Source of the DNA: a virus
Taxonomy: Duplodnaviria > Caudoviricetes
Direction: 5' to 3' (one strand)
Virus record (IMG/VR): IMGVR_UViG_3300042975_000100
Span: 32,001 to 96,000 of that record
DNA length: 64,000 nt
Part shown: positions 1 through 64,000 of the stretch, piece by piece
Layout: every line of letters begins with the position of its first letter
Position numbering within the stretch: the first letter of the stretch is position 1
Made by a program: the position numbers and the translations under genes
The notes under the pieces: generated by a model
Seen by the model: only the letters and a program-made list of their open reading frames with translations
The model's database searches: none
Told to the model about the DNA's origin: nothing

Positions 1-5
1 CTCCA

Positions 6-1568
6 TTGTACGGATTGGAGAGTGAAAAGGAAAATATCAATTATTTCGTTATGTCACCGAATAGGTGCTATAATGGAGATACAAAAGTTAAGTATAAAAA
101 GGAAGGTAAGAACGTAGCAGACGTATATCATACGATTACGGATGAGGTTCTTGCCAAGTATGATGAAATGGTGCAAGCCGGATTGATCAAAGAGTACAGT
201 ACATCTGTAGGATTCAGAGATCATTTTTGCCGTTACATCAATTATTTCGAGAAGTTTTATGATAAAGATCACTGGCTGTTTGCATTCTATGCAAGAATCA
301 AATTCATGATTGACTATATGCCTGGATATCCTGAGTATACAGCAGAAGGTTTGATTAGTGATCTGAAGAGATGCATCATTGATTATAGAAACAAAGATGG
401 TTCGTTCTCAATGCTGCATGCATGTATATCCAATATGGTTAATGACAATTATTTCATCAACCAGACTTATGAGAATTCGATGAATGAATGCTTGGCATAT
501 AACAATCACCATGCAAAAATTCTTATGGAAATCTCTATCATCTTTAACATGGGGATTCCTATTCTCTCTCATTACGCATTCAAAGCCGGATTGGCATCAG
601 TGGATGTCAACCGTCTGTTCATGATGTTCTTCGATGAAGTCTATAAGATGACTAAAGAGAAGCATGGAGTTGATATGTTCAGTAAGCTTTATGAGACTAC
701 TGAAAGCAATGTCATCAAGAATGTAAAGAGAAATGGAATGCTCTGGGATATGCAGGATATCCGTGGTATCAATCCTACTACCTTGATATTCAAGATTGTA
801 GAGCAGATTACCAGACAGCTTATTCCTAAGTATGTATTTGATAAGAACGTAGTGTTCTTTAACTTTAATGCTATTCTCAGTGAGCTTAGATATAAGGTTA
901 CTGATAATGAGTATGAGTTTAAGCTTGCATCTGTATCATCATCTGATAGAGATGAAGATAATAACTCTGCTGCTGATAAGTTTGAAGCGCATATCTCTAA
1001 AGTAAATGAAGCATTGGTATTGCAGTCAAATGTAAACTGCGATAGTACAATGGAAAAGATAGAGCAGCTCTATGGGCCATTCTCTAATGAGGAGATTGAG
1101 TTCTATAAGAAAGAGCTTACTCGTAATGGAAGACCTATCAAGACCGAGTATCAGACGTATCTTATCTCTTACTTGTTCTTGAAGTATTTCAAAGATAAAG
1201 GTGCTACGACACTTGTAAACAACCGTAACTATATCAAACTTATGATTGCGGCTAAGAGATTTCTCTATAGTGCAGGACTAACCATTCTGCCTGAGATTAT
1301 CGCTGGTCGTGCTGAGCGTATTGTTACAAAGAAAGTTGTAAACAAGAAGATCAAGCTCCGCATTCAGATGTCCGAAATGTATCCACGAGTTCAGGCTAAA
1401 TATCAAAACCCGAAACTTGAGGATAATATCTTCGGACATATTGCAAAGATTCTGGCATCAGATTTCAGAATGATTGATTTCCACCATCCGGAACTTAATG
1501 GCCGGAAGTTGGAACCTATTCCTGAACTTCTCTGCGAAGAATTCTTGCAATTTGTAATGATGATTTAA
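6..1568 (+). CDS. Probable sigma-like promoter-specificity subunit of the non-virion RNA polymerase (AR9 gp226/phiKZ gp68-like); 5' end uncertain
   Basis: About 500-aa helical protein; the IPKYxFxxNxxxF segment and acidic D-x-D-x-D-N linker resemble this family as recalled; other phage RNAP subunits are in the window. Confidence 0.5.
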   Translation: MYGLESEKENINYFVMSPNRCYNGDTKVKYKKEGKNVADVYHTITDEVLAKYDEMVQAGLIKEYSTSVGFRDHFCRYINYFEKFYDKDHWLFAFYARIKFMIDYMPGYPEYTAEGLISDLKRCIIDYRNKDGSFSMLHACISNMVNDNYFINQTYENSMNECLAYNNHHAKILMEISIIFNMGIPILSHYAFKAGLASVDVNRLFMMFFDEVYKMTKEKHGVDMFSKLYETTESNVIKNVKRNGMLWDMQDIRGINPTTLIFKIVEQITRQLIPKYVFDKNVVFFNFNAILSELRYKVTDNEYEFKLASVSSSDRDEDNNSAADKFEAHISKVNEALVLQSNVNCDSTMEKIEQLYGPFSNEEIEFYKKELTRNGRPIKTEYQTYLISYLFLKYFKDKGATTLVNNRNYIKLMIAAKRFLYSAGLTILPEIIAGRAERIVTKKVVNKKIKLRIQMSEMYPRVQAKYQNPKLEDNIFGHIAKILASDFRMIDFHHPELNGRKLEPIPELLCEEFLQFVMMI

Positions 1569-1576
1569 AAGGGATT

Positions 1577-1612
1577 TAGGGTAAGCAGTAATGCTTACCC
1601 TTTATTTTTCTT
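1577..1612 (+). terminator. Intrinsic terminator
   Basis: agggtaagca-gtaa-tgcttaccct hairpin followed by a T-rich tract. Confidence 0.8.
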
Positions 1613-1629
1613 TTTAAGGAGGCATTAGA

Positions 1630-2691
1630 ATGGAACTGCAAGAACAACTGCGTTCATTCTTATTAGAAAAACTATCCGATGCTATACCAGCATCTGGTGG
1701 TAAAGAGGTTGTAGTGCGTTGTCGATTCTGTGGCGATAGCCAATCAGATAGAAATGCACGACATCTCTATATTTCATTAGGATCTAAAGAAAAACCTCCT
1801 ATGTATAACTGTTTCAAATGTGGAGAGCACGGAATTCTTACAAAATCTGTGTTAGAAACGCTAGTAGATACGGTTGATGATGGAGAGTTAGTTGGTAATC
1901 TTAATACAGCATTGAGTAAGTATTCTAAGATGCATAAAACACATGGAAAGAATACTGTATTCAATATAAGAATAGATTACAATAACACAGATGCATTAGA
2001 TGATGCTAAGCTACTGTATATTAACAAGAGACTTGGCTTGAATCTGACATATAGTGATTTGGTAATGAATAAGATAGTGCTGAATCTTAGAAACTTGATT
2101 ATAGATAATCACATTACTGAACTCACTAGAGATGAAAGAAGCGTTATGGAATTGGCCGAAAGCTTCTTAGGATTTCTGTCTATGAATAATGGATATGTAA
2201 CGATGAAGAACCTTAGACCCGGTAAGGTGTCTAAGTACGTTGATCATAAATACGTCGATTACGCTTTGTTTGATTCAGAGAGTAATAGCCGTAGATTCTA
2301 TAGCATTCCAACTACGGTTAATTTGTTGGACCCAACTCCTATTAAAGTTCATATTGCAGAAGGATGTTTTGATATACTTGGAATATTCTATCATGTATGT
2401 AATGGGAATAGGTATCAGAATCTGTATATAAACTGTGGGGATAAAGCATATAACAATGTAGTGAAGATGCTATTGAAAGAGTATGGACTGATCAATTGTG
2501 AGTTTTATCTGTATCCAGATAATGATGTGCAAACTAAAGATATTTATATCAATACTTTTGGTAGACCATTGCACATAATCAGAAATAGATATCCTGAAGA
2601 AAAAGATTTCGGAGTACCCGAATCACGCATTAAACCGATGCCTGAGGCAAGTTATACCGGAAACCGGTTCAATCGCACAAATCGCTATTAA
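1630..2691 (+). CDS. DNA primase (T4 gp61-like)
   Basis: N-terminal Zn finger CRFCGDS...HLY...YNCFKC; TOPRIM motifs EGxFD and DND. Confidence 0.85.
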   Translation: MELQEQLRSFLLEKLSDAIPASGGKEVVVRCRFCGDSQSDRNARHLYISLGSKEKPPMYNCFKCGEHGILTKSVLETLVDTVDDGELVGNLNTALSKYSKMHKTHGKNTVFNIRIDYNNTDALDDAKLLYINKRLGLNLTYSDLVMNKIVLNLRNLIIDNHITELTRDERSVMELAESFLGFLSMNNGYVTMKNLRPGKVSKYVDHKYVDYALFDSESNSRRFYSIPTTVNLLDPTPIKVHIAEGCFDILGIFYHVCNGNRYQNLYINCGDKAYNNVVKMLLKEYGLINCEFYLYPDNDVQTKDIYINTFGRPLHIIRNRYPEEKDFGVPESRIKPMPEASYTGNRFNRTNRY

Positions 2692-2744
2692 TGACGTTTC
2701 TAATCCCATTGGTTCAGCACCAATGGGATTTTATTTTTTGTGGA

Positions 2745-2756
2745 AACATCGAAGTA
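2745..2756 (+). promoter_or_regulatory. Late promoter, AACA-N6-TA class
   Basis: aaca-tcgaag-ta just upstream of the RBS; the same pattern occurs at 4015, 5363, 14499, 15061, 30770, 40664 (+) and 35979-35990 (-). Confidence 0.7.
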
Positions 2757-2770
2757 AAGAGGTGAAAACG

Positions 2771-4015
2771 ATGGGTAGATTTATAAATACCACTTATAAT
2801 AATACAGTAAATTCACTAGTGACTGCAGCTAATGAAAAACTGCAGAATCCATTTACTACCTTCCCTGATGGGAAAGGACCTACAGAGGTAACGTTCTTTA
2901 ATATCAATAAAGATAAGAGTACCTTTGATAAAGCTACAGGAGATACGTACGAAGAGTACGGACCAGATTCTTCCTTATTCTATGATAAGATTGAGAAAGT
3001 TTTCTTATTCGGTCTTGCACATATCGAAATTGATATAGAGCAGGGTGAATTTGGTTCTGAATCTAATAAGGTTCAGGGAGAGTGCTATCTCCCGCCTAAT
3101 ACATTCAAACCGTACCAGTCTAGTTATTTTTTGATCAATTATCTCAAAGGTAAGAGAATTCTCTTCCGTGTAGTCAATGTGAATAGAGATACACTGGACA
3201 ACGGTGGCAACTTCTATAAGATTGATTACGAGGCTGATCTGGTTGGTGAAGCAGCCATAGCCCAAATTGAAAGATCTGTAGTTCGTAAATTTACGATGCT
3301 TGCCAACTTCATTGGTACCGAAACCAGATGTGTTATTCAGAATGATGAATACCAAACAATAGTTAAGATTCAGAATGCATGTGACGAACTTCGTAACTAC
3401 TATCATGATATGTTCTTCAAGCCAAAGGTTCAAACCTTTGTCTATAAGTATTCTGATAGAGATAAAGGGATTTATTTCTATGATCCGTTCATGATAGAAT
3501 TCCTTACGAAGAATGGGATACTGTATGGATCTAATAAGTTTGAGTATATATCTCAGGCATGTGTATTGCCACAATCATTTACAATAGATTATAATAGATC
3601 TGTATTTAGAATGATTGAGACTCAGAATGCTAATCAAGAGATCTATCGGGTTTATGCTACAAGAATATATGATCCGATGAGTTTAATGACTGTGCGACTT
3701 GAAGACTACTATTCGATCTCTATACGTGATGAATCTGGAGAGCGTATTAGCGGTGTATTAGCAGATCCAATTGATTGCTTTGATACCGTATTTATAGATG
3801 CTTTACAGGGTAATAAGATATTCGATGAAAATGATTTCAGATACTATATGAATATCACTCTTGATTCTTTCTATAATAGAGATATCACAGAACATCAAGT
3901 TGATTCTATCTATAAGATAAACTTTGTTCCTTGCAAAGAGCTGTTCTACATGATACCTCTAACGATATTTTCCCTTGAAAGGTACGTTTACAGACGGCTT
4001 AAAACTACGTCGTAA
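2771..4015 (+). CDS. Putative virion structural protein
   Basis: Long ORF behind a late promoter, RBS gaggtg, located near the prohead protease. Confidence 0.5.
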   Translation: MGRFINTTYNNTVNSLVTAANEKLQNPFTTFPDGKGPTEVTFFNINKDKSTFDKATGDTYEEYGPDSSLFYDKIEKVFLFGLAHIEIDIEQGEFGSESNKVQGECYLPPNTFKPYQSSYFLINYLKGKRILFRVVNVNRDTLDNGGNFYKIDYEADLVGEAAIAQIERSVVRKFTMLANFIGTETRCVIQNDEYQTIVKIQNACDELRNYYHDMFFKPKVQTFVYKYSDRDKGIYFYDPFMIEFLTKNGILYGSNKFEYISQACVLPQSFTIDYNRSVFRMIETQNANQEIYRVYATRIYDPMSLMTVRLEDYYSISIRDESGERISGVLADPIDCFDTVFIDALQGNKIFDENDFRYYMNITLDSFYNRDITEHQVDSIYKINFVPCKELFYMIPLTIFSLERYVYRRLKTTS

Positions 4016-4049
4016 ACATAAGAGTAAATTGCAAGGAAGGAGATATATC

Positions 4050-4382
4050 ATGACTAGACAGGTTGATGAATTTCTTTTGCGTGAAATGGAAAGTGAAGAT
4101 GTAGCAGACACGATCCATTCATGTGTTGATGGTACTGATGAAATCATAGAAGCTATGATGGAAACAGAGAGCAAAAAAGAAGTTTCTGATAGGGTTTTCC
4201 CGGTAGCGGAAAAATACCAAGAGACTATAGATCCAGAAACTCTTCGTATAGCCGAATCCTTATGCAAAGATGAGTATAGCTGCGAATGCGGTGAACTCGT
4301 TGGAGAGAAGAACGAAGGTCGTACATGTAAGAGTTGTGGCAAAAAAGTAACAAAGGGAGGAAAGAAACATGCATCCAATTGA
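4050..4382 (+). CDS. Small protein with C-terminal RNAP beta'-like zinc ribbon
   Basis: EYSCECGELVGEKNEGRTCKSCGKKV; RBS aaggag; late promoter at 4015. Confidence 0.65.
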   Translation: MTRQVDEFLLREMESEDVADTIHSCVDGTDEIIEAMMETESKKEVSDRVFPVAEKYQETIDPETLRIAESLCKDEYSCECGELVGEKNEGRTCKSCGKKVTKGGKKHASN

Positions 4383-4641
4383 TGAAGAGCTTATTGGAAT
4401 CGGCGGAAGCGATATTATCGCTGAAGAAGCTTCTGGAGAGGCTGAAGACGTTGATCACATCATCGATGACGAGGAAGAAGAAGAGCAGGAAGCTGAGGAT
4501 GAACTCCTCGGCGATAGCGCACGCGATGATGAAGTTGATATTGTTGTAAACTCTGACCTCGAAGAGCATCCTGAAGAGGATGACGATGATGACGAGGCCA
4601 AAGAGATTACTATAAAAATTAAATTTGGAGGTAAAGACTAA
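4369..4641 (+). CDS. Highly acidic small protein
   Basis: D/E-rich 90-aa ORF with RBS ggagg, overlapping both neighbours. Confidence 0.7.
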   Translation: MHPIDEELIGIGGSDIIAEEASGEAEDVDHIIDDEEEEEQEAEDELLGDSARDDEVDIVVNSDLEEHPEEDDDDDEAKEITIKIKFGGKD

Positions 4642-5123
4642 TGGAAATCACGACAAAGAAAGTTAATATGTATGCAGCCAGCCCGACGACTGTCGGATTT
4701 GGTATTCCTAGAGTTGGAAATCTGAGAGGCATTACTATGACGGTAGCTGACATTCGTCAGGCTCTGCGTAGCCATGCACATATCGAGGAGATCATGGACG
4801 ATGGCCGTTTGGTTCCGCTCGATTTCTCGAACTTTGACAAAGACAATTCTGTTGCCAGCGAACTGACGCAGGCAGCTCCGGTTGTAAGCATTGTTACTCC
4901 GCTTGGTGAGCAGACTCCGATCGATGTCGCTAAGAAAGCAGAAGCTGCTAAAGCTGCTGCAGAGGCTGCAAAACCTGAGACGACTGTAGAGGTTCATGAG
5001 CCGCCGGCTTGTGATCCGTTTGCCGATGTAGCTGCTGATGCTAAGAAAGCAGAAGCAACTGTTACAAAGGTAGAGGAAGAGAAGAAAGCTGACGACAAGA
5101 CGGCTGATTCGAAGAAAAAATAA
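4641..5123 (+). CDS. Hypothetical protein with Ala/Lys/Glu-rich tail
   Basis: RBS ggagg, translational coupling to the upstream gene, terminator downstream. Confidence 0.7.
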   Translation: MEITTKKVNMYAASPTTVGFGIPRVGNLRGITMTVADIRQALRSHAHIEEIMDDGRLVPLDFSNFDKDNSVASELTQAAPVVSIVTPLGEQTPIDVAKKAEAAKAAAEAAKPETTVEVHEPPACDPFADVAADAKKAEATVTKVEEEKKADDKTADSKKK

Positions 5124-5135
5124 AAAATAAGAGAC

Positions 5136-5168
5136 TGGGTAAGGCCATTTGCCTTACCCGGTTTCTTG
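5136..5168. terminator. Probable bidirectional terminator
   Basis: gggtaaggc-cattt-gccttaccc with an A-tract upstream and T-rich sequence downstream. Confidence 0.7.
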
Positions 5169-5396
5169 TGTCTCTTAACAAAGTATGATATCACCCATGT
5201 GATCACCATCTTTGCATAGATAAAAACTGAGCATCTAACTCCTCCCAGGATACCTTTTCTATCAGGCAGTATAAAACTACCTATCACATCATCTTGATGC
5301 TCACCTCTTACCATTATTATAATATATAATTCTAAATACGCCAATTTACAATGCTTTACTGAAACATACGAGTAAATGGTAAAGGAGGTAATATGA

Positions 5397-6245
5397 GTGA
5401 ATCCGTTAGCTTATATAATTTGTGAATCTACAGCTCAGGATGTAGAATTCAATATTGTAAATCAAAATAGAAACTTTGTAATTGCTGAGGGTATTCTCCA
5501 GGAAGCCGAAGGCGAAAATCGTAATCATCGCTGCTATGCTAGGGAAGATCTCTTTAAAGAGATTACCTCTCCGAGACAGCAGGAATTGGTTCAGAGCGGA
5601 AACTTCAAAGGAGAAGCAGGCCATCCAATGGATGTGAATCTTGCTCGTCAGCAGACTATTGATCCTACCCTTGTTCAGGTTTGGTATACTAAACTTTGGA
5701 TGGACGGAAACTTGGTTAAAGCCCATTTCAGAGGTACAAACAATGAACTTGGTCGTGGATTCAATGCAGACCTTCTGGATGGTCAGAAACCATCATTCTC
5801 TCTTCGCGCTCTTGGCAGAATTGAGAATCAGAAAGGTAAAGCGTATGTAAAAGGGCTTAAGATCGTTACATATGATCGTGTATACTATCCGTCTCATTCA
5901 AAAGCCTACACTAGTAAGATCATCAGTGATGATGCTGAAAAGGTAATGGCGAATAGTGCTAAGTTTAGCACTCCTATTAGTGTCAAAGAAGCCGGCAATA
6001 ATATGGTGATGACAGAGAGTGGTATTCTTTCGCCAATTTGCTCTGAATCTGTTCGTAACTATCTTATCTCTGAATCTGCAAACATCGATTTCATTCGTAA
6101 GAATTTTGATACTTTCTATGAGAGCATCAAACTTACGGAAGATGGAAACAGTGTTGCTTTGACGACTAAAGACTATGATACGATTCTTGTTCCGGTAGAG
6201 CGTCATATCTCTAACGAAATTATGGAATTTTGCTCGAAATTATAA
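5397..6245 (+). CDS. Prohead core protease (T4 gp21-like)
   Basis: NRNxRxY, GEAGHP, FSLRALG and TYDxVxxPS motifs; late promoter at 5363. Confidence 0.9.
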   Translation: MNPLAYIICESTAQDVEFNIVNQNRNFVIAEGILQEAEGENRNHRCYAREDLFKEITSPRQQELVQSGNFKGEAGHPMDVNLARQQTIDPTLVQVWYTKLWMDGNLVKAHFRGTNNELGRGFNADLLDGQKPSFSLRALGRIENQKGKAYVKGLKIVTYDRVYYPSHSKAYTSKIISDDAEKVMANSAKFSTPISVKEAGNNMVMTESGILSPICSESVRNYLISESANIDFIRKNFDTFYESIKLTEDGNSVALTTKDYDTILVPVERHISNEIMEFCSKL

Positions 6246-6252
6246 AAAATAA

Positions 6253-6275
6253 ACCCCAGCCACATAAAGGCTGGG
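6253..6275. terminator. Bidirectional terminator between convergent genes
   Basis: ccccagcc-acataaa-ggctgggg flanked by A and T tracts. Confidence 0.8.
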
Positions 6276-6284
6276 GATATTTTT

Positions 6285-7088
6285 TTAGCTCATAGCTATT
6301 AAGTCATATGGTGTTCGTGTGTACCGTCTATTTATTTCATGGACAGTGCATCTGACATCTACTGCATTAGTTCTAGGAAAGAAATACCCTTTACAACTAA
6401 CCTGATAATAATCTTCTATCGTATCGATGATAGGAGTTAACTGATTAGGATCTATAACAGCATTTCCTCTCTTAACAACCCAGTGTTCTGGCGGTGTTGT
6501 ATAACCATCCTTCTGGGTGCTAAGAAGTACAGTTGTATAGTCCCTGAATAAGCGATCATCATTTATCTGAGCTATATACTTATTCATGATCTTTGATACT
6601 AAAACTGCAGGGGTCATCGAAATATATCCAGTGTTCCCATCTTTTTGAAGCAGCTCGTATTTACCCTTCAAAATATCAATGTTGAGAGGTCCAAGACATC
6701 TCTGAAGATAATTAGCATGATCGATTATCCACTTGATAGCATTCTTATTATTAGAATCCTCTATCCAGTTATGATATGCTATATCATTGTGATATCTTAT
6801 CATATTGATATCCTGATCAAGATGAGATTTCTCATGCGCTACTATATACAGTATGCTAGTAATCATATCTTTATCTTCTTGATATTGACACTCTTCAACA
6901 CAGTAATTGTATAGACGCGGTATATGGAATATAATGCTTCCTGTACTAGACGATGACCAGGCCATCGTACCTTTAGTTGGTGTACATTGAAATTTGACCT
7001 TATTACATTTCACCATTGGGTTCAATGCACCTTCTATCAAATTAGAAATATACATGATTGTTCTAACGATCTTTTCTTCTGTTATCAT
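6285..7088 (-). CDS. Putative HExxH zinc metallopeptidase
   Basis: ILYIVAHEKSHLDQ with a downstream Glu; RBS aaggagg; early promoter at 7112-7121. Confidence 0.55.
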   Translation of the reverse strand: MITEEKIVRTIMYISNLIEGALNPMVKCNKVKFQCTPTKGTMAWSSSSTGSIIFHIPRLYNYCVEECQYQEDKDMITSILYIVAHEKSHLDQDINMIRYHNDIAYHNWIEDSNNKNAIKWIIDHANYLQRCLGPLNIDILKGKYELLQKDGNTGYISMTPAVLVSKIMNKYIAQINDDRLFRDYTTVLLSTQKDGYTTPPEHWVVKRGNAVIDPNQLTPIIDTIEDYYQVSCKGYFFPRTNAVDVRCTVHEINRRYTRTPYDLIAMS

Positions 7089-7111
7089 ATTATTGATTCC
7101 TCCTTCATCTA

Positions 7112-7121
7112 TATAATATAT
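7112..7121 (-). promoter_or_regulatory. Early promoter, TATATTATA class
   Basis: Same AT-rich motif at 5318, 10710, 39636, 47972, 62784 (-) and 15181 (+); variants at 22990 (+) and 60396 (-); each lies upstream of an RBS. Confidence 0.65.
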
Positions 7122-7167
7122 GGCCAGACTGATTTTTACATTTAGGTAATAAAGGAGTTGATTAGAA

Positions 7168-7932
7168 ATGTCAATGAATAGAATGACTTCTCTTCTTAAC
7201 AAGATAGAGCGTCGACTTGGTACAAAGCCTCTGGGCTTGCCAGATCATTTGACTAAACCTGTATGGGCAACAGATATCATAGCCAACGATACATTAGATA
7301 CATTCAGTAGATACTTTCCTCATGCAATACCATACGTCTTAACACCAGAAAGACGTAAAGGAGAATGCTGGCTTATAGATGAGAACTTATGTGATTCTAT
7401 AGTTATCCTTGGATGTGGAGATATTGACTGGCATGCATTCAGCACGAACAATCCTTCATCTGTAACGTGTGGCGGTATGTATACGCCATTGGATATGCTT
7501 ACATCTGACTATGATGTAGAAGATGTAATGATGCAGCAGATGCTTGCAGATCATACATCCATATTCAAAACCAGTATATATCCTGAGTTCTTTGAACCGA
7601 ATATGATTAAGATGCATAGTATCGTTTCTAATAACAATCTTAACGTTCTTCAGAACATTCCAATCAGATTGTTTGTAAAGCATAGTGAAAATCTTATGAC
7701 TATTCCTGCAATGAAGATGGAACTGTTTGAAGGATTGGCTACTGCAGATGTAGCAGGATTCTTGTATGAGAATCTTAAGAATTATACTATTGATACCGTG
7801 TATGCTAATATCGATATCAAAGTAGATGAGCTTAAGGATAAAGCTTCTGAACGTGAGAAATACGTAGATGAACTTAAAGAAAGCTTCGTATCCTTCAGCA
7901 ATCACTATCAGCCAATGGTAATAGCAATGTAA
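7168..7932 (+). CDS. Putative virion (neck/head-completion-like) protein
   Basis: ORF with RBS aaggag; the IERRLG...DTFSRYFP pattern resembles recalled jumbo-phage structural proteins. Confidence 0.45.
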   Translation: MSMNRMTSLLNKIERRLGTKPLGLPDHLTKPVWATDIIANDTLDTFSRYFPHAIPYVLTPERRKGECWLIDENLCDSIVILGCGDIDWHAFSTNNPSSVTCGGMYTPLDMLTSDYDVEDVMMQQMLADHTSIFKTSIYPEFFEPNMIKMHSIVSNNNLNVLQNIPIRLFVKHSENLMTIPAMKMELFEGLATADVAGFLYENLKNYTIDTVYANIDIKVDELKDKASEREKYVDELKESFVSFSNHYQPMVIAM

Positions 7933-7974
7933 AAGAAAAAAATAAAAGGGAAGGCACTACGCCTTCCCTGATAT

Positions 7975-8574
7975 TTATAATTTCATTGCTTTGACCACAT
8001 CAGAGATCCTCCGCTTGCCAATAGTAGTTATATCGATGACATTTGTTCCAATATAACCAGCCTCTGTATACGAGTTGAGTCTCTCTTGGTAGATCTCATT
8101 TTCCTTGAACTTATACGGATCTACTTCTTCCCCACGTTCAGCTTTCTCTTTCCTTCTCTTAGCGATAAAGGAATTCACCGTATCCATATCAGGATGTAGC
8201 CAGATGACTCGGCTCGGATCTACTTGAGCATTCAGCTTAGTGCTCATTTTGATGCATAGATCCCTGAAGAACTTCAATTGCTCTTCCGTAATATATCCAC
8301 AACTCTCCAGTGCAGCGGCTTGAGCCAGCGTATCCATTTGAGACCTGATAAAGATAATCTTCTTATCAGGATTGCATTTGGCTATCTGATTAGCCCTGAC
8401 CATATGAGCTATGTTCTTATCAAGAGATACAAGCAGCGAAACGAACTTATCTTTGACCTTACCACATTTGAGTCCATCAGCTGGAATACATTCACGCTCT
8501 TCCACTAAATACTTCTTGAGCGTGCTCTTCCCAGCTCCGTGAATACCACTAATGATCCATACATTTTTCTCCAT
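7975..8574 (-). CDS. Deoxynucleotide monophosphate/thymidylate kinase-like P-loop kinase
   Basis: N-terminal SGIHGAGKST P-loop; about 200 aa; lid-like RRK segment. Confidence 0.7.
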   Translation of the reverse strand: MEKNVWIISGIHGAGKSTLKKYLVEERECIPADGLKCGKVKDKFVSLLVSLDKNIAHMVRANQIAKCNPDKKIIFIRSQMDTLAQAAALESCGYITEEQLKFFRDLCIKMSTKLNAQVDPSRVIWLHPDMDTVNSFIAKRRKEKAERGEEVDPYKFKENEIYQERLNSYTEAGYIGTNVIDITTIGKRRISDVVKAMKL

Positions 8575-8591
8575 TTATAAATCCCCTTTGT

Positions 8592-9314
8592 TTAGTCTTC
8601 AAAGAATGAACGCTTGCCTGACTTCATAAACGTTCTTCCCTTCTTAGCAGTCATGTTATCCTCTACATTCTGCTTGGACGTCATGTCATACATATTCGTC
8701 CCAAATGCTGGTCTACCGATATATGTACTAGCATTTTGTGAGTACAAGAACATATTCGCATTATTTAAACACTCTATCAAGCCAGACCACTTCTTCATAT
8801 TCATCAGTACATAGAGATTAGGATTTCCTAATGTAACTCGTACTGCAGCTGATGTACTTCCATTGAAATTCTCAACTACATCAGGAGTGAATACTAAATA
8901 CTTATTCAATGCCAATCCAGTTATCTCTAATGGCTCTTGAACTTTACGCACATGAACATTTCCTTTGCTGACCACGTATATCTCTTTGAAGTGATCAACT
9001 ATATGAAGTTCCATATCTTCAACGGCTTTTCTCAGCATTCGTATATCCTCATTACGTATCATAACGAATCCCTTTTCTCCGTTGACGGGATGAGATTGCT
9101 CGAAACTGATGTATGAATCGAACTTTCTCTTTATATTGACCAACTTAGAATTGGTAGATTCATTATAATACTGAACTTCTGAATGATAATAGGATCTACC
9201 GAATTTTTCAGACTCACTATAGAGTCTCATATTGAATAGAAGGTTGGCATTCTTCCCCAGGTTCATCATCACATCTGAGATCTTATTATAGTTCTCGAAT
9301 GTTAATTCTTGCAA
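8592..9314 (-). CDS. Hypothetical protein
   Basis: TTG start after aaggaggtg RBS. Confidence 0.65.
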   Translation of the reverse strand: MQELTFENYNKISDVMMNLGKNANLLFNMRLYSESEKFGRSYYHSEVQYYNESTNSKLVNIKRKFDSYISFEQSHPVNGEKGFVMIRNEDIRMLRKAVEDMELHIVDHFKEIYVVSKGNVHVRKVQEPLEITGLALNKYLVFTPDVVENFNGSTSAAVRVTLGNPNLYVLMNMKKWSGLIECLNNANMFLYSQNASTYIGRPAFGTNMYDMTSKQNVEDNMTAKKGRTFMKSGKRSFFED

Positions 9315-9385
9315 TTTCACACCTCCTTTACAAAATAAAAAGAGGGGATGATTTTTCACCCCCTCCTTCTACCTTTGATCGATGA

Positions 9386-10654
9386 TTATGCTACCTTTTT
9401 GCTAGCCGCCTTCTCAGCTTTCTTCTTGGATTCAGCAAGGAACTTTTCCAGCTCCTCATTGTTTACATCCTTGCGGAAGAACTGAGACCAGCTCTTGTCT
9501 CCAGTGATTGCAATGCCCCAACGAACATCGCCATAGCCGAAGAGTAATAAATTAGGATTACTGTTCGGTCCAAGATCGAGCTTATGCTCGAACTTTTCCT
9601 TATGGCCTTTCAACACAAACTCCAACTCACGCTGAATAGCCTTGAAGATCTTCGTCTTCACTGCCATGTCTACTCCGTTTAGTACCGTATCAAGAGACTC
9701 CTTGGTAATGTACTGATAAATGAACTTCGGATCGACGATTATCATCGCCGTCTTTTCGTTCTTTACGAACTTAGGCATGACGATCTTGACAAGTTCAAAG
9801 ACCATCGCCTCAAGCTTCTTCTCGTCTTCAAGCTCATTGGCTTTTTTGATGCCGGCTTTCTTGAAAGCCTTGCTGAGATTCTTGATATCGGCAAAGGCAT
9901 TTTTGACCTCCGGCTTCTTGCCAATTTCTTCCATCTCCTTCACCGTTACCCCAAGCATTTTGGCAATCTTATCGGAAATTGCAGGATCGCTGTCCAGCTT
10001 GGTCATTGCTGCTTCTACGGCTTTGAGATCGATACTATCAGCATCTTTCATACCGGCTTTGTCATCGGCCTTTGATTTTTCATCGAAGATAAGATGCATG
10101 ACGTCCAACTTTGTTGGAGCGCCACCGTGAACCTGCTGGAATCCAGCCTTATCATCTTTATGAGAGACGATAACCTCCCTGGACGTTTCAATACCCTCTT
10201 TCCAGAGATTGAATTCGTCCATGGTTTTAAATTCCTTGACTCCGGATGGGAGGTTCACAGTAACCTTTCCAGTCTTTTTGTCAAGATGGCATTTAACCTT
10301 CTCCGTCTTTTTAGACGGTTCAGGCTCTTCCTTCTTTTCGATGTCTACCATCGTCGGAAGGAACTGCTTAAGTGATTTCTCAAACAGTTTCAATGCCGGG
10401 TTATTCTTTGAGGAAATAATGTCATCTCCATCAAAGATTTTAGATTCCGATCCAAGCTGAACCTGCTCGAACCCCTCGATTCCTTTCCATACATGGATAG
10501 GAACCACCCAGCCATTACACATGGCTTTAATAGCATCCTTGCTAAAATACCATCCTGCTTTTGCATACTCTGTGAAGGAACCGCCATCGATTCCTTTTAC
10601 TGCTTCCAGATATGCTGCGATCTCTTTTTCGTTTTTCTTTACCATTGTTGACAT
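9386..10654 (-). CDS. Lys-rich hypothetical early protein
   Basis: RBS ggagg; early promoter at 10710; contains the KLDVMHLI motif. Confidence 0.7.
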   Translation of the reverse strand: MSTMVKKNEKEIAAYLEAVKGIDGGSFTEYAKAGWYFSKDAIKAMCNGWVVPIHVWKGIEGFEQVQLGSESKIFDGDDIISSKNNPALKLFEKSLKQFLPTMVDIEKKEEPEPSKKTEKVKCHLDKKTGKVTVNLPSGVKEFKTMDEFNLWKEGIETSREVIVSHKDDKAGFQQVHGGAPTKLDVMHLIFDEKSKADDKAGMKDADSIDLKAVEAAMTKLDSDPAISDKIAKMLGVTVKEMEEIGKKPEVKNAFADIKNLSKAFKKAGIKKANELEDEKKLEAMVFELVKIVMPKFVKNEKTAMIIVDPKFIYQYITKESLDTVLNGVDMAVKTKIFKAIQRELEFVLKGHKEKFEHKLDLGPNSNPNLLLFGYGDVRWGIAITGDKSWSQFFRKDVNNEELEKFLAESKKKAEKAASKKVA

Positions 10655-10749
10655 AATTAACCTCCTATAAATATACAGTTTACTTATACTATTGATCATC
10701 GATCACTGTTATAATATATCATTGAAATTAATTACTCTTACAAATTATC

Positions 10750-11010
10750 TTATGCATCTACAAGAGCGAATTCTACACTTACTTTACTAAGTTTAACAGA
10801 AACGTAAATCTTAGTTTGACGCAGTTCAGTAATCAAAGTAAGGGGTGTATTTTCCCTCATATAGATGGCAGCCTCATTATCGATATTCTCATCTTTGATC
10901 AGAAGTTCATTAGCAAGTTTAATTACTTTATTAGCTCTGATTAATCTCCATGCATTTCTGGTATTAAGCTGTCTCATAAGCTCAGCTAGTAGATCGAACT
11001 TTTCTTTCAT
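10750..11010 (-). CDS. Hypothetical protein
   Basis: ORF with G-rich RBS. Confidence 0.55.
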   Translation of the reverse strand: MKEKFDLLAELMRQLNTRNAWRLIRANKVIKLANELLIKDENIDNEAAIYMRENTPLTLITELRQTKIYVSVKLSKVSVEFALVDA

Positions 11011-11088
11011 TTCTATTCCCCCTGGATATAGACAATAAGTACCCCATATCCAATTAAGGATATGGGGTATTATCTTGCTTTGTGTGGA

Positions 11089-11358
11089 TTAAAGGTACTT
11101 CTTAATGATCAGTACATAAGCCGGGTCCATGTACTCAGATTTGATCATTTTCTTCAGGAACTTCTTACCATTCGTAAGCTCAGCGATATGCTTTGCTTTC
11201 ATGGAAACAAGTCCATTTACATTCGGACGAACAACAAGCTTCAGAAGAGTATCCTGAGCTTTTGCAAGAGCAAGGTGCTCTTCAACCCGTACACGGTTAG
11301 CAGCGCTCTCAGCCAAATATTCGTCGAGTGCTTTCAGAAAATCTGCTTTCTTAGCCAT
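11089..11358 (-). CDS. Small basic hypothetical protein
   Basis: RBS ggagg; terminator hairpin at 11041-11070. Confidence 0.65.
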   Translation of the reverse strand: MAKKADFLKALDEYLAESAANRVRVEEHLALAKAQDTLLKLVVRPNVNGLVSMKAKHIAELTNGKKFLKKMIKSEYMDPAYVLIIKKYL

Positions 11359-11454
11359 TTTCTTTCCTCCATTTAAAATCAGGATATGATTTCATATCCC
11401 TTAATTTAGTAAGGGGTTATCCCCTAATTACTCTTAAGTTATAAGTTTTGTAAA

Positions 11455-13145
11455 TTATAACGTCAAAAGATTAGTGTATGGGATATTACCATTACCAAGG
11501 GTATTGATGCCTACTTCATCAGTTGGGAATCCTTTAAGATTATCATTAATGATATTATCGTAATCAATAAATCTAATGATCCATTCAGGAATAGGATCGC
11601 CAAACTGAATAGCTATTGAAGTGATTCCAGCTTTATACTCTTTAGCAGAAAGAAGTTCTACTGCTTTTTTATACATAGCAGGATCATCGTTCTTGATATC
11701 TTCTACTGTTTTCTTATCAAGTTTAGTCTTAATAATCAGAAGACTATTTCTCTTCTCAAGATCGATAGGATCGGAATCTACAGGGCGTAAGGTGTTATAT
11801 GCATATGCTGCTTTTATACCCTGAATTCTCATTGGCATTGCATATGAAGTCATTGGTTTGATCCGTGCTGGTTTATGATAAGTGGTTTCACCGCTCACCA
11901 GAGATTTGAAAATCTTCTTTTCCAGTACAGCCAAGCTGTTAAGAATCTTCATCTGATCCACACCAGTCTCAGAATCAAGAATCTCTTCAAAGAGAATTCT
12001 CTTAAGCTCATCAGCAGTTGACTTAGGTGTACCGGCTTTATCCAATTCCAATCCTGTTACCGATAATGCTGCACTCTTAGGAACCATGTTTCCTTCCTGA
12101 ACCAATGTATTAGCAGCATAATGTTTCTTTACATACGTAAGAAGGATGGACTTAAACAGGAATTCATTCTTCATAATTAATAAGCATTTTCTTCCAGGAC
12201 TGGAGGAATAATGTTTATCGCAGAAGTTACGCATGTAATCGAGAATAAGCTGACTGATGGTATATGACATAATATCTATAATCGAGCATCTGAGTCCATC
12301 TTGTGGAATAAGCTTTAGCGGTTCTACCGCACGATGAGTAGCTACAAGCTTATCGTTATAGAAATCATAGTCATAATCAAAGTCGATTAATTCCACTACC
12401 TTCTTTTTAGGCATATCTCCAAACTCATCAGCTTCTATGAGTTTAATGATATCATACTTCTGGTGCTTGATAGCCATATCAATTCCCTTAGTTTTTTCTG
12501 CTAAGAACTGATACCATGCTTCAAGAGAGATTATGCAAGAATCTGTATCTACGATCAACACTGTATCTCTCGGCATAGTCTCTATGCGATCAAGCTTATC
12601 CAAAGTGATATACTCGTAATACACATATTCTTTTACCCATGCTAAGAAGATATTCATATGATCTTTAATCTCTTCTGGAACCTTATTAGGATTCAAGAAT
12701 GGAGTTTTTAAGGTCATAAGCATAGAGACAAGAAATGAATTTACCTTTTTATTTTCACAGAACTCAAACAGATTATTCTTGTAATAGATTCTGTTCAAAT
12801 CTTCCTGTGATACTCGGCTAAGCATATCCCAGATTATCATGGCTTCCTTCTCACTCGGAACCCACATATAACCGGTTGTTGCCATTATCTTATAGAAACA
12901 CTTCGTAAGACTTATATTCTCATCGATGATATCATTGTCATTAAGCTTTCTTATTGCTTTTTCCATTCTGATATTATCGATGAATGTTACTACCTCATCC
13001 AGAGAACCAAACTGAACATTATTCGCTAAGAATGATTCAAAGAATGTAATTGATGCCGAGATAATACTCTTACCCATAGTTGTAATACTCGGCGCTACAT
13101 GTAAATTGAAGAACACCGAAGACGGTGCCCCGAACGTTCCATATA
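11455..13145 (-). CDS. Family B DNA polymerase, motif B/C half, exon 2
   Basis: Begins (L)YGTFG; contains motif C VDTDS and the KKHYA segment. Confidence 0.9.
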
Positions 13146-13550
13146 CGAAATCTTAAGATAGGTCTACTGTGGATATCCACTCATTACCTATCCCTCTATT
13201 GCTAGAGCTTGATCTTTTCGATCAATGTCGAGACTATATCTTCAACTCTAGATTCCTCTAGAGCTGGGTGGCACTTTCAACCCGTTTGGGCCGTACTTCC
13301 TTTCGGAATAGTCGTTGAACCTTCAAAAAATGTAATCTTTGAATTTGATACTGATTACAATTTAAGCTTGGCTGCTGATTGCCCATTGTACAAAGCACTT
13401 AGAGTTACTATCCCCATATGCTATCTTATAGTTTGTTTCTGCATTTCGCGACCTTTATAAGGTACTATAAGCTTTAGGACTTCCCAGCAATTCACTCACC
13501 TTTTCGACGACCCTCGCGAGCCGAAGGACCTATTGCTCTTTCGAACGTCA
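13146..13550 (-). mobile_element. Group I self-splicing intron (405 nt, no homing endonuclease ORF)
   Basis: Core elements P aattgctgggaa, Q aatcagcagc, R gttcaacgacta, S aagatatagtct; 5' exon ends in U and intron ends in G; removal restores KIDMNGLYG in frame. Confidence 0.93.
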
Positions 13551-13986
13551 AGCCATTCATATCAATCTTTGCTAACAACTGCAGCAGATTGTATTTGTTA
13601 AACATCTCCGTACCTTTAGGATACTTGAACATCTCATTCTTGTATTTGGTACGTAAGTCTGCAAGACTTTCAATGAAGTTATAGTATGGGTTTACTACAT
13701 CTCCATGTCTTGCAAAGAGAACACCATATGCAGTGATGATCGGCTTTTTACTAGATATATAATCCACCATCTGCTTAAGTGTCGATGTAACCTCTTTGTT
13801 TTTGTAGTTATTCAAGAGAGTGCAATCTGCATCCTTGAATCTCTTTTCCATAGAGAAGTCTATCACCTTTGCGATTTCATCTTCCAATAAAGATGGAAAT
13901 GCAAGTTTAAGACTTCGCATCATGACGTTTTTGTACTCTTTAAGCGGGTCGTCATCCCGCAGCCCAAGATTAAATAGTTCAGCCAT
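13551..13986 (-). CDS. Family B DNA polymerase, motif B/C half, exon 1
   Basis: Ends in the motif B start QLLAKIDMNG; exons total 436+1691=2127 nt (708 aa). Confidence 0.9.
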
Positions 13987-14097
13987 TTGTCTATGTTCCT
14001 CCTTATAATTGATTACTACCTTGTGAAGACCGGTCTAAAAAACTATAGTTACCTCCTTCAAGTATATAATATATAATAGAGATTATCATTGTTCTAA

Positions 14098-14217
14098 ATT
14101 TCAGTTATGTATAATATAAGTGAATAAAGAATATGCGACACAGAAAATCCCTCTACCACTCACAATGGTAGAGGAATATCTGCTGTCACGATTCTAGGAA
14201 GAGAGGTGACAATTGTG
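14098..14217 (+). repeat. Conserved promoter-hairpin-RBS leader, copy 1
   Basis: Closely similar to the reverse complement of 36228-36346. Confidence 0.85.
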
Positions 14218-14370
14218 AACCATTCAGAGTTCTTGCCTAATTACATAGACAAGCATGGACCTGGCAAAGATGCAAAGTTTGATTCGAAAGAATCAGCTTT
14301 CGCCAGCATGTGGGATTTAATTTCCGCTGCCCAGGCGGCTTGGAAAAAAGAAATCTCGTTATCCCTGTAA
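14215..14370 (+). CDS. 51-aa minigene (MNHSEFLPNY...EISLSL), absent from the ORF track
   Basis: GTG start 6 nt after gaggtg; open to TAA; terminator at about 14400-14432. Confidence 0.65.
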   Translation: MNHSEFLPNYIDKHGPGKDAKFDSKESAFASMWDLISAAQAAWKKEISLSL

Positions 14371-14567
14371 GACGCTTACTTAGATAATTGAGATTTGAAA
14401 AGAAGGGAGCCGAAGCAACTCCTTTCTTTTTTATTCAATATGTATATCTTATTATTTTTTCTTAATCGTAGCCAACCCTGTGCTAATTTTACTGTTTAAA
14501 CATAAAAATAATCTACGGTAGTAGAAAACTAAATAGGCCTATTTAAAATATAAAGGAGGAAAATTCA

Positions 14568-14999
14568 ATGTTTATTGAAGGAAAGAATTCTGCTGTTCAG
14601 GTGGAAGGCACCGGTGTTGCCGATGAATCTGAGCTTAGAGGTTATATCTTCGAGAGCGCTGTATCTGCTATGCCGGATGAGGCTCGTAAAGCTTATCTGG
14701 AAAGCGAAGAGTGTAAAGCCGCTGTTGACGAGGGTGTTGTTGGGCGTCGTTCCATTATGCGTCTGAACAAAGCTGATGATCTGACCCGTCGTACGAAACT
14801 TGCTTGCCTGCAGAAAGCAAAGGAAGACAATACGGCAGAGTGGCAGCAGCTGCGTAAAGTTCAGGCTAAACGCAAAGCTCTTCTGGCGAAGATCGCGATG
14901 AAGTATCAGAGTCGTGTACAGCGTGATGCTATTAAGGCTCAGCGTGCTATGCTGAAGGTAACTCCTAATGCATTCACTGCTCCACTGAAGTTTAACTGA
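14568..14999 (+). CDS. Putative head/internal virion protein
   Basis: Late promoter at 14499, strong RBS, N-terminal hydrophobic-X-E-[SG] sites, basic C-terminus. Confidence 0.55.
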   Translation: MFIEGKNSAVQVEGTGVADESELRGYIFESAVSAMPDEARKAYLESEECKAAVDEGVVGRRSIMRLNKADDLTRRTKLACLQKAKEDNTAEWQQLRKVQAKRKALLAKIAMKYQSRVQRDAIKAQRAMLKVTPNAFTAPLKFN

Positions 15000-15225
15000 T
15001 GTGAAGGTGGGGAGGACTTCGGTCCTCCTCTTTCCTTTCGTTAGAATTTTAAGTATTCTTAACATTATGGTAGTGAATACTTTTTTGCCATGAAAGGTAT
15101 ACGCTCCTTAATTTATTATAACCTGATATCCGGGATGGGTCTAGGCTCATCCTGGATACCTGTGCAATTTCGATTTGAAGGATATATTATAGTATTGGTA
15201 AGCAAATATTCTATGGAGGTACAAG

Positions 15226-15555
15226 GTGAAAATAGGTATGACTATTGCTAGCAAGATTGATTCATTTGGATCAAAAGCAAATTTTAAAGAATTCGAGGTG
15301 CATCTTAGAGAAAAAGAAGATGGATATAAGTCTATCTTAGTTGCTGCTAAGACTACGTCAGCAAGAGCATTGATTACCAATGCCAACTCATTGAATGATA
15401 CAGCCTATAAAATGATGGCTGGGGTTATACGTAACATAAAACCCGATGAGAAAAGATTAATCACAATGGCTAGAAATAGCAAGGTGGTATTAGTCCGTGG
15501 AGGATATGAGAAATGTGCGGATTTAATTGACAAATTCGTTACAGCACTATTGTAA
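15226..15555 (+). CDS. Hypothetical protein
   Basis: GTG start after ggagg; early promoter at 15181. Confidence 0.6.
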   Translation: MKIGMTIASKIDSFGSKANFKEFEVHLREKEDGYKSILVAAKTTSARALITNANSLNDTAYKMMAGVIRNIKPDEKRLITMARNSKVVLVRGGYEKCADLIDKFVTALL

Positions 15556-15620
15556 GTTTTGAATAGTATTCCAACTTCTAATTAACCTAATATAGGGATA
15601 ATAACTTAAGGAGGATAATA

Positions 15621-17756
15621 ATGGTTGCATCAAATGAAGTAGTATATTTTATGTATGCAGAATTATTAGAAACTGGTCACATGGCAATTAAGACCAGTGA
15701 GATCAACAGATCCACATGGCAGGATCATTATGATGGTATCATGAATCTCATGAAAGATCATATTGAAACGGAGCAGTTGCAGAGCAGCTTTGTTACTGTT
15801 GACTTTGGTAATGGGGATATTGTAGAGTTGTCTGTAATCGATCTCTATATAAATCTCATTATGTGGTATCCACTTGTATCATTGAATATTCCGATCACCG
15901 GTGAGCATTTGTATTTCAATGAATGCGAAACCCAGGATACGATTAAGAATTTCTTTGATACGTATATCATCGAAAGGTATCGTCAGTATATTGATAACAC
16001 AGTGCTGAACAATATCCTCGACGATGCAGTACATAAGTTGATTGAGACAGATGCATTTGGTATGTATCTGGCTAACACAATCAATTTAAAAGATACGATT
16101 GAACTTATGCAGGCCAATCCTGAGTTCAATAACATTCTTCATACAAGTTTGGCTAATATGCCAATGGAAGATGTTAAAGAGATCGGTATGCAGTTGACTA
16201 ATCGTAGTATTGATATTATCAAAGATGCTAAGAAGTATATTGGTCATGATCACTGTCTGGCTAATAGCTTTAGAGCTCAACAGGGTATCAATATTCGTCA
16301 GTTCAAAGAGTTCCTTTTGAATATTGGTTCCAAACCTAATGGTATGGGTGGTGTTCATCCATCTATTATTGATGGATCTTATGTCGGTGGAGCACTGAAC
16401 AGCATCCTGGCTCAGTTCATTGATTCTAGTGCTTCTCGTGTAGCACAGATTCAGACTAAGGGTAACACTGGTGAATCTGGTAAGTTTGCACGAGTATTAG
16501 GCTTAAATAATATCGATAGTGATATTATGCAAGACCCTGACTATGATTGTCACACAAAGAATTTTATCGTACTTCAGATTGTTGATAAGAAGCACTTTGA
16601 AGAGCTGATCGACCGTTACTATAGATTCGATCCTGATGGTATCGATCATCTGATCACTCCTAAGGATACATTCTTGATTGGTAGAATCATTTATCTGAGA
16701 TCTCCGATGACTTGTGCATCTAGTGCACGAGGCCATGGCGTTTGCCATAAATGTTATGGTGAACTTGCTTATACAAATCGGCACATCAAAGTCGGTAAGT
16801 ATGCAGCTGAGAAGTTATCTGCAGAGATTACTCAGCGACAGTTGTCGGCAAAGCATCTGCTTGAAACCATCATTAAGAAATTAACTTGGTTTGGTGGGTG
16901 GGATAGATTCCTTGCTGTAAATATGAATATCATTCAGCTTAGCAAAGAAGCTATCATCAAGAAGAATACATTCCTTATCATAGATCCAGAGTCGATCGAT
17001 TATGTGAATGAGGATGATTATGATACTGATGGCGACATCAGCACTACAGATGAATATAATGAGTATATCACTGAGTGCCGTGTTGAAACCCCTGAAGGAG
17101 AATCAGTAATCATTGGTACTGAGAATAAGGATAAACTTTATCTCAGTAATGAACTTAAGAGTTATATGACTCATTTCGGTAAAAGAACAGAGGATGGACT
17201 TATCTCTATCGATCTGTTCCATATCTATAATGAGAATGATGAGTTCAGCTTCTTCCTGCTCGATCTGGACAATAACGAGCTTAGTAAGACCCTTGATGAT
17301 ATCAGAAATCTCATCGATCTTAAACCTGTAGTGCAGTCTCATAATAAAGACAGTATTCTGCAGGAGATGCTTAGACTCGTAATCGAAGGTAAACTTCATA
17401 TCATGTCTGTGCATCTTGAGATGCTTCTTATGGATCAGATCAGAGACGCTGATAATGTATTGGAAAAACCTGATTGGAGTAAGAAGAATGCTCCGTATCA
17501 GCTTCTGACGCTGAATCAGTCTCTTCTCAAGAATCCGAGCGTTACAGTAACGTTACTTTATCAGTATTTGAGCAAGGTACTTTACAATCCGTTGACGTTT
17601 AAGAAACATGCTCCATCCAGACTTGATCTGTTCTTCATGAAACAACCTCAGCAGTATCTCTCTAATCAGAGCAATATTGCTGAAACAAAACCAGTCAACA
17701 CCGGAAAGACTAGGGTAATCACGAAGTATAGAGTTCCTGGAGAGCCAGATTGCTAA
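15621..17756 (+). CDS. Phage RNA polymerase beta'-like subunit (C-terminal part)
   Basis: Bridge-helix KGNTGESG, LRSPMTC...VCHKCYG Zn site, trigger loop TQRQLSAKH. Confidence 0.9.
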   Translation: MVASNEVVYFMYAELLETGHMAIKTSEINRSTWQDHYDGIMNLMKDHIETEQLQSSFVTVDFGNGDIVELSVIDLYINLIMWYPLVSLNIPITGEHLYFNECETQDTIKNFFDTYIIERYRQYIDNTVLNNILDDAVHKLIETDAFGMYLANTINLKDTIELMQANPEFNNILHTSLANMPMEDVKEIGMQLTNRSIDIIKDAKKYIGHDHCLANSFRAQQGINIRQFKEFLLNIGSKPNGMGGVHPSIIDGSYVGGALNSILAQFIDSSASRVAQIQTKGNTGESGKFARVLGLNNIDSDIMQDPDYDCHTKNFIVLQIVDKKHFEELIDRYYRFDPDGIDHLITPKDTFLIGRIIYLRSPMTCASSARGHGVCHKCYGELAYTNRHIKVGKYAAEKLSAEITQRQLSAKHLLETIIKKLTWFGGWDRFLAVNMNIIQLSKEAIIKKNTFLIIDPESIDYVNEDDYDTDGDISTTDEYNEYITECRVETPEGESVIIGTENKDKLYLSNELKSYMTHFGKRTEDGLISIDLFHIYNENDEFSFFLLDLDNNELSKTLDDIRNLIDLKPVVQSHNKDSILQEMLRLVIEGKLHIMSVHLEMLLMDQIRDADNVLEKPDWSKKNAPYQLLTLNQSLLKNPSVTVTLLYQYLSKVLYNPLTFKKHAPSRLDLFFMKQPQQYLSNQSNIAETKPVNTGKTRVITKYRVPGEPDC

Positions 17757-17880
17757 TCTATATGTAAGAGATATTAAGGCTGCTCATCCGGGCAGCCTTT
17801 TTATTTTTTCTGACATTTCAATAAAAATGATGGGTATCTTATCCATCCTCTACCTTTATACAAGCAAAGGGGAAATGAAC

Positions 17881-18234
17881 ATGGAAGAACAGCAGAAAAC
17901 GCTAGGATATTACATGTCGCTTGTCTACCCAACTAGGTTCATAGAACTTAATGATGGTGGATTTAAAGCTATGCATCCGATGTTACATGGTTGCTCTGTA
18001 ACTGGAACTACCATCACTAACTGTCTCGAAGAGTTGAAGAAGACTCGACGACTATGGATGATAAAAGCCATGGAGGAACATATGGATATTCCTAAACCAG
18101 ACGATTATCCATATCTGTATTTTAGATATGTGCATGTGTATTCTGAAGACGGAATTATGCTGTATTCGGTTCATATCTTCTTAGATGGATTCAAATCTAA
18201 GAAGAAAAATAAGAAGAAGAAAAAGGTATCTTAA
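17881..18234 (+). CDS. hicB: HicB-family antitoxin-like protein (orphan)
   Basis: YYMSLVY...GGFKAMHPMLHGCSVTG.T...L...W...E...IPKP matches the HicB N-terminal domain pattern. Confidence 0.7.
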   Translation: MEEQQKTLGYYMSLVYPTRFIELNDGGFKAMHPMLHGCSVTGTTITNCLEELKKTRRLWMIKAMEEHMDIPKPDDYPYLYFRYVHVYSEDGIMLYSVHIFLDGFKSKKKNKKKKKVS

Positions 18235-18240
18235 AAGGAG

Positions 18241-18789
18241 TTGTTTACATTGTTCGATAAGGTTTCTCCAAAAAGAAATGCTGTCACCACTATGGATGTA
18301 TACGAGATTGCTAAAGACACGGATGATCAGGCTGTAGTCGATTATCTTAAGCAGGGAAATACGAGTTTCTCTATCGTTCGTTTTCATTTTGGTGAGGCCT
18401 ATTTGTTTGCCCATATCAAAGAAGCTGCAGACCTTGAGTACATCAAGAAGATTGCGGACTTTATCCATGGTACGAATGGCAATATCTTCCTGTATGAAGC
18501 TACTGTTCTTGGCTACATTTCCAAGCAGTCTGGCATTACCTTCAAATTGTCTATCGACGATGATTTGGAATACGAGCGTAAAGAGTTCGGAATTGATTCT
18601 TTTGTCGCTGAACAGGAGCCTGAAGACGTTATCAAAGTTTGCAATGAGATCAATGAAATCAAACCTAAGTTTGATATGCGTACGTCTCTTGCAGTGCGTC
18701 TGTATCGTCCGGAATCTATTGAGTATGATTTTGCTGCTAAAGCTGAAATCATGTTCAAGCGTGTTGACGGCGAAGTAGTTAAACAGTAA
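18241..18789 (+). CDS. Hypothetical protein
   Basis: 182-aa ORF followed by a terminator; start uncertain. Confidence 0.6.
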   Translation: MFTLFDKVSPKRNAVTTMDVYEIAKDTDDQAVVDYLKQGNTSFSIVRFHFGEAYLFAHIKEAADLEYIKKIADFIHGTNGNIFLYEATVLGYISKQSGITFKLSIDDDLEYERKEFGIDSFVAEQEPEDVIKVCNEINEIKPKFDMRTSLAVRLYRPESIEYDFAAKAEIMFKRVDGEVVKQ

Positions 18790-18873
18790 AGTATCAATAT
18801 GGAGCAGCCTTATACGGGCTGCTCTTATACTTTTTGATTGGCCCTAAAACACCATAATGTGAGGTGTTGATAA

Positions 18874-20427
18874 ATGCAGAAGCATAAATTAGAAGTTAAG
18901 CACACTTGTATTAAGATAAATAACTATGAACTAGGAGATCTTCCCAGTACAGAGAAGTTTTTCTCCATATGGGACCCTGTAAGATTTCAAGCATTTCCGA
19001 AAGGAATAAAATACGATCAAGAAACAAAGACTCTATATCTGCCTAGAGGAGCTAGCATCCCTAGGTTAGAGAAAGATTTAGGGGTAAATGCATTTATAGA
19101 TCAGAGCCATGATCCAGTACAAAGGGTAAATCCTATTATGCTCAGATATATGCCTAGAGATGATATCCAAAAACAGGGTATTCAATTTCTTCTTGGAAAA
19201 GGAGAGTATGAGTATACCGCTAGAAAGTCTCAGCTATCTGTAAATCTAGGGCCTGGGGATGGAAAGACATATCTCTCTGTTGCAGCAGCTGCATATTATG
19301 GAGTTCGTATGGCTATGATCACTTCTGCTGGTGGTTGGATAGAGCAGTGGGCAGAGCGTATCCAAGAGTATACTGATACAACGAGAGAAGAGATCTATAT
19401 AATCAAAGGTAAACCATCTATAGTTATGCTACTGAATGGAGTTCATGATATATCGAAGTACAAATTCGTACTTTGCTCTCATAATACATTAAAGTCGTAT
19501 GGCGATAAGAATGGATGGGATAAGATCGGAGAACTATTCAAGATGATGGGTATCGGGTTAAAGATATATGATGAGGCTCATCTATACTTCGATAACATTT
19601 GTTCTATAGATTTCGCTACAGATACTCTGAAGACTATATATCTTACTGCCACCCCAGCCAGAAGTGATAGAAACGAAGATAAAATATATCAAGCTGCATT
19701 CAGTAGTGTTCCGGGATTAGATTTGTTTGACGATGAGCGAGATCCTAGAACACACTATGTAGCTTTCCATTACAGTAGTAATCCATCTCCTATTGACGTT
19801 CAACGGTGCAGAGGAGCATATGGATTCTTGGCAATCAAGTATATAGATTACGTAGTCAAACGCCCTAACTTCTATGAACTATTGTTCATACTATTGGAGA
19901 TTGCTAAGACTAAAGGAAAGACTCTTATCTATATAGGCAAGGTGGATGCTATCTATCGAGTATATAATTGGATTATGTACAACTTCCCTGAACTGAATGG
20001 AATGGTTGGAATGTATCATTCTAAGATGGACCCAGAGATAAAGGAAGCTGAAAAGGAAAAGCTTATCATCTTATCTACGATAAAGTCATGTGGAGCGGCT
20101 ACTGATATCAAAGGTCTTCAGCTTACCATCAATCTGGCTAATCCTTTTAGCTCTAATGTAATTGCAAGGCAGACTCTTGGAAGGACTAGAGATAAAGGAA
20201 CTATGTACATAGACGTAGTAGATACAGGATTTGCAACTCTTAGAGGATACTATAAGCATAAGCAAGGAATATTCTCTAAGTATGCTTTAGACTTTAGAGA
20301 TGTCATCTTACGGAAAGACATGCTGCATGAAAAGTACATGCAGATGTTTGCCAATAAGATGGAATGGTATAACAAACTTTACTCTAAGGATTCAGATAAA
20401 AAGAAGAAAGTAATGCATTTAGTGTGA
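18874..20427 (+). CDS. Superfamily 2 DNA helicase (UvsW-like)
   Basis: Walker A PGDGKT, DEAH, TATP and QTLGR motifs. Confidence 0.9.
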   Translation: MQKHKLEVKHTCIKINNYELGDLPSTEKFFSIWDPVRFQAFPKGIKYDQETKTLYLPRGASIPRLEKDLGVNAFIDQSHDPVQRVNPIMLRYMPRDDIQKQGIQFLLGKGEYEYTARKSQLSVNLGPGDGKTYLSVAAAAYYGVRMAMITSAGGWIEQWAERIQEYTDTTREEIYIIKGKPSIVMLLNGVHDISKYKFVLCSHNTLKSYGDKNGWDKIGELFKMMGIGLKIYDEAHLYFDNICSIDFATDTLKTIYLTATPARSDRNEDKIYQAAFSSVPGLDLFDDERDPRTHYVAFHYSSNPSPIDVQRCRGAYGFLAIKYIDYVVKRPNFYELLFILLEIAKTKGKTLIYIGKVDAIYRVYNWIMYNFPELNGMVGMYHSKMDPEIKEAEKEKLIILSTIKSCGAATDIKGLQLTINLANPFSSNVIARQTLGRTRDKGTMYIDVVDTGFATLRGYYKHKQGIFSKYALDFRDVILRKDMLHEKYMQMFANKMEWYNKLYSKDSDKKKKVMHLV

Positions 20428-20537
20428 TATTGCCCGTATCCTATCCAAGGATACGGGATTCCCTTTGTTTAGCGTCAATTCGTTTTTACACAACTTTAAA
20501 GTAATGCAATTACGTTAAATCAAGAAGGTGAAAAAGC

Positions 20538-22809
20538 ATGGCAAACGGTTTTATAACCCCGCCTAGAACACAGCAGCAGATACCTGCACAAGAAATCAGA
20601 ATCTGCTATCAGATGACAACAAGAAACAAATCGTTTCTTGAGATGCATTATTATCTGAAAAAGAAAGGCATTAAAAATAACGCTTTCATGCTTCAGCTAT
20701 TAGATCCAGACTTAGCCGGTATCGACCCACATGATCCGATGCTAAGTAGAACCTATGAAGATGAAGGTACAACGAGAATGCATGTTTAACTTCTGGTATT
20801 ATGTACGAGAGGTTGTTCGTGTTACTCACTCTGGTAGCCCAAAAGGTATACCATTCATGCTTCACAGAGGAAACATGGCAATGTTCTTCTGTATGCTGCA
20901 AAATATCAATACATTTATAGAACTACCGCGTCAGCAGGGTAAAACACTTGGTGCGTGTGTATTCTATTCATGGGCATATAATTTTGGTACTGCTAACTCT
21001 GAGTTACGTTTCATGAATAAGGACTTAGCAGGTTCTAAAGATAACTTGGCCAAAGTCAAAGAGATTATCGGTATGCTACCATCCTATCTTCAGATGACTC
21101 GTGAATACACGATGGTCGGAGATAGAAAGAAGAAAGCTACTGCTAACGTAGAGACTATAGCTCATGTAATCAACCATAATAAGATTAGAACCGTAGCCTC
21201 TGCTAGAAGTAGAAATGCTGCTGGCAATCTGTTACGTGGTAAAACTATTACGTTCTGGTGGATGGACGAGTGGGCATTCATTGGATACAATGATGCCATC
21301 TATTTATCAACATATCCTGCATTGAAAACAGCATTCGATAATGCTAGAGCAGCTAATAAACCATATGGTATTCTTATTACAACCACTCCTGGTATACTGA
21401 GTACAACTGAGGGTAAGTATGCATTTGAAATGAAAGAAGATGCATCTGAGTTCTCTGAGACTTGGTATGATAAAGCCCCTATGCAGATTAGATCTATACT
21501 TGATGCTAATCAGAAGAGTGATTTCGTATATATAAGATTCAGCTACAAGCAGTTGGGTCGAGACGAGCAATGGTTCTTCGAGATCTGTAAAGGTTTGCAG
21601 TGGAAGATGCGAGACATCAGACGAGAGGTCTTACTTGAGTGGACTGATATGCCTGAGAATTGCCCATTCTCCCCTGAGGATCTTGAGGATATTGAGAAGA
21701 AGGTCAATGAGCCTATCAATCGTATTGAGTTCTTTGATCGTTATATCTTAAATGTGTATAAGCCAATTCCTCTTAGATCTGACTATGTTCCTAAGTATCC
21801 GCCAATCATTGGTGTCGACGTTTCTGGTGGTTATAGACGCGATGCATCTGCAATCACCGTTATAGATTCTAGAACAACTGAAGTTATCGCCGATTTCAAT
21901 TCTAACCATATCTCTCCGATAGATCTTGCTAGATTGGTACTGGATATAACTTGTAGATTCTATCCTAATGCAGTAATCAACGTAGAGCGAAACGGCGGAT
22001 TCGGTGCTTCAGTAATAGCTAAGCTCAAAGAGTCCAAAGTCAAAAAGAATCTGTATTTCGAGATGAAAGACCGTGTTGTAGAAGAGCAGACCGATGGCAT
22101 TAGAATTCGTAAGAAGAAGATGCTTACAAAGGTATTTGGCTTGGATTCTACTAAAGACGTTCGTGAACTCTTAATAGAGATTCTTAGAGAGCGCGTTCAG
22201 TATCATAAAGACAAGTTCAACTCTCCTACGATACTGAATGAAATGAAGAGAATGGAGATCAAAAGAACCGGTAAGGTTGAGCACTCCGATAACTCTCACG
22301 ATGACCAGGTGTTCTCTTACCTGATGGCTCTCTACGTATGGTATGAAGGTAAAAACCTTAGAGAGAATTTCCATATTGAGAAGCAGAGTATTAAGGTAGA
22401 AGAGGGCGTTGATGATACAATCACGGCTCTTGACCAGAAATATACGTCTGTTATCGATGAGGTCGTAGGACCTGCTGCAACTCCTGAGGAAGATGCAAGG
22501 AATGAAGAAGTCAATCAGATGCTGTCAGAGCTGAAGAAAGGACAAGGCATTCTGTACAATGAGTTTGCAAAGCGTAGAGACGAGGAAGAGGATCGTATGT
22601 TTAAGATGCTCTTACGCTCTAAGCCAGTTTTGCAGTCTTATTGCAAAGAGCATAACATCTCAGAAGAAGAAGTTAGAGAAGAAGTCTTTGGTGGAGAAAC
22701 CGACATCCCAGATTCTGTCTTCACTGGATTCAATTCCGATGTAGAGATGGATCAAGCGAACAAACTGAAGCGTAATTTTAACATGCTTAACTTCCCAACT
22801 GGAAGATAA
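20538..22809 (+). CDS. terL: Terminase large subunit, interrupted by a 1-nt frameshift near 20750
   Basis: N-terminal TxNxSFL...GIKNN.FML.L.DP.L.G.DP in the first frame; ECxxN.WY..RE, PRQQGKT, MDEWAF, TTPG, nuclease GVDVSGG, ERN and HDD in the second frame. Confidence 0.9.
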
Positions 22810-23068
22810 GACAGTAATACTCCCACTACCCGTTATTGGGTAGTGGGATATTGCATGCATTTGCCCCTCTGGTAATACCAGAGGAGCGAATACAGATTCG
22901 AAATGAAACCAACGTAGGGAAACACCCAATCAACCGAAATCAAACAGATGAAGCATATATCTCTATTTGATTTACTTCAATGTTTCAATTATATATCATA
23001 ATACTGTAAGAGGATATATTGATATATCATTCTTAACAAAAGCCAGTACATGGCGAGGAGGAGATCAC

Positions 23069-23590
23069 ATGAGAAAGTGGTGTAAAGAACTGTTCGGGAT
23101 GGACTATTCCGAGATAGTTCGAAACCACAAAGCACTCATAGCGAAAGAGCTGAACGAGCCTTTCGTTATGAAATCGTTCACTACCTTACTACCGCTAGAC
23201 GGATTCACAGTCGAAGCAACAGTAAGGTTGTGCACAGAAAGGGGGCGTAGGGTGTATTTTGATGGAATAGTAGATGGTAATCCAGTGAGAAGTCACGGAA
23301 GAAACCATAGCTATTTCTATGAAATGGAAGACTCGGATGCTGATGAAGCAGTGTATCATTTCATCAAGTTATGGATGCGTAATACAGATATTCATAACTT
23401 TGCCCAATCGTTCAGATCATTCATTTGTACCGATTGGTTGATGGAGCAGGAAATAAAGTTTGTTCTATCCTACGCCAAAACGGTAGGACCTGATTCTGCA
23501 ATGTCTGAAGCTCAGAAGGTGTTTGAATTCAGACAGCCGATCAGAGACGCTATCGTGAATAATGTAAAGGAGATGATCAAGAATGTTTAA
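23069..23590 (+). CDS. Hypothetical early protein
   Basis: RBS gaggag; early-type promoter at 22990. Confidence 0.65.
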   Translation: MRKWCKELFGMDYSEIVRNHKALIAKELNEPFVMKSFTTLLPLDGFTVEATVRLCTERGRRVYFDGIVDGNPVRSHGRNHSYFYEMEDSDADEAVYHFIKLWMRNTDIHNFAQSFRSFICTDWLMEQEIKFVLSYAKTVGPDSAMSEAQKVFEFRQPIRDAIVNNVKEMIKNV

Positions 23591-24083
23591 AGACGAAAAG
23601 GACGGAGTGTATACCGCCCTCTTCAAATCATCGGATAAAGCAATTGATATCCCTATGTCTGATGATAAGATCCTTATGGTATCTGTAGATATCGATAAGG
23701 ATTCGCTGATTGTTTTAGCGACGACAATCAGCAAACACCAACCAGATATGACTGCTGCAACTACGTCATTGGTAGTTAAGCCAGGAACCTGGCTGGAGAA
23801 GGCTTACATCAAGATCATATCCGAATCGCTGCAAGGCACTGAGTATGAAAGGGTATATCAGCGTCTTGCAGGAGTGGCAAATGGAAGATACGTCAAGCGT
23901 ATTTTCTATAAGAACGTAATTCTAACCGGAATGCGTTCTGAAGGATTTACAACTCCTTTTGATAAGTTCCTTGAAAAAGTTGTATATGCAACGGTGGAAG
24001 AACTTGAAGCCACCCTAGAGATAATAAGGAATGATTATAGCCGCTCTATATTCACGGTCGTAAAGGAGTTGTTGAAAAAATGA
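23583..24083 (+). CDS. Hypothetical protein
   Basis: Overlapping operon ORF with RBS aaggag. Confidence 0.65.
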   Translation: MFKDEKDGVYTALFKSSDKAIDIPMSDDKILMVSVDIDKDSLIVLATTISKHQPDMTAATTSLVVKPGTWLEKAYIKIISESLQGTEYERVYQRLAGVANGRYVKRIFYKNVILTGMRSEGFTTPFDKFLEKVVYATVEELEATLEIIRNDYSRSIFTVVKELLKK

Positions 24084-24598
24084 ATCTGGTAAATCTTTAT
24101 CCCTATGGGGATTATCTAAAAAGTCAAACTATTCATCTTAAGGTAGGTGGCTACATTTCATATGAAGCCCATCCAGATGAATATGAGGATGGCTATGTAG
24201 TAATGAGAGTTGTCGAGCAAAACAATGGAACTTCTGTGTTCCGACTCAATAATGGTAAACTCATTACTGATCTTACTGTCGTAGATCAGGATCTACTCGA
24301 TTATCTCGAGAAAGAGGGAGATGATCGATTTAATGCTGCAGTTAAAATGTTTAAGGAGGCGACATTCGAAAACGACATGCAGCAGTATTTATATAATGAG
24401 CTTAAGGAGATTGTCATTATGGCACTGCGAGAGCTTATTACGAAGCGAGATATGTTGGACTCGCTTCTCTATAGCATCCCAAAAGTGAATCTCACTATTG
24501 GGAAGCATATGGTAGAAAAGTTGGCAGCTAATGAAAACGATATCAATCGTTGTAAGCTGTTGACCATGTCTGCCAATATCTTAGCCGAAGTAAAGTAA
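24080..24598 (+). CDS. Hypothetical protein
   Basis: ATGA overlap with the upstream gene; RBS aaggag. Confidence 0.65.
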   Translation: MNLVNLYPYGDYLKSQTIHLKVGGYISYEAHPDEYEDGYVVMRVVEQNNGTSVFRLNNGKLITDLTVVDQDLLDYLEKEGDDRFNAAVKMFKEATFENDMQQYLYNELKEIVIMALRELITKRDMLDSLLYSIPKVNLTIGKHMVEKLAANENDINRCKLLTMSANILAEVK

Positions 24599-24617
24599 AT
24601 TATAGGAGGAATTTAAA

Positions 24618-24977
24618 ATGAAAAACGTAATGAAAAATGCAAAAGCAATGGTAATGGTACTTGTAGCAGTAGTGATGATTGGGGTTGCTGGCACTGCACA
24701 GGCATCTATGTATCTTGATGGAAACGAAAACTATCCGTCAGTAGTATCTACTCAGGAAAGTACGTATTATATCGATAAGAGTAGTGCTACTCGAAATGGG
24801 AATGAGTATGCGGCTATTTTCGTAATTGAAAATGACAATGGTCGTGAATATGTAACTTATCAGTTCTGTGATGAGAGCGTAAGTTACTGGTCCACGCCGA
24901 ACAGCAGCTCTTGGCATCGTATTACTAACAGAACTATGTGGATGCTTCACAACGCAGCTAAAAACTGGGCTCGGTAA
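24618..24977 (+). CDS. Secreted protein with Sec signal peptide
   Basis: Basic N-terminus, hydrophobic core and AQA cleavage site. Confidence 0.7.
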   Translation: MKNVMKNAKAMVMVLVAVVMIGVAGTAQASMYLDGNENYPSVVSTQESTYYIDKSSATRNGNEYAAIFVIENDNGREYVTYQFCDESVSYWSTPNSSSWHRITNRTMWMLHNAAKNWAR

Positions 24978-25078
24978 TTTAGCGTAGTTCTAAATAAAGG
25001 GGAATCATATGATTCCCTTTTATTTTTTTATTTGATTCTGTACAAATGAGTAAACTGAACCATATAGGGGGAGAAAAA

Positions 25079-25837
25079 ATGGAAGAATATATTTGCAACT
25101 CTAGAGCCTTCGGTATTAAGGAGGAAAATGAGGTTGCGGTAATCTTGTCGAACTTTAGCTCTGACTATGTCATGGGCGCTATAGATGACATTCTCGAAAA
25201 GAGAATGTCTAATTTTGAAGCCACAACCAAACCTAACTTTGTTGGTGGGTTTGAACAGAGCTTTAAGAATATGGAAGCTACCTTTCCAAGTGATATAAAG
25301 AATATCAGAGAGGTACGCGATAATACCTACCTTCAGATCGTAAATGTTATTTCTAAAGCATTTGATCTTGATACGGATTTTCAGGTTGAGGAAGATAAGT
25401 ATCCAGTAGCATACTTCTTGTTTGACTTCTTCATCTCTAACTATGATATCTATCTTTCTCGCTTCTTTACTAATTATATCATCAGGGAGAAAGACTCATT
25501 GTTTAAAGCTCTTGAGCTTGATGACATGGCAAAGAGCAAAGATGTTACCACATTCTTCAACAAGAACTTGTTCTCTGATCAGACTCTTGCTGTGCTGTCG
25601 GCTAACCTTGATAAATGCATCAAGTATATCTCAGCTATGGACTTTACTGAAGAGAATATCTTTAGCTCCGTATATCAGTATGAGATCGTTACGATGCTTT
25701 GCAATCATGTACGTCCTCTACAGGATATGTTCAGATCGTCATTTTTGAGGACCCTGTCCAATCCTATTGTTTGGCCTATCGCAGCAACGCAGATCAAATT
25801 CAACCTCCAGAATGAAGCCATCAAAAATAAAATTTAA
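25079..25837 (+). CDS. Hypothetical (possibly virion) protein
   Basis: ORF with G-rich RBS at the start of an operon. Confidence 0.6.
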   Translation: MEEYICNSRAFGIKEENEVAVILSNFSSDYVMGAIDDILEKRMSNFEATTKPNFVGGFEQSFKNMEATFPSDIKNIREVRDNTYLQIVNVISKAFDLDTDFQVEEDKYPVAYFLFDFFISNYDIYLSRFFTNYIIREKDSLFKALELDDMAKSKDVTTFFNKNLFSDQTLAVLSANLDKCIKYISAMDFTEENIFSSVYQYEIVTMLCNHVRPLQDMFRSSFLRTLSNPIVWPIAATQIKFNLQNEAIKNKI

Positions 25838-25852
25838 GGGAGTAATAAAAAC

Positions 25853-26860
25853 ATGAACAATGCCAAGGTAGTTAAGGAAATCAATACAAAAGAACAACTC
25901 AAAAACATGGAAGATGTTTCAAAGAAACTCGAAGTCATGCCTACAACAATCGATCCAATGCGTGCTAGCCTCGACAAACTTTCTTCTGCGCAGATTATGG
26001 CTCTCTATGAGTTGTCTGTGCGTACGAAGAATGATAAGAATTTCAATCCTATCCCGGAGATTCCGGAAGAGATCTTCAAAATCATTCAGGAAGATGGTAA
26101 AGCTCTTGGGCTGAACTCTTCTGGTATTGCTATTCTCGCTAGAGAAATGGTAATGAGCTTTGGTGAAGAGATTATGCTCGATAAAGAACTTAAGGAACTC
26201 AATAAAGAGATTGATCATGCCAAGGCCCTTCCTGAGTTCATGGATCTTTATGGCGAAGCACTCCGTGATACGTATGAAGTAAAGATCGGAGAAGAAGCCG
26301 AGAAAGAAACTGATCCTGAGCGGAAAGCCGCATTGCTTGCAGTTCGTGATGCATTCATTGATTCTTATACTCTTGCCCCGCTTCTTCCTATCATTAGCTG
26401 TAAGGAAGAGGGATCTCGCAATCGCCTTATCAAAACTATGTATAAGAAGGTTAATCGCCTTTGTGATGATTTCGATTTTACCTTGAATAAGGTCATTGCA
26501 AAGAAGACTTCTATTCGCTCTATCATCAATGCTCTCCACACCATCTATCCTGAGAATGAAGTTTGGAGAGATGAACTCTTTATCGCTTGTCTGGCACTTG
26601 CCTGCCATAATGCTACTACAGATGATAAAGGCATGATGATGTATATGTATGCATCTATCTTCAATATCAATACCTTGGCAATCAACAAGAGTAAAGAAAT
26701 TGAAGAAGACATTGAGTTTACAAAGATTCGTAAGGAGAAGCTTGATCATTTCTTTGAAGTCACTCGTACAGTATTTCCGGATAGAGAATTTCCAGAGTAT
26801 GTCCCAATGGCCACAAAGAAGAAGAATAAGAAGGCGCGCGAACATCAATGTAAATCGTAA
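25853..26860 (+). CDS. Hypothetical helical protein
   Basis: 335-aa ORF with RBS. Confidence 0.65.
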   Translation: MNNAKVVKEINTKEQLKNMEDVSKKLEVMPTTIDPMRASLDKLSSAQIMALYELSVRTKNDKNFNPIPEIPEEIFKIIQEDGKALGLNSSGIAILAREMVMSFGEEIMLDKELKELNKEIDHAKALPEFMDLYGEALRDTYEVKIGEEAEKETDPERKAALLAVRDAFIDSYTLAPLLPIISCKEEGSRNRLIKTMYKKVNRLCDDFDFTLNKVIAKKTSIRSIINALHTIYPENEVWRDELFIACLALACHNATTDDKGMMMYMYASIFNINTLAINKSKEIEEDIEFTKIRKEKLDHFFEVTRTVFPDREFPEYVPMATKKKNKKAREHQCKS

Positions 26861-26875
26861 AGGAGGTTTACAGAA

Positions 26876-28348
26876 ATGGATGATATCACAAACTTTCCAC
26901 TGACCCTTATAGATGTGGAAACGCGGCCTAATCTGAGACTATTGCTTAGATTCAGGTATTCAGATCCAAGCCACGATTATAATGTCATGCTTGAGAATGG
27001 CGTGCTGTACGATGTAATTTTCTTGCATCGTGGAGTTCTCAAAAAAGTAGTAGGAAGAATCATCGGTGTATCAAAAGTCCATAATGTCGAGACAGTTGAG
27101 TATCCTCAGCGTCCTACGGAATGGCTCATTAGAGTTGATGCATCATCTGCTAATAGTTCATTAGTAGTAGATATCCTCAGTGGTCAGATTAGATTGCTTC
27201 GTAAGTATACTCCTCATATGGATGAGGACAATACCATTGCATCTGGAACGACTACTGGCGGGATTACCCACGGTGATGTTTATGATGTAACAATCAAGAA
27301 TCCTACCACTGATGATAAAGGCAACACTAATGGCGGAGATATTGACGATGGTAAAGTAGGTCCAAAGCCTACACCAGATCCTACAGATCCGACTAAAACC
27401 ATCGTCACGCCTATCTCTCCGATCACAATCACCGAAGGTGGTTGTACAGCTGGTAAGAATAATTCCGGTAATGATGTCGTTGTTGTAAATGGCAATACTA
27501 CCGGAGGTACTATCACTGGTGGTAAGTTTGTATCTGGCAATATCTTGTCTCATGATACAGATGAGAATGGTAACTATACCCATTGCGTTATCAGCTATGC
27601 TGTAATTAGTAATAGCACTATCACTGGTGGTAAGACTACTGGTGGCTCAGTTATTGAACCTAAGTTCACTAACGTAACTGTTACAGGTGGTACTAGAACT
27701 GGTACCGACATGGTTACACATGGCGCAACTGTTGTTGGAGATATCGGAACTGGTGGGTATACTGAAGGAGGCGTCAATCACGGTGGGTCGGCTACTGGCG
27801 AAATCAATGGTAATCCTTATACTATTAGTGGAGGTACCTCTACTGGTGGTAAGTGTACCGGCTGTACTGTTATTGGTGGCGTTGTATCCGGTGGAACTGT
27901 CGTGGGTGGCGCTATTATTAATGCCACTATTACTGGCGGTACTGCTACTGGTGGTACTACAATTAACGCTGACATTACTGTCGACGGAGGTACGATATCG
28001 CCTGGCACTCACATCGATACCGTTAATCCTATCAGCGCTGTCGTTGTACCTACTGCCGTAGATCCGCTGACTCCAAACACTCCGGGTGGTAGTTCTACTG
28101 CTCCAACAGATCCTGTTATCGGGCCTACACATGTAACGCCTGGAACATCTACCAGACCTATTGGGCCTAATACCCCATATAACCCAATTGATCCATCCAA
28201 TCCTAATAATCCTAACCCTCCTACTTACCCTAACGGTAATAGCACCGAAGCGTATTGGGATGGTCTTACCATTTATGGTAGTGATGAAGGTATTGGATCA
28301 AATATTAAAACCTGGGACGGCAGACCTGGAGCCTGGGTAGAGAAATAA
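26876..28348 (+). CDS. Gly/Thr-rich repeat protein (putative beta-solenoid virion appendage) with Pro-rich tail
   Basis: More than 20 GG-containing repeats such as TGGTTTGG; PNNPNPP C-terminal region. Confidence 0.7.
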   Translation: MDDITNFPLTLIDVETRPNLRLLLRFRYSDPSHDYNVMLENGVLYDVIFLHRGVLKKVVGRIIGVSKVHNVETVEYPQRPTEWLIRVDASSANSSLVVDILSGQIRLLRKYTPHMDEDNTIASGTTTGGITHGDVYDVTIKNPTTDDKGNTNGGDIDDGKVGPKPTPDPTDPTKTIVTPISPITITEGGCTAGKNNSGNDVVVVNGNTTGGTITGGKFVSGNILSHDTDENGNYTHCVISYAVISNSTITGGKTTGGSVIEPKFTNVTVTGGTRTGTDMVTHGATVVGDIGTGGYTEGGVNHGGSATGEINGNPYTISGGTSTGGKCTGCTVIGGVVSGGTVVGGAIINATITGGTATGGTTINADITVDGGTISPGTHIDTVNPISAVVVPTAVDPLTPNTPGGSSTAPTDPVIGPTHVTPGTSTRPIGPNTPYNPIDPSNPNNPNPPTYPNGNSTEAYWDGLTIYGSDEGIGSNIKTWDGRPGAWVEK

Positions 28349-28364
28349 AGTAAGAAGGTGCTGT

Positions 28365-28553
28365 ATGATCAAGTTCACTGATGACCTACAAAATTCTAAA
28401 CTCAGGGTCAATGCGGAACGACTTGTATCGGCTCTAAGCAATATGATGAAAGAACATCCTGAGCTTAGAATGAAAATAGAATCCATGGATAGAGAATCGT
28501 GCAGAAACATTTCAGTTTGCTTTCAAATCACAGATACGGAAGAAGAGAATTAA
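28365..28553 (+). CDS. Small hypothetical protein
   Basis: RBS aaggtg; terminator downstream. Confidence 0.5.
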   Translation: MIKFTDDLQNSKLRVNAERLVSALSNMMKEHPELRMKIESMDRESCRNISVCFQITDTEEEN

Positions 28554-28618
28554 AAGTATTGGCTACAGCATAATCGCTGTAGCCTATATTTTTGCTTGTA
28601 AAAAAGGAGGAAGAATCA

Positions 28619-29428
28619 ATGGAAATAAAAGATGCAGAAGGTCTTACTCAATCAATACGAAAGAAATTTGGAATGCATGCAGATGAATCAACAGTTCTTA
28701 GTGCATTTGCTAATAATCCAACCAAGTATAAGGATGAGGTTACATACATCGCTAAGTATGGATTAGTTGATGAAGAGGGAAATAAAGGAGAGTTTATTGA
28801 AGAGTGCATGCCTCATTGGATCAATAAGAATGGTGCATTTGCATTTATGCTCTCGGTAACATATGCTAAGCATCATTGCTTAGGTTCTGACTATAAGGAA
28901 AGTGGCTATTTTACTACGTTCCTTCAGGACTCTATGAAGTTTGGAGTCAATAAGAAAAAGAGCAAAGATGTACAGGAGCAGATCATGAAATATATGAATT
29001 TCTGTGTACGCAATGGCATAGACTTCAATCAGAAGAATGGTGTACTTATGCGAGCTACCACTGGCCATCTCTATAAAGATGTGGTAAAGGCGATGGTCAA
29101 ACTGCATAAGATTCCACACAATGAGCGTATAGACATTGTTCTGGAGAGATTGATTGCTAATAAGGCATGGGATCTTGCAGAAGACTTTATCCGCATGGGG
29201 GCTAAACTCTATACGAATAATGCTCATCTTGATTCGTATCTTGTTGAGGACGAAGAACTTCTTAAAGATGATCATATATCATTTTGTGCAAGATATGTCA
29301 AATCGGTTATCGATGAAAAAGCAAAAGAGCTTGCTAGCGTAGCTCCAGCTCAGACATTCATCGTAGATCCGAAGACATTCGCAATGAAAAGAAAGAATTC
29401 AACTTTACCACCTTTGACAAATAGGTAA
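28619..29428 (+). CDS. Hypothetical protein (possible ankyrin-like helical repeats)
   Basis: RBS aaggagg; ...NGIDFN...MGAKL-type segments. Confidence 0.55.
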   Translation: MEIKDAEGLTQSIRKKFGMHADESTVLSAFANNPTKYKDEVTYIAKYGLVDEEGNKGEFIEECMPHWINKNGAFAFMLSVTYAKHHCLGSDYKESGYFTTFLQDSMKFGVNKKKSKDVQEQIMKYMNFCVRNGIDFNQKNGVLMRATTGHLYKDVVKAMVKLHKIPHNERIDIVLERLIANKAWDLAEDFIRMGAKLYTNNAHLDSYLVEDEELLKDDHISFCARYVKSVIDEKAKELASVAPAQTFIVDPKTFAMKRKNSTLPPLTNR

Positions 29429-29441
29429 GAGGTGATAGATC

Positions 29442-30170
29442 ATGGCTAAATGGCCTACGTTTTTAAAGAAAGATGGAGACAAAGTTCTCTTCAATGCACC
29501 AGGAGAGCTTTTATTTTTTCTTCCTGAGAAGTTATTCGATCTTAGATTAGCTTTCCCAGCCGGAGACTATCAGAATGTATTTGGTCTGCTGAACTATTGT
29601 TTGGTAGATGCTAATGGTAAGAAAGGGAAACTTAAACTGCTTAAGCTCCCTACAAGATTTCTTACTCAGCCGTATAAGATTGATAAGATTAAAGAAGCAA
29701 AGCTTATTTCCACTTCTAAAGTTCAGGATTACAGGGTATTCCGCTTTAAGAAGGGAGATGCTGTTATCGTAGAAACACGAGTTCCTATGGATATCAAGAA
29801 TGTAGAGGACTTCATTAACCTTATCCTTATCACTGGTAATATGACAAACAGTGTTCCATACGATAAGATTCAGGATATGTTCATGAAGAATATGGACATC
29901 AATGGCAATAACTATAACGTTAGTGCACAGATGTTTGGAATCATATTCTCAGAGTGCTGCAGAGCATTGAATGATCCATCTAAGCCGTATCGACTCAGTA
30001 ATACGAATGACTTAACAGCATACGTATTGATGAGTGTAAAGAAGGTATCTCGACTCATCAGTTCTTATTCTGCATTTACATCAGAGAACTTTATGGAATC
30101 TATTACTCATGCTATGATGAATGATAAGAAGATAGATCAGCCATTAGAGCGTGTAATGACAGGAGATTGA
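29442..30170 (+). CDS. Putative RNA polymerase beta' extreme C-terminal fragment
   Basis: GIIFSECCR...SVKKVSRLISSYSAFTSENF...PLERVMTG resembles the beta' C-terminal conserved region. Confidence 0.5.
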   Translation: MAKWPTFLKKDGDKVLFNAPGELLFFLPEKLFDLRLAFPAGDYQNVFGLLNYCLVDANGKKGKLKLLKLPTRFLTQPYKIDKIKEAKLISTSKVQDYRVFRFKKGDAVIVETRVPMDIKNVEDFINLILITGNMTNSVPYDKIQDMFMKNMDINGNNYNVSAQMFGIIFSECCRALNDPSKPYRLSNTNDLTAYVLMSVKKVSRLISSYSAFTSENFMESITHAMMNDKKIDQPLERVMTGD

Positions 30171-30176
30171 TTCAAA

Positions 30177-30683
30177 ATGCCAAATCCAACTTCGGGAATC
30201 AAAGTCAAATTTGATGAAGAACCTACCAATAAGCCTAAAGATAAAACTCCATACAAAGGACTTTCTGGTTGGCTCGATTCAATGCCAAAGGAAGAAAGAA
30301 CTGGATTCGCAAGATCTACATTCGCGCCGTTGAACAACCTTCTTAAGAATGCAGCTAAGAAAGATGACTTACCTAAACCAGATGCTATACTAAAGAAAAA
30401 GTTTATGCTCAATGCTTCTGATAAGATCGTGTTAGATCCAGATCAGAAATATGCATTGGTATATGATGAGCATGGCAACAGAAAAGGAATCATCGAAGGA
30501 AAGTTAGCTGGATTGATCGAATGTAAGCTCAAGAAGGTTAACGATAAAAACTCAGCGGTATATGCTAAGGATGGTTATCTTAAAGGAATAATCACTGGGC
30601 CTGGTAGTGACCTTAGCAAATATAGCTTAGATCCTTTAGCAGCTAAGCCAAAGATCGAGGCTAAGCTCGAAAAAATCAAATAA
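30177..30683 (+). CDS. Hypothetical protein
   Basis: ORF with an internal duplicated VY..xG..KGII.G segment. Confidence 0.55.
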   Translation: MPNPTSGIKVKFDEEPTNKPKDKTPYKGLSGWLDSMPKEERTGFARSTFAPLNNLLKNAAKKDDLPKPDAILKKKFMLNASDKIVLDPDQKYALVYDEHGNRKGIIEGKLAGLIECKLKKVNDKNSAVYAKDGYLKGIITGPGSDLSKYSLDPLAAKPKIEAKLEKIK

Positions 30684-30697
30684 GAAAAGTACATTTA

Positions 30698-30736
30698 TAT
30701 CCCTCTACCTAATGCTGGTAGAGGGATTTTCTGTGC
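30698..30736 (+). terminator. Terminator of the CCCTCTAC...GTAGAGGG hairpin family
   Basis: atccctctacc-taatgct-ggtagagggat-tttctgtg; relatives at 14149, 36271 and 45749. Confidence 0.75.
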
Positions 30737-30839
30737 TCGAAAACGTATTAGCTGTAGGGCGTTAAAGCTAACATATCATTAAAGTTACCTTTTCTAGGGG
30801 AACAAATAAAAAATGAAACCAATAAAGGAGGAAACATAA

Positions 30840-32723
30840 ATGGCTTACGCTCAGACTAAAATCATTTGGGATGACCAATCTGATATCACTCCTATTAGTG
30901 AGACAGTTGAAGATTCCATTGATAGACCGGTCTTGTTCTTCGCCTTTGCTTCAGAAAAAGGTCCAGAAGAATATAAACCGCAGGTAAAAGGTGAAAACTT
31001 CTTCAAGCTTTATGGCTCGAAGCCAAGCTTCACTACTTACGGCCAGCCGTTGCTCGGTGCTGCTGCCTGCATCAATGCTGGCGGTCTTGCTGATTGCAAA
31101 CGTGTTGTCGCTGACGATGCTACGCTGGCAAATATTGCCGTTGTTGCAAAAGTCAAGAAAATTGCCCCGCAGGCTACCAACTCGAATGGTCAGGCTCTGT
31201 GGGAGGATGGACAGGGTGGGGTTACAACCGATCGTAACATTACTGGAAAACCGGCTCCGGTTCAGAAATGCCAGATCGAATACGAGCTTCGTGCTGTAAA
31301 CCTTGCAGGTAACTCTGTTAAGGCTATGGCAAAGGCTTTCCTTGGTGATGCTACTACCACTCATACTCTTGGTGCTGATGAAGAGTATCCGCTGTTCTTC
31401 TTGGCCGATAATGGCCGTGGACTCTCTGCAAAGAGATTCAAGATTGTATCCGATAGCTCCCAGACTCGTCCGATGGACTACGTGAAGTACATCATGACTA
31501 TTTCTGAGAATGGTACTGATCTTGAGCATTATGCATTCACGATCAATCCGGATATCATCGAGAGCGGCAAGAACCTGTCATTGCAGAGCACGATTCGTCA
31601 GTATGCAATGCAGATTCGTGGCGAAATCTTTGAAGATCAGATTGATGCATTCATTGAGAACGTTGCTTACATCGCCGGTATCCCGTATGAAACGTTCAAG
31701 TATTCAGATGCTCTGTTTGGCTCTGACCTGTATGGTAAAGCTTATGACACCATCGTCATGGCTGGTTCTGTTCAGCTCGATACGTCGGCTGGTATTGCTC
31801 TTGTAAATGGTAGCAATGGCGATTTCGCTAATGCTCCGTTGAGTGCTCTTACTTATAGCTCTCAGCTTCTGAAGGCTTTCAACGGCACTGATGGTGATGA
31901 GATCTATGATACGGATAACTTCCGTATTGATGCTGTCTTCGACTGCAACTATCCGGCTCCTGTAAAGAGAGCTATTGAGGATCTGGCTGCATTCCGCCAG
32001 GACTTCATGTACTTCCGTGATATGGGTACGGGTCTGGAATCAATCGATGAGATCAAATTCGCTAATATGGATAATCTCAAATCGAAGTTCTGCTCGACTT
32101 ATCATAACTCTTGGGATATCATTGATCCGTATACTCGCAAAGAGATTACGGTTACTGCTACGTACTCCCTTATCGAGAAATTCGTAAAGCATTTCTTGAA
32201 TGGTGTATCTCGTCCGTTCTGCGGCCAGCAGTATGGTGTAACCTGGACGAAAGATGATGTCATTGAAGGCACCGTAAACTTCAACCCGAAGAATACGCCA
32301 GCAATGGATCAGAAGCAGTGGTTCGATGATAATCGTATCAACTATGTAAGCTATTACAATGGCTTGCTCTCCATGGAATCTCAGTACACTTCTCAGGAGC
32401 GTTATACGCAGCTGAGCTGGTTGAGCAATGTACTTAACGTACAGAGCATCATCCGCGAAATTCGTGTACAGTGCCCGAAGAATCGGTATAAATATATCGA
32501 TACAAAGGGTCTGGCTAACTACCAGAAGGATGTTCAGACGCTGCTCAATAAGCATTCGGCTGATTTCCAGGAGATCTCTCTGGTGTATGCTAAAGATTCG
32601 AATTATGAGAATAACAAGATCTACTACGCATACATCTACGTTCGCTTCAAGAACTTCGTTCAGAGCGAAATCTTCAGAATTACGGCGCTCAAGACGAATG
32701 ACAATACGTCGGCGTCGGTATAA
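30840..32723 (+). CDS. Contractile tail sheath protein
   Basis: 627 aa; SEKGPE, NAGG..KRVV.DDA.LAN, D.NY...VK and C-terminal RINY...SQ.T patterns; late promoter at 30770; followed by the tube gene. Confidence 0.85.
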   Translation: MAYAQTKIIWDDQSDITPISETVEDSIDRPVLFFAFASEKGPEEYKPQVKGENFFKLYGSKPSFTTYGQPLLGAAACINAGGLADCKRVVADDATLANIAVVAKVKKIAPQATNSNGQALWEDGQGGVTTDRNITGKPAPVQKCQIEYELRAVNLAGNSVKAMAKAFLGDATTTHTLGADEEYPLFFLADNGRGLSAKRFKIVSDSSQTRPMDYVKYIMTISENGTDLEHYAFTINPDIIESGKNLSLQSTIRQYAMQIRGEIFEDQIDAFIENVAYIAGIPYETFKYSDALFGSDLYGKAYDTIVMAGSVQLDTSAGIALVNGSNGDFANAPLSALTYSSQLLKAFNGTDGDEIYDTDNFRIDAVFDCNYPAPVKRAIEDLAAFRQDFMYFRDMGTGLESIDEIKFANMDNLKSKFCSTYHNSWDIIDPYTRKEITVTATYSLIEKFVKHFLNGVSRPFCGQQYGVTWTKDDVIEGTVNFNPKNTPAMDQKQWFDDNRINYVSYYNGLLSMESQYTSQERYTQLSWLSNVLNVQSIIREIRVQCPKNRYKYIDTKGLANYQKDVQTLLNKHSADFQEISLVYAKDSNYENNKIYYAYIYVRFKNFVQSEIFRITALKTNDNTSASV

Positions 32724-32741
32724 AGAAAGGGGGAGATTTAA

Positions 32742-33587
32742 ATGGCTGATATTACAGTAGACAACATTTTTGCGAATCAGGTATCACTGCCTGACTTTAC
32801 GAAATATACGCTCGGTCGTGGCGTAACGGATTATACGCAGCTCGCACAGTTCGATATGTACGAGAAAGGTTATCCGTTCATGATAGTTCTCAAGATTCCG
32901 AAGTTTATTGAAAAGCTGGCTACGGCTAACACCGAGTATGCTAAGCTGATCAATGACTACGTTCATGTTCTTGAATATGACTTCCGTGGTCTTGAGGGCC
33001 TGGAGAACATGACTGCTGATACCACCGAGATTACCAATGGTAATACGAAGTTGGATATCATCACGAAGGTTAACTGGGAATCGGCATCTAAGTTCAGCAT
33101 GAAGTATCAGGAGCGCAAAGGCTCTCTGTTCGCTCGTATGCATGAGCTGTACCTCCGTGGTATTAAAGATCCGAAAACGCAGGTTAAACGCTACAACGGT
33201 CTTCTGAAGACTGATGGTTCGTCTATCCTGGATGCTGGTTATGAGAACGAGGTATTCGAATTCCTGTACTTCGTAACTGATAACACGGCTCGTTCTATCG
33301 AGAAAGCATTCCTGCTTACGTCTTGCCAGCTTACTGAGTGTAGCTTTGATCAGTACAATCAGGAGAAGGGTCAGATTGAGTGGCAGGATGTCAACCTCCA
33401 GTTCAATGGCTACTCTATCACGAATCCGTTGGTTACGCAGAAGGCTCAGACCTTCCTTAACTGGATGAATGAAGAGAATCGTGTCATCTTCGAAGAGACT
33501 AAGTTCGCTTATGATTCTCTTACGGATATGCCGAGTGTCGATGAGCTGCCTGGTCCTCAGGTTGCTATGAAGGCAATCACGTACTAA
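32742..33587 (+). CDS. Tail tube protein
   Basis: Directly downstream of the sheath; typical size; YQERKGS...GIKDP pattern. Confidence 0.75.
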   Translation: MADITVDNIFANQVSLPDFTKYTLGRGVTDYTQLAQFDMYEKGYPFMIVLKIPKFIEKLATANTEYAKLINDYVHVLEYDFRGLEGLENMTADTTEITNGNTKLDIITKVNWESASKFSMKYQERKGSLFARMHELYLRGIKDPKTQVKRYNGLLKTDGSSILDAGYENEVFEFLYFVTDNTARSIEKAFLLTSCQLTECSFDQYNQEKGQIEWQDVNLQFNGYSITNPLVTQKAQTFLNWMNEENRVIFEETKFAYDSLTDMPSVDELPGPQVAMKAITY

Positions 33588-33638
33588 CGTGCAAAGAATA
33601 CCCCTGTACTCGTAATGAGTACAGGGATATTTTGTGTC

Positions 33639-35954
33639 TTATTGTTCTTGCTTTTCGTCTTCCTTCTCTTTGACAACCTCCATTTGCACCTCATCAATGA
33701 GTGCCTGCATGTCATCTGCCGGGAAGAACAAACTAGTGTATTTCTTTTTAAGCTCTGCAACAAGTTTAGGTTTGATAAGATCAGCATCCTTAGCATTATC
33801 ACTAACGTACATATTCGTTATTGCTTCTGATATATCATTAGCGCTTGTAAGAATCTGAGTAGTATTCATTGTCATAAGGTAAGTCGGTACATTAGGAACG
33901 TACTCGATTTCCTCATTACTGTCAAACTCTGCATTGTAAATACGAGTAAGAATAGTGCTGAACATCTTCTTTACTAATGCCTGCAGATTATAGATAGTCT
34001 GCAAGAATCTCGTATTCGTCATTGTAAGTCTAGTTGCATAATCGGTAGCCTGATGAGCCTGAATATAATCATATGGAACACCAGTAGATTGAACTGCCAT
34101 TTCCTCAAGAGCATTCATGAGATCTGTCTTGACCTCTACATTCTGCCCAGGAATGGTTTCTACATCTATTGGGGCGTCTCCAGATGGGGATTTAGGAATG
34201 AGTAGATCATTGAACCTACCAAGCATACCAAGAACGTTATTCATCGATTCAATCTGTCTAACGCCAAAGTTAGAACGCTGAATCTGATTGATAGCATTCA
34301 TCAATGTATCTGAGATATTTGTATCTACCATCTGCTTTACATAGTAAACACGCTTATCGTTTCCTCTTGTAAGGATAGAGATTACATTGGAGATGTACAA
34401 GCAGCTATAGAGCTTAGCTGGGAACAAAGCCTTACGAAGAGATGAAATACCACGATGCGTTTCATCATCCTGCTCAAAGAAGCAATGAACCATATCATCT
34501 GGAGGGATGAATGTAATACGCATCTTAGAGATACGTCCTTCTGCATTCATAGTAGAGTTATACTTCAAGATAGCATAGATCTCTTTAGTCAAATCCTGAT
34601 TGGCATTGACGAAAGTCTTATCGATCTTACGTGAAATAGCCATAGCAAGATTCTTAAGCAATCTGGTTTCCTGAGTATCCTGATAGAATGGATCTCTGTT
34701 CTTATCCTTGTATGCGCCACCTGGACGGATACCTCCGATGGTATTAGAGAAAGTAGTCTTCTCAAGATCGAACTTTCTATCGCATTCGATATAGAAATAC
34801 CCAATGCAGATATCATCGATATACAACGGTTTAACCATTGTATGATCAAGAATCTTTACAACACACCCAGGAACCTTGAGTTGCAGTTCTTTGTCATCTC
34901 CATAGCCAGGAGTTTTAAGACCATCCTGCGTTAAGCCATCAAGTTTATAGAAGTTTTCAGAACCCTTCTTGATACTATCATCGATAGAGATATTCTTGGT
35001 AACGTCAGCCTTCTTGCCTTCATTATCTTTCTCAGTCTTGAGAGCTGTTTCGTTGATAGCAAGATTTGCAGCTTCATTAAGAATGCTATTAGCTTTCTTA
35101 TATCCTACCAAAGCAGACTTGATGACACAGCTTTTATCCATCTCTACGATGAAGTTACTCTTACTTGGTTCTACGTTATCAGTGAAGAATCCTTCGTCAA
35201 CCGCATGTACCTCTGTATCTCCACTGGTAGGGTCCATTCCGATCGTAAACGCTTCATTGACTGGTCCTGGATCGCTTACTGAAGCCTCACCTAGGAATCC
35301 AGAAGTAGGACCTAACCCAAATCTTTCATTATCCGACAGTAATCTTTTGATTGCTTTACGGTATGGAACTACATATACAAAGCACTCTCCGAGTTTATCA
35401 GTTTGACGATATACTTTATCGAGAATCAGATCGAGTTTATACTTCTCTTTCATATCTTTGATATTGTTTGCCACACCGATATCTTTTCCAGCAGCAGACT
35501 TAGATCTGATATGAAGTGTCGTGCTTGTAAAGTTATCAGAGCATAATACATGCTCACGACGAGTTGTCAAAGCATCTTCCAGCTTTGGCATATATTTCAG
35601 AATCATTTCGATTTCACGGTCAATGTCTCTTAACCATGAATTCTGGGTATACGTTTGCATTATAGAACTCATGATAGATTCATTCTCTAATGACGCATTG
35701 ATACCTTGTACAACATCCTCATCATTCTGCATGCTGCCAAGTTTAGTTTTCGTCAAAAGAGCAGAAATGTTGGTAGTACCAACATTGCTAATATTATTAC
35801 CTATCAGATTATCTATGCTACGGTGTGCTCTTGTTCTCATGTAGGACAGAGTCTTGCTAACACCAGGATCTGTGTAGTATGTACTACTATACATATCACC
35901 CATGCCAGTGTCAATAGACTGCTTCAGTTTGTCCATATCTTTTTCACTTGCCAT
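33639..35954 (-). CDS. Portal protein (T4 gp20-like)
   Basis: GECFVY, R...KRVYYV, D..IP....G..IDVETIPG and GVP motifs; late promoter at 35979-35990. Confidence 0.8.
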   Translation of the reverse strand: MASEKDMDKLKQSIDTGMGDMYSSTYYTDPGVSKTLSYMRTRAHRSIDNLIGNNISNVGTTNISALLTKTKLGSMQNDEDVVQGINASLENESIMSSIMQTYTQNSWLRDIDREIEMILKYMPKLEDALTTRREHVLCSDNFTSTTLHIRSKSAAGKDIGVANNIKDMKEKYKLDLILDKVYRQTDKLGECFVYVVPYRKAIKRLLSDNERFGLGPTSGFLGEASVSDPGPVNEAFTIGMDPTSGDTEVHAVDEGFFTDNVEPSKSNFIVEMDKSCVIKSALVGYKKANSILNEAANLAINETALKTEKDNEGKKADVTKNISIDDSIKKGSENFYKLDGLTQDGLKTPGYGDDKELQLKVPGCVVKILDHTMVKPLYIDDICIGYFYIECDRKFDLEKTTFSNTIGGIRPGGAYKDKNRDPFYQDTQETRLLKNLAMAISRKIDKTFVNANQDLTKEIYAILKYNSTMNAEGRISKMRITFIPPDDMVHCFFEQDDETHRGISSLRKALFPAKLYSCLYISNVISILTRGNDKRVYYVKQMVDTNISDTLMNAINQIQRSNFGVRQIESMNNVLGMLGRFNDLLIPKSPSGDAPIDVETIPGQNVEVKTDLMNALEEMAVQSTGVPYDYIQAHQATDYATRLTMTNTRFLQTIYNLQALVKKMFSTILTRIYNAEFDSNEEIEYVPNVPTYLMTMNTTQILTSANDISEAITNMYVSDNAKDADLIKPKLVAELKKKYTSLFFPADDMQALIDEVQMEVVKEKEDEKQEQ

Positions 35955-36080
35955 TGCTAATCCTCCCTTGAATAAGTTTATTAAGATGTTCAAGTAGCAT
36001 AAATTGACAAAAAAGAAAGAGGGTTTAGCGGATATAATATCTCGTACCTCTATCTTACCTTGTAAGCAGATGATAAAAAT

Positions 36081-36230
36081 TTACTTGGCTAAGCCAGCGT
36101 AAACATTATCGTAATATGCATTAGCATATTTCTGCATCTCTAGCAAGCGGGTTAGCGGATCGCTAAAGATGGTACTAAAATATGCATCGTTCTTTTGAAC
36201 AAACATATTAAAGTAGTCAGTTCTACTCAC
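36081..36230 (-). CDS. 49-aa minigene (MSRTDYFNMF...YAGLAK), absent from the ORF track
   Basis: GTG start 6 nt after gaggtg; open to TAA; T-rich terminator near 36005-36025. Confidence 0.65.
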   Translation of the reverse strand: MSRTDYFNMFVQKNDAYFSTIFSDPLTRLLEMQKYANAYYDNVYAGLAK

Positions 36231-36346
36231 AATTGTCACCTCTCTTCTTCAGAGTTGTGGCAGCAGATATCCCTCTACCATGCTACGGTAGAGGGGTTTT
36301 CTGTGTCGCACATCCGTTATTCACAGTTATTATATATAACTGAAAT
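36228..36346 (-). repeat. Conserved promoter-hairpin-RBS leader, copy 2
   Basis: Closely similar to 14098-14217. Confidence 0.85.
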
Positions 36347-36357
36347 AGCAGACTATA

Positions 36358-37098
36358 TCATCTCTGAAGAATCTTTACGATTGTGGTGACCTTGACATTT
36401 TTCTTTGGTTTGGCTACAGTATAGGAAGCATATGTATCTCTACCATACTCGGTATCCGCATACTTAATTCCTATAGAGCATGAATCACCCTTATTCATAT
36501 TTACCAATCCAGACCATACTGGAACGATATTATGACCAATAGGGATAAATCTAAGCCCTTGCTCTGCCTTTGCATTAACCGCATTCATAAAGTCTTCTCT
36601 TGTAGATACATCTTCTGAATAAGCAACTGCTACCTTATTGGTATTGGTCAATATCATAGCAGCTACCCGGCCAAAGTTAGTATCATTAAGTGCAATAGGT
36701 ATATTAGCCTTAAGAGCATTAGAAGCACTTACTACACTTAATCCTGTAGAGAATGCACCATAATCGTTTTCAAAGTTAATGAGAGTGAATCTATCAGATT
36801 CCTCTGTAGCTTCTTTGACTACTGCATGTAGATCATTGATACTGATAGCGAACATCACTCCTTGCTCTGGAGTGTTTCTCAGTATCGAAGTTCCATCTGA
36901 AATATTTGATGCATACTTGATAACTGAAAGGTTAAGATTGGACATACCCATTCCGAGCATGTCAATCTCTCCTGTTACAGCATCAGGCCAAACAAATACC
37001 AGATCCTCCTTACCAGTTTTCACCAATTTAGATCTTTCATCTAAGTTTCGTATGAAAGCAGTGTCTACGTATCTGTATGAGTTAGGTCTTGCAATCAT
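36358..37098 (-). CDS. Hypothetical protein coupled to the DNA polymerase gene (candidate accessory factor)
   Basis: ATGA overlap with the PolB N-terminal half; 246 aa. Confidence 0.6.
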   Translation of the reverse strand: MIARPNSYRYVDTAFIRNLDERSKLVKTGKEDLVFVWPDAVTGEIDMLGMGMSNLNLSVIKYASNISDGTSILRNTPEQGVMFAISINDLHAVVKEATEESDRFTLINFENDYGAFSTGLSVVSASNALKANIPIALNDTNFGRVAAMILTNTNKVAVAYSEDVSTREDFMNAVNAKAEQGLRFIPIGHNIVPVWSGLVNMNKGDSCSIGIKYADTEYGRDTYASYTVAKPKKNVKVTTIVKILQR

Positions 37099-39041
37099 TT
37101 GTTCATTACCTCTTTGATAATTCTTTTATATTCACTTTCTACGTCTTTAGGCATCTGCTGATAGATGCTGATTACTTCCTTCTTGAAGTTAGGATCTACA
37201 AGGCGCAGCGGAGTGAACTTCTCGTTATTGTGCCAGAAGCGTAATACTTCTTTCTTACCACGAGCCATTCCTTCTCGCAAACCATGAGCAGAGTTATGAG
37301 TTTCAAAGTATTCATGCACATCATTCATCATTTCTTCGAATGAAGCTAGATGGAACCAGCGATGTCCAAAGCTAATATAATCACATGCACAATAGTCTTC
37401 GAAGAATGCAGTGGTTCTAAAGAACTTCGGATTGTTGCTGAGATTTTCCTTATCATGAATCTTCTTATCGATAAACATACGTCCGATCTGCCCATTGGTG
37501 CATATATTGAACTCCTGCATAATAGATGGATACAGACGTTTGTAATCGAAGTCATTTGCATTCTTTACAAGCATAATCGGCTTGCCATTAACTTTAACCT
37601 TAGGTTTATCCGTTACCTGAGTCAAAGCTGCTACGAATGCACCCGGGAACTTCTCATTCGGCTTTTCTTTGAACTTGTTGCAGTTATTGCCCATAACAAG
37701 ATCATTCTCTGCAAGCATGAACTTAGAAGCTCTATTCGCAAGATACATTGTCTGACGATGAACTTTCGGATACATCGTATCATTTACAATGGCCTTATTG
37801 AAGACATAGTTGATATCTCCGGTTTTCTCTTCGATACACTTCTGAACCATGACATCCATCATATTGTATTTGATGAACGTTACGAAATCCAAATACGGAA
37901 AATCAACGATATCATTGGTAATATCATGATAGTCTAACTTTCTAGCTCCAGCTACTACTCCACCGATATAGTCCAATCCAAATGTAGCGAATGCTGACTG
38001 TCCTTTACGTCTAGATGCGAACTCGATCATCTGATCAAGATACACGCTATAAGAACTGATGTCTGCATAATCACCACGCTGAGCAAACTCTGCTTCATGA
38101 TCCTTATCAATCTTATAGTAACAATGCTTCTCTTCAAAATCTGGATGGCAAATAATATCAGCTGGATCGTATCCTAAGTTAATGAGTCTTTGAATCAGAT
38201 ATGGAATATCGAATGCCATGTTCCATGCTAAAACAAAGTCTGGCTGCAAATGATTGATGATATTGAACATACTTACCAGCATCGTAAGTTCATCATCAAA
38301 TACAACGACCTTCACTTTGATATCCTTAAGATGCATGCGGTATGCTTTCTTCCAACCACCTACATTATTAAACAGAAACTCTTTGAATTCCTGCTCCATA
38401 TTATGGCTAGCGATATACTCTTCAAACTTTGCCACCTGAGGATTATTTGAATCCCTGAATGTAAATGTATACAGAGTATTATCTACTTCATTAAACATCG
38501 AGATTGCATTTACAGGGCACTCTCCGGGCTGTGGAAAATCCCCTACCATATATCTACCATCAACCTCGATATCGAGATATGCTTTTGTAACGGGAACCGT
38601 TGGATTCTGATACTGCTCATCAAACAACTTACGATAGTAGTTGTTGATATTCATATCTGAACTCATAAGAGATGGATGCGTATGAAGAATCTGATTAGCC
38701 CTTCTATTACCACTTCTGATATTATCATAGAAGAACTCTTTCATATTCAACTCTTCTGCAATGCTCTTTTCCAAATCATGGAACGGAACTGTTATAGGAT
38801 CGCACTTCGAGCGTTCTATGAACACCTGTGGATAATCCTTCACGAATTCAGGCTTAATTTTGTAATAGGTATACTTTGGCTCTTTGATGACCTCTATACC
38901 TTTCTTTCCAGTTTCATTGTCCTTATACACTATCGTCATCGTATCTGGGTGAAGATTACCTTCCTCATCCTTACGTGGATAGTGATACATATTGTTCATA
39001 ATAGTGATATTACTGTCCTTATTATAACCTTTGATTAACAT
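37095..39041 (-). CDS. Family B DNA polymerase, N-terminal half (3'-5' exonuclease plus motif A)
   Basis: ExoI LDIEV, ExoII WNMAFDIPYL, ExoIII YNMMD, motif A DFDYKRLYPS; no motif B or C. Confidence 0.9.
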   Translation of the reverse strand: MLIKGYNKDSNITIMNNMYHYPRKDEEGNLHPDTMTIVYKDNETGKKGIEVIKEPKYTYYKIKPEFVKDYPQVFIERSKCDPITVPFHDLEKSIAEELNMKEFFYDNIRSGNRRANQILHTHPSLMSSDMNINNYYRKLFDEQYQNPTVPVTKAYLDIEVDGRYMVGDFPQPGECPVNAISMFNEVDNTLYTFTFRDSNNPQVAKFEEYIASHNMEQEFKEFLFNNVGGWKKAYRMHLKDIKVKVVVFDDELTMLVSMFNIINHLQPDFVLAWNMAFDIPYLIQRLINLGYDPADIICHPDFEEKHCYYKIDKDHEAEFAQRGDYADISSYSVYLDQMIEFASRRKGQSAFATFGLDYIGGVVAGARKLDYHDITNDIVDFPYLDFVTFIKYNMMDVMVQKCIEEKTGDINYVFNKAIVNDTMYPKVHRQTMYLANRASKFMLAENDLVMGNNCNKFKEKPNEKFPGAFVAALTQVTDKPKVKVNGKPIMLVKNANDFDYKRLYPSIMQEFNICTNGQIGRMFIDKKIHDKENLSNNPKFFRTTAFFEDYCACDYISFGHRWFHLASFEEMMNDVHEYFETHNSAHGLREGMARGKKEVLRFWHNNEKFTPLRLVDPNFKKEVISIYQQMPKDVESEYKRIIKEVMNK

Positions 39042-39245
39042 AAGTATTCCCTCCTAATCGGCTTGTTTCGGCTTTATCTAGATGTATCAGCATCGATATT
39101 TTTCTAGTTGTCGCGAAAAAAGAAAGGGGATGAACCCTTTCTTTGTGAAGCCGTAGCGGTTTCTTAGTTTGTGTTTGAAAGATCTGAGCCGTCAATTCCA
39201 AACCTTCTTAGAATGACTTTATCATTACCCAGCCTTATTCCTCCA

Positions 39246-39596
39246 TTAGTCAATATTAGAAACCATGTGTAATGCTTTTTTGAGATCTTCCCAGAAGATC
39301 TTTTCAGTCTGAGAATTGCTTCCAATCACTAAACCTGGAAGTAAAATCGGATCGTGATAGAATGAGCTATAATTCGAATCATTTCTTCTAGATATCTTAT
39401 ATAGAATCTCAAATAAGTTAGGTGAAATATGGTAATTGAACATTTCTACATGCACTGTATTGATCTTCTTAGAATCAATGCATCTTTCTACCCATATATC
39501 ACCGGAATACGTAGACTTTGAAATACGGATAAGATCCGATCTGACCTTAATTTCTCCAATACGACCATCGCAATCAACAAAATCTTTCTCGTTCAT
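39246..39596 (-). CDS. Hypothetical early protein
   Basis: RBS aaggag; early promoter at 39636. Confidence 0.6.
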   Translation of the reverse strand: MNEKDFVDCDGRIGEIKVRSDLIRISKSTYSGDIWVERCIDSKKINTVHVEMFNYHISPNLFEILYKISRRNDSNYSSFYHDPILLPGLVIGSNSQTEKIFWEDLKKALHMVSNID

Positions 39597-39710
39597 AATA
39601 TCTTCTCCTTTATAATAATACTATACTACCACATCTATAATATATAATCGACTATGATATTTAAGCAACAAAATAGATCCCAGAAGGACTTAGCCTTCTG
39701 GGATATGAAT

Positions 39711-40058
39711 TTATATTTTGTTACGACCTTCTACATTACGTTTGGTTCTATCTGCTGTTCTAGCATCAAGAAATTTAATAGCGTTGTTAATAGAATTGAG
39801 AGCATCGCTATTATATGTACAAGCAAAGGGACTTTTCTGGAAATTCTCTAAGCGATATTTAACAATCTCTAAGAGATCCCTTTCAGATAACCCATTCTCT
39901 CCAACTTCTTTGATCGGACCCTGCTGAAAGTCTACATTGCCGATAGTCTGGTTCTCAGAACCCTTTACAACAAAGTGATGGTAGTTATTATATGCTTTAC
40001 TATCTTCATGCACAATGGTATGATTTCCGACGTTGTAATTCATTTTAATCTGTTCCAT
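39711..40058 (-). CDS. tad1: Tad1-family immune-signal sponge (anti-Thoeris/CBASS)
   Basis: YHH...FQQGPIKE.GENG....DLLEIV..RL..FQ.SPF.C..N..AL.......R..DR..RNVEG matches the recalled Tad1 consensus. Confidence 0.85.
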   Translation of the reverse strand: MEQIKMNYNVGNHTIVHEDSKAYNNYHHFVVKGSENQTIGNVDFQQGPIKEVGENGLSERDLLEIVKYRLENFQKSPFACTYNSDALNSINNAIKFLDARTADRTKRNVEGRNKI

Positions 40059-40082
40059 TTTGTTATTTCTCCTTTAATAGAT

Positions 40083-40604
40083 TTAGGGTTTCATAGTCCC
40101 TTTAACCTGTCTTACTTCTCTATCTTTATTGCGCTTCTCTATTGATTTCAAAGCACCCTTGATATAGATCATCGCTTCATCCGTTTCTTTACAACGAAGA
40201 TTAGTCTTCTGGAATGCTTGCATCCTCAAAAGCACAGCAGACAACAGTTCTTCATTGGTTACCCCATTAACCTTATCAGATCCATGCTGAAAATTTATAG
40301 TCTGGATAACCTCTCCAGACTTTGCATCACAGATAACGAACTGACCGTCTTTGTCAGTCTTTATAACAGCCGTTACATCATCAGAATGAATAGATCTAAG
40401 CTCATCTATCATATCATTCTTCAGCTCTTTGATTTCAGCTTCGATGTCTGTATAGGATATAAGCTTCTTGCAATCATCGCAGATCGTAAGAAGAAAATCA
40501 TGATTCATATTGTCTTTATCGGTTACTGTGAACAAGATATCAAACGTATGCTTGTGTTTACATTTGTTGCTGTGTCTAAGCATAGCTATAATCTTATCTA
40601 TCAT
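40083..40604 (-). CDS. Divergent Tad1-like protein with N-terminal Cys/His extension
   Basis: C-terminal INFQHG...NGVTNEELL.....R...FQ....C.E...A......R..DR..R.V.GT; N-terminal CKHKH...CDDC. Confidence 0.7.
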   Translation of the reverse strand: MIDKIIAMLRHSNKCKHKHTFDILFTVTDKDNMNHDFLLTICDDCKKLISYTDIEAEIKELKNDMIDELRSIHSDDVTAVIKTDKDGQFVICDAKSGEVIQTINFQHGSDKVNGVTNEELLSAVLLRMQAFQKTNLRCKETDEAMIYIKGALKSIEKRNKDREVRQVKGTMKP

Positions 40605-40701
40605 TTAGAGTCATCTCCTTTAAATTCTCTCATTCCTTATTTAAAGTGTTTTTTCTTCTGCCAAACACCTAAATAAATTACTATAGGGAGGTTAAGCAAT
40701 A

Positions 40702-41658
40702 ATGAAAAAGAAAGAAGTTATGCATCTCGTTCCTGAAAAAAATGAGAAGCGCGAAGATAGTGGATTTGGATTTAATGCATCTTCATTGGTTGGAGATGGA
40801 GACGCTCTTCCTGCATTAGAAACCAATGAGCCGGCTAAAAAGAAGAGAGGCCGTCCACGTAAAGAAGATAATGGTGATGGATTCACTGTAGCTAAAAAAG
40901 CTGATCCGAATCCTATCAATTCTGATATGCCTTACGATCAAACGTATAAACAGAATATGATGATGATGTCTGGTACAGTTGCTCAGATCGATGGTCTGAG
41001 TTCACAACTTATGCAGGATCTTGGAGCTGTACGTAACTTACGTAATAGCTTTAAGAAGTATGAGTATATGGGAACAATCGCAGGAGCAGTTACTAGTCTT
41101 ATCGGTAATAAGATCAGCGCTGTGCGAGAGATGAACAGCGTTATCACAAAGTGCCATGACCTTGAGCTTAAGCGTGCTAAGGAGCTTAAAGCCGGAGTGG
41201 ATGACGGTGATGATGATAAGAGACTCATGGATCTCTACTCTGCATTTATCAACAATCCGATGGGTAACCCTGGAGCGAGCATGCCATATGCTAATGTATC
41301 TCAGGCTGATCTTATGTCTGTTGGTGCTAGAGCAAATACCACGAATCTGTTCTCACAGAATGAAGACCCGGGATTTACTCGCTATGAACAGAATCTTACC
41401 CCTCAGCAGAATGCAATGCTGAATGAGGGCAATCCGAACATTGAGACTGTTCTTGTATATGATCAGAGCACACAGGATAAGTATTTTGAGGTAATCGATA
41501 AGAGTACCGGAATGCCTATTCCTAATATGCCTACACCTGGAGAGTTTATCCTTGAAGGATGCGTGCCAGATGTAGTACGTGGCATTGCACGTAACTCAGA
41601 CTTCAATCAGAACTTCCCATTGAAGCTCGTTGGACAACGGGCAGCAAACGAGTATTAA
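40702..41658 (+). CDS. AT-hook-containing coiled-coil protein
   Basis: KKKRGRPRK AT-hook; late promoter at 40664; N-terminal KKEVMHLV motif. Confidence 0.65.
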   Translation: MKKKEVMHLVPEKNEKREDSGFGFNASSLVGDGDALPALETNEPAKKKRGRPRKEDNGDGFTVAKKADPNPINSDMPYDQTYKQNMMMMSGTVAQIDGLSSQLMQDLGAVRNLRNSFKKYEYMGTIAGAVTSLIGNKISAVREMNSVITKCHDLELKRAKELKAGVDDGDDDKRLMDLYSAFINNPMGNPGASMPYANVSQADLMSVGARANTTNLFSQNEDPGFTRYEQNLTPQQNAMLNEGNPNIETVLVYDQSTQDKYFEVIDKSTGMPIPNMPTPGEFILEGCVPDVVRGIARNSDFNQNFPLKLVGQRAANEY

Positions 41659-41754
41659 TTAAAACACACAGTAAAGGAGAGAGCCAATGCGGCTCTCTCC
41701 AATATTGTGTTACGACAGAAATAAAAACCGTTTACAACGGCATTCATAAATATT

Positions 41755-42196
41755 TATGCTGGTATGACTGCTTAGGGAAGAAACCCATGCTTGACTCACT
41801 GGCAAAAACCTTAATCTAAGATTTTATAATTGGATTGTGATGATTAACTTTTAAGATCTTAAGTCTACTGGATTAACAAAAAGTTTAACGGCTTAATAGC
41901 TTAATGATAATTGATTAAATCTTAATGATTATCTCTTCATCTTAATTTTAATCAGAACTGGGACTCGAACCCAGAGAGTGACATAGAGTATCTATGCCAT
42001 GCGTTTACCAATTCCGCCATCCTGCTTAAAGTATGTAGATTTTTGGATCATCTACAATGCTATCTTTGTTTGATAGTTTTGCTTTTTGTTTTTGATTCAA
42101 CTGATCAAAAGTTAAGCGATAGCTTTTGTTTTGTACGGTAAAAGCTATCGAAAGACCGCTGAGCCTTTTCTTGGATTTTTACATCATATCAGCAAT
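41755..42196 (-). ncRNA. Putative large structured RNA containing a tRNA-like domain
   Basis: ORF-free region; the ends can pair (tgctgatatga / tcataccagca and aaaaatc / ggttttt); internal hairpins; TTAA/TTAAG-repeat tract. Confidence 0.65.
41951..42026 (-). other. tRNA-like domain (non-canonical, no CCA, aberrant anticodon arm)
   Basis: D arm tggcggaattggtaaacgc; T arm ctggg-ttcgagt-cccag; acceptor agcagga/ttctgat; 9-bp stem with 3-nt loop replacing the anticodon arm. Confidence 0.8.
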
Positions 42197-42204
42197 GATA
42201 CTTA

Positions 42205-42873
42205 TCAATATTCGATTTCAATCTCCGTGATCTCAGTCATATGACCAAGAGCAGCGTCAATGTTCACCAGATAGGTATCGATTGCCTCTGCGGCATTTTT
42301 CATCTTCTTAGTGATCTCAGCCGGATCAAGAAGATCTACCTTGTACTGTGCATTCAGCTCAGCCTCACGATTAGCGCGCTGAGTCGACGATGCATTCGTA
42401 GTATTGCCGAATTCGTTGTTAACACGCTCGACAATGTAACGATCAGTTTCTTTGACACGCTTGGTATACATCTTGGATACTGAACTAACGCCATTGGTGA
42501 TAGTACGCATGATGCTCGTAAGTTCATTCTTGTAGTAGTTCTTACGAGCGATAGCAGCAGCGAATGAAAGCGATTCTTTCTCATCGCCATTGATATCGTC
42601 GAACGACTTGAACTTCGGTACTTCGATGTACGTCTTTGCATTTGCATTGAGGATAGCATTTGCAATGGCTTCACGGCGAATGATCTTATCGTTCAGGGAC
42701 TGCCAACGAGCTTTAGCGTCAGCTTCCCAGTCTTCAACAGAGAGACCATTGATGATCTTCTCGGTATTGTCTTTTGTTGTGGTAAATGCTTTCATAGAAG
42801 CAGAATCAATCTGCTTATCGAGCATCTTCTTCTGCGCGAGCGCAGCTCTGAGTGTCATGGTTTCTTTTACCAT
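42205..42873 (-). CDS. Coiled-coil protein of the DIP1984-like family
   Basis: MTL..AL...K.LD..I, I..ANA.T, S.A.AI.R, L.DP and ID..L...T.IEIEY patterns; RBS ggagg. Confidence 0.65.
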   Translation of the reverse strand: MVKETMTLRAALAQKKMLDKQIDSASMKAFTTTKDNTEKIINGLSVEDWEADAKARWQSLNDKIIRREAIANAILNANAKTYIEVPKFKSFDDINGDEKESLSFAAAIARKNYYKNELTSIMRTITNGVSSVSKMYTKRVKETDRYIVERVNNEFGNTTNASSTQRANREAELNAQYKVDLLDPAEITKKMKNAAEAIDTYLVNIDAALGHMTEITEIEIEY

Positions 42874-43027
42874 TTTACATTCCTCCAATTTAATGATTAA
42901 TAGCTTAACCTTTGCTACTATAGTGTATATGCTGTGATAAATTATTACATTTTTTCGTTATCATAATCAGACGATTAGACATTTTGTTAAAACCAAAATA
43001 TTATATGTTGAAAGGCTGTGTTTTTAA

Positions 43028-43678
43028 ATGAGTGCACCAAATTCGAATGGCGTATTACGCACTAAACTATCAGATATGAAAATCGGGGATTATATCAAGT
43101 GGCAGTATAATGGTGGGTCTGATACTGCTATTGGAACTTTAAAGGCTGACGATGGCACAGAAAACGAATTACCATCTACTCCTTTAGCTACTGGAATTAC
43201 AGGGTATTTCTACTTCATAAAGTGGAAGCAGGGATTACTAGTAGCAGATAGAGCCATTCATCTCAATATATCGGCCCAGATGATTAATAAAGCTGGCTAT
43301 TTTAAAGGCAGTCAGTATTTTTGTCCATCTTTAGACCAGTTCCAAGCATTCTGCGCCGATGATTTTAACGGCAATTTCAAATTTAGCGATGCTAATTTTC
43401 CAATAGCGACCGAATCCATTGGTGGTGGTGTGGGTCCGAACACACTTAAAGGAAGGCCCATTACTCAAGATCTAAAAATCGTTAGAGAGTCGGGATCTGG
43501 GTATATAACCAATATTATGGATAAGATAAGATATGATACTACTAATTACATAGGATTTACACAACGACAGAACAATCTTAGCAGTGTTGGATCAACATAC
43601 CCTATATTTCTTCCGACGTATTTCTTACCTTGCATGGCATATGTGGACAATTCAAAATCAACAAATATCTATTATTAA
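43028..43678 (+). CDS. Tail/receptor-binding-associated protein (single LVADR domain)
   Basis: MKIGDYI...GYFYFIK...LVADR....IS...IN.AG, related to the repeats of the next gene. Confidence 0.55.
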   Translation: MSAPNSNGVLRTKLSDMKIGDYIKWQYNGGSDTAIGTLKADDGTENELPSTPLATGITGYFYFIKWKQGLLVADRAIHLNISAQMINKAGYFKGSQYFCPSLDQFQAFCADDFNGNFKFSDANFPIATESIGGGVGPNTLKGRPITQDLKIVRESGSGYITNIMDKIRYDTTNYIGFTQRQNNLSSVGSTYPIFLPTYFLPCMAYVDNSKSTNIYY

Positions 43679-43687
43679 GGAAATTAG

Positions 43688-45736
43688 GTGATTAACTTGG
43701 CTGATATAACTTCACTAACTAAAGTGACAGACCCATACAATATCCAACCTGGCCAATACATTACCTGCGATTATACAACTACGGCTGCAAATACTCTAGG
43801 AACTTTTAGTAACCTTGGCAAAGCTACTAAAGATCTTTTAGCAACTCCTCTTACAGGAGCAGGTGAAGGTTCTTTTAACTTTATCTGTATCGGATGGGAC
43901 TATGCGGGTAGACCTTATCTTATCGCTGATAGAGTTATTCAGACTAGCTTTAGCTTATCAAGCAATTCAGCTTTGAACACTACCTCTGGTACTACGGCTA
44001 CGATCGACAGTTCGGTATCAGTTAACTTGCGTGTACTCAACAGAGACACATGGGATAAGGCAGTTGTAAAAGGCGGAGTGACTGGTATAGCTGCTGGTGA
44101 TGCATTATGGAATTTCTCTATCCCATCATGGACATTTGAACTTCCATCGGATAGCACCGATGGAACGGCGAATTATATCCTTGGTGGTGCAGCTGTCGAT
44201 ACGATTGCTACAAAAGCAATTAGCACCGCAGATGCAACAGTAGGATACCGTCCTGTAATGACCATCAATTCAAAGCCAGCATATCGCGGTAATCCTGGTC
44301 TTGCTGCAGGCATTACGCTTGTGACAGATCCAGTCAAATTAGTTCCTGGTACGGCTATCTCATGTGAGTATACCGTAACTACTAAGGGAGCTATCGGAAC
44401 ATATGCAAATCTTGGTAAGGCTACCAAAGATCCTTTACCAGATTACCCAGTAGATCTTCCAGATGGAACATTCTACTGGATCTGCGTTGGTTATACTCCA
44501 GCCGGATATCCGAAGTGCTTTGCCGATAGAAACATTCAGGCAAACATTTCATGGTCGACTTTGGCCACTGCAGCGCTTACCACTACCTCTGGTACTGAAA
44601 CTACAGTTAGCGGCCACAAATGCAATTTACGCATTCCTAATTCCATCCCAAATAGGCACATCAGCATCCCAGATTCTAAGTATGGAGAGTGGGATGCAAT
44701 CTTTACTACTTATAATGCTAATGGTATTAAAGCAAGTAATGAAGTATGGAATACTAAATTCTCACAATCTTTTACAACGGCTATTCTGTCTGATGTAGAT
44801 GATGCTGGTAATCTTGCAGATGGTACTTATATCATTGCTAGAGGTTATCAGGATGGAACTGATGGAGTATATCAGGATAAAGAGGATGTACAGACTAAGT
44901 ACACTCAGTCTCAGACACTCTCTAACGTAGGTTTCCGTCCTGTATTTATCTATACAGAGATCGATGCTAACTCAAGAGGTAAAGTAGGAACTACGCTTCC
45001 ATCTTTCGACTTTAAACCAGGAACGTATGTACAACCTGGTGAGGTTATTCCTTGTACCTATACGGTTACAACTAAAGGAGCTCTTGGCAAGTTTACTGAA
45101 TTTGGCGGAAAGTCCGACAAAGATTGGATCTTGGCTGAAGGTGAAGATCTTCCAGATGGGCGCTTTAACTTTATCTGTGTAGGATATACACCGGATGGTT
45201 GTGCTAAGTTAGTAGCCGATAGAAACATTCAGACGAATATTTCTTGGACTACGCTTAACAATGCTGGGCTTTGTCTCACTACCGGTAGTGATGTTCCTGT
45301 AGATGGAACTAACTGGAAGATGAGATTGTTCAACACTACCACTACCAGATTCGTATCTGAAACTGATTATGGTGAATGGGATGCTATCATTAGTCTTATG
45401 ACTAGAGCTGGTATTACTAAGCCATCAGATCCAGAGATATGGAACTGTGGTAATAACCGTAGTTGGACGCTTGCTACCATTGCTACTATCGATGATGCTG
45501 GTACTCTTGGAACACAGGATAACTGTATTGCTAGAGGCGTGCAGGATACTGCATTCAATATCAAGGATGCAAGCTTTACGAAGCAGCCTTTCCAAAGCGC
45601 TGCATATGCTTCTAAGACTATCGGCTTTAGACCAGTAATGTGGTTCAAACAGAAACCTGTATCAAGCACTAACCCTTATCGTGCATTCGTACGTATTGAG
45701 GATGATGCTTTGTTCGCAAATCAGAATTTCTTCTAA
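43688..45736 (+). CDS. Putative tail protein with three tandem about 220-aa domains
   Basis: Three repeats of PG..I.C.YT....G.F.FIC.G....ADR.IQ...WD...WN...G[FY]RPV. Confidence 0.7.
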   Translation: MINLADITSLTKVTDPYNIQPGQYITCDYTTTAANTLGTFSNLGKATKDLLATPLTGAGEGSFNFICIGWDYAGRPYLIADRVIQTSFSLSSNSALNTTSGTTATIDSSVSVNLRVLNRDTWDKAVVKGGVTGIAAGDALWNFSIPSWTFELPSDSTDGTANYILGGAAVDTIATKAISTADATVGYRPVMTINSKPAYRGNPGLAAGITLVTDPVKLVPGTAISCEYTVTTKGAIGTYANLGKATKDPLPDYPVDLPDGTFYWICVGYTPAGYPKCFADRNIQANISWSTLATAALTTTSGTETTVSGHKCNLRIPNSIPNRHISIPDSKYGEWDAIFTTYNANGIKASNEVWNTKFSQSFTTAILSDVDDAGNLADGTYIIARGYQDGTDGVYQDKEDVQTKYTQSQTLSNVGFRPVFIYTEIDANSRGKVGTTLPSFDFKPGTYVQPGEVIPCTYTVTTKGALGKFTEFGGKSDKDWILAEGEDLPDGRFNFICVGYTPDGCAKLVADRNIQTNISWTTLNNAGLCLTTGSDVPVDGTNWKMRLFNTTTTRFVSETDYGEWDAIISLMTRAGITKPSDPEIWNCGNNRSWTLATIATIDDAGTLGTQDNCIARGVQDTAFNIKDASFTKQPFQSAAYASKTIGFRPVMWFKQKPVSSTNPYRAFVRIEDDALFANQNFF

Positions 45737-45785
45737 AGCAAAATAAATCCCTCTACTCACTGCGAGTAGAGGGATATTTTGTGCC

Positions 45786-46370
45786 TTATTTATAGCCATA
45801 CGCGAATTCATTCTTATCCTTCATGGCATCGTAATAAAGAATATTAAGATGATTACTAAGAGTGAACACCCCAGGAACTGGATAAGTGATTGGATTGCTT
45901 GGAGAACCATCTTGGAACCAAGCTTGGCCATGTGGATCTGAATAGAAATTTTGCATAATGCATCTAATATCTTTTCCATTCAAATATGATATGTCGCAAT
46001 CCTTACCAATAAGAGTGCCATTCCGATATGTAGATGCACGATTCGTTGTAAAATCAAATACAATAGTGCACCAACTAGTATCTTGCGTTCTTCCAAGGCT
46101 TATACCATCTATATCACTTTCTGGTCCATACGCACCAGATATATACGAATGGCAATAAGCCGCATTACGTGCGTATGCCGTATATCCCTCAGCATTATAC
46201 GTTCCAGGAAGGTTATTAGCATCCTCGAATAGTATATCCATACAATTATGGCCAGAGGCACATCTAACCCCTACCTGCCAAATTCCTGTTCCAGGAATGG
46301 TATTATCAGAAAGGATTATTCCTCCTCCCATACTTACATAACTAGCTCCATTGAATAATATTTGCTTCAT
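45786..46370 (-). CDS. Small beta-rich (SPRY/ConA-like) protein
   Basis: IVFDF.......YRNG and ..P.G.F.L patterns; paralog-like to the neighbouring gene. Confidence 0.5.
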   Translation of the reverse strand: MKQILFNGASYVSMGGGIILSDNTIPGTGIWQVGVRCASGHNCMDILFEDANNLPGTYNAEGYTAYARNAAYCHSYISGAYGPESDIDGISLGRTQDTSWCTIVFDFTTNRASTYRNGTLIGKDCDISYLNGKDIRCIMQNFYSDPHGQAWFQDGSPSNPITYPVPGVFTLSNHLNILYYDAMKDKNEFAYGYK

Positions 46371-46382
46371 GTATATCTCTCC

Positions 46383-46940
46383 TTATTTGTATGACCATAA
46401 AATGTCCTTTCTGTCTTCTATAGACATAGTAGGCATTAGGTCACCGAGTACAGTATATCCATCTGGTATACTAGGAAAATCAGATCTAAATATAGTTTGG
46501 GTTTCTCCAACTAATGGATTGAAAATATACGTTTTCAAATCTGCCCAAGTACCCAAATTTATAGAATAAAATAATGTACCATTAAAAAAGAAATTCATTC
46601 TATTGGAATCATAATCAAATCCATACCCATATCTTCCGGCCTTTTGGTACGTAGGGCTTGTAGAAACATAGTTGAATGTGGTACCATTTGTCCAACAAAA
46701 GCCTATATCTCCTTTAGAGTCCCAACCAATCACATTGGTAACATGCTGAAATATCAGATACCCAGGTAATTTTCCATATGGAAGACCTTGGAAGTATTCA
46801 TTCTTTTGATATGGATATATCTCGGGTATATTGTATTCAATATACAATTTGCCCGACTTATCCACTACCTGAGGGATTCCCCCCCCCCCCAATACTAAAT
46901 CTTTGTAGCTTACCGATGGATCTATTCTCATGATAACCAC
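46383..46940 (-). CDS. Small beta-rich (SPRY-like) protein with G12 tract near the 5' end
   Basis: SGKLYIE, GFDYDS....FFFNG and IPDGY patterns. Confidence 0.55.
   Translation of the reverse strand: MVIMRIDPSVSYKDLVLGGGGIPQVVDKSGKLYIEYNIPEIYPYQKNEYFQGLPYGKLPGYLIFQHVTNVIGWDSKGDIGFCWTNGTTFNYVSTSPTYQKAGRYGYGFDYDSNRMNFFFNGTLFYSINLGTWADLKTYIFNPLVGETQTIFRSDFPSIPDGYTVLGDLMPTMSIEDRKDILWSYK
46879..46890 (-). repeat. G12 homopolymer in coding sequence
   Basis: Twelve consecutive C on the + strand. Confidence 0.9.
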
Positions 46941-47015
46941 CTTAACCTTTCTCGAAATTCATTTACTAATTTGTCAAAAAAAAAAGAACTCGTAATGAGT
47001 TCTCCTTTTCTCTGT

Positions 47016-47928
47016 TTATTTACTATTGATCAAATAGTTTACCGTAGTCTCCATCAATGCTAGTAACAGCATCTTGGCCATATTATCTCCACCACCGATA
47101 GCTCCTTGTACGATTCTACCAGTTGTTCTGTTCGGCTGGTAGAGAACGAGGCATTTGGTATAGTCTGATTTACAATCATTTATACCATTAGGTACAAAGG
47201 CAACCTTGTACTTAAGAGATTCGCGGCACGTTCCTTTATGGAGCCAATATCCAAGATACTTACTATCTCCGATAAGATCACGAGCCTGATCATACATGCA
47301 GTCAAGCTGCTTGTCGCTGATGTACTTATTACCATCCCAAGTATCATCATAGAGTGATAATGCCCAAAGTGAAGCGACTACGATCGGAAATGATTCGCAT
47401 CTTTCACCAAGAAACTTAAGCACCTTACCGAGTTTAGCCCTATCTACCTTTGGCATCCTTACAGGAATCTCTAAGTAATCTTTATACTCCTTAGATGGAC
47501 TAAACTGCTTGAAGAAGAATAAAGACTGCTTATCTGATATCAGATTGAACAAGGCGCTAACAACCTTTGGATTTGCAGTATGTGGATTGATTCTGAAGAT
47601 ATCATTATCTCTTTTTGGATCTCCGTTTACGATAGCCTTACGAATGTCAAGTTCTAATCCATCTTTTGACGCTCGTTTCAATTCGTTAGGAGCAGAATCG
47701 GTTCTTCCTTTTGAATCGGATCAGGCACATAACTCAATGGAATATCAAAAGCACTATACCTACCGATGGCCCATGCTTCTGCTTTTCAGACACATGCATA
47801 TTGAATGAAAAGTCATCAAACCATCCGATGTTTTCGCTACGGCCTCTTCCATCTTCGCTTAAGCGACCTTTGATACCTGGAGTTACCATTACTCCTTTTG
47901 CATCTGCATTTAAAGTAAACAGTTTCAT
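47016..47928 (-). pseudogene. One early gene broken by two 1-nt frameshifts (or assembly errors)
   Basis: Reading continues MKLFTL...VSEK, then AEAWAIGRYSAFDIP...LLTN, then LKRASK... across three frames; RBS and early promoter precede only 47928. Confidence 0.55.
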
Positions 47929-48055
47929 TACAATTACTTCCTTTCAAAAATCTATTTACACATCTCACATTTATAATATATATATATATAATTATTATAA
48001 AAAACAAAATAGATCCCTGGGTATTTAAACCCAGGGAAATATTTATTGTTTCTTT

Positions 48056-50200
48056 TTAGATGGTCTTAAGCATCTTGCTAAATTCGTCTAAGAACTCTTC
48101 TCTTTCCATGATCTCTGCATCTTTGTCAGCATTTCCGATAGCTATAATGCGATACTCACCATTTGCATTCTTAAATGCCTTGGTAAAGAACTTATCTTTA
48201 TCTAGTGGGACATCGCATTTGAGCTGAACCTCATCATCTGTACTTTCATAGCCACAAGAATTAAGGCAGAACTTAATCCCCATAGCAGCCTGCTTCGCAC
48301 TATCCAAGGATACATTGTAGAAGCGCGTCTTATCTTTATTGGTGATAAAAGCAAACTTAACGGTATCCCCAAATTTATCGAAGCCAAATTCCTGATTCAG
48401 CCGTTCTCTTTGCAATCTAACTGAATTCATCTTGAACTTTCTAGAAGCAACAGAATCAGAAATACATTTCGTCATATAGCTTACAGCACAGATAAGATCA
48501 TTCTTTTCCATAAGCTCGTCTTCATCTGAGCATGCAGCCAAAAGTAAGATCTTATTATCATGGAATTCGTCCTCATAGGTTCTGACTAAGAATCCATTTG
48601 GATTGTTGAATTTATTAGTAGAGGCATTCGTCTCTACAATATTCTTGTATCCATATGATTCCAGTGTAAGATCAAGTATGAAGATAATGGACTTTGCATC
48701 TTCAATACTAACAGGATAGAATTCAAGTTTGTCATTTGGATAATCCATTAGAGCAAACTTAACCTTGTCCGTTCCCATCTTTTCAGGATCGAATTTTTCT
48801 TGGACTTTAGAAGGAGACTCTTTTGGATCTGCCTCCATATTGCTATCAGATTTGTTGATAGTTCTATCCCGTCTATAGGGAGGGCGAGTCTGAATCTTCC
48901 CTTTTTCATCATAGCTAATAGTGGAATTTACGTAGTTAGCATCGATAGCGTCAATAACTTCTGTTATTGTTAATACAGGATAAAACCTAATATCTTGTGA
49001 TGCTGTCTTCGTAAAAATGATCTTTAAGCTATGGTGCTCAGGATCGTCGAATCCAATAGTTGTACCATTTGCCTCGCCATACATCTTTTGTAGAGTTTCT
49101 TTGAATTTATCCATCTCATCATAAAGAATAATAAAACTGCTTGTATTGATACTAGTGCCATCTTTGTCGCACAAGCTATACAATCCAGAGATTACGGATT
49201 TCGTGTAACTCTCCTCTTTCTCCAGAGTTTCAAACATGCTAGCCTTGATGTCATTAACTATCTTGGTTATGGGTTCTTTCTTATCCCCCTTATCATTTAC
49301 AGAGTTTGCTTCTACTACATCTAATTTCCTTTTTATGGATTCAACAGACAATGCACCACCCCCAGCGATGATATCAATTTCTGTAACCAGACTATCACAC
49401 GTTCTAGCAACCAAGCAGATATCTTCTACCATCTCAGCTGGAGTCTTTCCAAACTCATTGATAGGATGCTCTTCTTTGATCACCTCAATATCCAATGAGA
49501 TTTTATTGTGCTTATACTCTATAACCGCTGAGCCTTTCCCGCTGAGAAACCAAGTCCCGAATTTTGTATTCAGTTCTTTTTTAGCATCGATGGTCTCGCA
49601 TCTAAGATAATACTCAGAACGAGTCAGTAATCTAGGTGCATGGTTAGTAATATTCAGTGAGAAACCAACGATAACCTTTGTATGGGTGTACGAATCATCT
49701 TTAGGAATGATGGTTTTGCTTGGATCTTCTTCCTTATAGTTATTCAGTTGACTTGCCTGAATATGCATGATTACTCCATACTTTGATTTGAATACGACAG
49801 TCTTGATTCCTGCATTCTTGATCATACGCTTACAGAGCAGGCATGGCGCTCCAGATGCCAACGTGCCATCTGCATTCTCTCCATAGATATAAATGGTAGA
49901 ACCAATCATACGCTGTTTAGTACAATTGATGATAGCATTCTGCTCTGCATGTACGGCTTTACAGAGTTCGTATCTTTCTCCTTTTGGTACATGGAGTTCT
50001 TCACGTTTGCACTCTCCATGATCAGAGCAATTCTCTTCTCCCACCGGAGAGCCATTGTATCCACTAGATACAATGGCATTTGACGTATCAACAATAACTG
50101 CACCGTATTTACGGCGCAGACAAGTGGATCTCATAGAAATTGCTTTTGCTACATTCAAGAAATATTCGTCCCATGATGGGCGTGCTGCTGTTGTTTTCAT
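48056..50200 (-). CDS. dCMP deaminase fused to a long C-terminal region of unknown function
   Basis: RPSWDEYF, RSTC.RR..GAV, GYNG, HAEQNA and PCLLC in the first about 150 aa. Confidence 0.85.
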   Translation of the reverse strand: MKTTAARPSWDEYFLNVAKAISMRSTCLRRKYGAVIVDTSNAIVSSGYNGSPVGEENCSDHGECKREELHVPKGERYELCKAVHAEQNAIINCTKQRMIGSTIYIYGENADGTLASGAPCLLCKRMIKNAGIKTVVFKSKYGVIMHIQASQLNNYKEEDPSKTIIPKDDSYTHTKVIVGFSLNITNHAPRLLTRSEYYLRCETIDAKKELNTKFGTWFLSGKGSAVIEYKHNKISLDIEVIKEEHPINEFGKTPAEMVEDICLVARTCDSLVTEIDIIAGGGALSVESIKRKLDVVEANSVNDKGDKKEPITKIVNDIKASMFETLEKEESYTKSVISGLYSLCDKDGTSINTSSFIILYDEMDKFKETLQKMYGEANGTTIGFDDPEHHSLKIIFTKTASQDIRFYPVLTITEVIDAIDANYVNSTISYDEKGKIQTRPPYRRDRTINKSDSNMEADPKESPSKVQEKFDPEKMGTDKVKFALMDYPNDKLEFYPVSIEDAKSIIFILDLTLESYGYKNIVETNASTNKFNNPNGFLVRTYEDEFHDNKILLLAACSDEDELMEKNDLICAVSYMTKCISDSVASRKFKMNSVRLQRERLNQEFGFDKFGDTVKFAFITNKDKTRFYNVSLDSAKQAAMGIKFCLNSCGYESTDDEVQLKCDVPLDKDKFFTKAFKNANGEYRIIAIGNADKDAEIMEREEFLDEFSKMLKTI

Positions 50201-50202
50201 AA

Positions 50203-50412
50203 TTAATATATCCTCCCCTGAGATACTATAATCAAATTAGTAAGAAGCACGGTTAGCAATACCAATATCGCTATGATTAGCGTATCGATATTGCAAAACT
50301 CGTGTTTAATCCGAAGCATCATGTATCGAAGATCTTCCTTAGCTCTTACCCTCGGATTCAACCTGCTCTGTATCCTCTTCAAATGTTCCGGAAGTATCGT
50401 AATCTTTTTCAT
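50203..50412 (-). CDS. Small membrane protein
   Basis: C-terminal hydrophobic helix; RBS ggagg. Confidence 0.5.
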   Translation of the reverse strand: MKKITILPEHLKRIQSRLNPRVRAKEDLRYMMLRIKHEFCNIDTLIIAILVLLTVLLTNLIIVSQGRIY

Positions 50413-51691
50413 CTAATGCTGGCCTCCCGTCATTAAGCCAAACTAAGATAGGATGTTTTTGAATTGTATCTGTTGCATCGGTCGAATACAGATATGCTGC
50501 TGTGCATGTCAGTACAGAACGTCGAGTATCAATATTCAATACATCAATCTGCGCCAGATATCTAATGAAGTCTTCTGCTTTAGGACCTCCTACAAATTCT
50601 GCCGGTTTCGAATCGGTTGGGTATCTGAACAGATAATCAAATACCAACTTTTCGAGATAGTCCATATAGATAAATTGCCTACGCATGAAGATCATCTTCT
50701 TCATGGCTTCGACAAATTCTTTTGAGATCTCATTACTGCCATTGCAATAGTCTCTTACTGCTGTAATAAGAAGCTCCAAAAAATCATTGATGTTCGCTTC
50801 GTTAAACCATATTTCCATCAGCATTTTTTCTCTTTCAGAATACTTATGCTTCTTATATGGCTTAGCAGTATTTGCTTCAGGCTGCTTGTTATCGTCAATG
50901 AAACCATCTTTATAATCCATCAGCCCTAATGTACGCAAGAACTTAACAAAATTAACTGTTCTAGATCCACCATTATAGTCTATGGTCAAAGCGTCTTCAT
51001 GTAAGATAAAAGCATCGCGCGCCAGACTGATAAAGAGAGGCTTATCGATTTCATTTATCTTAAACGTAAGTATCCTCTTTATCGAATCGATGTATTCATC
51101 AGGAACGGAGCCTTCTTCATAAGCACAATAGTCTTTCACAATATCAATGATATCGCGTAAAATGCAGTTGATATTCATTGTCATGCCTGAAAGCTCAATA
51201 GATTCTCCGTCATGCTCAATGAAAAAAGATATAATGCGTAGCACTTTTTCTCTTCGTTTAATATCTACCGTCACATCTCCTTGTAATTTATTCTTAGTGA
51301 GGTCTTTCTTATGTGGCATTTCTTTCGGGACACTCCCAAATTTGAAGCTCATCAATCCTAGTTCAACTAAGAATGAAATGAACTGTCTTGCTTTGTCCCC
51401 TTGAACGCTTATTCCCGAAGAGTCTTCTTCCAGGATAATATCCTTACGTACCAATCCTGTAAGAAGGGGTATGTCTATATCTTTAGCTTTGTACTTGATC
51501 AGTTTCTTTATTGAACAGACATCTGCATCAGAGATGGCTCCATCTGCACCGGCACAATATTCTTTCATAGCACCGATGATATCGTATAATAAAATACCAT
51601 TGATGTCTATATAGTCACCTTGATCAGCTCCACCTTTACTCTCGAAAGATGCTATGACATCTAGCAATCTTTCTTTCCTAAGATTTTCCAT
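50339..51691 (-). CDS. Protein with three internal repeats
   Basis: Three copies of ..[KR][ED]YC.G....I....V..[IM]K..I...F...L...G. Confidence 0.7.
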   Translation of the reverse strand: MENLRKERLLDVIASFESKGGADQGDYIDINGILLYDIIGAMKEYCAGADGAISDADVCSIKKLIKYKAKDIDIPLLTGLVRKDIILEEDSSGISVQGDKARQFISFLVELGLMSFKFGSVPKEMPHKKDLTKNKLQGDVTVDIKRREKVLRIISFFIEHDGESIELSGMTMNINCILRDIIDIVKDYCAYEEGSVPDEYIDSIKRILTFKINEIDKPLFISLARDAFILHEDALTIDYNGGSRTVNFVKFLRTLGLMDYKDGFIDDNKQPEANTAKPYKKHKYSEREKMLMEIWFNEANINDFLELLITAVRDYCNGSNEISKEFVEAMKKMIFMRRQFIYMDYLEKLVFDYLFRYPTDSKPAEFVGGPKAEDFIRYLAQIDVLNIDTRRSVLTCTAAYLYSTDATDTIQKHPILVWLNDGRPALDEKDYDTSGTFEEDTEQVESEGKS

Positions 51692-51703
51692 CCCTACATC
51701 TCC

Positions 51704-52114
51704 TTATAATTTGCTCTTGATGATATCTTTCTTATGCAGCATTTCTTTCCACACACCGAGAGTATATCCCATTTTGATAAACAGCATCTTAGCCTCTACT
51801 GTCATTCCGACAAGACCGGCTGTATGCATTTCATCGATTACAGCCTGCTCGAAGTCATGCGTTGCTTTCTTAGCCAACTGCCAATTGATAACATCTTTTC
51901 CATAAAGATGAGTTACCGCAAGACCCTGATAAGTCTTTTGCGGAAACTTCGTCTTAATGAAACCATCACTGGTATCTTCAATATTCTGGATAACAGCTTT
52001 ACGCTCATTATCACTTGTAGTTTTCTTAAGATCCTCTACTAAGAGAATGATATCACCAAGTGCAACCACCATTTCAAAGTATTCAGATTCCAGTTCTTTA
52101 ACGTCTACTAGCAT
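51704..52114 (-). CDS. Hypothetical protein
   Basis: ATG after ggagg, directly following the SbcC stop codon. Confidence 0.6.
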   Translation of the reverse strand: MLVDVKELESEYFEMVVALGDIILLVEDLKKTTSDNERKAVIQNIEDTSDGFIKTKFPQKTYQGLAVTHLYGKDVINWQLAKKATHDFEQAVIDEMHTAGLVGMTVEAKMLFIKMGYTLGVWKEMLHKKDIIKSKL

Positions 52115-52115
52115 T

Positions 52116-54791
52116 TTACATTCCTCCATATTGATAGATGACATTGCCATCTAGTTTTAATGTCGGATCACTGTTTTTAAGAACAATTAGATCCGCATCA
52201 TACATACTGAGTTCGCTATTATGACTAATCATTATGCACTGCTCATATGAAAGCATCTTCATCAAAGTATTCAATACGGTGATGAACTGCAATCTGTTTT
52301 GTGGATCTAATCCGCCATCAATCTCATCTAACTTGATTATAGAATAATCATTAGATGTAGAACGAAGCAGCGCGAAGCTAACGATCATACTGATCATACA
52401 TACTTGAGCTGTACTCATAGAAGAGATATCATCATTCATAATACCTCTGCCTAAGCATGGCATCTTAAACTCTTTCTCATTGATGATGAATGGATGTAAT
52501 ACAAACTCCCCATTGAAGAATGACTTTAAAAGCTCATTAGACGTAGAGAGAATCCCATTCATAAACATCTCCATATACACAGTCTGTATTCCAGTAGTTG
52601 GAGATGCATAATATTTGATCTTCTCAGTCATGTCATATTCAGATGAATACTTCTTGTACTGATCGAGATAATCATTATAGAGTACGATCTTATACTTAGC
52701 CTTCTGCAAGTTATCCTGATTCTTTGGAATAAGATCAGTATTGATCATTTCCAATTCAGACATATCTGCATCCATAGTTTCTTTGATTGTTGTAGCCGCT
52801 GTAAAACTTGCTTCGAGCCTAGGTAACTTATCAGTTATCTCATCTATTCTCTTAGATAAGTTCTGATATTGAATCTTGGTCTGATATAGATTCGTATCAG
52901 TAGATAAGGATTTGTTAAGTTCACTGATCTCACCAGCATAAGAATCTATCTTCTTCTTAGCATCTTCTTCATCATGACGATAAGCTGCATATGCCGCCCT
53001 ATCTTTATTGATGGATTCCGTTAAGAATAAGATTTCTGCTTCATTCTTTGATAGCGATGACTTCTGATCTTTGAATCTCTGAATATCTGCCTTAGTAGTT
53101 TTAACAACAGTGATCAGATTAGAACGGTCAAGATAACCCTTCGTATCCATCATTACCTGCTGATTGCTAAGCATAAACTTAGCATAACTATCAATGTCTC
53201 TTACCCATTCCAGTCCATGGAACTTAGTAAGAATAGTCTGAGGAATAGATTCATAGAATCTGAATACCTCCATCTTACATTGCATGACTTTACCGCTAGC
53301 CTTCTGTAAAGCTATCATATCCTGCAATGCATGCTCTTGCTCCTCTAATGCCACATTCAATTTATTGAAGTCATCTTCAGAGAGTAAACAGCTCTTAGCA
53401 CTTACGACTTCTTCAATGAATGGACAATCACTCAGATGATTACAATCATCTGGAATCAGAGAGAATGTTTTACATTGATCTTTGAGAGTTCTTTGGCGAA
53501 CAATCAAAGCTTTAGACTCAGAGATAGACTCTCTGAGTTTCTCTATGGATTCATCGGTTGGTGCTACACTAGAACCAACCATCCCAAATGTTTCTTCTAG
53601 GATATTATCCTCATAAGTATCTCTGATATATTGAATATGAGATTTGAGTCTCTGCATGAATTGAACAGCTGTATCATACTCATCTCTAGTTACATCATCA
53701 TACTTATCAAAACCTATCTCAGAGAACTGTTCTTTGCAGAATTCGAGTTTATCTTTGCACTCCTGTATCCTTTCATCGATATCGCTCAAAATCGCGTAAT
53801 CGCCAAAAGCATCGAGTTTAATCGTATTAGTTTGGATACGATCAGAAAGCTCTTTTTCTAATGCTAAGATCTTTTTGTACTGTTCTTCGGCATTTTCTTT
53901 CATAGATTTAGCTCTAGCGATTTTACTAGCATAGATAGCTTCGTAGTTATCAGCTACTCTGCTGAATCTAATTTTGTACTTAGCGCAATCCTCGAAATTT
54001 GCATTGCATACAGTAAGTTCATTCTTCAGCTGATTATACTCGGTAAGTATATCTGTATTATCTTGGTCAGCTAACGCATTTAGCTTTTCCTTACTGGTTG
54101 CGATCTTTGCAATCAATAGATTACGTCTGTCTTCCATATCGCCCATTGAAGATTCCATCGACTTAATTGAACTATTAATCGATTCAGTATCTCCAATAGA
54201 ATCCATCTTAGAATTGATAGAGTTAAGAATAGATTTCAATTCAGAGCTCTTCTTAACCAATTTCTTATAGATAAGATTATAGAACTCCAATTGGCTAAGC
54301 TTGCTATTGATGAATCTCTTTCTCTCTGCAGGATTCTTATCTGCTAATCCTCTATCATCAGAAGACAATTGTGCAAGTAGTAAGAAGTCTTCATCTATGC
54401 CAAGAATCTCATGGATGATCTTCTTTCCTTCAGTTACATTACCATTAGGATTGAGTTCTTTTGTAGTTCCATCTGAATATGTAACACGGACATGACAGGA
54501 AGAGCTTCTTGTTCCGCTCTTGCTGCATGTACTTGTATGAGTTATATCCAATACCTTTCCTGGAAGGATATAGCTAATACTCTTAACTGCATCTTTCCCA
54601 GGAACAAAGTCTTTTGCTTGTTCATTATCAGGATTGATGGCTTTGAGTATTGTACTCTTTCCTGAGCCATTGTCTCCTTTGATAACAGTAATACTGTGTG
54701 TCGCTTTAGAGAAGTCTATAAGAATCTCCTCTAATCCTAAACCATTATAAATCCCTACGTAGTTCCGCAGGTATAGTCGTGCCAATCTCAT
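52116..54791 (-). CDS. sbcC: SbcC/Rad50-like ATPase (T4 gp46-like)
   Basis: Walker A GDNGSGKST, long coiled coil with central Cys hook (C....CPF), signature MSTAQ, LDEIDGGLD, ISH. Confidence 0.92.
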   Translation of the reverse strand: MRLARLYLRNYVGIYNGLGLEEILIDFSKATHSITVIKGDNGSGKSTILKAINPDNEQAKDFVPGKDAVKSISYILPGKVLDITHTSTCSKSGTRSSSCHVRVTYSDGTTKELNPNGNVTEGKKIIHEILGIDEDFLLLAQLSSDDRGLADKNPAERKRFINSKLSQLEFYNLIYKKLVKKSSELKSILNSINSKMDSIGDTESINSSIKSMESSMGDMEDRRNLLIAKIATSKEKLNALADQDNTDILTEYNQLKNELTVCNANFEDCAKYKIRFSRVADNYEAIYASKIARAKSMKENAEEQYKKILALEKELSDRIQTNTIKLDAFGDYAILSDIDERIQECKDKLEFCKEQFSEIGFDKYDDVTRDEYDTAVQFMQRLKSHIQYIRDTYEDNILEETFGMVGSSVAPTDESIEKLRESISESKALIVRQRTLKDQCKTFSLIPDDCNHLSDCPFIEEVVSAKSCLLSEDDFNKLNVALEEQEHALQDMIALQKASGKVMQCKMEVFRFYESIPQTILTKFHGLEWVRDIDSYAKFMLSNQQVMMDTKGYLDRSNLITVVKTTKADIQRFKDQKSSLSKNEAEILFLTESINKDRAAYAAYRHDEEDAKKKIDSYAGEISELNKSLSTDTNLYQTKIQYQNLSKRIDEITDKLPRLEASFTAATTIKETMDADMSELEMINTDLIPKNQDNLQKAKYKIVLYNDYLDQYKKYSSEYDMTEKIKYYASPTTGIQTVYMEMFMNGILSTSNELLKSFFNGEFVLHPFIINEKEFKMPCLGRGIMNDDISSMSTAQVCMISMIVSFALLRSTSNDYSIIKLDEIDGGLDPQNRLQFITVLNTLMKMLSYEQCIMISHNSELSMYDADLIVLKNSDPTLKLDGNVIYQYGGM

Positions 54792-54874
54792 ATTGTCTCC
54801 CCCTATTAGTCAAAAGTTAAGTTTCTATTAAAAAATAATCCCTGAGCTATAATAGCTCAGGGAATATTAGAATC

Positions 54875-55592
54875 TTAACGAAATAGAGATTCATTAAGAG
54901 AAATACAATATAAAGCGAATCTATCATCGACCTTGTACTTAGCGCAAAGTTGATGAATGTTCTTTTTGTATACGTAGAAAGCTCTGGCTATCTTATAAGC
55001 CAGACGTTCTTGCTCTTTCCTCAGCCCGAACATATTCACACCTCAATTCATCGATATGTTTCACGGTCTTCAGCATATCATCTGTATCGATCTTATCAGT
55101 ATTACACTTAAAGACCTCTACGTCATTTGTGCGCTTATAAAGACTGTATAAAGCATATTCCTTTATCCAATCGTTAGTCCTGATATTCGTCATATCTACG
55201 ATATCAACAGCTCCAACCGTCAGCCTATGTGTATGATAGCAGTAGTGATCAATGCTATCAATAATCTTATAGAAAAGCTTATACAGCTTATGATAAGATA
55301 CTTCCATGCCGTCGATAAAGTCTGGATAGATCAGAAAGATATTACGATTGTTCAAAGACGACTCACTGATATCATGAGCCATAGCGCACTTGCTCTTGCC
55401 AAATACGAAGTAGATACTACACTCGTCACACTTAGCATAAGTATATACTCCATCAATGTCTTCCTTAGAATTTCCGACTGCTTCATGGATACGAGTAATC
55501 TCCGCACCACCTTTGTTCATTCTAGCACGAACAATAGTAGCTTGCGAACAACTCCCGTAAAATAAACCAGCCAATTTAATCCTATTGAACAA
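54875..55592 (-). CDS. Hypothetical protein, probably with a frameshift near 55015
   Basis: The alternative frame EQERLAYKIARAFYVY...LFR continues up to the terminator at about 54840. Confidence 0.5.
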
Positions 55593-55593
55593 T

Positions 55594-55893
55594 TTATTTC
55601 TCCTCCTCTACATACCCAACTCCCACATTCTTATCCTGCAAGATAGGAGCCTGAGTAGGTTCACCTTTAAAGCCAACTGGCTCTAACCCTCTTACAGTTA
55701 AATGCATAGGAGTGCTGTGCCCACATATAGGGCATACCAATTTGTAGTGAATCTCGTTTTTCAACTCAGCTTGAATCCAAGCTGTATCAGATACTTTATA
55801 TGCTGCATATGCAGATTTCATCAAGATCTTTTCATGATGACATCTTGGGCATACAGCAAATCTGTTTAATGTAATAGCAGTATGCTTTTCCAT
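55594..55893 (-). CDS. Zinc-ribbon protein
   Basis: CPRC...CPICG. Confidence 0.7.
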   Translation of the reverse strand: MEKHTAITLNRFAVCPRCHHEKILMKSAYAAYKVSDTAWIQAELKNEIHYKLVCPICGHSTPMHLTVRGLEPVGFKGEPTQAPILQDKNVGVGYVEEEK

Positions 55894-55907
55894 TATTCTT
55901 TCTCCTT

Positions 55908-56210
55908 TCAGTGCTTCTTTTTATCAAGAAGTTCTGGTAATGGGTCTCCCTCTTTCCAATCATACAAAGGTAGAACGCGATCTTTTAATTCAGGAAGGTA
56001 CCTGTTCATCATCTTCCACCCTTCATATTTTTTATAGTTATCTTTAATATACTGTGCAATGGCACTATCAAAGTAACCAGCCGTAAGAGGAACAGATACG
56101 ATAGCTACACGCCGTCCATTATCTGTATCCTTAAACAGCATTACTTGTATAAGCTTATTAGAAAATACGATAAGGCGCGTAGCCTTATACAATGCTCGTT
56201 TTCTTATCAC
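55908..56210 (-). CDS. Hypothetical protein
   Basis: RBS aaggaggg; GTG start. Confidence 0.6.
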   Translation of the reverse strand: MIRKRALYKATRLIVFSNKLIQVMLFKDTDNGRRVAIVSVPLTAGYFDSAIAQYIKDNYKKYEGWKMMNRYLPELKDRVLPLYDWKEGDPLPELLDKKKH

Positions 56211-56290
56211 TTATTATCCCTCCTTAATAGCGACCCATCAAATACCTTGGATACTCTCTCCGGTATTCAATAAGCCGCTTTCCACATTGT

Positions 56291-56491
56291 TTACTTAAAT
56301 ATGATATCTATCATCTTTTCTGCTTTTACAAAAGCTTCAAATGTGACCACTTCAGACGTAGGTCTGAGTTGAAAGAGCCGCACATTCACTATTGCATCAT
56401 GCAATTTCTTCATGGTGGTTGCGTATTTGTGTAATGCTCGGCCATTTAACATTTTAGCTTTTAGCATATTCCTTCGTCTTATCTTGTCCAT
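56291..56491 (-). CDS. Small hypothetical protein
   Basis: ORF in operon. Confidence 0.4.
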   Translation of the reverse strand: MDKIRRRNMLKAKMLNGRALHKYATTMKKLHDAIVNVRLFQLRPTSEVVTFEAFVKAEKMIDIIFK

Positions 56492-56494
56492 AAC

Positions 56495-56743
56495 TTACAA
56501 TGCCGGAACAAGCGTATAAGTAAGGACCCGATTACGATAGGATGGCTTAGAGAGCTTTCTGAGGAACATTATTCCTTTATAGTTCTCACTAAGATATTCC
56601 TCTATATGGCCTTCAGCAGATGAAGGAATATACAGATCGTCAGGTACACTGTCATCCGCTAAATGCGAAACGAGGATGTGGATAAGATTCTCAGAATCTG
56701 TAAGAAGTCTGATTGCTTTAATTTTGTTTAATTCGTGTCTCAT
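56495..56743 (-). CDS. Small hypothetical protein
   Basis: RBS aaggag; weak similarity to 55908-56210 (A.RL......LI.........P......I..Y..NY). Confidence 0.55.
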   Translation of the reverse strand: MRHELNKIKAIRLLTDSENLIHILVSHLADDSVPDDLYIPSSAEGHIEEYLSENYKGIMFLRKLSKPSYRNRVLTYTLVPAL

Positions 56744-56942
56744 AGTTATTACTCCTTTTCATATCTACCATTAAAGAAAAGATCAAATGCTTTTCTCTTC
56801 ATTCTTAATCTTGAATTGCTACGCAAATGATAAAAATGGCTAATCAGTGCGTAGTTAATCTTAATTGTAACCTTCTTAACCATTACAAATCATCCTTTCA
56901 AAATAAATCCTGTATGGCTGAATTGCCATACAGGATATAGAA

Positions 56943-57179
56943 TCAGAAATTAGGGTCTGTATATTTGATAGCGCGCATATCACCAGTGATGAGAGTACGT
57001 GCGTCGGCGAACCGAGAAGTTCTTCCCGGAGGAAGGATCTCAGTAAAATCCTTAGCAACGCCATTCACTACTACACTACCAAATTTTAGATGCGTATTAC
57101 CGAGAGCTGCTTCATTCTTTTTGATTTGCTGCATCTGCTCCCGAGAATACACAAATGTACGTTCATACATATTACTCAT
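56943..57179 (-). CDS. Small hypothetical protein coupled to the RNAP beta-N gene
   Basis: Overlaps the stop codon of 57172-58944. Confidence 0.6.
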   Translation of the reverse strand: MSNMYERTFVYSREQMQQIKKNEAALGNTHLKFGSVVVNGVAKDFTEILPPGRTSRFADARTLITGDMRAIKYTDPNF

Positions 57180-58944
57180 ACGTTATCGTCCCGCTTCCTT
57201 CAACCGGTACTTGATCAGTAGTTACAGCTTCTGGATGGAGAATCTCCATCATAGACTTGATACACTCAAGTCCTTCTTCTGCCATATGCTCACTAACCTG
57301 TGGGATATCCATTTGTCCCAATACCGATTTCTTAAAATGAATTACATCTTTCAGCCCACGCTGCTTCTTATATCCATCATAGAGTTTCTCATACTCATCT
57401 CCCCAAGTAATTGGTTCTTGGAAATCTGAAATGAAACCATTCCCATACGTTTGAAGCAGTGGAACAACACTACCGCTGATACCAGGATCGGATGGTGAAG
57501 AAGCATCAGGGTCAAGTACACCCATATTGCTTACATCAAGATACCGATAAATCTTTGGAATGGATTTACCGCTAGTCTCTCCGATACCGCTTTCTCCCTT
57601 ATAAGTACATTTAAGGGCAACGATAGAATCCATGTCAGTGACGGTGTTTCTAAATGTGATCAACTGAGATCTAGATACTGCACTAACAAGGAACATCGGA
57701 TTCGTAATGAGAGATTTCCGGATAGACCGAATATCTGCTCTAGGATTATCCGACAGATTATAGATACCATATGCCAAACGATTACCATACATAGCGCCAA
57801 TATAATCAGCGATATTGATACGTTTGGTTCTGATATTCAGATTATCTTTCAGCTTCAAGTTGCTGAATTCGTTCAGTACCCATTGCAGGATTCTGAACAC
57901 ATCGCGTTTATACTCTTCAGGTAATCTGATATTGTCTCTTGTATCGATGCTATATACCCCTCTCAATGAGGTGAGTACATTGCATCCTTTCATATACTTA
58001 TCAGCTGTAAGCGAACTTGTATATGCATTACCCAGACGCATCTTCCAGAAGACATCTGAGAAGATATCCTGAATGGTAAGGTCTTTGATACAAGTTTGTG
58101 TGCAAAGCATATTGATTACATGCTGAACAACAGCATTGCCATCGAAGATCTGCTTCGGAACACAGAAAAACAGCTTGATGCTGTCTTTGATCTCTCCACG
58201 ATACTGTGGCTGGAATGAATAGAATATATTCTCATCCAGTGGAGTTTCAGATGGGATTACTACCTGACTGAGTCCAAAGAACTCAAGAGCATTGTAGAAT
58301 CCATACTGAGCAAATACATACAGCGATGCCGATGTGCATTTGCTAAATGCCATACAATCATATTGTGTAGCATCATGCTCTTCACCTTTATAGTCATAGA
58401 GCTTCACAATGTTTCTGAAGATACGAATAGGGTGGAACATGGTTTTCAAAGTCACACAATGCGAATCAGATTTACTGGTTGCATTGTTATAGGTACTTCC
58501 ATCAACGATTTGATACATAGAGCTGCAGTAATTTCCATTAATATAGAAATAGAACTTGTCCACTACCCGTGGGACAGCTATAATGACATCAATCTCTTCA
58601 TGCTGATCTTTGATCTCGATATAGTACGTGACTATAAGAAGTTTCAAAGCTGACTGTTTCAAATCGATAAAGTTATATCGATTATCTTCGTCAGACCGTG
58701 ACTTAGAAGACTTCTTCCGATTAAGCATCTCTTGATACTTACGGAGAGTCTCATTTACTTCGAAGAAGCTATCTACAACTCTAAAATTCTTAACCAGAAT
58801 CTTAAAGTTTGTTTCTCTCTGACAAGAGAGGATGATTTTCTTCAATACTTTGATGATCTCTTCATCGGAGCGGCTGAATAACTTTGCATTGAACCGATAG
58901 GTTGTCTTTTCTGCAAAGTCATGAATAAACTGTTTCTGATTCAA
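57172..58944 (-). CDS. Phage RNA polymerase beta-like subunit, N-terminal part
   Basis: P...F.INGN.....QIVD, NLNIRTKRI, and KG.SG...R.L..S.MG.LD...S..SDPG.SG corresponding to the rifampicin-pocket region. Confidence 0.8.
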   Translation of the reverse strand: MNQKQFIHDFAEKTTYRFNAKLFSRSDEEIIKVLKKIILSCQRETNFKILVKNFRVVDSFFEVNETLRKYQEMLNRKKSSKSRSDEDNRYNFIDLKQSALKLLIVTYYIEIKDQHEEIDVIIAVPRVVDKFYFYINGNYCSSMYQIVDGSTYNNATSKSDSHCVTLKTMFHPIRIFRNIVKLYDYKGEEHDATQYDCMAFSKCTSASLYVFAQYGFYNALEFFGLSQVVIPSETPLDENIFYSFQPQYRGEIKDSIKLFFCVPKQIFDGNAVVQHVINMLCTQTCIKDLTIQDIFSDVFWKMRLGNAYTSSLTADKYMKGCNVLTSLRGVYSIDTRDNIRLPEEYKRDVFRILQWVLNEFSNLKLKDNLNIRTKRINIADYIGAMYGNRLAYGIYNLSDNPRADIRSIRKSLITNPMFLVSAVSRSQLITFRNTVTDMDSIVALKCTYKGESGIGETSGKSIPKIYRYLDVSNMGVLDPDASSPSDPGISGSVVPLLQTYGNGFISDFQEPITWGDEYEKLYDGYKKQRGLKDVIHFKKSVLGQMDIPQVSEHMAEEGLECIKSMMEILHPEAVTTDQVPVEGSGTITYE

Positions 58945-59609
58945 TCAGATTCCTCCCCATCTTCACCTGATGCGGCATTAGGTGCGGTGATCCTTGTCTT
59001 CAGCACTTTGTTCATTGGATTCACGCATCCAGGTTTATCTGTAATGGTGATATCAACGTCCAAATCATATGCTGTAGCAAGACTTGTGAGTTTCTTGAGT
59101 GTGATACCCTTATTCTTCTTAGACGTAATAAGACGCATGCAGTTACTAAAGTCACTGCCGAGTCTCTGTCTGTAAGATTCAGGATCGATAGCCTTTGCTC
59201 CTAATGCTTCTTTGATAAGCTTAAGAGCAGGCGAATCATTAGGATCTATGTACGGCTCAAGCACATTATCCTTCGTAGTAAGACGAGCTGTCTCGTCATT
59301 TGCCAACTGATCCTTTTTCTTGATCAGTTCAGCATAAGATTTTGAATCGCTGAAATTGATAACTCTATCTTCAGAGTAATCTTTCATACGCTCCTCTGGC
59401 GGTTTCGTATATACAGACATGCAACCTGCATCTACAACACCGGGAAGACCTTCGGTAAATCTAGGTCTAATAGGATAAACAATCCCGTCTTTAGCAACAC
59501 ATGTGTTTTCAAACATTGGCTCATTGAATTGCTTACGGCGGATATATTCATCTTCAGATATGACATCCATAGTTGTATTATTGATAAATACCTGTCTAAT
59601 ATCGTCCAA
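58941..59609 (-). CDS. Putative HTH DNA-binding protein
   Basis: C-terminal ITLKKL..LA..YDLDV.I.I Xre-like segment. Confidence 0.5.
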   Translation of the reverse strand: MDDIRQVFINNTTMDVISEDEYIRRKQFNEPMFENTCVAKDGIVYPIRPRFTEGLPGVVDAGCMSVYTKPPEERMKDYSEDRVINFSDSKSYAELIKKKDQLANDETARLTTKDNVLEPYIDPNDSPALKLIKEALGAKAIDPESYRQRLGSDFSNCMRLITSKKNKGITLKKLTSLATAYDLDVDITITDKPGCVNPMNKVLKTRITAPNAASGEDGEESD

Positions 59610-59709
59610 TTAGATTCCTCCTAAAAAAATCAATCTGCAAGGTTTTTTATTAAAAAAATACAGGAGAGGAAGATTGCTCTTCCTCTCTTATATTTTTACA
59701 TAACCTTAC

Positions 59710-60327
59710 TTAAGCTGCTGCTTCAGCTTTCTCATTGACTTTATCATCCTTGACATGCTGCTTCAGAACTTCCATCGGCGTGATCGTGATATAGACCTTC
59801 TCGCCATCATGCTCTGCCGTAGCTTTGAAGAAGTCATCATATACCAATACCGGATCGATATCGACATTGTTGATCATATAAGTCTTGATTGCTTCTGCAC
59901 ATGCACACAGGATATCGCAGAGGAAATCCTTGCCATTTACAGTCTCAAGGCAAATGCCATAATTGTTCAGGCCAAAATCAGCCAGCATATAATGGAAAAC
60001 CTGGTCGCTCAAGCCAGCAATGTTTTCCTTCGGAATGTCTTTCATATCTTCTTCGTTGAACGTGAAAGTCAGGGAGAAGCTATCCCCATCTTCGCTTTCA
60101 TTGCTCTCAACGTACGCACCAAAGTAGAATGCGTCATTCTGGAAATCACGGATCTGACAACCCATCGTCTGACCCTTTTTCTTTACAACTCCGAGGTATT
60201 TCGCAACGCCCTCAAAGAGCATGCGAACGCAACGCCAGGAGAAACGAACGTCCCAGGTGCAGCTCTTTTCCTCGTCCATAATTTTCATAATCTGTGCATC
60301 AATGTTCGTGTCTTTGTACTGTTTCAT
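59710..60327 (-). CDS. Hypothetical acidic protein
   Basis: RBS aaggag; early-type promoter at 60396. Confidence 0.65.
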   Translation of the reverse strand: MKQYKDTNIDAQIMKIMDEEKSCTWDVRFSWRCVRMLFEGVAKYLGVVKKKGQTMGCQIRDFQNDAFYFGAYVESNESEDGDSFSLTFTFNEEDMKDIPKENIAGLSDQVFHYMLADFGLNNYGICLETVNGKDFLCDILCACAEAIKTYMINNVDIDPVLVYDDFFKATAEHDGEKVYITITPMEVLKQHVKDDKVNEKAEAAA

Positions 60328-60447
60328 GTCGTAAACACTCCTTAAATGAATTAGAATTTGATTCAAGACATCATAAGATATCTTGCCTTCACCTATATGA
60401 TATATAGTTATTCTTAAGTTTACCACCCGTTAATTTTTTACAAGCGG

Positions 60448-62772
60448 TTAGAACCCTGCCGGCCTCGGCATAGATTCCCACAGAACTTCTGGAGTAACTA
60501 TTCTACAGGTCTTTGTATTGATCTTGGAAAGCTTGCTGGATTGAAATCCTACGTATGGAACTACAAGGATATCTGTCTTCTTAGTGACACCTTTCTCTCC
60601 AGATGCATCGAACGTTCCAAGAGCGTTCAATGCCTCGACCAATTTAGAGTCTCTGCAGCCAGTAAATCGTACAATGACTTTGGCTGTATAATCTCCATAT
60701 GATCTTTGAATATTATCCATACATGCGATGGTTTTAAGATCATCCATGAACGCCTTGCGCTCATTTACAACGGTTAATGCTGCTGTTTCCCCAATACCTT
60801 TGATAGTCATCAAGGCGTTGTAAAGTTCATTCTCTTCTGCATCCATGATATACTCTAAGGATACATCCTTAAGAATAAGCTTCCATTTCTCTGCACTAAG
60901 ATTAGAGAAACCAAGCGCGCCTATTACCCGATTATCAGGATAAGGCTTTGTTTTCAGCTCTTCTACCCGTGCAAAGAATTTCTTCGTCATAACCTCACCG
61001 ATTACCGCACATGCCTTATCATAATCCAGATTGAAAAGATCACTAAACGATCTGAGATTCAATGATACTACATATGCCTCGCCAAAGTCCTTGAAGTTAA
61101 GTTTCTTAAGCATGTTAGTTACACGCTTAACCATACGTCCATCACAATCCATATTAGGACAATATGCTGTATCTCCAGTATCTGATACCATTAAGGATGT
61201 CCCACATACTGGACATACTTCAGGAAATGGAATCTTAGGTCCTTTTGGTATTGCATTCTCTGCTATATTAGGCTTGGTAAGATACACGATTACATCATGC
61301 CTATACTCAAGCTCTACAACGTCACCGATATGCAGATCCATCTGGTTAAATTTCTTAAACGAATGAATCGTAGTTTTCGGATGAATAGTACCAAAGAACT
61401 CTACTGGATTGAAATACGCCATTGGTGTGATGCTACCATCCTGTCCTACGGTGAATTCACAACCGGTAATAATGCTTCTCTTCTTCATAGCTGAGAACTT
61501 GATCGCAATAGCCCATTTGTTTACAGAGTTGATTCGTCCCAATGCCTGCTTAGCAATCGGATTAGTATACTCAATAACTACTCCATCATACATAAATGGA
61601 ATATAGGGCCTCATTGCTTCTGCTTCTTTAGCAAACTTACTTACCATATACAATCTATTCATATAATCCCCATGAATCATTGCATACCGCAAGTCTACAC
61701 CAGAGCTATAATACTTATTCAAGAAATTGATCTCTACCTCTCTATCAATTCCAAGACCTCCAGTACAGATTGGTACAAGCGTCATATAGTCTCTGAATCT
61801 TCTGGCATCATCTCTACCGGTTAACCCGATAATAGCTGTTCTACCATTTACATAAGTCATACCGGTATCCGCAGCAAGCTTATTGAGCATAGGGAATGTG
61901 ATGATGCATTCGAATTTAATACCGAATACCATCTTATCATTTATCTCTGGATAACCACAAGCTCTTTGGAATACATAGCCTCCAAAGATATGCGTCAAAT
62001 CCTGAGCCTCATCATTTCCCGTATCTCCTCTCGACCTTGCAGATACAATCTTGTTACCCTGGATCTGGGCTTCAACAGAAATACCATCATACTTCAAAGT
62101 CGCACACATATCAGGGAAGTCGAATCCCATCTGACGATGAGCCATCATAAAGTCTCTTTCAAAGATAGCTACTTTTTGTTGACTATCATTAGGATCTACT
62201 CCATGCATAACTGCATCATTGATAAGGGTAAACTTACATTTGTCAAGCGTACCAACTAACTCTGGATACTCGTGTGCAACCGCTCTGCCCTTTTTGTTAG
62301 GCTTATCATAGTGCTGTACATCTTGTACTTCGAAGTCGCTAGCACGAACGTTAAATGTATTCCCAGTGATATTCTTGAAGAAGAATCCATCCGTATCAGC
62401 TAAATGCATAGCTGTAACCTTTCCAGTTACATGCTGTTCATAGCTGTCAGGACCTGCAGCCTTTCTCTGCGGGAATACTACCGGTGTTGCTCCTACAGGA
62501 GACATACCACCCGTAACTTTGTTATACTTCGTTACGGCTAAATCATACACTCCATCTTCTAATGGAAGCATAGTTCGATCTGTATTATTGTACAGGATAT
62601 TTGAGATAACCAGTACATCATACATATCTTTTGTCATTTGTTCCGTTGGCTCTGAATTTATAAAATTCATAGTCAATTCATTAAGGTAAGAACTTAGCTG
62701 AGGAGTAATCATCCGTAAAGATGCTTTCTCTAAATCAGCTATAACCTCCTTAAGATTTATATTCACTTTCAT
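60448..62772 (-). CDS. ligA: NAD-dependent DNA ligase
   Basis: KYDG adenylation motif, SRGD, DGVVI, WAIAIKF, OB fold, CPVC..CPN.DC Zn finger, HhH, BRCT (FTG...GVTKKT). Confidence 0.95.
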   Translation of the reverse strand: MKVNINLKEVIADLEKASLRMITPQLSSYLNELTMNFINSEPTEQMTKDMYDVLVISNILYNNTDRTMLPLEDGVYDLAVTKYNKVTGGMSPVGATPVVFPQRKAAGPDSYEQHVTGKVTAMHLADTDGFFFKNITGNTFNVRASDFEVQDVQHYDKPNKKGRAVAHEYPELVGTLDKCKFTLINDAVMHGVDPNDSQQKVAIFERDFMMAHRQMGFDFPDMCATLKYDGISVEAQIQGNKIVSARSRGDTGNDEAQDLTHIFGGYVFQRACGYPEINDKMVFGIKFECIITFPMLNKLAADTGMTYVNGRTAIIGLTGRDDARRFRDYMTLVPICTGGLGIDREVEINFLNKYYSSGVDLRYAMIHGDYMNRLYMVSKFAKEAEAMRPYIPFMYDGVVIEYTNPIAKQALGRINSVNKWAIAIKFSAMKKRSIITGCEFTVGQDGSITPMAYFNPVEFFGTIHPKTTIHSFKKFNQMDLHIGDVVELEYRHDVIVYLTKPNIAENAIPKGPKIPFPEVCPVCGTSLMVSDTGDTAYCPNMDCDGRMVKRVTNMLKKLNFKDFGEAYVVSLNLRSFSDLFNLDYDKACAVIGEVMTKKFFARVEELKTKPYPDNRVIGALGFSNLSAEKWKLILKDVSLEYIMDAEENELYNALMTIKGIGETAALTVVNERKAFMDDLKTIACMDNIQRSYGDYTAKVIVRFTGCRDSKLVEALNALGTFDASGEKGVTKKTDILVVPYVGFQSSKLSKINTKTCRIVTPEVLWESMPRPAGF

Positions 62773-62839
62773 CACCTCATGAATATAATATATACTTGCA
62801 AAAAATAATAGAGGGCTGATTATACAGCCCTCCATATTT

Positions 62840-64000
62840 TTATTCCTTATCCAGGTTCCCCTTCAATGGGAGATTAGGATTAACGAGCCTCATTACACGT
62901 TCTTTGATTACTCTCTGCTTACGAACTGGCACCTCGGAGTTGATAAGCTTAGTTACATCCTTAGTTGTAAGCTCTCCAATCATCTCCTTGATAGCTTCCT
63001 TCTCACGAAGGTCATCCATGATATGAGTAATTTCAGAAGCATTCTTCATAATCTCTTCGGAATGAAGAACCTCATGCCGAATATCTTCTGGGAATGAATT
63101 GATTACCATTGCAGTGCGTGGATCTACAAGAGTCATAGCTCTCATCTTATTACGAGAACCAGATTTCTTATGATCAATCCTCTTCTTTGCAAGCTCTTTG
63201 ATCTTATCTTTCAGTCGTGGATCTACAAGAGTCATTGCTACACACTTTCTCCGATTATCAATCAGAGTCATTACAACCTGCTTGACCTTGTTACGCACTT
63301 TAAGCTTTTTGATAAAGTCAAATCGTAATCCGATTTCCTTAAGATAAACATCAACCTTCTCTACTTGTCGAGAAGTAGCATCATGAGGAATACGTACATT
63401 GCGCTGGAATGGATCACCAACCAAAAGTGTTTCGAACATACGTCTACCCTGTGGAGATGCAGACAGAAGCATCAATGTTTCAATCAACGTTTCTGCGTTA
63501 GAATGCATCATATCAAGAAACTCCATTTCACCAAAGCGTACTGGAGTGGTCGCATGCGCTGCTTTATGAAACTTATTTGCTTTGCTCTTTGTATTCTCGC
63601 TTCTGATATTCGTAGATGCCAGAGATACAGAAGAGAACTTCTCTTCAGCAAACTGCTTCAAACGCTGCGTATATTTCTTACCTACGATGATTTTGCGTCT
63701 AGCTTTAATCTGCCGCAATCCTCCACGGGAATTCTGTACAGTAACATAGAGATCTGACTGCTCAATCCATGGGAATGCTTCATACATCTCTCTGATCATA
63801 TCGATAGACATGCCAGAAGACATCGGAGGCATACACATATAGATTGCTCCATCATTGACGATAGAATCAAGATACTGTGTTCTTACATCAATTCCATTGT
63901 AATTACAGAAATCTTGATACTCTCTTGCCTGTTCCTTATTGAAGATATTCATATAAGTGAACAGCATGTTCTCGCACTGTCCGATTATACCCTGATCATC
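62840..64000 (-). CDS. Phage RNA polymerase beta-like subunit, C-terminal part (5' end lies outside the window)
   Basis: G..Y..RLKQ...KFS and PVRFGEME motifs. Confidence 0.88.
   Translation of the reverse strand, partial: DDQGIIGQCENMLFTYMNIFNKEQAREYQDFCNYNGIDVRTQYLDSIVNDGAIYMCMPPMSSGMSIDMIREMYEAFPWIEQSDLYVTVQNSRGGLRQIKARRKIIVGKKYTQRLKQFAEEKFSSVSLASTNIRSENTKSKANKFHKAAHATTPVRFGEMEFLDMMHSNAETLIETLMLLSASPQGRRMFETLLVGDPFQRNVRIPHDATSRQVEKVDVYLKEIGLRFDFIKKLKVRNKVKQVVMTLIDNRRKCVAMTLVDPRLKDKIKELAKKRIDHKKSGSRNKMRAMTLVDPRTAMVINSFPEDIRHEVLHSEEIMKNASEITHIMDDLREKEAIKEMIGELTTKDVTKLINSEVPVRKQRVIKERVMRLVNPNLPLKGNLDKE

Follow-up and report, generated by a model that had tools for sequence, protein, structure and literature searches.

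Does a short peptide that recurs in otherwise unrelated proteins of a jumbo phage represent a genuine docking signal and, if so, which protein is its likely receptor? This question is raised by a 64-kb stretch of DNA (hereafter, the window), which is part of a 145-kb contig (G000) that is 58% complete. A sequence-only reading of the window had described the pattern K-x-[VA]-M-[HTR]-L-[VI] in a number of replication and transcription proteins and attributed it to phage-wide docking onto a single hub protein. The contig belongs to a large clade of uncultivated jumbo phages whose distant kin include AR9, PBS1, and Staphylococcus jumbo phages. By Pfam, PHROG, and related searches, roughly half of the genes are without a known function, and a tRNA scan of the window found none. 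Megablast of the helicase-terminase region against phages gave 0 matches and a related-locus search with the RNAP protein alone returned nothing; relatives were recovered with the DnaB protein and later with a DnaB alignment, the latter yielding roughly 50 complete IMG/VR genomes. Our main ortholog comparison was with a complete relative of 246 kb (G001), while five further jumbo-phage genomes (G002-G006) were judged by eye at four sites: the DnaB tail, the tail of the non-virion RNAP (nvRNAP) beta C-terminal subunit (beta-C), the PolB tail, and the N-terminus of the g075-like protein.

The motif core, [VA]-M-[HTR]-L-[VI], is present in 9 copies distributed over 6 proteins of the 145-kb contig, whereas 0.18 copies are expected and none of 2000 shuffled proteomes matched this count, the regex having been set after inspection of the data. 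Thus, the earlier pattern was sound in its core and beyond chance, but the lysine usually lies three residues before [VA] and the motif also takes in a [DN]-P at its end, the full form being K-x-x-[VA]-M-[HTR]-L-[VI]-[DNE]-P. Motif peptides include KMVVMTLVDP, KKKKVMHLV, and MKKKEVMHLVPE. A profile search of the contig yielded 13 matches of at least 14 bits vs. 0.23 expected. When the profile was built from the four RNAP copies only, the DnaB tail scored 31 bits and the top shuffle 21 bits, while the VMHLV-type copies scored just 8-14 bits, which is close to noise within this genome; the weaker copies were therefore validated by orthology instead. Exact 4-of-5 word enumeration is unsuited to a motif this degenerate. 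By raw counts, words of common residues came out on top, and by Poisson rank VMH.V was first with p 3.7e-6, which does not go beyond shuffles, as the best shuffled word had a median of 4.5e-6. Synonymous codons differ between the motif copies, which indicates a peptide motif and rules out a DNA-level repeat.

The strong copies were found where they had been claimed, beginning with the SF2 helicase g053 (18874..20427, + strand), in which phrog_16 aligns to residues 18-462 of 517 and KKKKVMHLV* (20398-20424, + strand; residues 509-517) forms the extreme C-terminus; its G001 ortholog ends in RIIAERVRVL*. The AT-hook protein g075 (40702..41658, + strand) has the N-terminus MKKKEVMHLVP, with the copy at residues 3-12 (40708-40737). 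Its residues 1-74 are predicted to be disordered (pLDDT under 50) in a structure model of low overall confidence (pLDDT 59.5), whose BFVD matches are uncharacterized phage proteins only. Orthologs of g075 adjoin PolB-N in G001, G002, G003, G005, and G006, and each begins with the motif of its own genome. The nvRNAP beta-C subunit g099 (844 aa; 62840..64000, - strand, continuing past the window end) matches phrog_3295 on residues 25-663, followed by a tail (62876..63283) with four copies at 63254-63283, 63218-63247, 63119-63148, and 62876-62905, all on the - strand. The best cultured match of g099, AR9 gp089, is a 665-aa protein that lacks this tail and is annotated as non-virion RNAP beta-C, and g099 also matches phiKZ gp071; RNAP beta-C homologs have 2-6 lineage-specific copies in the corresponding tail. 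In the NAD-dependent DNA ligase g098 (60448..62835, - strand; phrog_3869 aligned from residue 176), the copy KVTAMHLADT (62392-62421, - strand; residues 139-148, 16.2 bits) lies N-terminal to the conserved ligase region, and the G001 ligase has KLLEIATRVQ at residue 109.

The weak copies reported in both PolB halves could be located as well. The N-terminal (exonuclease) half, g071 (37095..39041, - strand), matches the phrog_3011 DNA polymerase on residues 7-574 of 648, and beyond this region its C-terminal tail has KKEVLRF, TPLRLVDP, and KKEVISI (37164..37256, - strand). The tails of close relatives are canonical at PVMRLVDP (L023) and PVMKLVD (L025), while the G001 tail has LLQIAERH at the corresponding place. 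The C-terminal (polymerase) half, g044 (11455..13077, - strand; phmmer match to phiKZ gp050 DNA polymerase; h029 is 55% identical), has an internal degenerate copy KKKVVELIDF (12379..12408, - strand), which scores only 9.6 bits in G000; in the G001 ortholog, the aligned place is taken by ELLNIVERVD, immediately before a common DYDYD stretch. The strong copy claimed for g041 (437 aa; 9386..10699, - strand), which has no Pfam or PHROG family and no G001 ortholog, was also found in its place; this KLDVMHLIFD (10082-10111, 20.0 bits) and a second internal candidate, EKTAMIIVDP (9728-9757, 14.4 bits), both on the - strand, could be buried. The view that copies lie at termini or in insertions holds for the tails and termini outside of conserved domains; the internal g041 and PolB-C copies may be exceptions. 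The zinc-ribbon protein g090 (99 aa; 55594..55893, - strand) has a degenerate N-terminal copy, KHTAITLNRF (55858-55887, - strand), of only 6.4 bits, and its G001 ortholog h258 begins MTELLQIAERNK at the corresponding place. Outside of the window, the DnaB helicase has two C-terminal copies and three other proteins have copies; g031 begins (M)QQTAMRLVEP if a probable TTG start is taken in. One motif bearer is called Mre11-like from its HIADLHFG motif only, having no family match. A further candidate copy is in g139, for which there is no G001 ortholog.

No annotated virion protein scored above noise on the motif profile, which agrees with the earlier remark that no copy had been noticed in the capsid or tail proteins, and topoisomerase II, Dda helicase, UvsX, and the exonuclease have no copy either. 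A virion-packaging signal was rejected, as the tagged RNAP is a non-virion enzyme and the virion proteins lack the tag. A prohead-protease site was likewise rejected: known prohead proteases cut at x-x-E sites, which the motif does not resemble, and it sits at extreme termini. The Q and the aromatic pair of the PIP box, Q-x-x-[LIVM]-x-x-[FY]-[FY], are absent from every copy, and the x-M-[TH]-L-V core is similar to positions 2-5 of QL[SD]LF with the Q missing. What we have is a short linear motif by the usual attributes: a pattern of 3-10 residues that recurs in unrelated proteins beyond chance and does so independently in G001, whose terminal and tail copies fall outside of PHROG or Pfam envelopes, and whose position is kept in at least 8 G000/G001 ortholog pairs.

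Conservation in orthologs took an unusual form, with the position being kept while the sequence changes in concert. G001 has a different common motif, I-[AV]-[ET]-R-V-P (e.g., the peptide KLTIIAERVP), at orthologous positions on at least 8 proteins, the matching places being in the orthologs of the helicase, g075, g125, the ligase, PolB-C, PolB-N, g031, and g090. A G001 profile trained on the DnaB and RNAP tails only found 7 other matches of at least 14 bits vs. 0.37 expected. G000 orthologs exist for five of them; four (helicase, g075, ligase, and g031) are G000 motif bearers with the motif at the same terminus or position, while the fifth, g131, has a degenerate copy in G000. As read by eye, G002-G006 each appear to have a motif of their own at some or all of these four sites, a pattern that stands out in G003 and G005 but is weaker in the other three (G002, G004, and G006). 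The versions across related genomes include VMTLVDP, IAERVP, MLFExVP, and LxPVxYM. Tails from the same genome matched one another better than swapped tails, the observed best-7-mer concordance being reached by 43 of 5040 permutations, although this measure is noisy and G002, G004, and G006 are individually unconvincing by it. Searches with DnaB and RNAP each returned >1,200 homologs, and lineage-specific short motifs, often repeated, are present in most of the tails read by eye among those listed (120 for DnaB and 70 for RNAP beta-C). Such lineage-wise rewriting across clients points to a linear motif that co-evolves with a phage-encoded hub. Since the AR9 RNAP lacks the tail and AR9 DnaB ends in SGIPF, the cultured relatives do not obviously share the system.

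The sequence-only reading had offered a clamp, an SSB, a compartment scaffold, or a phage-nucleus import factor as the hub and had singled out the gene at 36358-37098 as the first to be co-folded with the peptide. This gene, g070 (36358..37098, - strand; 246 aa), has a start that overlaps the PolB-N stop codon and encodes a protein of predicted sliding-clamp fold, making it our candidate hub. The AF2 model (pLDDT 83, pTM 0.80) has PCNA proteins as its top Foldseek matches, and VIA gave Z 9-10 over 185-206 residues with PCNA, 9-1-1, beta clamp, and T4 gp45. Among the structural matches listed, 50 of 50 are sliding clamps, including T4 gp45 with a ligase peptide (6drt, near the top), and the model contains two tandem clamp domains (Z 9-10 over residues 6-246, including matches to two DnaN domains). 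In each of the seven genomes (G000-G006), a g070 family member either overlaps the PolB-N stop or directly adjoins it, the one of G001 lying at L020:14884-15588. Between G000 and G001, g070 is approximately 24% identical over 82 residues, while a typical shared gene is at approximately 45% by a reading of the table (range 25-77%); such fast divergence would be expected of a receptor co-evolving with its ligand. The motif type also follows clamp distance, as genomes with clamps 56% and 36% identical have VM[RK]LVD in the PolB tail and the one with the 24% clamp has IAERVP. The protein itself has no Pfam or PHROG family, neither the PF00712 nor the PF02916 profile matches in G000, and the phage DnaN and gp45 families were not detected there. 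With regard to a clamp loader, PF13177 is absent, no RFC-like AAA+ protein was found, and the single AAA protein that turned up, in G001, resembles CbbX. It is possible that g070 acts independently of a loader, in the manner of UL42 or Rhc. Comparison of the g070 family with phiKZ Rhc (gp155) gave an hhalign probability of 0.2% and nothing by phmmer, comparison with AR9 gp129 (238 aa, near AR9 PolB-N) gave 0.7%, and the family profile found nothing in the AR9 and phiKZ genomes.

Co-folding of g070 with DnaB residues 556-598 gave a median ipSAE of 0.41 (runs of 0.44, 0.41, and 0.18), while the best of three controls was 0.00. Contacts agreed at 22% or more between runs and the partner pLDDT was at least 44, with no interface reported. 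Among solved complexes, 58 of 80 pass the mark applied to this score, as against 2 of 110 mismatched pairs, yet only 7 of those 80 complexes passed it at 0.60 or below, where both of the mismatched pairs also fell; a score in this band is more often wrong than right unless the guess was likely beforehand. The co-fold model therefore lends weak support to binding of the DnaB tail by g070. Terminal placement and concerted change favor a phage-wide docking signal for one hub, with binding itself weakly backed by the co-fold. A clamp fits best among the hubs that had been proposed, and phage-nucleus import is disfavored. Chimallin (phrog_4795) had no match in G000 or in the complete relatives G001, G002, G004, and G005, with a phiKZ control at 1.8e-232, and Imp1 (phrog_3141) had none in G000 or G001, phmmer also giving nothing, which argues against chimallin-type nuclear import.

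On balance, the motif is probably a docking peptide with the clamp-fold protein g070 as its receptor, which would make g070 a hub of replication and transcription. The analysis directly establishes the motif with its enrichment and terminal placement, the conservation of its position under concerted sequence change, and the modeled fold and synteny of g070; we infer both the identity of the receptor and the functional consequences. The peptide would be a short linear docking motif on flexible ends and linkers of the phage nucleic-acid machinery, its clients being DnaB (2 copies), nvRNAP beta-C (4 copies), the SF2 helicase, both PolB halves, the NAD-dependent ligase, the Mre11-like protein, and several small or unknown proteins. 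It would most likely bind a single phage-encoded hub, the PCNA/gp45-like g070 that is encoded right after PolB-N. As a tool-belt, g070 could collect polymerase, helicases, and ligase on replicating DNA, and the multivalent RNAP tail might couple replication with late transcription, a link that the T4 clamp makes via gp33 and gp55. Polymerase, ligase, and helicases are the usual clientele of clamps. Counting against this proposal, DnaB, as a replicative helicase, would be an atypical client for a clamp, the Q and aromatic pair of the PIP box and the Q of QL[SD]LF are missing from the motif, several replication enzymes (topoisomerase II, Dda helicase, UvsX, and the exonuclease) have no copy, and no clamp loader was detected. 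In addition, the one characterized clamp relative from a jumbo phage, Rhc, is a monomer that contacts the polymerase by a broad surface in place of a peptide (PMC13648687). A bolder extension, which we consider rather unlikely, is that the multivalent tails (4-6 nvRNAP copies and 2-3 per DnaB protomer) assemble with an oligomeric clamp-like hub into a self-organizing factory for replication and transcription that replaces the phage nucleus in this chimallin-less clade, with the rewriting of motif and receptor serving as a lineage compatibility code. Such a code would keep co-infecting relatives, and possibly host defenses or decoys, from sharing or hijacking the machinery, and tagged homing endonucleases, such as the G001 HNH protein h217, would use it to reach replicating DNA.

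Could the docking signal be real and its receptor be another phage protein, such as a factory scaffold, a non-chimallin import receptor or shell, or an SSB-like protein, with g070 being only a polymerase processivity subunit? The assignment of g070 relies upon its fold, synteny, divergence rate, and a weak co-fold, and the clients (nvRNAP, DnaB, polymerase, ligase, and nucleases) are those that any replication compartment has to gather. Tandem copies would also fit avidity for a lattice or condensate. With the contig 58% complete, another hub could lie off the contig or among the half of the genes that have no known function, and chimallivirus nvRNAP import uses dedicated phage factors (bioRxiv 10.64898/2026.09.21.753271). 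However, chimallin and Imp1 were undetected, no alternative candidate was found, and the co-fold controls were at 0.00. We consider another phage receptor a serious but doubtful alternative to g070.

A host receptor seems improbable, be it the host beta clamp, a chaperone, or a protease adaptor for which the motif would be a terminal degron, with the motif versions reflecting different hosts. The pattern x-[ML]-[ST]-L-[VF] does resemble the beta-clamp pentapeptide, and such pentapeptide motifs also occur at termini. Use of host machinery is conceivable given that no clamp loader is encoded, and phage Mu enlists the host beta clamp for late transcription (PMC12867686). The phage also encodes a GroEL-like protein of its own. 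Across bacteria, there is strong conservation of both the beta-clamp pocket and its motif; the phage versions, however, differ radically among related genomes and lack the Q, and neither 4-6 tandem copies nor presence on all core replication enzymes would be anticipated for a degron. It could further be argued that the copies reflect chance, compositional bias, or a DNA-level repeat read in frame, as the regex was defined post hoc, the exact-word count is no better than shuffles, and part of the count stems from an intragenic duplication, two of the RNAP copies having approximately 20 identical bases in common. Other copies differ at synonymous sites, however, and, as read by eye, the same kind of motif is present in the listed DnaB and RNAP homolog tails and in six further genomes. 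The chance reading is contradicted by the RNAP-only profile test, in which the DnaB tail outscored the best shuffle by 31 to 21 bits, and by the G001 replicate with its separate training proteins, and we regard it as extremely improbable.

Docking on g070 thus remains our preferred reading, and it would fill a gap in the replisome of a large, uncultivated jumbo-phage clade with a free-standing clamp-fold protein, with the motif providing a sequence-readable list of its probable clients. If true, a phage multisubunit RNAP with a built-in multivalent docking tail would be a new coupling of late transcription to replication, comparable to that by T4 gp45-gp33/gp55 but as an integral part of the enzyme. 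The co-variation of one peptide over approximately 10 proteins is also an unusually clean natural experiment in motif-receptor co-evolution.

The proposed arrangement shares the hub-and-peptide, tool-belt logic of PCNA with the PIP box and of the beta clamp with QL[SD]LF, including terminal motifs, polymerase, ligase, and helicase clients, and the fold of g070. Unlike these systems, the motif conforms to neither consensus, PF00712 does not match, and the motif is rewritten far faster than cellular clamp motifs. T4 and RB69 gp45 is similar in being a phage two-domain clamp protomer that engages short terminal peptides on polymerase (the gp43 C-terminus), ligase (6drt), and transcription proteins (gp33 and gp55), and the gp45 clamp, together with gp33 and gp55, activates late transcription and thereby links it to replication (PMC7892883, PMC2988020). 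In contrast to gp45, g070 has no PF02916 match, no loader was found, and the motif sequence is unrelated; unlike in T4, the tagged proteins include DnaB and, with 4 copies, a subunit of the multisubunit RNAP that the phage itself encodes. The chimallivirus Rhc system likewise combines a jumbo phage, a split B-family polymerase, a DnaB-like helicase, an nvRNAP, and a clamp-fold accessory protein. Rhc consists of an RNase H and a clamp-derived domain, operates with split DNAP-N/DNAP-C, and affects late transcription (PMC13648687, PMC13648698); it is monomeric and binds the polymerase thumb via an approximately 1,800 square angstrom surface, with no linear motif reported (PMC13648687). Unlike Rhc, g070 lacks an RNase H domain and has no detectable similarity to phiKZ gp155, and its clade has no detectable chimallin. 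The herpesvirus processivity factors UL42 and UL44 are of PCNA fold, function without a loader, and are gripped by the extreme tail of their cognate polymerase (PMC13648687). Whereas UL42 and UL44 serve essentially one client, the phage described here has at least 8-10 peptide-carrying clients.

A short peptide centered on [VA]-M-[HTR]-L-[VI] recurs on replication and transcription proteins of the phage contig (G000), with a fuller consensus of K-x-x-[VA]-M-[HTR]-L-[VI]-[DNE]-P. Six-frame and ORF scans recovered all of the strong copies located by the sequence-only reading, and further copies were found beyond it. Two are at the C-terminus of the DnaB-like helicase (L004:14382-16178, minus strand), KMVVMTLVDP and, after 5 residues, a terminal PVMKLV; a 152-aa protein has KKNVMHIVDP close to its N-terminus, and KHTAMTLVE occurs in a 52-aa protein. 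Shortly ahead of the window (L002:13877-13894; genome 31877-31894), g031 has an N-terminal (M)QQTAMRLVEP if a TTG start is used. This TTG, which precedes the first ATG by 15 bases and follows a GGGAGG ribosome-binding site by 8, is probably the actual start, giving a full N-terminal copy. Synonymous codons vary among the copies, and therefore the signal is in the peptide. In the tail of the RNA polymerase (RNAP) beta-C subunit, copies 2 and 3 (window 63119-63247, minus strand) have ~20 identical bases (ATGACTCTTGTAGATCCACG), which points to a recent duplication of the motif within the gene. No copy was found in the topoisomerase II, Dda, UvsX, or exonuclease of G000, and the virion proteins are likewise untagged, as had been noticed for the capsid and tail proteins.

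The core occurs as 9 copies in 6 proteins of the contig versus 0.18 expected from within-protein shuffles; none of 2000 shuffles reached 9 copies in 6 proteins. Because this pattern was picked post hoc, bias-avoiding tests were also run. A profile built from the four RNAP copies alone scored the DnaB tail at 31 bits, compared with 21 for the best shuffle, and the VMHLV-type copies at just 8-14 bits, which is near noise. Exact-word enumeration placed VMH.V first, yet not above shuffles. Therefore, only the sharing between RNAP and DnaB is unambiguous within G000, and the remaining copies need outside support.

G000 is a single viral contig of 144,787 bp (GC 0.39; ~58% complete by CheckV; window, bases 32001-96000) encoding a terminase, tail sheath, and virion proteins, several beta/beta'-like RNAP pieces, and a split B-family DNA polymerase (PolB-N and PolB-C), primase, DnaB-like helicase, topoisomerase II, NAD-dependent ligase, UvsX, and SbcC. 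Also present are a GroEL-like chaperonin (L002:11034-12938, plus strand; genome 29034-30938; phrog_5725, E = 1.5e-55) and a 714-aa protein (window 48056-50200, minus strand) whose N-terminal dCMP/cytidine deaminase domain is followed by a long unassigned region. The closest cultured phages are the AR9/PBS1, Staphylococcus S6-like, Listeria LPJP1, and Yersinia phiR1-37 jumbo phages, at a protein identity of just ~27-31%. The DNA of AR9, PBS1, S6, and phiR1-37 contains uracil, and since these are its nearest cultured relatives, this phage may modify its DNA as well. A complete relative, G001 (IMGVR_UViG_3300014203_000001; 245,713 bp), is syntenic with G000 and has 75 proteins in common with it, at a typical identity of ~45% as read off the table.

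Between these two genomes, the position of the motif is conserved in orthologs and its sequence is not: the same sites in G001 carry a different common peptide, roughly L-x-x-I-[AV]-[ET]-R-[VI]-P. There are 3 copies in the DnaB tail and 4-5 in the RNAP beta-C tail, and the peptide is also found at the C-terminus of the SF2 helicase, in the PolB-N tail, and at the N-termini of the orthologs of g031, g125, and the zinc-ribbon protein g090. The ortholog of the AT-hook protein g075 begins MAELLEIATRVP versus MKKKEVMHLVP in G000, the ligase-linker copy lies at residue 109 versus 139 in G000, and PolB-C has its copy at the equivalent internal site, directly ahead of a DYDYD stretch common to both. 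Aligned ortholog pairs place the motifs in register (G000/G001: V/I, M/A, T-H/E-T, L/R, V/V, then D-P/P). A G001 profile trained on the DnaB and RNAP tails only gave 7 other matches of ≥14 bits versus 0.37 expected (shuffles, ≤2). Orthologs of five of these exist in G000: four are motif bearers at the equivalent site and the fifth, g131, has a degenerate copy; the overlap with the G000 bearers has a probability of ~2e-5 (hypergeometric model, hand calculation). The 378-aa g131 (L004:16234-17370, minus strand) adjoins DnaB, has no Pfam or PHROG match, and contains a metallophosphoesterase-like (Mre11/SbcD-like) HIADLHFG; its G001 ortholog has 16 additional N-terminal residues, which bear the motif. 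Mobile endonucleases also seem to borrow the docking tag. The HNH_3/AP2-type homing endonuclease h217 of G001 (L018:9715-10683) ends in a full copy, VSRIIAERVN, and h070 (L010:19222-19866), which resembles h217 at its N-terminus but falls in no Pfam family, has a weaker one, ICERVPIK, at its end.

Searches returned 1,519 DnaB homologs (E ≤1e-20) and 1,241 RNAP beta-C homologs (E ≤1e-30). By eye, most tails among the 120 DnaB and 70 RNAP sequences listed are longer than the conserved core and bear short hydrophobic motifs that are specific to the lineage and often present 2-6 times. In five further near-complete or complete jumbo-phage genomes (G002-G006; 229-342 kb), we read the DnaB, RNAP, and PolB-N tails and the g075-like N-terminus, and a version particular to that genome seems to be present on some or all of these four sites in each, with G002, G004, and G006 being weaker cases. 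The G003 version is V-[IV]-x-R-[VI]-P, and the RNAP beta-C tail of G005 (L102:1330-3558, minus strand) ends in 5-6 head-to-tail QKMLFExxP, the highest multivalency observed. Same-genome tail pairings were favored by a crude best-7-mer score, the observed value being reached in 43 of 5040 permutations. The g075 family (window 40702-41658, plus strand; alignment A4) combines the N-terminal tag with an AT-hook (KKKRGRP), a long helical hairpin, and, at the C-terminus, a small beta domain. It always adjoins PolB-N, has a BFVD match to an uncharacterised AR9 protein, and probably represents a replisome part that has so far escaped recognition. In cultured relatives, the terminal docking peptide may be another one: the AR9 DnaB-like helicase gp007 (L104:1162-2847) ends in ...DSGIPF, reminiscent of the bacterial SSB C-terminal tip D-D-D-I-P-F.

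A virion-packaging signal is excluded because the tagged RNAP subunit, whose best matches are AR9 gp089 and phiKZ gp071, belongs to the non-virion enzyme and the virion proteins lack the tag. The phage-nucleus import factor listed among possible hubs by the sequence-only reading is disfavored: the chimallin profile phrog_4795 had no match at E ≤1 in G000, G001, G002, G004, or G005 (phiKZ control, 1.8e-232), and Imp1 was matched neither by its profile in G000 or G001 nor by phmmer. The motif has been rewritten together on about ten proteins, which implies a single, fast-evolving, phage-encoded receptor, and the motif is very probably a functional docking signal co-evolving with it.

The motif biology itself is demonstrated; from it and from the evidence below we infer that this receptor may well be g070 (36358-37098, minus strand; 246 aa), which overlaps the PolB-N stop codon, has no Pfam or PHROG family, and has 6 detectable relatives in 1.84 billion representative proteins. 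Its AlphaFold2 model, built with these six (pLDDT 83, pTM 0.80), has PCNA as its top Foldseek matches, and VIA-align gave Z 9-10 over 185-206 residues to PCNA, 9-1-1, two beta-clamp domains, and T4 gp45, with sliding clamps making up 50 of the 50 entries listed. A family member directly follows PolB-N in G001 and G002-G006; identity to the G001 counterpart is just 24% over 82 residues. The motif type tracks clamp distance: where clamps are 56% and 36% identical to g070, the PolB-N tails keep PVMRLVDP and PVMKLVD, a relative with a 25% identical clamp has KTILRKVPP and KQVLRTVDP, and G001 has the IAERVP type. Of the hubs proposed earlier, the clamp gained ground as a predicted fold, and the proposed co-folding gave binding weak support by the tool's rating. 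With DnaB residues 556-598, g070 reached an ipSAE of 0.41 (runs 0.44, 0.41, 0.18) compared with a top score of 0.00 among three controls, with contact agreement between runs of at least 22% and partner pLDDT of at least 44. Of solved complexes, 58 of 80 reach the co-fold mark, as do 2 of 110 mismatched pairs; scores ≤0.60 account for just 7 of those 80 and for both mismatches. The predicted complex is compatible with a clamp and far from proof. Searches of the phage genome found no clamp loader. Chimallivirus Rhc, the only characterised jumbo-phage clamp relative, is monomeric, and its contact with the polymerase thumb is made by a large surface, not a peptide (PMC13648687); g070 has no detectable sequence similarity to it. 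The motif departs from both the PIP-box consensus and the QL[SD]LF consensus.

If g070 is the receptor, flexible tails with 1-6 peptide copies would dock on a clamp-fold hub at replicating DNA, gathering the split polymerase, DnaB, SF2 helicase, ligase, a nuclease, and small factors, and would also tether the non-virion RNAP to replicated templates. In our literature search, neither this motif nor the g070 clamp family turned up in any paper. A clamp-and-peptide tool-belt is itself of a known kind; what is new is the multivalent tagging of a phage multisubunit RNAP and DnaB, the rewriting of the tag in concert across the proteome, and, by our reading of g070, a clamp that stands alone and evolves very fast in a jumbo-phage clade without detectable chimallin. 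The RNAP tethering proposed here resembles other cases in which a clamp is linked to transcription: T4 late transcription is activated by the gp45 clamp with gp33 and gp55 (PMC7892883, PMC2988020), and phage Mu is reported to enlist the host beta clamp (PMC12867686).

Follow-up and report, generated by a model that had tools for sequence, protein, structure and literature searches.

Why should small genes that lie far apart on one phage chromosome begin with nearly the same leader and then encode different proteins? The question is raised by a 64-kb stretch of a tailed-phage record (positions 32,001 to 96,000 of IMG/VR record IMGVR_UViG_3300042975_000100; hereafter the window), in which an earlier note had pointed out two such minigenes. 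Both copies are present, cassette A at 14098-14217 on the plus strand and cassette B at 36346-36228 on the minus strand. Their 5′ modules are 84% identical, and core strings of 24 and 20 nt occur exactly twice each in the window against an expectation of zero (100 shuffles). Leader identity is 82-88%, and that of the ORFs is 50-53%, the level of the shuffled baseline (49-50%); the similarity thus ends at the GTG start codon, as had been described. The count of two is too low, since a third full copy (cassette C) lies in the same record beyond the window, at record positions 110226-109865 on the minus strand, and a fourth (cassette X) is carried by contigs L102-L104, which belong to the same lineage. 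There are at least four copies per genome, two of them (A and B) within the window, and cassettes A and B have syntenic orthologues in a relative that is about 77% identical. In a BLASTN search of 50,697 phage records neither cassette gave a match. A search of IMG/VR with exact leader patterns found no relatives carrying the leader, a 16-mer returning chance matches only, and a metagenome scan with GGTAGAGGRATATCTGCTG, in which the lineage's own contigs were masked, gave only chance matches in unrelated DNA.

Each unit runs from a variant early promoter through a 5′UTR of about 95 nt and a strong ribosome-binding site (RBS) to an ORF of 49-59 aa and an intrinsic terminator; the whole conserved 5′ block is about 135 bp long and starts at record position 46082 in cassette A. 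In that cassette the upstream segment and promoter (14082-14121, plus strand) consist of ATTTCAGTTA, then TGTATAAT at 14108-14115 and a 6-nt spacer, and the 5′UTR extends from the predicted transcription start G14122 to 14214. It is predicted to fold into a long irregular hairpin (14128-14195) enclosing an inner stem-loop of terminator type (14147-14177), or alternatively into a hairpin that sequesters the RBS (14184-14211), whose Shine-Dalgarno sequence AGAGAGGTGA lies at 14200-14209. ORF A (14215-14370) starts with GTG and encodes a predicted two-helix protein of 51 aa; its terminator at 14400-14433 has an A-rich arm, the loop GCCGAAGCAACTCC common to cassettes A and C, and CTCCTTTCTTTTTT (fold -15.2 kcal/mol). 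Cassette B, on the minus strand, begins immediately 3′ of the stop codon of a 246-aa gene: the upstream segment and promoter (36323-36356) comprise ATTTCAGTTA, then TATATAAT at 36336-36329 and the spacer AACTGT, followed by the 5′UTR (36231-36322, predicted start G36322) with its long hairpin (about 36316-36251), inner stem-loop (36297-36269) and predicted RBS-sequestering hairpin (about 36262-36234). ORF B (36081-36230), also with a GTG start, encodes 49 aa, again as a predicted two-helix protein, and is followed at 36009-36056 by a terminator composed of AAGATAGAGG, a long loop and CCCTCTTTCTTTTTT (fold -14.4 kcal/mol). The two ends are alike in having an A-tract, a stem and a T-tract, in agreement with the similar terminators noted before, and by sequence the terminators are common to A, C and X. 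Because they carry both tracts, the 3′ terminators look bidirectional. Beyond them lie late-promoter-like motifs AACA-N6-TA that fit the AR9 late consensus, one at 14499-14510 (plus strand) before the next gene (143 aa, start 14568) and one at 35979-35990 (minus strand) before the portal gene (ATG at 35954); around the former, some 30 nt have hardly changed in the relative L109. The description as a modular expression cassette for small proteins fits, each unit having its own promoter, leader, RBS, ORF and terminator.

The portal, the split RNA polymerase β subunit and the gene order indicate that the phage belongs to the AR9/PBS1-like clade of jumbo phages, and the order of genes beside cassettes A and B is AR9-like and conserved. 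A portal-based search of viral contigs for related loci gave no result. The location next to DNA polymerase loci, given for A and B, is not general: a gyrA-like topoisomerase gene and two small ORFs precede cassette C, and cassette X lies 3′ of a 147-aa gene and 5′ of a 2222-aa gene.

The promoter can be placed within the genome's own repertoire. The early-type set of this phage has the motif GTTA-TATATTAT-A-N5-G, and of the 39 occurrences of TATATTAT about 25 stand directly before genes. The cassette promoters, GTTA-TATATAAT-A-N5-G-AATAA, are this motif with one T>A change: the upstream GTTA, the 6-nt spacer and the G agree with the early promoters, and one core base deviates in all copies. 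In the relative's cassettes, TATATGAT or TATACTAT stands at the position of TATATAAT, against the consensus TATATTAT. Conservation begins about 25 nt 5′ of the predicted start and includes no conserved -35 element, and a generic promoter scan called no sigma-70-type promoter at the cassette A and B sites. In AR9, early promoters read by the virion RNA polymerase have the form AAATATATATTAT-N6-G(+1) (Lavysh et al., 2017, PMC5312081). The cassettes share with them the extended AT-rich motif, the 6-nt spacing to the G and the position before genes, and differ by one conserved base from this phage's own consensus. One predicted AR9 early promoter with a single-base deviation was inactive; that deviation affects another position, within the A-run upstream (PMC5312081). 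By analogy with AR9, the cassette promoter would be a variant of this class, with early transcription from the predicted start.

Are the small ORFs genuine? ORF B is 84% identical to its orthologue with dN/dS = 0.096/0.79 = 0.12, and it is invariant across 10 metagenome contigs. Among the segregating sites of ORF C, 9 are synonymous and 3 non-synonymous, and ORF A differs from the relative's orthologue with a dN of 0.32 and saturated dS. Judged from these substitution patterns, the cassette ORFs are real genes, and ORF B is under purifying selection. The earlier description of their products as unrelated stands for A and B, which gave no BLASTP match and a Smith-Waterman p of 0.65 (10,000 shuffles). 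Shuffle statistics relate A to X (p = 2e-4) and C to X (p = 1.6e-3), so that most of the peptides are diverged paralogues, even though pairwise BLASTP among the peptides produced no alignment, not even for A and X. A and B also resemble each other in being charged and amphipathic and in being predicted as two-helix hairpins (AF2, pLDDT 88 for A with helices 3-14 and 25-50; pLDDT 90 for B with helices 3-21 and 25-48). The dissimilarity of B to A, C and X could reflect replacement of the ORF instead of divergence, which would favour a shuffling model. Translation of three ORFs in all frames gave no convincing cross-frame similarity across cassettes. Searches of Pfam, PHROGs and, by fold, BFVD returned nothing usable for the peptides, and no homologues of the cassette ORFs were found beyond the lineage; a host-takeover or anti-defence role, as put forward in the earlier note, is purely conjectural. 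A type I toxin-antitoxin assignment was rejected, as the peptides lack a long hydrophobic stretch and no antisense promoter is seen; the match of the cassette to the SR6 antitoxin (E = 0.68) reaches 19.6 bits against a threshold of 55.

In the core hairpin of the leaders the phage's standard terminator (CCCnnTACy family) is recognizable in reversed form, with the T-tract on the antisense strand. Terminators with the leader-type stem lie 2-65 nt past stop codons and have T-rich 3′ flanks (15 of 17 in genome G001, plus hairpins D and F here). Hairpin D (30701-30725, plus strand), for example, is an ordinary terminator 19 nt past the stop codon of a 168-aa gene, upstream of the tail sheath gene, and it is followed by GATTTTCTGTG, the sequence that also flanks the leader hairpins on the antisense strand. 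The generic scan calls terminators in the leaders only on the strand opposite to the cassette, at 14177-14147 (minus) in A and at 36269-36297 (plus) in B. In the sense orientation the hairpin lies 5′ of the ORF and its 3′ flank is GAUAUCUGCUG, without a U-run, in all four copies and the population variants; it thus has the features of a terminator when read antisense and lacks them in sense. Since the U-tract is on the other strand, the leader hairpin would not terminate in the sense orientation. The terminator stem CCCUCUACC/GGUAGAGGG is retained exactly even in a relative with 45-50% protein identity. Among near-identical strains the hairpins vary most in their loops, and the loop of B is the exact reverse complement of that of its orthologue in the relative (B_rel), with the inner flanks swapped. 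The two versions are thus related by inversion of the DNA across the palindrome. In the flipped B_rel hairpin, TTTT has become TATTT, which breaks the former T-run, and the U content of the sense 3′ flank is slightly higher.

That the leader is a regulatory RNA, as had been suggested, finds partial support. Its folding z-scores range from -4.3 to -5.2 (-4.4 for cassette A). The long hairpin has 91.5% of its cells paired, compared with at most 51% when the pairing is slid. The covariation test that had been called for yielded three pairs with double changes in this hairpin (columns 14-72, CG/UA/UG; 23-62; 9-76), a level equalled in 12 of 500 shuffles and drawn from few independent lineages. A further candidate at the base of the inner stem (U-A/U.G/C-G) was dropped, as cassette A has a C.A mismatch there. 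Across 16 leaders, pairing in the RBS-sequestering hairpin reaches 97.5% with zero double changes, so that it could be simply conserved sequence; in A_L069 and B it is weakened by U>C variants. The two hairpins are predicted as alternative folds. When 5′ and 3′ segments were swapped between copies, the basal helix was not consistently weakened, nor did the native combinations prove best by energy. Leader A is 84.6% identical to that of the relative, compared with 76-81% for core genes and 62.9% for ORF A, and this conservation beyond core genes indicates function; leader B, at 75.6%, is not above its neighbouring genes. In Rfam 15 the sole match of the window was a group I intron, and in E-value mode all cassette matches were far below gathering scores. 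An upstream ORF within the leader was rejected because it is present in A and B but not in C or X.

The reading that we consider probable, with considerable room for doubt, is that the cassettes are duplicated, self-contained units for early small proteins and that selection maintains their common 5′ module as a cis-regulatory unit. It draws on the observed anatomy, copy number, conservation, coding status and hairpin family. The 5′ module and the terminator are both homologous between copies, which indicates that the whole unit was copied. After copying, selection would hold the regulatory ends and the coding part would diverge, with A, C and X still recognizable and B no longer so; the late-type promoter of the next gene would come after the cassette terminator. 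The leader would act in cis at the RNA level, the reversed terminator hairpin being extended into the long irregular hairpin, whose 3′ strand could pair with the RBS instead. An intact long hairpin would leave the RBS free, and a hairpin that is cut, melted or bound would leave it closed, so that the four small proteins could share a single control over translation and mRNA lifetime. We put forward such a translational or stability switch only tentatively. That the stem CCCUCUACC/GGUAGAGGG is a sequence-specific binding site of a putative phage factor, be it part of an RNA polymerase or a protein of termination or RNA stability, is unlikely. If true, the four small genes would bear it as an operator in the 5′UTR and their translation would report on that factor, as with the RegA and coat-protein operators, and the palindrome could invert with the RNA stem unchanged.

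Part of the evidence can also be read as the trace of a recombination module. In T4-type phages, PeSL blocks consisting of an early promoter, a stem-loop and a Shine-Dalgarno sequence precede ORFans and recombine (Arbiol et al., 2010, PMC2839356; Comeau et al., 2014, PMC4122927). The cassettes resemble them in that a repeated block of promoter, hairpin, Shine-Dalgarno sequence and start codon precedes small ORFans, in four copies, with a terminator-related stem-loop and perhaps signs of recombination at it. The analogy drawn in the earlier note is apt, PeSL being the nearest analogue, but the strict definition does not extend to the cassettes. The PeSL promoter is sigma-70-like with -35 and -10 boxes, whereas the cassettes have no -35 and an AR9-like early motif; the PeSL stem-loop lies between or over the promoter boxes and stops upstream transcription, whereas that of the cassettes lies at about +26 to +56 of the transcript with its T-tract antisense, in a block of about 135 bp with a fully conserved 5′UTR. 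As a PeSL-like module, the block would be a homology patch by which small ORFans are moved, swapped or deleted, and the hairpin a recombination hot spot, both of which are compatible with our main reading and, as explanations, rather unlikely. The unrelated peptide B behind the common leader, the inverted loop of B and B_rel and the variability of loops would suit it, as would contig k119_25642, in which the sequence switches, at the 5′ edge of the repeat, from the upstream flank of X to cassette C's leader and ORF. However, several contigs break inside the leader, and this one may be an assembly chimera. The copies are only four and dispersed, without arrays in plastic regions; at 82-88% identity they have not been recently homogenized; and the conservation of leader A exceeds that of core genes, a sign of function. 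Cassettes A and B occupy the same syntenic sites in the diverged relative, with AR9-like order, so that neither mobility nor shuffling of the small genes is seen over that distance.

Two further readings concern the hairpin. One is an attenuator, in which the hairpin behind the promoter would halt most transcripts to give a 5′UTR-derived sRNA of about 60 nt, the protein being made only with a phage read-through factor. The stem is indeed the phage's own terminator stem, the sense flank of B_rel is somewhat more U-rich, and the jumbo phages phiKZ and 201phi2-1 have phage-wide terminators with a conserved motif, some directly after promoters in 5′UTRs, promoter-proximal termination in 201phi2-1 giving premature-termination 5′UTR sRNAs (PMC11512511). 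The cassettes share with these a terminator family of conserved sequence with members in 5′UTRs, but their 5′UTR copy is reversed, has no sense U-tract and lies within a leader shared by paralogous small genes. The constant flank GAUAUCUGCUG, the antisense-only terminator calls and the T-run broken in B_rel, as if sense termination were selected against, make an attenuator improbable. Read on the other strand, the hairpin could be an insulator that stops antisense or convergent transcription short of the cassette promoter and of the early genes upstream, and this could be a partial cause of leader conservation. The antisense flank identical to that of hairpin D and the scanner's choice of strand agree with this, and AR9 has late antisense promoters (PMC5312081). 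Yet the 3′ terminators of the cassettes already look bidirectional, no conserved late-type antisense promoter was seen by eye downstream of the ORFs, no opposite-strand genes are aimed at cassettes A or C, the orientation is reversed in B_rel, and the conserved parts of the leader outside the hairpin would be left unexplained. We regard the insulator as very improbable.

A possible parallel for the cassette leaders is offered by leaders in which processing exposes or covers the RBS, among them the lambda N leader with RNase III and the 5′ stabiliser of phage SP82 in B. subtilis. The cassettes are similar in having a long irregular early-leader hairpin beside a strong polypurine RBS, with an alternative pairing over the RBS. 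Their leaders have no sequence relation to these systems, and the likeness serves as a lead only. To our knowledge, almost no post-transcriptional control elements have been described in jumbo phages that possess multisubunit RNA polymerases of their own, and host-takeover and anti-defence functions are usually found among early small proteins. The cassettes overturn nothing that is known. They illustrate the reuse and flipping of terminator hairpins, and one leader, made of a reversed terminator and an RBS-covering hairpin, that governed a family of small, fast-evolving early proteins would be a clean and testable case, compact enough for mutational tests and providing a sequence handle to find such genes in related phages.

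The window covers bases 32001-96000 of a record of 144,787 bp that is 58% complete according to CheckV, and contigs of the same phage reach up to ~259 kb. The portal protein shows 28% identity to its counterparts in Bacillus phages AR9 and PBS1. At window 15621-17753 there is a split multisubunit RNA polymerase beta gene, and two DNA polymerase loci are present. The order of DNA polymerase, small genes, portal and convergent tail sheath is the same as in AR9 g132-g126. Thus, the phage is an AR9-like jumbo phage. Its divergent-type DNA polymerase gene contains a group I intron at window 13208-13584 on the minus strand (Rfam RF00028, 66 bits), which divides it into the exons 13492-13986 and 11455-13116.

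The leader of the small-gene cassettes is the longest non-coding repeat of the record. Two leaders had been described in the earlier note, and both were found at their positions, 14098-14217 (+) for cassette A and 36346-36228 (-) for cassette B; the leader core strings are found two times within the window and never in shuffled sequences. The claim that similarity ends at the start codon was borne out, since the leaders are 82-88% identical and the ORF DNA, at 50-53%, is at the shuffled baseline. The terminators, said to be similar, are partly alike in their tails. The count of two copies was wrong. A whole-record search yielded a third, complete cassette, C (record 110226-109865, minus strand), whose 59-aa ORF begins with ATG. 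A fourth, cassette X, was met in same-lineage contigs (L102-L104) while tracing a variant contig; behind the same leader it carries a 52-aa ORF that begins with GTG, and it is homologous to cassette A in the terminator and in the spacer that follows. Many metagenome contigs terminate within the leader, as is expected of a repeat.

AR9 uses early promoters of the form AAATATATATTAT-N6-G(+1) and late promoters of the form AACA-N6-TA/G (PMC5312081). In the present record, the strongest over-representation is that of words containing TATATTAT; this 8-mer occurs 39 times, and about 25 occurrences lie immediately 5' of genes as GTTA-TATATTAT-A-N5-G. The cassette promoter, CAGTTA-TATATAAT-A-N5-G-AATAA, keeps this frame and spacing with a single T to A change, which is seen in each of the four copies and also in their variants. 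The two orthologous cassettes of a ~77% identical relative have TATATGAT and TATACTAT at the motif. Neither a conserved -35 element nor a call in a sigma-70 scan was found at the cassette promoters. By analogy with AR9, we infer that they represent a variant early promoter of the virion-polymerase type, with putative starts at G14122 and G36322. In AR9, one predicted early promoter is killed by a single-base deviation, which lies at another position of the motif (PMC5312081). Late-type AACA-N6-TA motifs are found 3' of terminators A and B, ahead of the next genes.

Several other features of the promoters were observed. A (TA)n tract before TATAAT differs in length among near-identical strains in leaders C and X (L002:1590-1614, minus strand; L045:2881-2907; L102/L103 around 3010-3030), altering the distance to the conserved TTCAGTTA. 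A second repeated module, an early promoter with a ~40-nt leader (TATATTAT-atcagt-GATAGAGATA...), is common to three other genes outside the window (record 15453-15518, 110576-110525 and 140276-140211). A further TATATAAT-N6-GAATGA promoter without the leader hairpin, also outside the window, lies at record 111052 (-) ahead of a 106-aa ORF, in a mini-cassette array upstream of cassette C.

The hairpin in the leader belongs to a larger family. The stem CCTCTACC-loop-GGTAGAGG occurs 6 times in the record, and 16 copies are counted when compensatory stem variants (CCCnnTACy) are included, mostly followed by ATATTTTGTG. The family form is CCC-nn-TAC-y / loop / r-GTA-nn-GGG-ATATTTTGTG, and members lie at window 22822-22847, 30701-30725 (hairpin D), 33602-33626 and 45749-45773, with 12 more in the record. 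Three IMG/VR relatives carry 17, 13 and 4 copies of the exact stem, which neither AR9 nor Listeria phage LPJP1 has. In one relative (G001, 231 kb), 15 of 17 copies are located 2-65 nt 3' of a stop codon and, read in the direction of the gene, have a T-rich 3' flank; copies D (window 30701) and F of the record are placed likewise. The hairpin is the standard intrinsic terminator of the clade; conserved terminator motifs are known in phiKZ and 201phi2-1 (PMC11512511). Core proteins of G001 are only 45-50% identical, and retention of the exact stem at this distance hints at sequence-specific recognition. In the leader hairpins, it is the antisense strand that carries the T-run, GATTTTCTGTG, in exactly the form seen in D. 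The flank on the sense strand reads GATATCTGCTG, and a generic terminator scan gave a call on the antisense strand only. Therefore, the leader core is a reversed terminator.

Folded singly, the leaders are far more stable than shuffled sequences (z -4.3 to -5.2), and two alternative folds are predicted. One is a long irregular hairpin from about +7 to +74 that leaves the ribosome-binding site unpaired; the other combines the inner hairpin with a second hairpin, GUCAC-GA-UUCU with AGAG-AG-GUGAC, which masks the site. Both were examined in alignment A7, which comprises 16 distinct leaders (those of four paralogues, of population variants and of two orthologues). Pairing in the long hairpin is 91.5%, but at most 51% when slid, and three of its pairs changed on both sides (columns 14-72 as CG/UA/UG, 23-62 and 9-76), a result also reached in 12 of 500 shuffles. 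The second hairpin is 97.5% paired with one-sided changes only, and segment-swap energies did not favour native combinations. Thus, the RNA structure of the long hairpin is supported, and a switch covering the ribosome-binding site is only compatible with these results. Rfam has no family for the leader region.

To judge from their sequence evolution, the cassette ORFs are genes. Orthologues of cassettes A and B occupy the same sites in the relative, which shows 76-81% identity in core genes; dN is 0.096 and dS 0.79 for ORF B, and dN is 0.32 with saturated dS for ORF A. Segregating sites in ORF C are 9 synonymous and 3 non-synonymous, a count with an ascertainment bias, as the exact protein was used to retrieve the loci. 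In ten contigs, ORF B is invariant and leader B varies at five sites. Identity to the orthologue is 84.6% for leader A (above RNAP beta, 81%) and 62.9% for its ORF, and 75.6% and 83.3%, respectively, for cassette B. Peptides A and B had been called unrelated, and B showed no similarity to A, C or X (p>0.6 each; Smith-Waterman scores against 10,000 shuffles). Relatedness was seen for A-X (p=2e-4) and C-X (p=1.6e-3); A-C gave p=0.05. For each of peptides A and B, a two-helix hairpin is predicted whose second helix begins at residue 25 (pLDDT 88 and 90), but this fold is too widespread to serve as proof of kinship. Searches of 5.8 billion proteins and of 1.84 billion representatives gave no homologues beyond the lineage, and Pfam, PHROG and BFVD gave no peptide match.

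At the DNA level, hairpin loops are the most variable part among near-identical strains. The loop of hairpin B (window 36269-36297) reads GTAGCAT and that of the orthologue (L111:2938-2966) ATGCTAC, its exact reverse complement, and the inner flanks are swapped; the entire palindrome was inverted during evolution. In the flipped orthologue the earlier T-run is no longer intact, as though there were selection against sense termination. In contig k119_25642 (54 kb; L100/L101), compared with L102-L104, the upstream flank of X, including genes of 179 and 147 aa, runs directly into cassette C (leader and ORF), and the junction coincides with the repeat's 5' edge. This contig may have arisen by recombination through the leader or may be a chimera of the assembly.

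A role of the leader in recombination is possible beside the main reading given below. Readings of the leader as an attenuator or as an antisense insulator are less likely. The analogy to the PeSL cassettes of T4-type phages is useful, but three of the four defining features are lacking or in doubt. The original observation stands, with copy number and peptide relatedness corrected, and the cassettes are best read as duplicated early small-gene units sharing a conserved cis-regulatory 5' module. This module would comprise an early-type promoter, a reversed terminator lengthened into a long hairpin, and an alternative pairing over the ribosome-binding site.

Follow-up and report, generated by a model that had tools for sequence, protein, structure and literature searches.

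The region 41757–42194 on the minus strand of the viral DNA analyzed here is a structured non-coding RNA of 438 nt with a double-pseudoknot core, as established by comparative sequence evidence. The RNA is located directly behind the gene for a helical protein of 222 residues (42205–42873), and the gene and the RNA very likely constitute one module. Sequence comparisons and structural models suggest that the pair probably forms a protein-RNA particle, a reading that is plausible but unproven. The window analyzed is a stretch of 64,000 nucleotides corresponding to bases 32001–96000 of a 144.8-kb IMG/VR virus record; positions are counted from its first base, and the features described below are on the minus strand.

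The protein gene, identified from the ORF list, a protein family match, its homologs and an AlphaFold2 model, starts with an ATG at 42873–42871, is preceded by a GGAGG ribosome-binding site at 42882–42886, and ends with a stop codon at 42205–42207. The RNA, measured from the first to the last base of its closing helix, starts 10 nt past this stop codon. The earlier note had described an ORF-free stretch of about 440 nt at this distance from the gene, and the segment 41757–42204 (448 nt) indeed contains no ORF longer than 37 residues on either strand. A coding region that uses another genetic code was also considered and rejected, since stop words fill the repeat tract (see below) in all frames. 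A terminator scan located a terminator-like hairpin with a U-run at 41727–41741, 16 nt past the RNA, and a second, stronger and two-way terminator at 41676–41700; the relatives likewise have a terminator-like hairpin shortly 3′ of the RNA. A DNA similarity search with this region against 50,697 phage records gave no match.

Comparison with homologous loci indicates that the spacing between the stop codon and the RNA is 6–14 nt in 15 of 19 cases. This short gap and the terminator-like hairpin after the RNA fit co-transcription of the gene and the RNA, which we infer from the sequence layout; the early-type promoter that had been proposed at 42917–42930 is not the best consensus match. The same layout would suit a cis-acting 3′ UTR that stabilizes the upstream mRNA or controls its translation by feedback, through binding of the protein to the mRNA that encodes it, since the RNA follows the stop codon so closely in most loci that there is no room for a promoter of its own, and a terminator comes after it. 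This interpretation is nevertheless quite improbable, because a double pseudoknot of 340–500 nt with 15 repeats and tRNA-shaped arms goes far beyond what known 3′ stabilizers require, and because in the clade of loci L019–L029 tRNA arrays, not a terminator, are found directly downstream of the RNA, which suggests processing to a separate stable RNA.

The ends of the RNA were fixed in 19 distinct homologous loci, where it is 340–500 nt long, and these loci were combined in an alignment of 686 columns. A common plan is visible when the gene-free gaps are compared side by side. The two ends form the closing helix P1 (42184–42194 with 41757–41767), an end pairing already noticed in the window sequence, which is present in the unconstrained fold and covaries across the 19 loci. 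Double-sided changes are observed in 12 of the 13 aligned pairs of P1, and 92.3% of its cells are paired, as compared to 26–53% when the partner column is slid. A second helix, PA (41816–41820 with 41771–41775), closes the 3′ domain, with double-sided changes in four of five pairs and 96.8% of cells paired. Overall, P1 (13 pairs) and PA (5 pairs) have standard pairs in 93.6% of cells, a value that falls to 26–53% once the 3′ partner slides by 1–3 columns, and compensatory changes are found in 16 of the 18 pairs; none of 500 shuffles matched any of the observed measures. Thus, a covarying closing helix downstream of the homologs, which the earlier note had proposed as a check, is present. About 28 cells of P1 and PA are G-U pairs that would be A-C on the opposite strand; therefore, the structure is specific to the sense strand. 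RNAalifold applied to MAFFT alignments recovered PA alone.

Two further long-range helices connect the 5′ end of the RNA to the 3′ domain. P2 joins the segment right after P1 (42173–42178) to a segment within PA, just upstream of its 3′ strand (41781–41786), and its partners co-vary in every clade. P3 joins a segment about 15 nt beyond the 5′ strand of P2 (42160–42165) to the loop of hairpin PB (41793–41798); this helix is clade-specific and shows compensatory changes relative to L003, the closest relative. PB itself (41788–41804) has stems that vary between clades and adjoins a U-run (41804–41810) that is kept in all of them, the two elements together spanning 41788–41810. The A-run after P1 had been thought to pair with this U-run; no covariation was found between them, and the U-run is constant where the 5′ segment changes. 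In place of that pairing, the comparative data support 42173–42178 with 41781–41786, that is, P2.

The evidence for P2 and P3 consists of duplex-energy contrasts and reading of the sequences, unlike the alignment-based covariation of P1 and PA. In 18 RNAs, the 24 nt that follow P1 were paired with the 26 nt that precede PA's 3′ strand, taken from the same or from another RNA. The cognate duplex was much the stronger, outscoring all 17 non-cognate partners in 13 RNAs and 16 of them in the remaining five, where the single better partner is probably a sister sequence. The strands of both helices change in sequence clade by clade. Additionally, P1, P2 and P3 all form in the unconstrained minimum-free-energy fold of the window RNA (−105.4 kcal/mol), which is more stable than expected (z = −5.03), with none of 100 shuffles equally stable. 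Single-sequence constrained folds were too noisy for comparison, and long-window duplex folding was too permissive. P2 and P3 each place their 3′ strand within PA and their 5′ strand beyond it, which makes the core a double pseudoknot.

The hairpins named in the earlier note are present. H1 (42117–42150), with 11 bp, belongs to the 5′ domain, is maintained through compensatory changes in L003, and is preceded by a conserved G/U-rich word. H2 (42092–42108) was recognized by eye. According to the alignment of the Rfam motif RAGATH-19 on locus L019 of a sister clade, H1 and H2 are the positional equivalents of the first and second hairpins of that motif. Two lineage-specific hairpins (42060–42076 and 42034–42056) in the variable region (42034–42076) were identified from sequence and fold, and are not conserved in the alignment of relatives.

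Between the variable region and PA is a repeat tract of 111 nt (41821–41931), made up of about 15 units of 7–8 nt on the word UAAKC. The tract is 78% A+U and 8% G, and a conserved A-rich junction is found beside PA at its end. Its length is 103–114 nt in 15 of 16 close relatives, with 5–11% G and 74–89% A+U. The repeat character that had been noted by inspection is real and periodic, as shown by autocorrelation maxima at offsets of 7, 14, 21 and 28 nt (z = 11.6, 8.6, 5.3 and 4.1), with shoulders at 8, 15 and 22 nt, and the spacing between units is 7, 8, 13 or 14 nt. Tandem Repeats Finder reported nothing for the tract because the heptads are too degenerate, and autocorrelation was used instead. 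The repeat word differs between protein clades, with UAAKC in the window clade, a UCAAAG type in Bacillus phage BCP8-2 and in a human-gut phage clone (L002), and other words in L016 and L030.

Such repeats could be DNA sites for protein binding, and several phages have tRNA genes next to the module, so the region might be a DNA element (iterons or an origin) or the decaying remnant of a tRNA array, with incidental RNA-like features; the non-canonical tRNA-like piece in the window (see below) would agree with a remnant. This explanation is disfavored as barely credible, given the compensatory changes in four long-range helices, the frequent G-U pairs that would be A-C mismatches on the other strand, an architecture that is kept in very distant relatives, and a unit spacing of 7–8 nt that does not match the helical repeat of DNA.

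Upstream of the tract in the RNA is the tRNA-like domain that the earlier note had recognized (41950–42026). In a local scan, this module scores 30.7 bits against the Rfam tRNA model RF00005 (gathering score 29, E = 5.6e-4), and compensatory changes are found in L003; it was not reported as a tRNA in the whole-window or whole-genome Rfam scans, and ARAGORN called no tRNA. The Rfam scan that had been suggested for this region thus yielded the tRNA match at the module, and no match to RAGATH-19, ROOL or GOLLD in the window. The module is in normal order; its D arm is of the class II type and its T arm is canonical. The extended anticodon arm contains a loop region of 11 nt, which could close to give an 8-bp stem with a 5-nt loop and which the Rfam model leaves unaligned. 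The acceptor stem contains one mismatch, CCA is absent, and the acceptor helix extends into the flanks (42027–42031 with 41945–41949). The module lacks a 7-nt anticodon loop with U33, a free acceptor end and a CCA-ready 3′ end and, read from its sequence, is a tRNA-like module rather than a tRNA gene. No tRNA gene was found in the 144.8-kb record at E = 0.001 or better. In L003, all four cloverleaf arms are kept via compensatory changes, and ARAGORN does call a tRNA.

A different topology is observed in L006/L018, L007 and L016, where the order is T arm, 3′ strand of the acceptor, short loop, 5′ strand of the acceptor, D arm and anticodon arm, and a covarying helix at the variable-arm position encloses the whole module. 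When the halves of the modules of L006, L007 and L016 were swapped by index, with no letter changed, ARAGORN found complete cloverleaves in all three; in native order it found none. Since the half-swap restores the cloverleaves, these modules are circularly permuted, with a closed acceptor end. RNAalifold recovered nothing from a MAFFT alignment of three tRNA-like modules because the modules were misaligned. Transfer-messenger RNA and its permuted form were considered and rejected: the permuted modules score 16–24 bits against a threshold of 47 bits, and ARAGORN reported no tmRNA.

In over half of the RNAs, plain hairpins occupy the module site (L009, L011, L013/L014, L019–L029, L024 and BCP8-2). 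Therefore, the tRNA-like module is accessory and cannot be the core of the system. A role as a tRNA decoy or in repair, raised in the earlier note, is speculation and only one option among several, and the core module does not require it.

The association of the RNA with the protein gene was analyzed through homologs of the protein. Thirteen homologs with 36–99% identity were found among the 5.8 billion proteins searched. The loci compared were the contigs of these 13 homologs, 12 from IMG/VR, four from bacterial genomes (Veillonella and Gemella), Bacillus phage BCP8-2 and the human-gut phage clone. An alignment-based scan of viral contigs found relatives, unlike a single-protein scan and an exact-word scan of viral contigs, neither of which found any. 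Behind every homolog in the loci compared, at least 420 nt immediately downstream are free of genes, whereas the neighboring genes vary by locus and include DNA polymerase III alpha, dNMP kinase, methylases, small ORFs, tail-fiber-like genes and tRNA arrays. In BCP8-2, 18 tRNA genes are located directly upstream of the pair.

A covariance model (R1) of the 3′ domain, the last 95 nt of the RNA, gave one match per locus over 206 kb, always behind the gene and on the same strand. Matches were also obtained in loci outside its training, with 67 bits in a Gemella locus (L034) and 54 and 48 bits in two Veillonella loci (L033 and L032, respectively). The match is the only one in the genome of the window and the only one in each of the four bacterial genomes. 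The RNA was thus detected behind the same protein in 27 of 28 loci by the model, and in the 28th by eye. Among 121 Veillonellaceae genomes, three contain the RNA, and the protein is present in those same three; a fourth encodes a weak, partial relative of the protein and has no RNA behind it. The claim that a conserved structured RNA is tied to the upstream gene is therefore strongly supported by the covariation and by the gene-RNA linkage.

A profile of 13 proteins identified a homolog in phage T5 (T5.085, 43505–44143, minus strand, E = 2.3e-12), which is annotated as a tail fiber protein yet is located among early genes. The 360 nt behind it are unannotated and, by reading of the sequence, contain a closing helix of 13 bp, a helix similar to PA and heptads rich in A. 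R1 gave no match in T5 or in L030, and the Rfam model RF03100 (RAGATH-27) gave none in T5, BCP8-2 or the loci of the window clade. The link between the T5 RNA and the window RNA consists of the protein profile and an architectural similarity. With the T5 RNA counted by its architecture, the pair ranges from gut phages to this model phage. The literature searched on DIP1984, T5.085 and stable RNAs of T5 contained nothing useful.

The 222-residue protein matches phrog_1491 (E = 1e-25, residues 4–221), a family labeled tail fiber protein in PHROG. This label is probably an inherited mis-annotation, because the gene lies among early and replication genes and tRNAs, and no tail-fiber fold was found. 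The window protein matches no Pfam or NCBIfam family, and neither it nor any of the 13 homologs has a hit to a DIP1984-like family model there at E values up to 1. The AlphaFold2 model (pLDDT 90.7) consists of long helices with small sheets at the ends. Its best fold match is 3kdq_A, with a Z-score of 11.6 and an rmsd of 7.3 Å for 150 of 152 residues aligned (next entry 7.6), where values below about 13 are not conclusive for helical bundles; Foldseek also ranks 3KDQ first (probability 1.00, E = 0.014). 3KDQ is a protein of C. diphtheriae, listed without known function and possibly encoded by locus DIP1984. The resemblance to DIP1984-like proteins suggested in the earlier note thus holds at the level of the fold, with no match to a Pfam or NCBIfam family.

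A co-fold of four copies of the protein gave a score of 0.61, as compared to 0.01 for the best of three controls. In a calibration set, this score was attained by 20 of 30 solved one-chain pairs and by one of 23 solved single chains, counts that are only a rough guide since four copies and an alignment made for this analysis were used here, unlike in the calibration. At least 83% of contacts are shared between runs, with a partner pLDDT of at least 84, and one copy contacts two others by different faces, in a chain- or ring-like arrangement. The prediction supports self-association of the protein rather than showing it, and likeness to 3KDQ, a solved oligomer, could contribute to the result.

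The protein family is near neutral (pI 5.4–8.7, net charge −4 to +3), and neither Pfam nor NCBIfam reveals a recognizable RNA-binding domain in the 222-residue protein; the alignment contains six invariant Lys/Arg and three invariant aromatic residues. The near-neutral charge and the missing RNA-binding domain count against a protein-RNA particle, as does the weak bacterial relative with no RNA behind it. The charge and the missing domain would suit an RNA that acts alone, as ROOL and GOLLD appear to, for example as a self-assembling multimer, with the gene as a conserved operon neighbor or as a factor for assembly or stability without contact to the heptads. ROOL and GOLLD are phage RNAs that work without a known protein partner (bioRxiv 10.1101/2024.12.08.627333), and the type of RNA described here shares their context (phages, tRNA islands and tRNAs within a linker) and an ornate pseudoknotted fold. 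An RNA acting alone is unlikely, however, given the strict adjacency of the gene and the RNA from about 25% to 99% protein identity and through shifting neighborhoods, the shift of the repeat word with the protein clade, and a single-stranded, G-poor tract of fixed length, which is poorly suited to RNA-RNA contacts. Conserved gene order as such would also fit a purely cis-acting 3′ UTR.

The explanation favored here, with moderate confidence, is that the gene is transcribed together with the 438-nt RNA as a single unit, that the two function as one module, and that the protein loads on the heptads. The RNA would be made as the 3′ part of the transcript of the 222-residue gene. Its first 35 nt and last 65 nt are joined by the nested long-range helices P1, P2 and P3, which cross PA and use the PB loop. 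This knotted core presents a single-stranded, G-poor loop of fixed length with about 15 heptads, as well as a variable arm that is tRNA-shaped in the window phage. The helical-bundle protein, predicted to pack side by side through two faces, would assemble along the row of heptads, with one protomer or dimer per one or two heptads, and the tract would act as a ruler that defines the particle size. That several protomers bind the tract, as the earlier note had envisaged, is plausible in view of the sequences and the models, and loading on the heptads most simply accounts for four observations, namely the strict linkage, a tract of constant length, a repeat word particular to each clade and the prediction of an oligomer. 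Binding, stoichiometry and target are all inferred in this scheme.

The particle would most likely act on host or phage machinery that handles tRNA or is linked to translation. This target is a guess, made because the pair is found beside phage tRNA islands and carries tRNA-shaped inserts in two topologies, and the link to tRNA biology is circumstantial. A more far-reaching proposal, offered tentatively as a distinct possibility, is that the pair represents a phage ribonucleoprotein that is widespread and has not been described before, equivalent to the ROOL and GOLLD nanocages, which likewise occur in phage tRNA islands, with protein added. It would comprise a homo-oligomer with a fixed size set by about 15 heptads, a double-pseudoknot clamp and, in some lineages, a tRNA-shaped arm that engages tRNA machinery. 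The arm of such a ribonucleoprotein would be attached via the acceptor stem or via the variable-arm position.

Large structured RNAs without a known function are rare, and the window RNA has both a candidate protein partner and a testable architecture. Since the pair occurs in phages available in culture (T5, and Bacillus phage BCP8-2 with its relatives), its function is directly testable; in T5, the gene is probably mislabeled as a tail fiber protein and the candidate RNA is unannotated. Additionally, natural circularly permuted tRNA-like modules are documented here inside a phage RNA, and a third class of ornate RNA is added to the association of large non-coding RNAs with tRNA islands in phages.

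Among known RNAs, ROOL and GOLLD are found in phages and prophages, often beside tRNA islands, and are highly pseudoknotted, with GOLLD at times carrying tRNAs in a linker (bioRxiv 10.1101/2024.12.08.627333). The window-type RNA is similarly phage-borne, in several phages beside tRNA genes, and has an ornate pseudoknotted fold. ROOL and GOLLD are, however, much larger, and the same paper (bioRxiv 10.1101/2024.12.08.627333) describes no dedicated protein gene or heptad tract for them; their Rfam models matched neither the window nor ten related loci. YrlA, a bacterial Y RNA that works with Ro60, resembles the window-type RNA in its end-pairing stem and an internal tRNA mimic with a closed acceptor end. 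The window-type RNA exceeds YrlA three- to fourfold in size and contains a repeat tract, and its partner is not Ro60-like by fold. The best YrlA match, to the permuted module of L018 only, is weak (30.9 bits, E = 0.007) and far from the gathering score of 69 bits, so identity with Y RNA was rejected. Identity with RNase P RNA was also rejected, as no Rfam match above threshold was obtained.

Repeat RNAs that load many copies of one protein include the trp leader with TRAP, and CsrB and RsmZ with CsrA. The heptad tract is similar to these systems in that short, evenly spaced, single-stranded words suit an oligomeric reader. The words, the spacing and the proteins are unrelated.

Another of the closest known systems is RAGATH-19 (Rfam RF03096), an orphan candidate sRNA of 141 positions. 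It is not mentioned in the literature searched, and the text of the 2017 survey does not discuss it. The model gives no match in the window at E values up to 10 or at the gathering thresholds (gathering score 85.6 bits), and scores 115 bits in L019, 116 bits in L022 and 53 bits in L028 of the sister clade. There, it is located inside the homologous RNA, where it spans the 5′-domain hairpins and ends at the first repeat unit; the model lacks P1, P2, P3, PA, PB and the repeat tract of the full RNA. The window RNA is homologous to the RAGATH-19 RNAs of L019 and L022, with common P1 and PA columns, the same P2/P3 scheme and the same tract length, and the proteins encoded upstream belong to the same family as the window protein (46–47% identity). 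The orphan motif is thus a fragment of a much larger RNA.

The partner protein, a 222-aa helical product encoded directly ahead of the structured RNA, has a partial and weak relative (E = 4.9e-6) encoded on a Veillonellaceae chromosome (locus L043, 786–1118). Behind the gene for this relative come a terminator and then an ordinary metabolic gene, and the RNA is absent; therefore, RNA-free cellular relatives of the partner protein exist.

In L006, a relative's locus that carries both the homologous gene and the RNA, the ~2.4 kb on the 3' side of the RNA (5097–7580) contains no called gene and no tRNA detected by ARAGORN, and one upstream gene (1502–2560) weakly matches reverse transcriptase. 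In two other relatives, a single T-arm-like hairpin is observed ~50 nt past the RNA end: in L009 (~5060–5090) and at the same place in L025; at both loci, the RNA itself has no tRNA-like module.

The annotation of phage T5 includes a 719-nt feature, 'RNAX, stable RNA with unknown functions' (T5 40848–41566; 349–1067 of the T5 stretch L047), which adjoins tRNA-Arg and lies ~2 kb from the module containing the partner-protein homolog T5.085. RNAX is distinct from the unannotated gap behind T5.085.

In the window, the partner-protein gene is transcribed divergently from two adjoining plus-strand genes (216 aa and 682 aa; 43028–45736), both of which match phrog_30895. The 682-aa gene, a candidate for a receptor-binding or fibre protein, displays an apparent threefold internal repetition of one domain. 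Two small neighbouring minus-strand genes (115 aa and 173 aa; 39711–40604) both match phrog_2428 and are paralogs. A group I catalytic intron was identified on the minus strand at 13208–13584 (66.4 bits; Rfam gathering score 50), between or within the minus-strand ORFs 11455–13116 and 13492–13986; this is probably a gene split by the intron.

A search of the whole virus record (144,787 bases, ~58% complete) for tRNA genes gave none at E ≤ 0.001. In this respect, the record differs from the related modules, which are located in tRNA islands.
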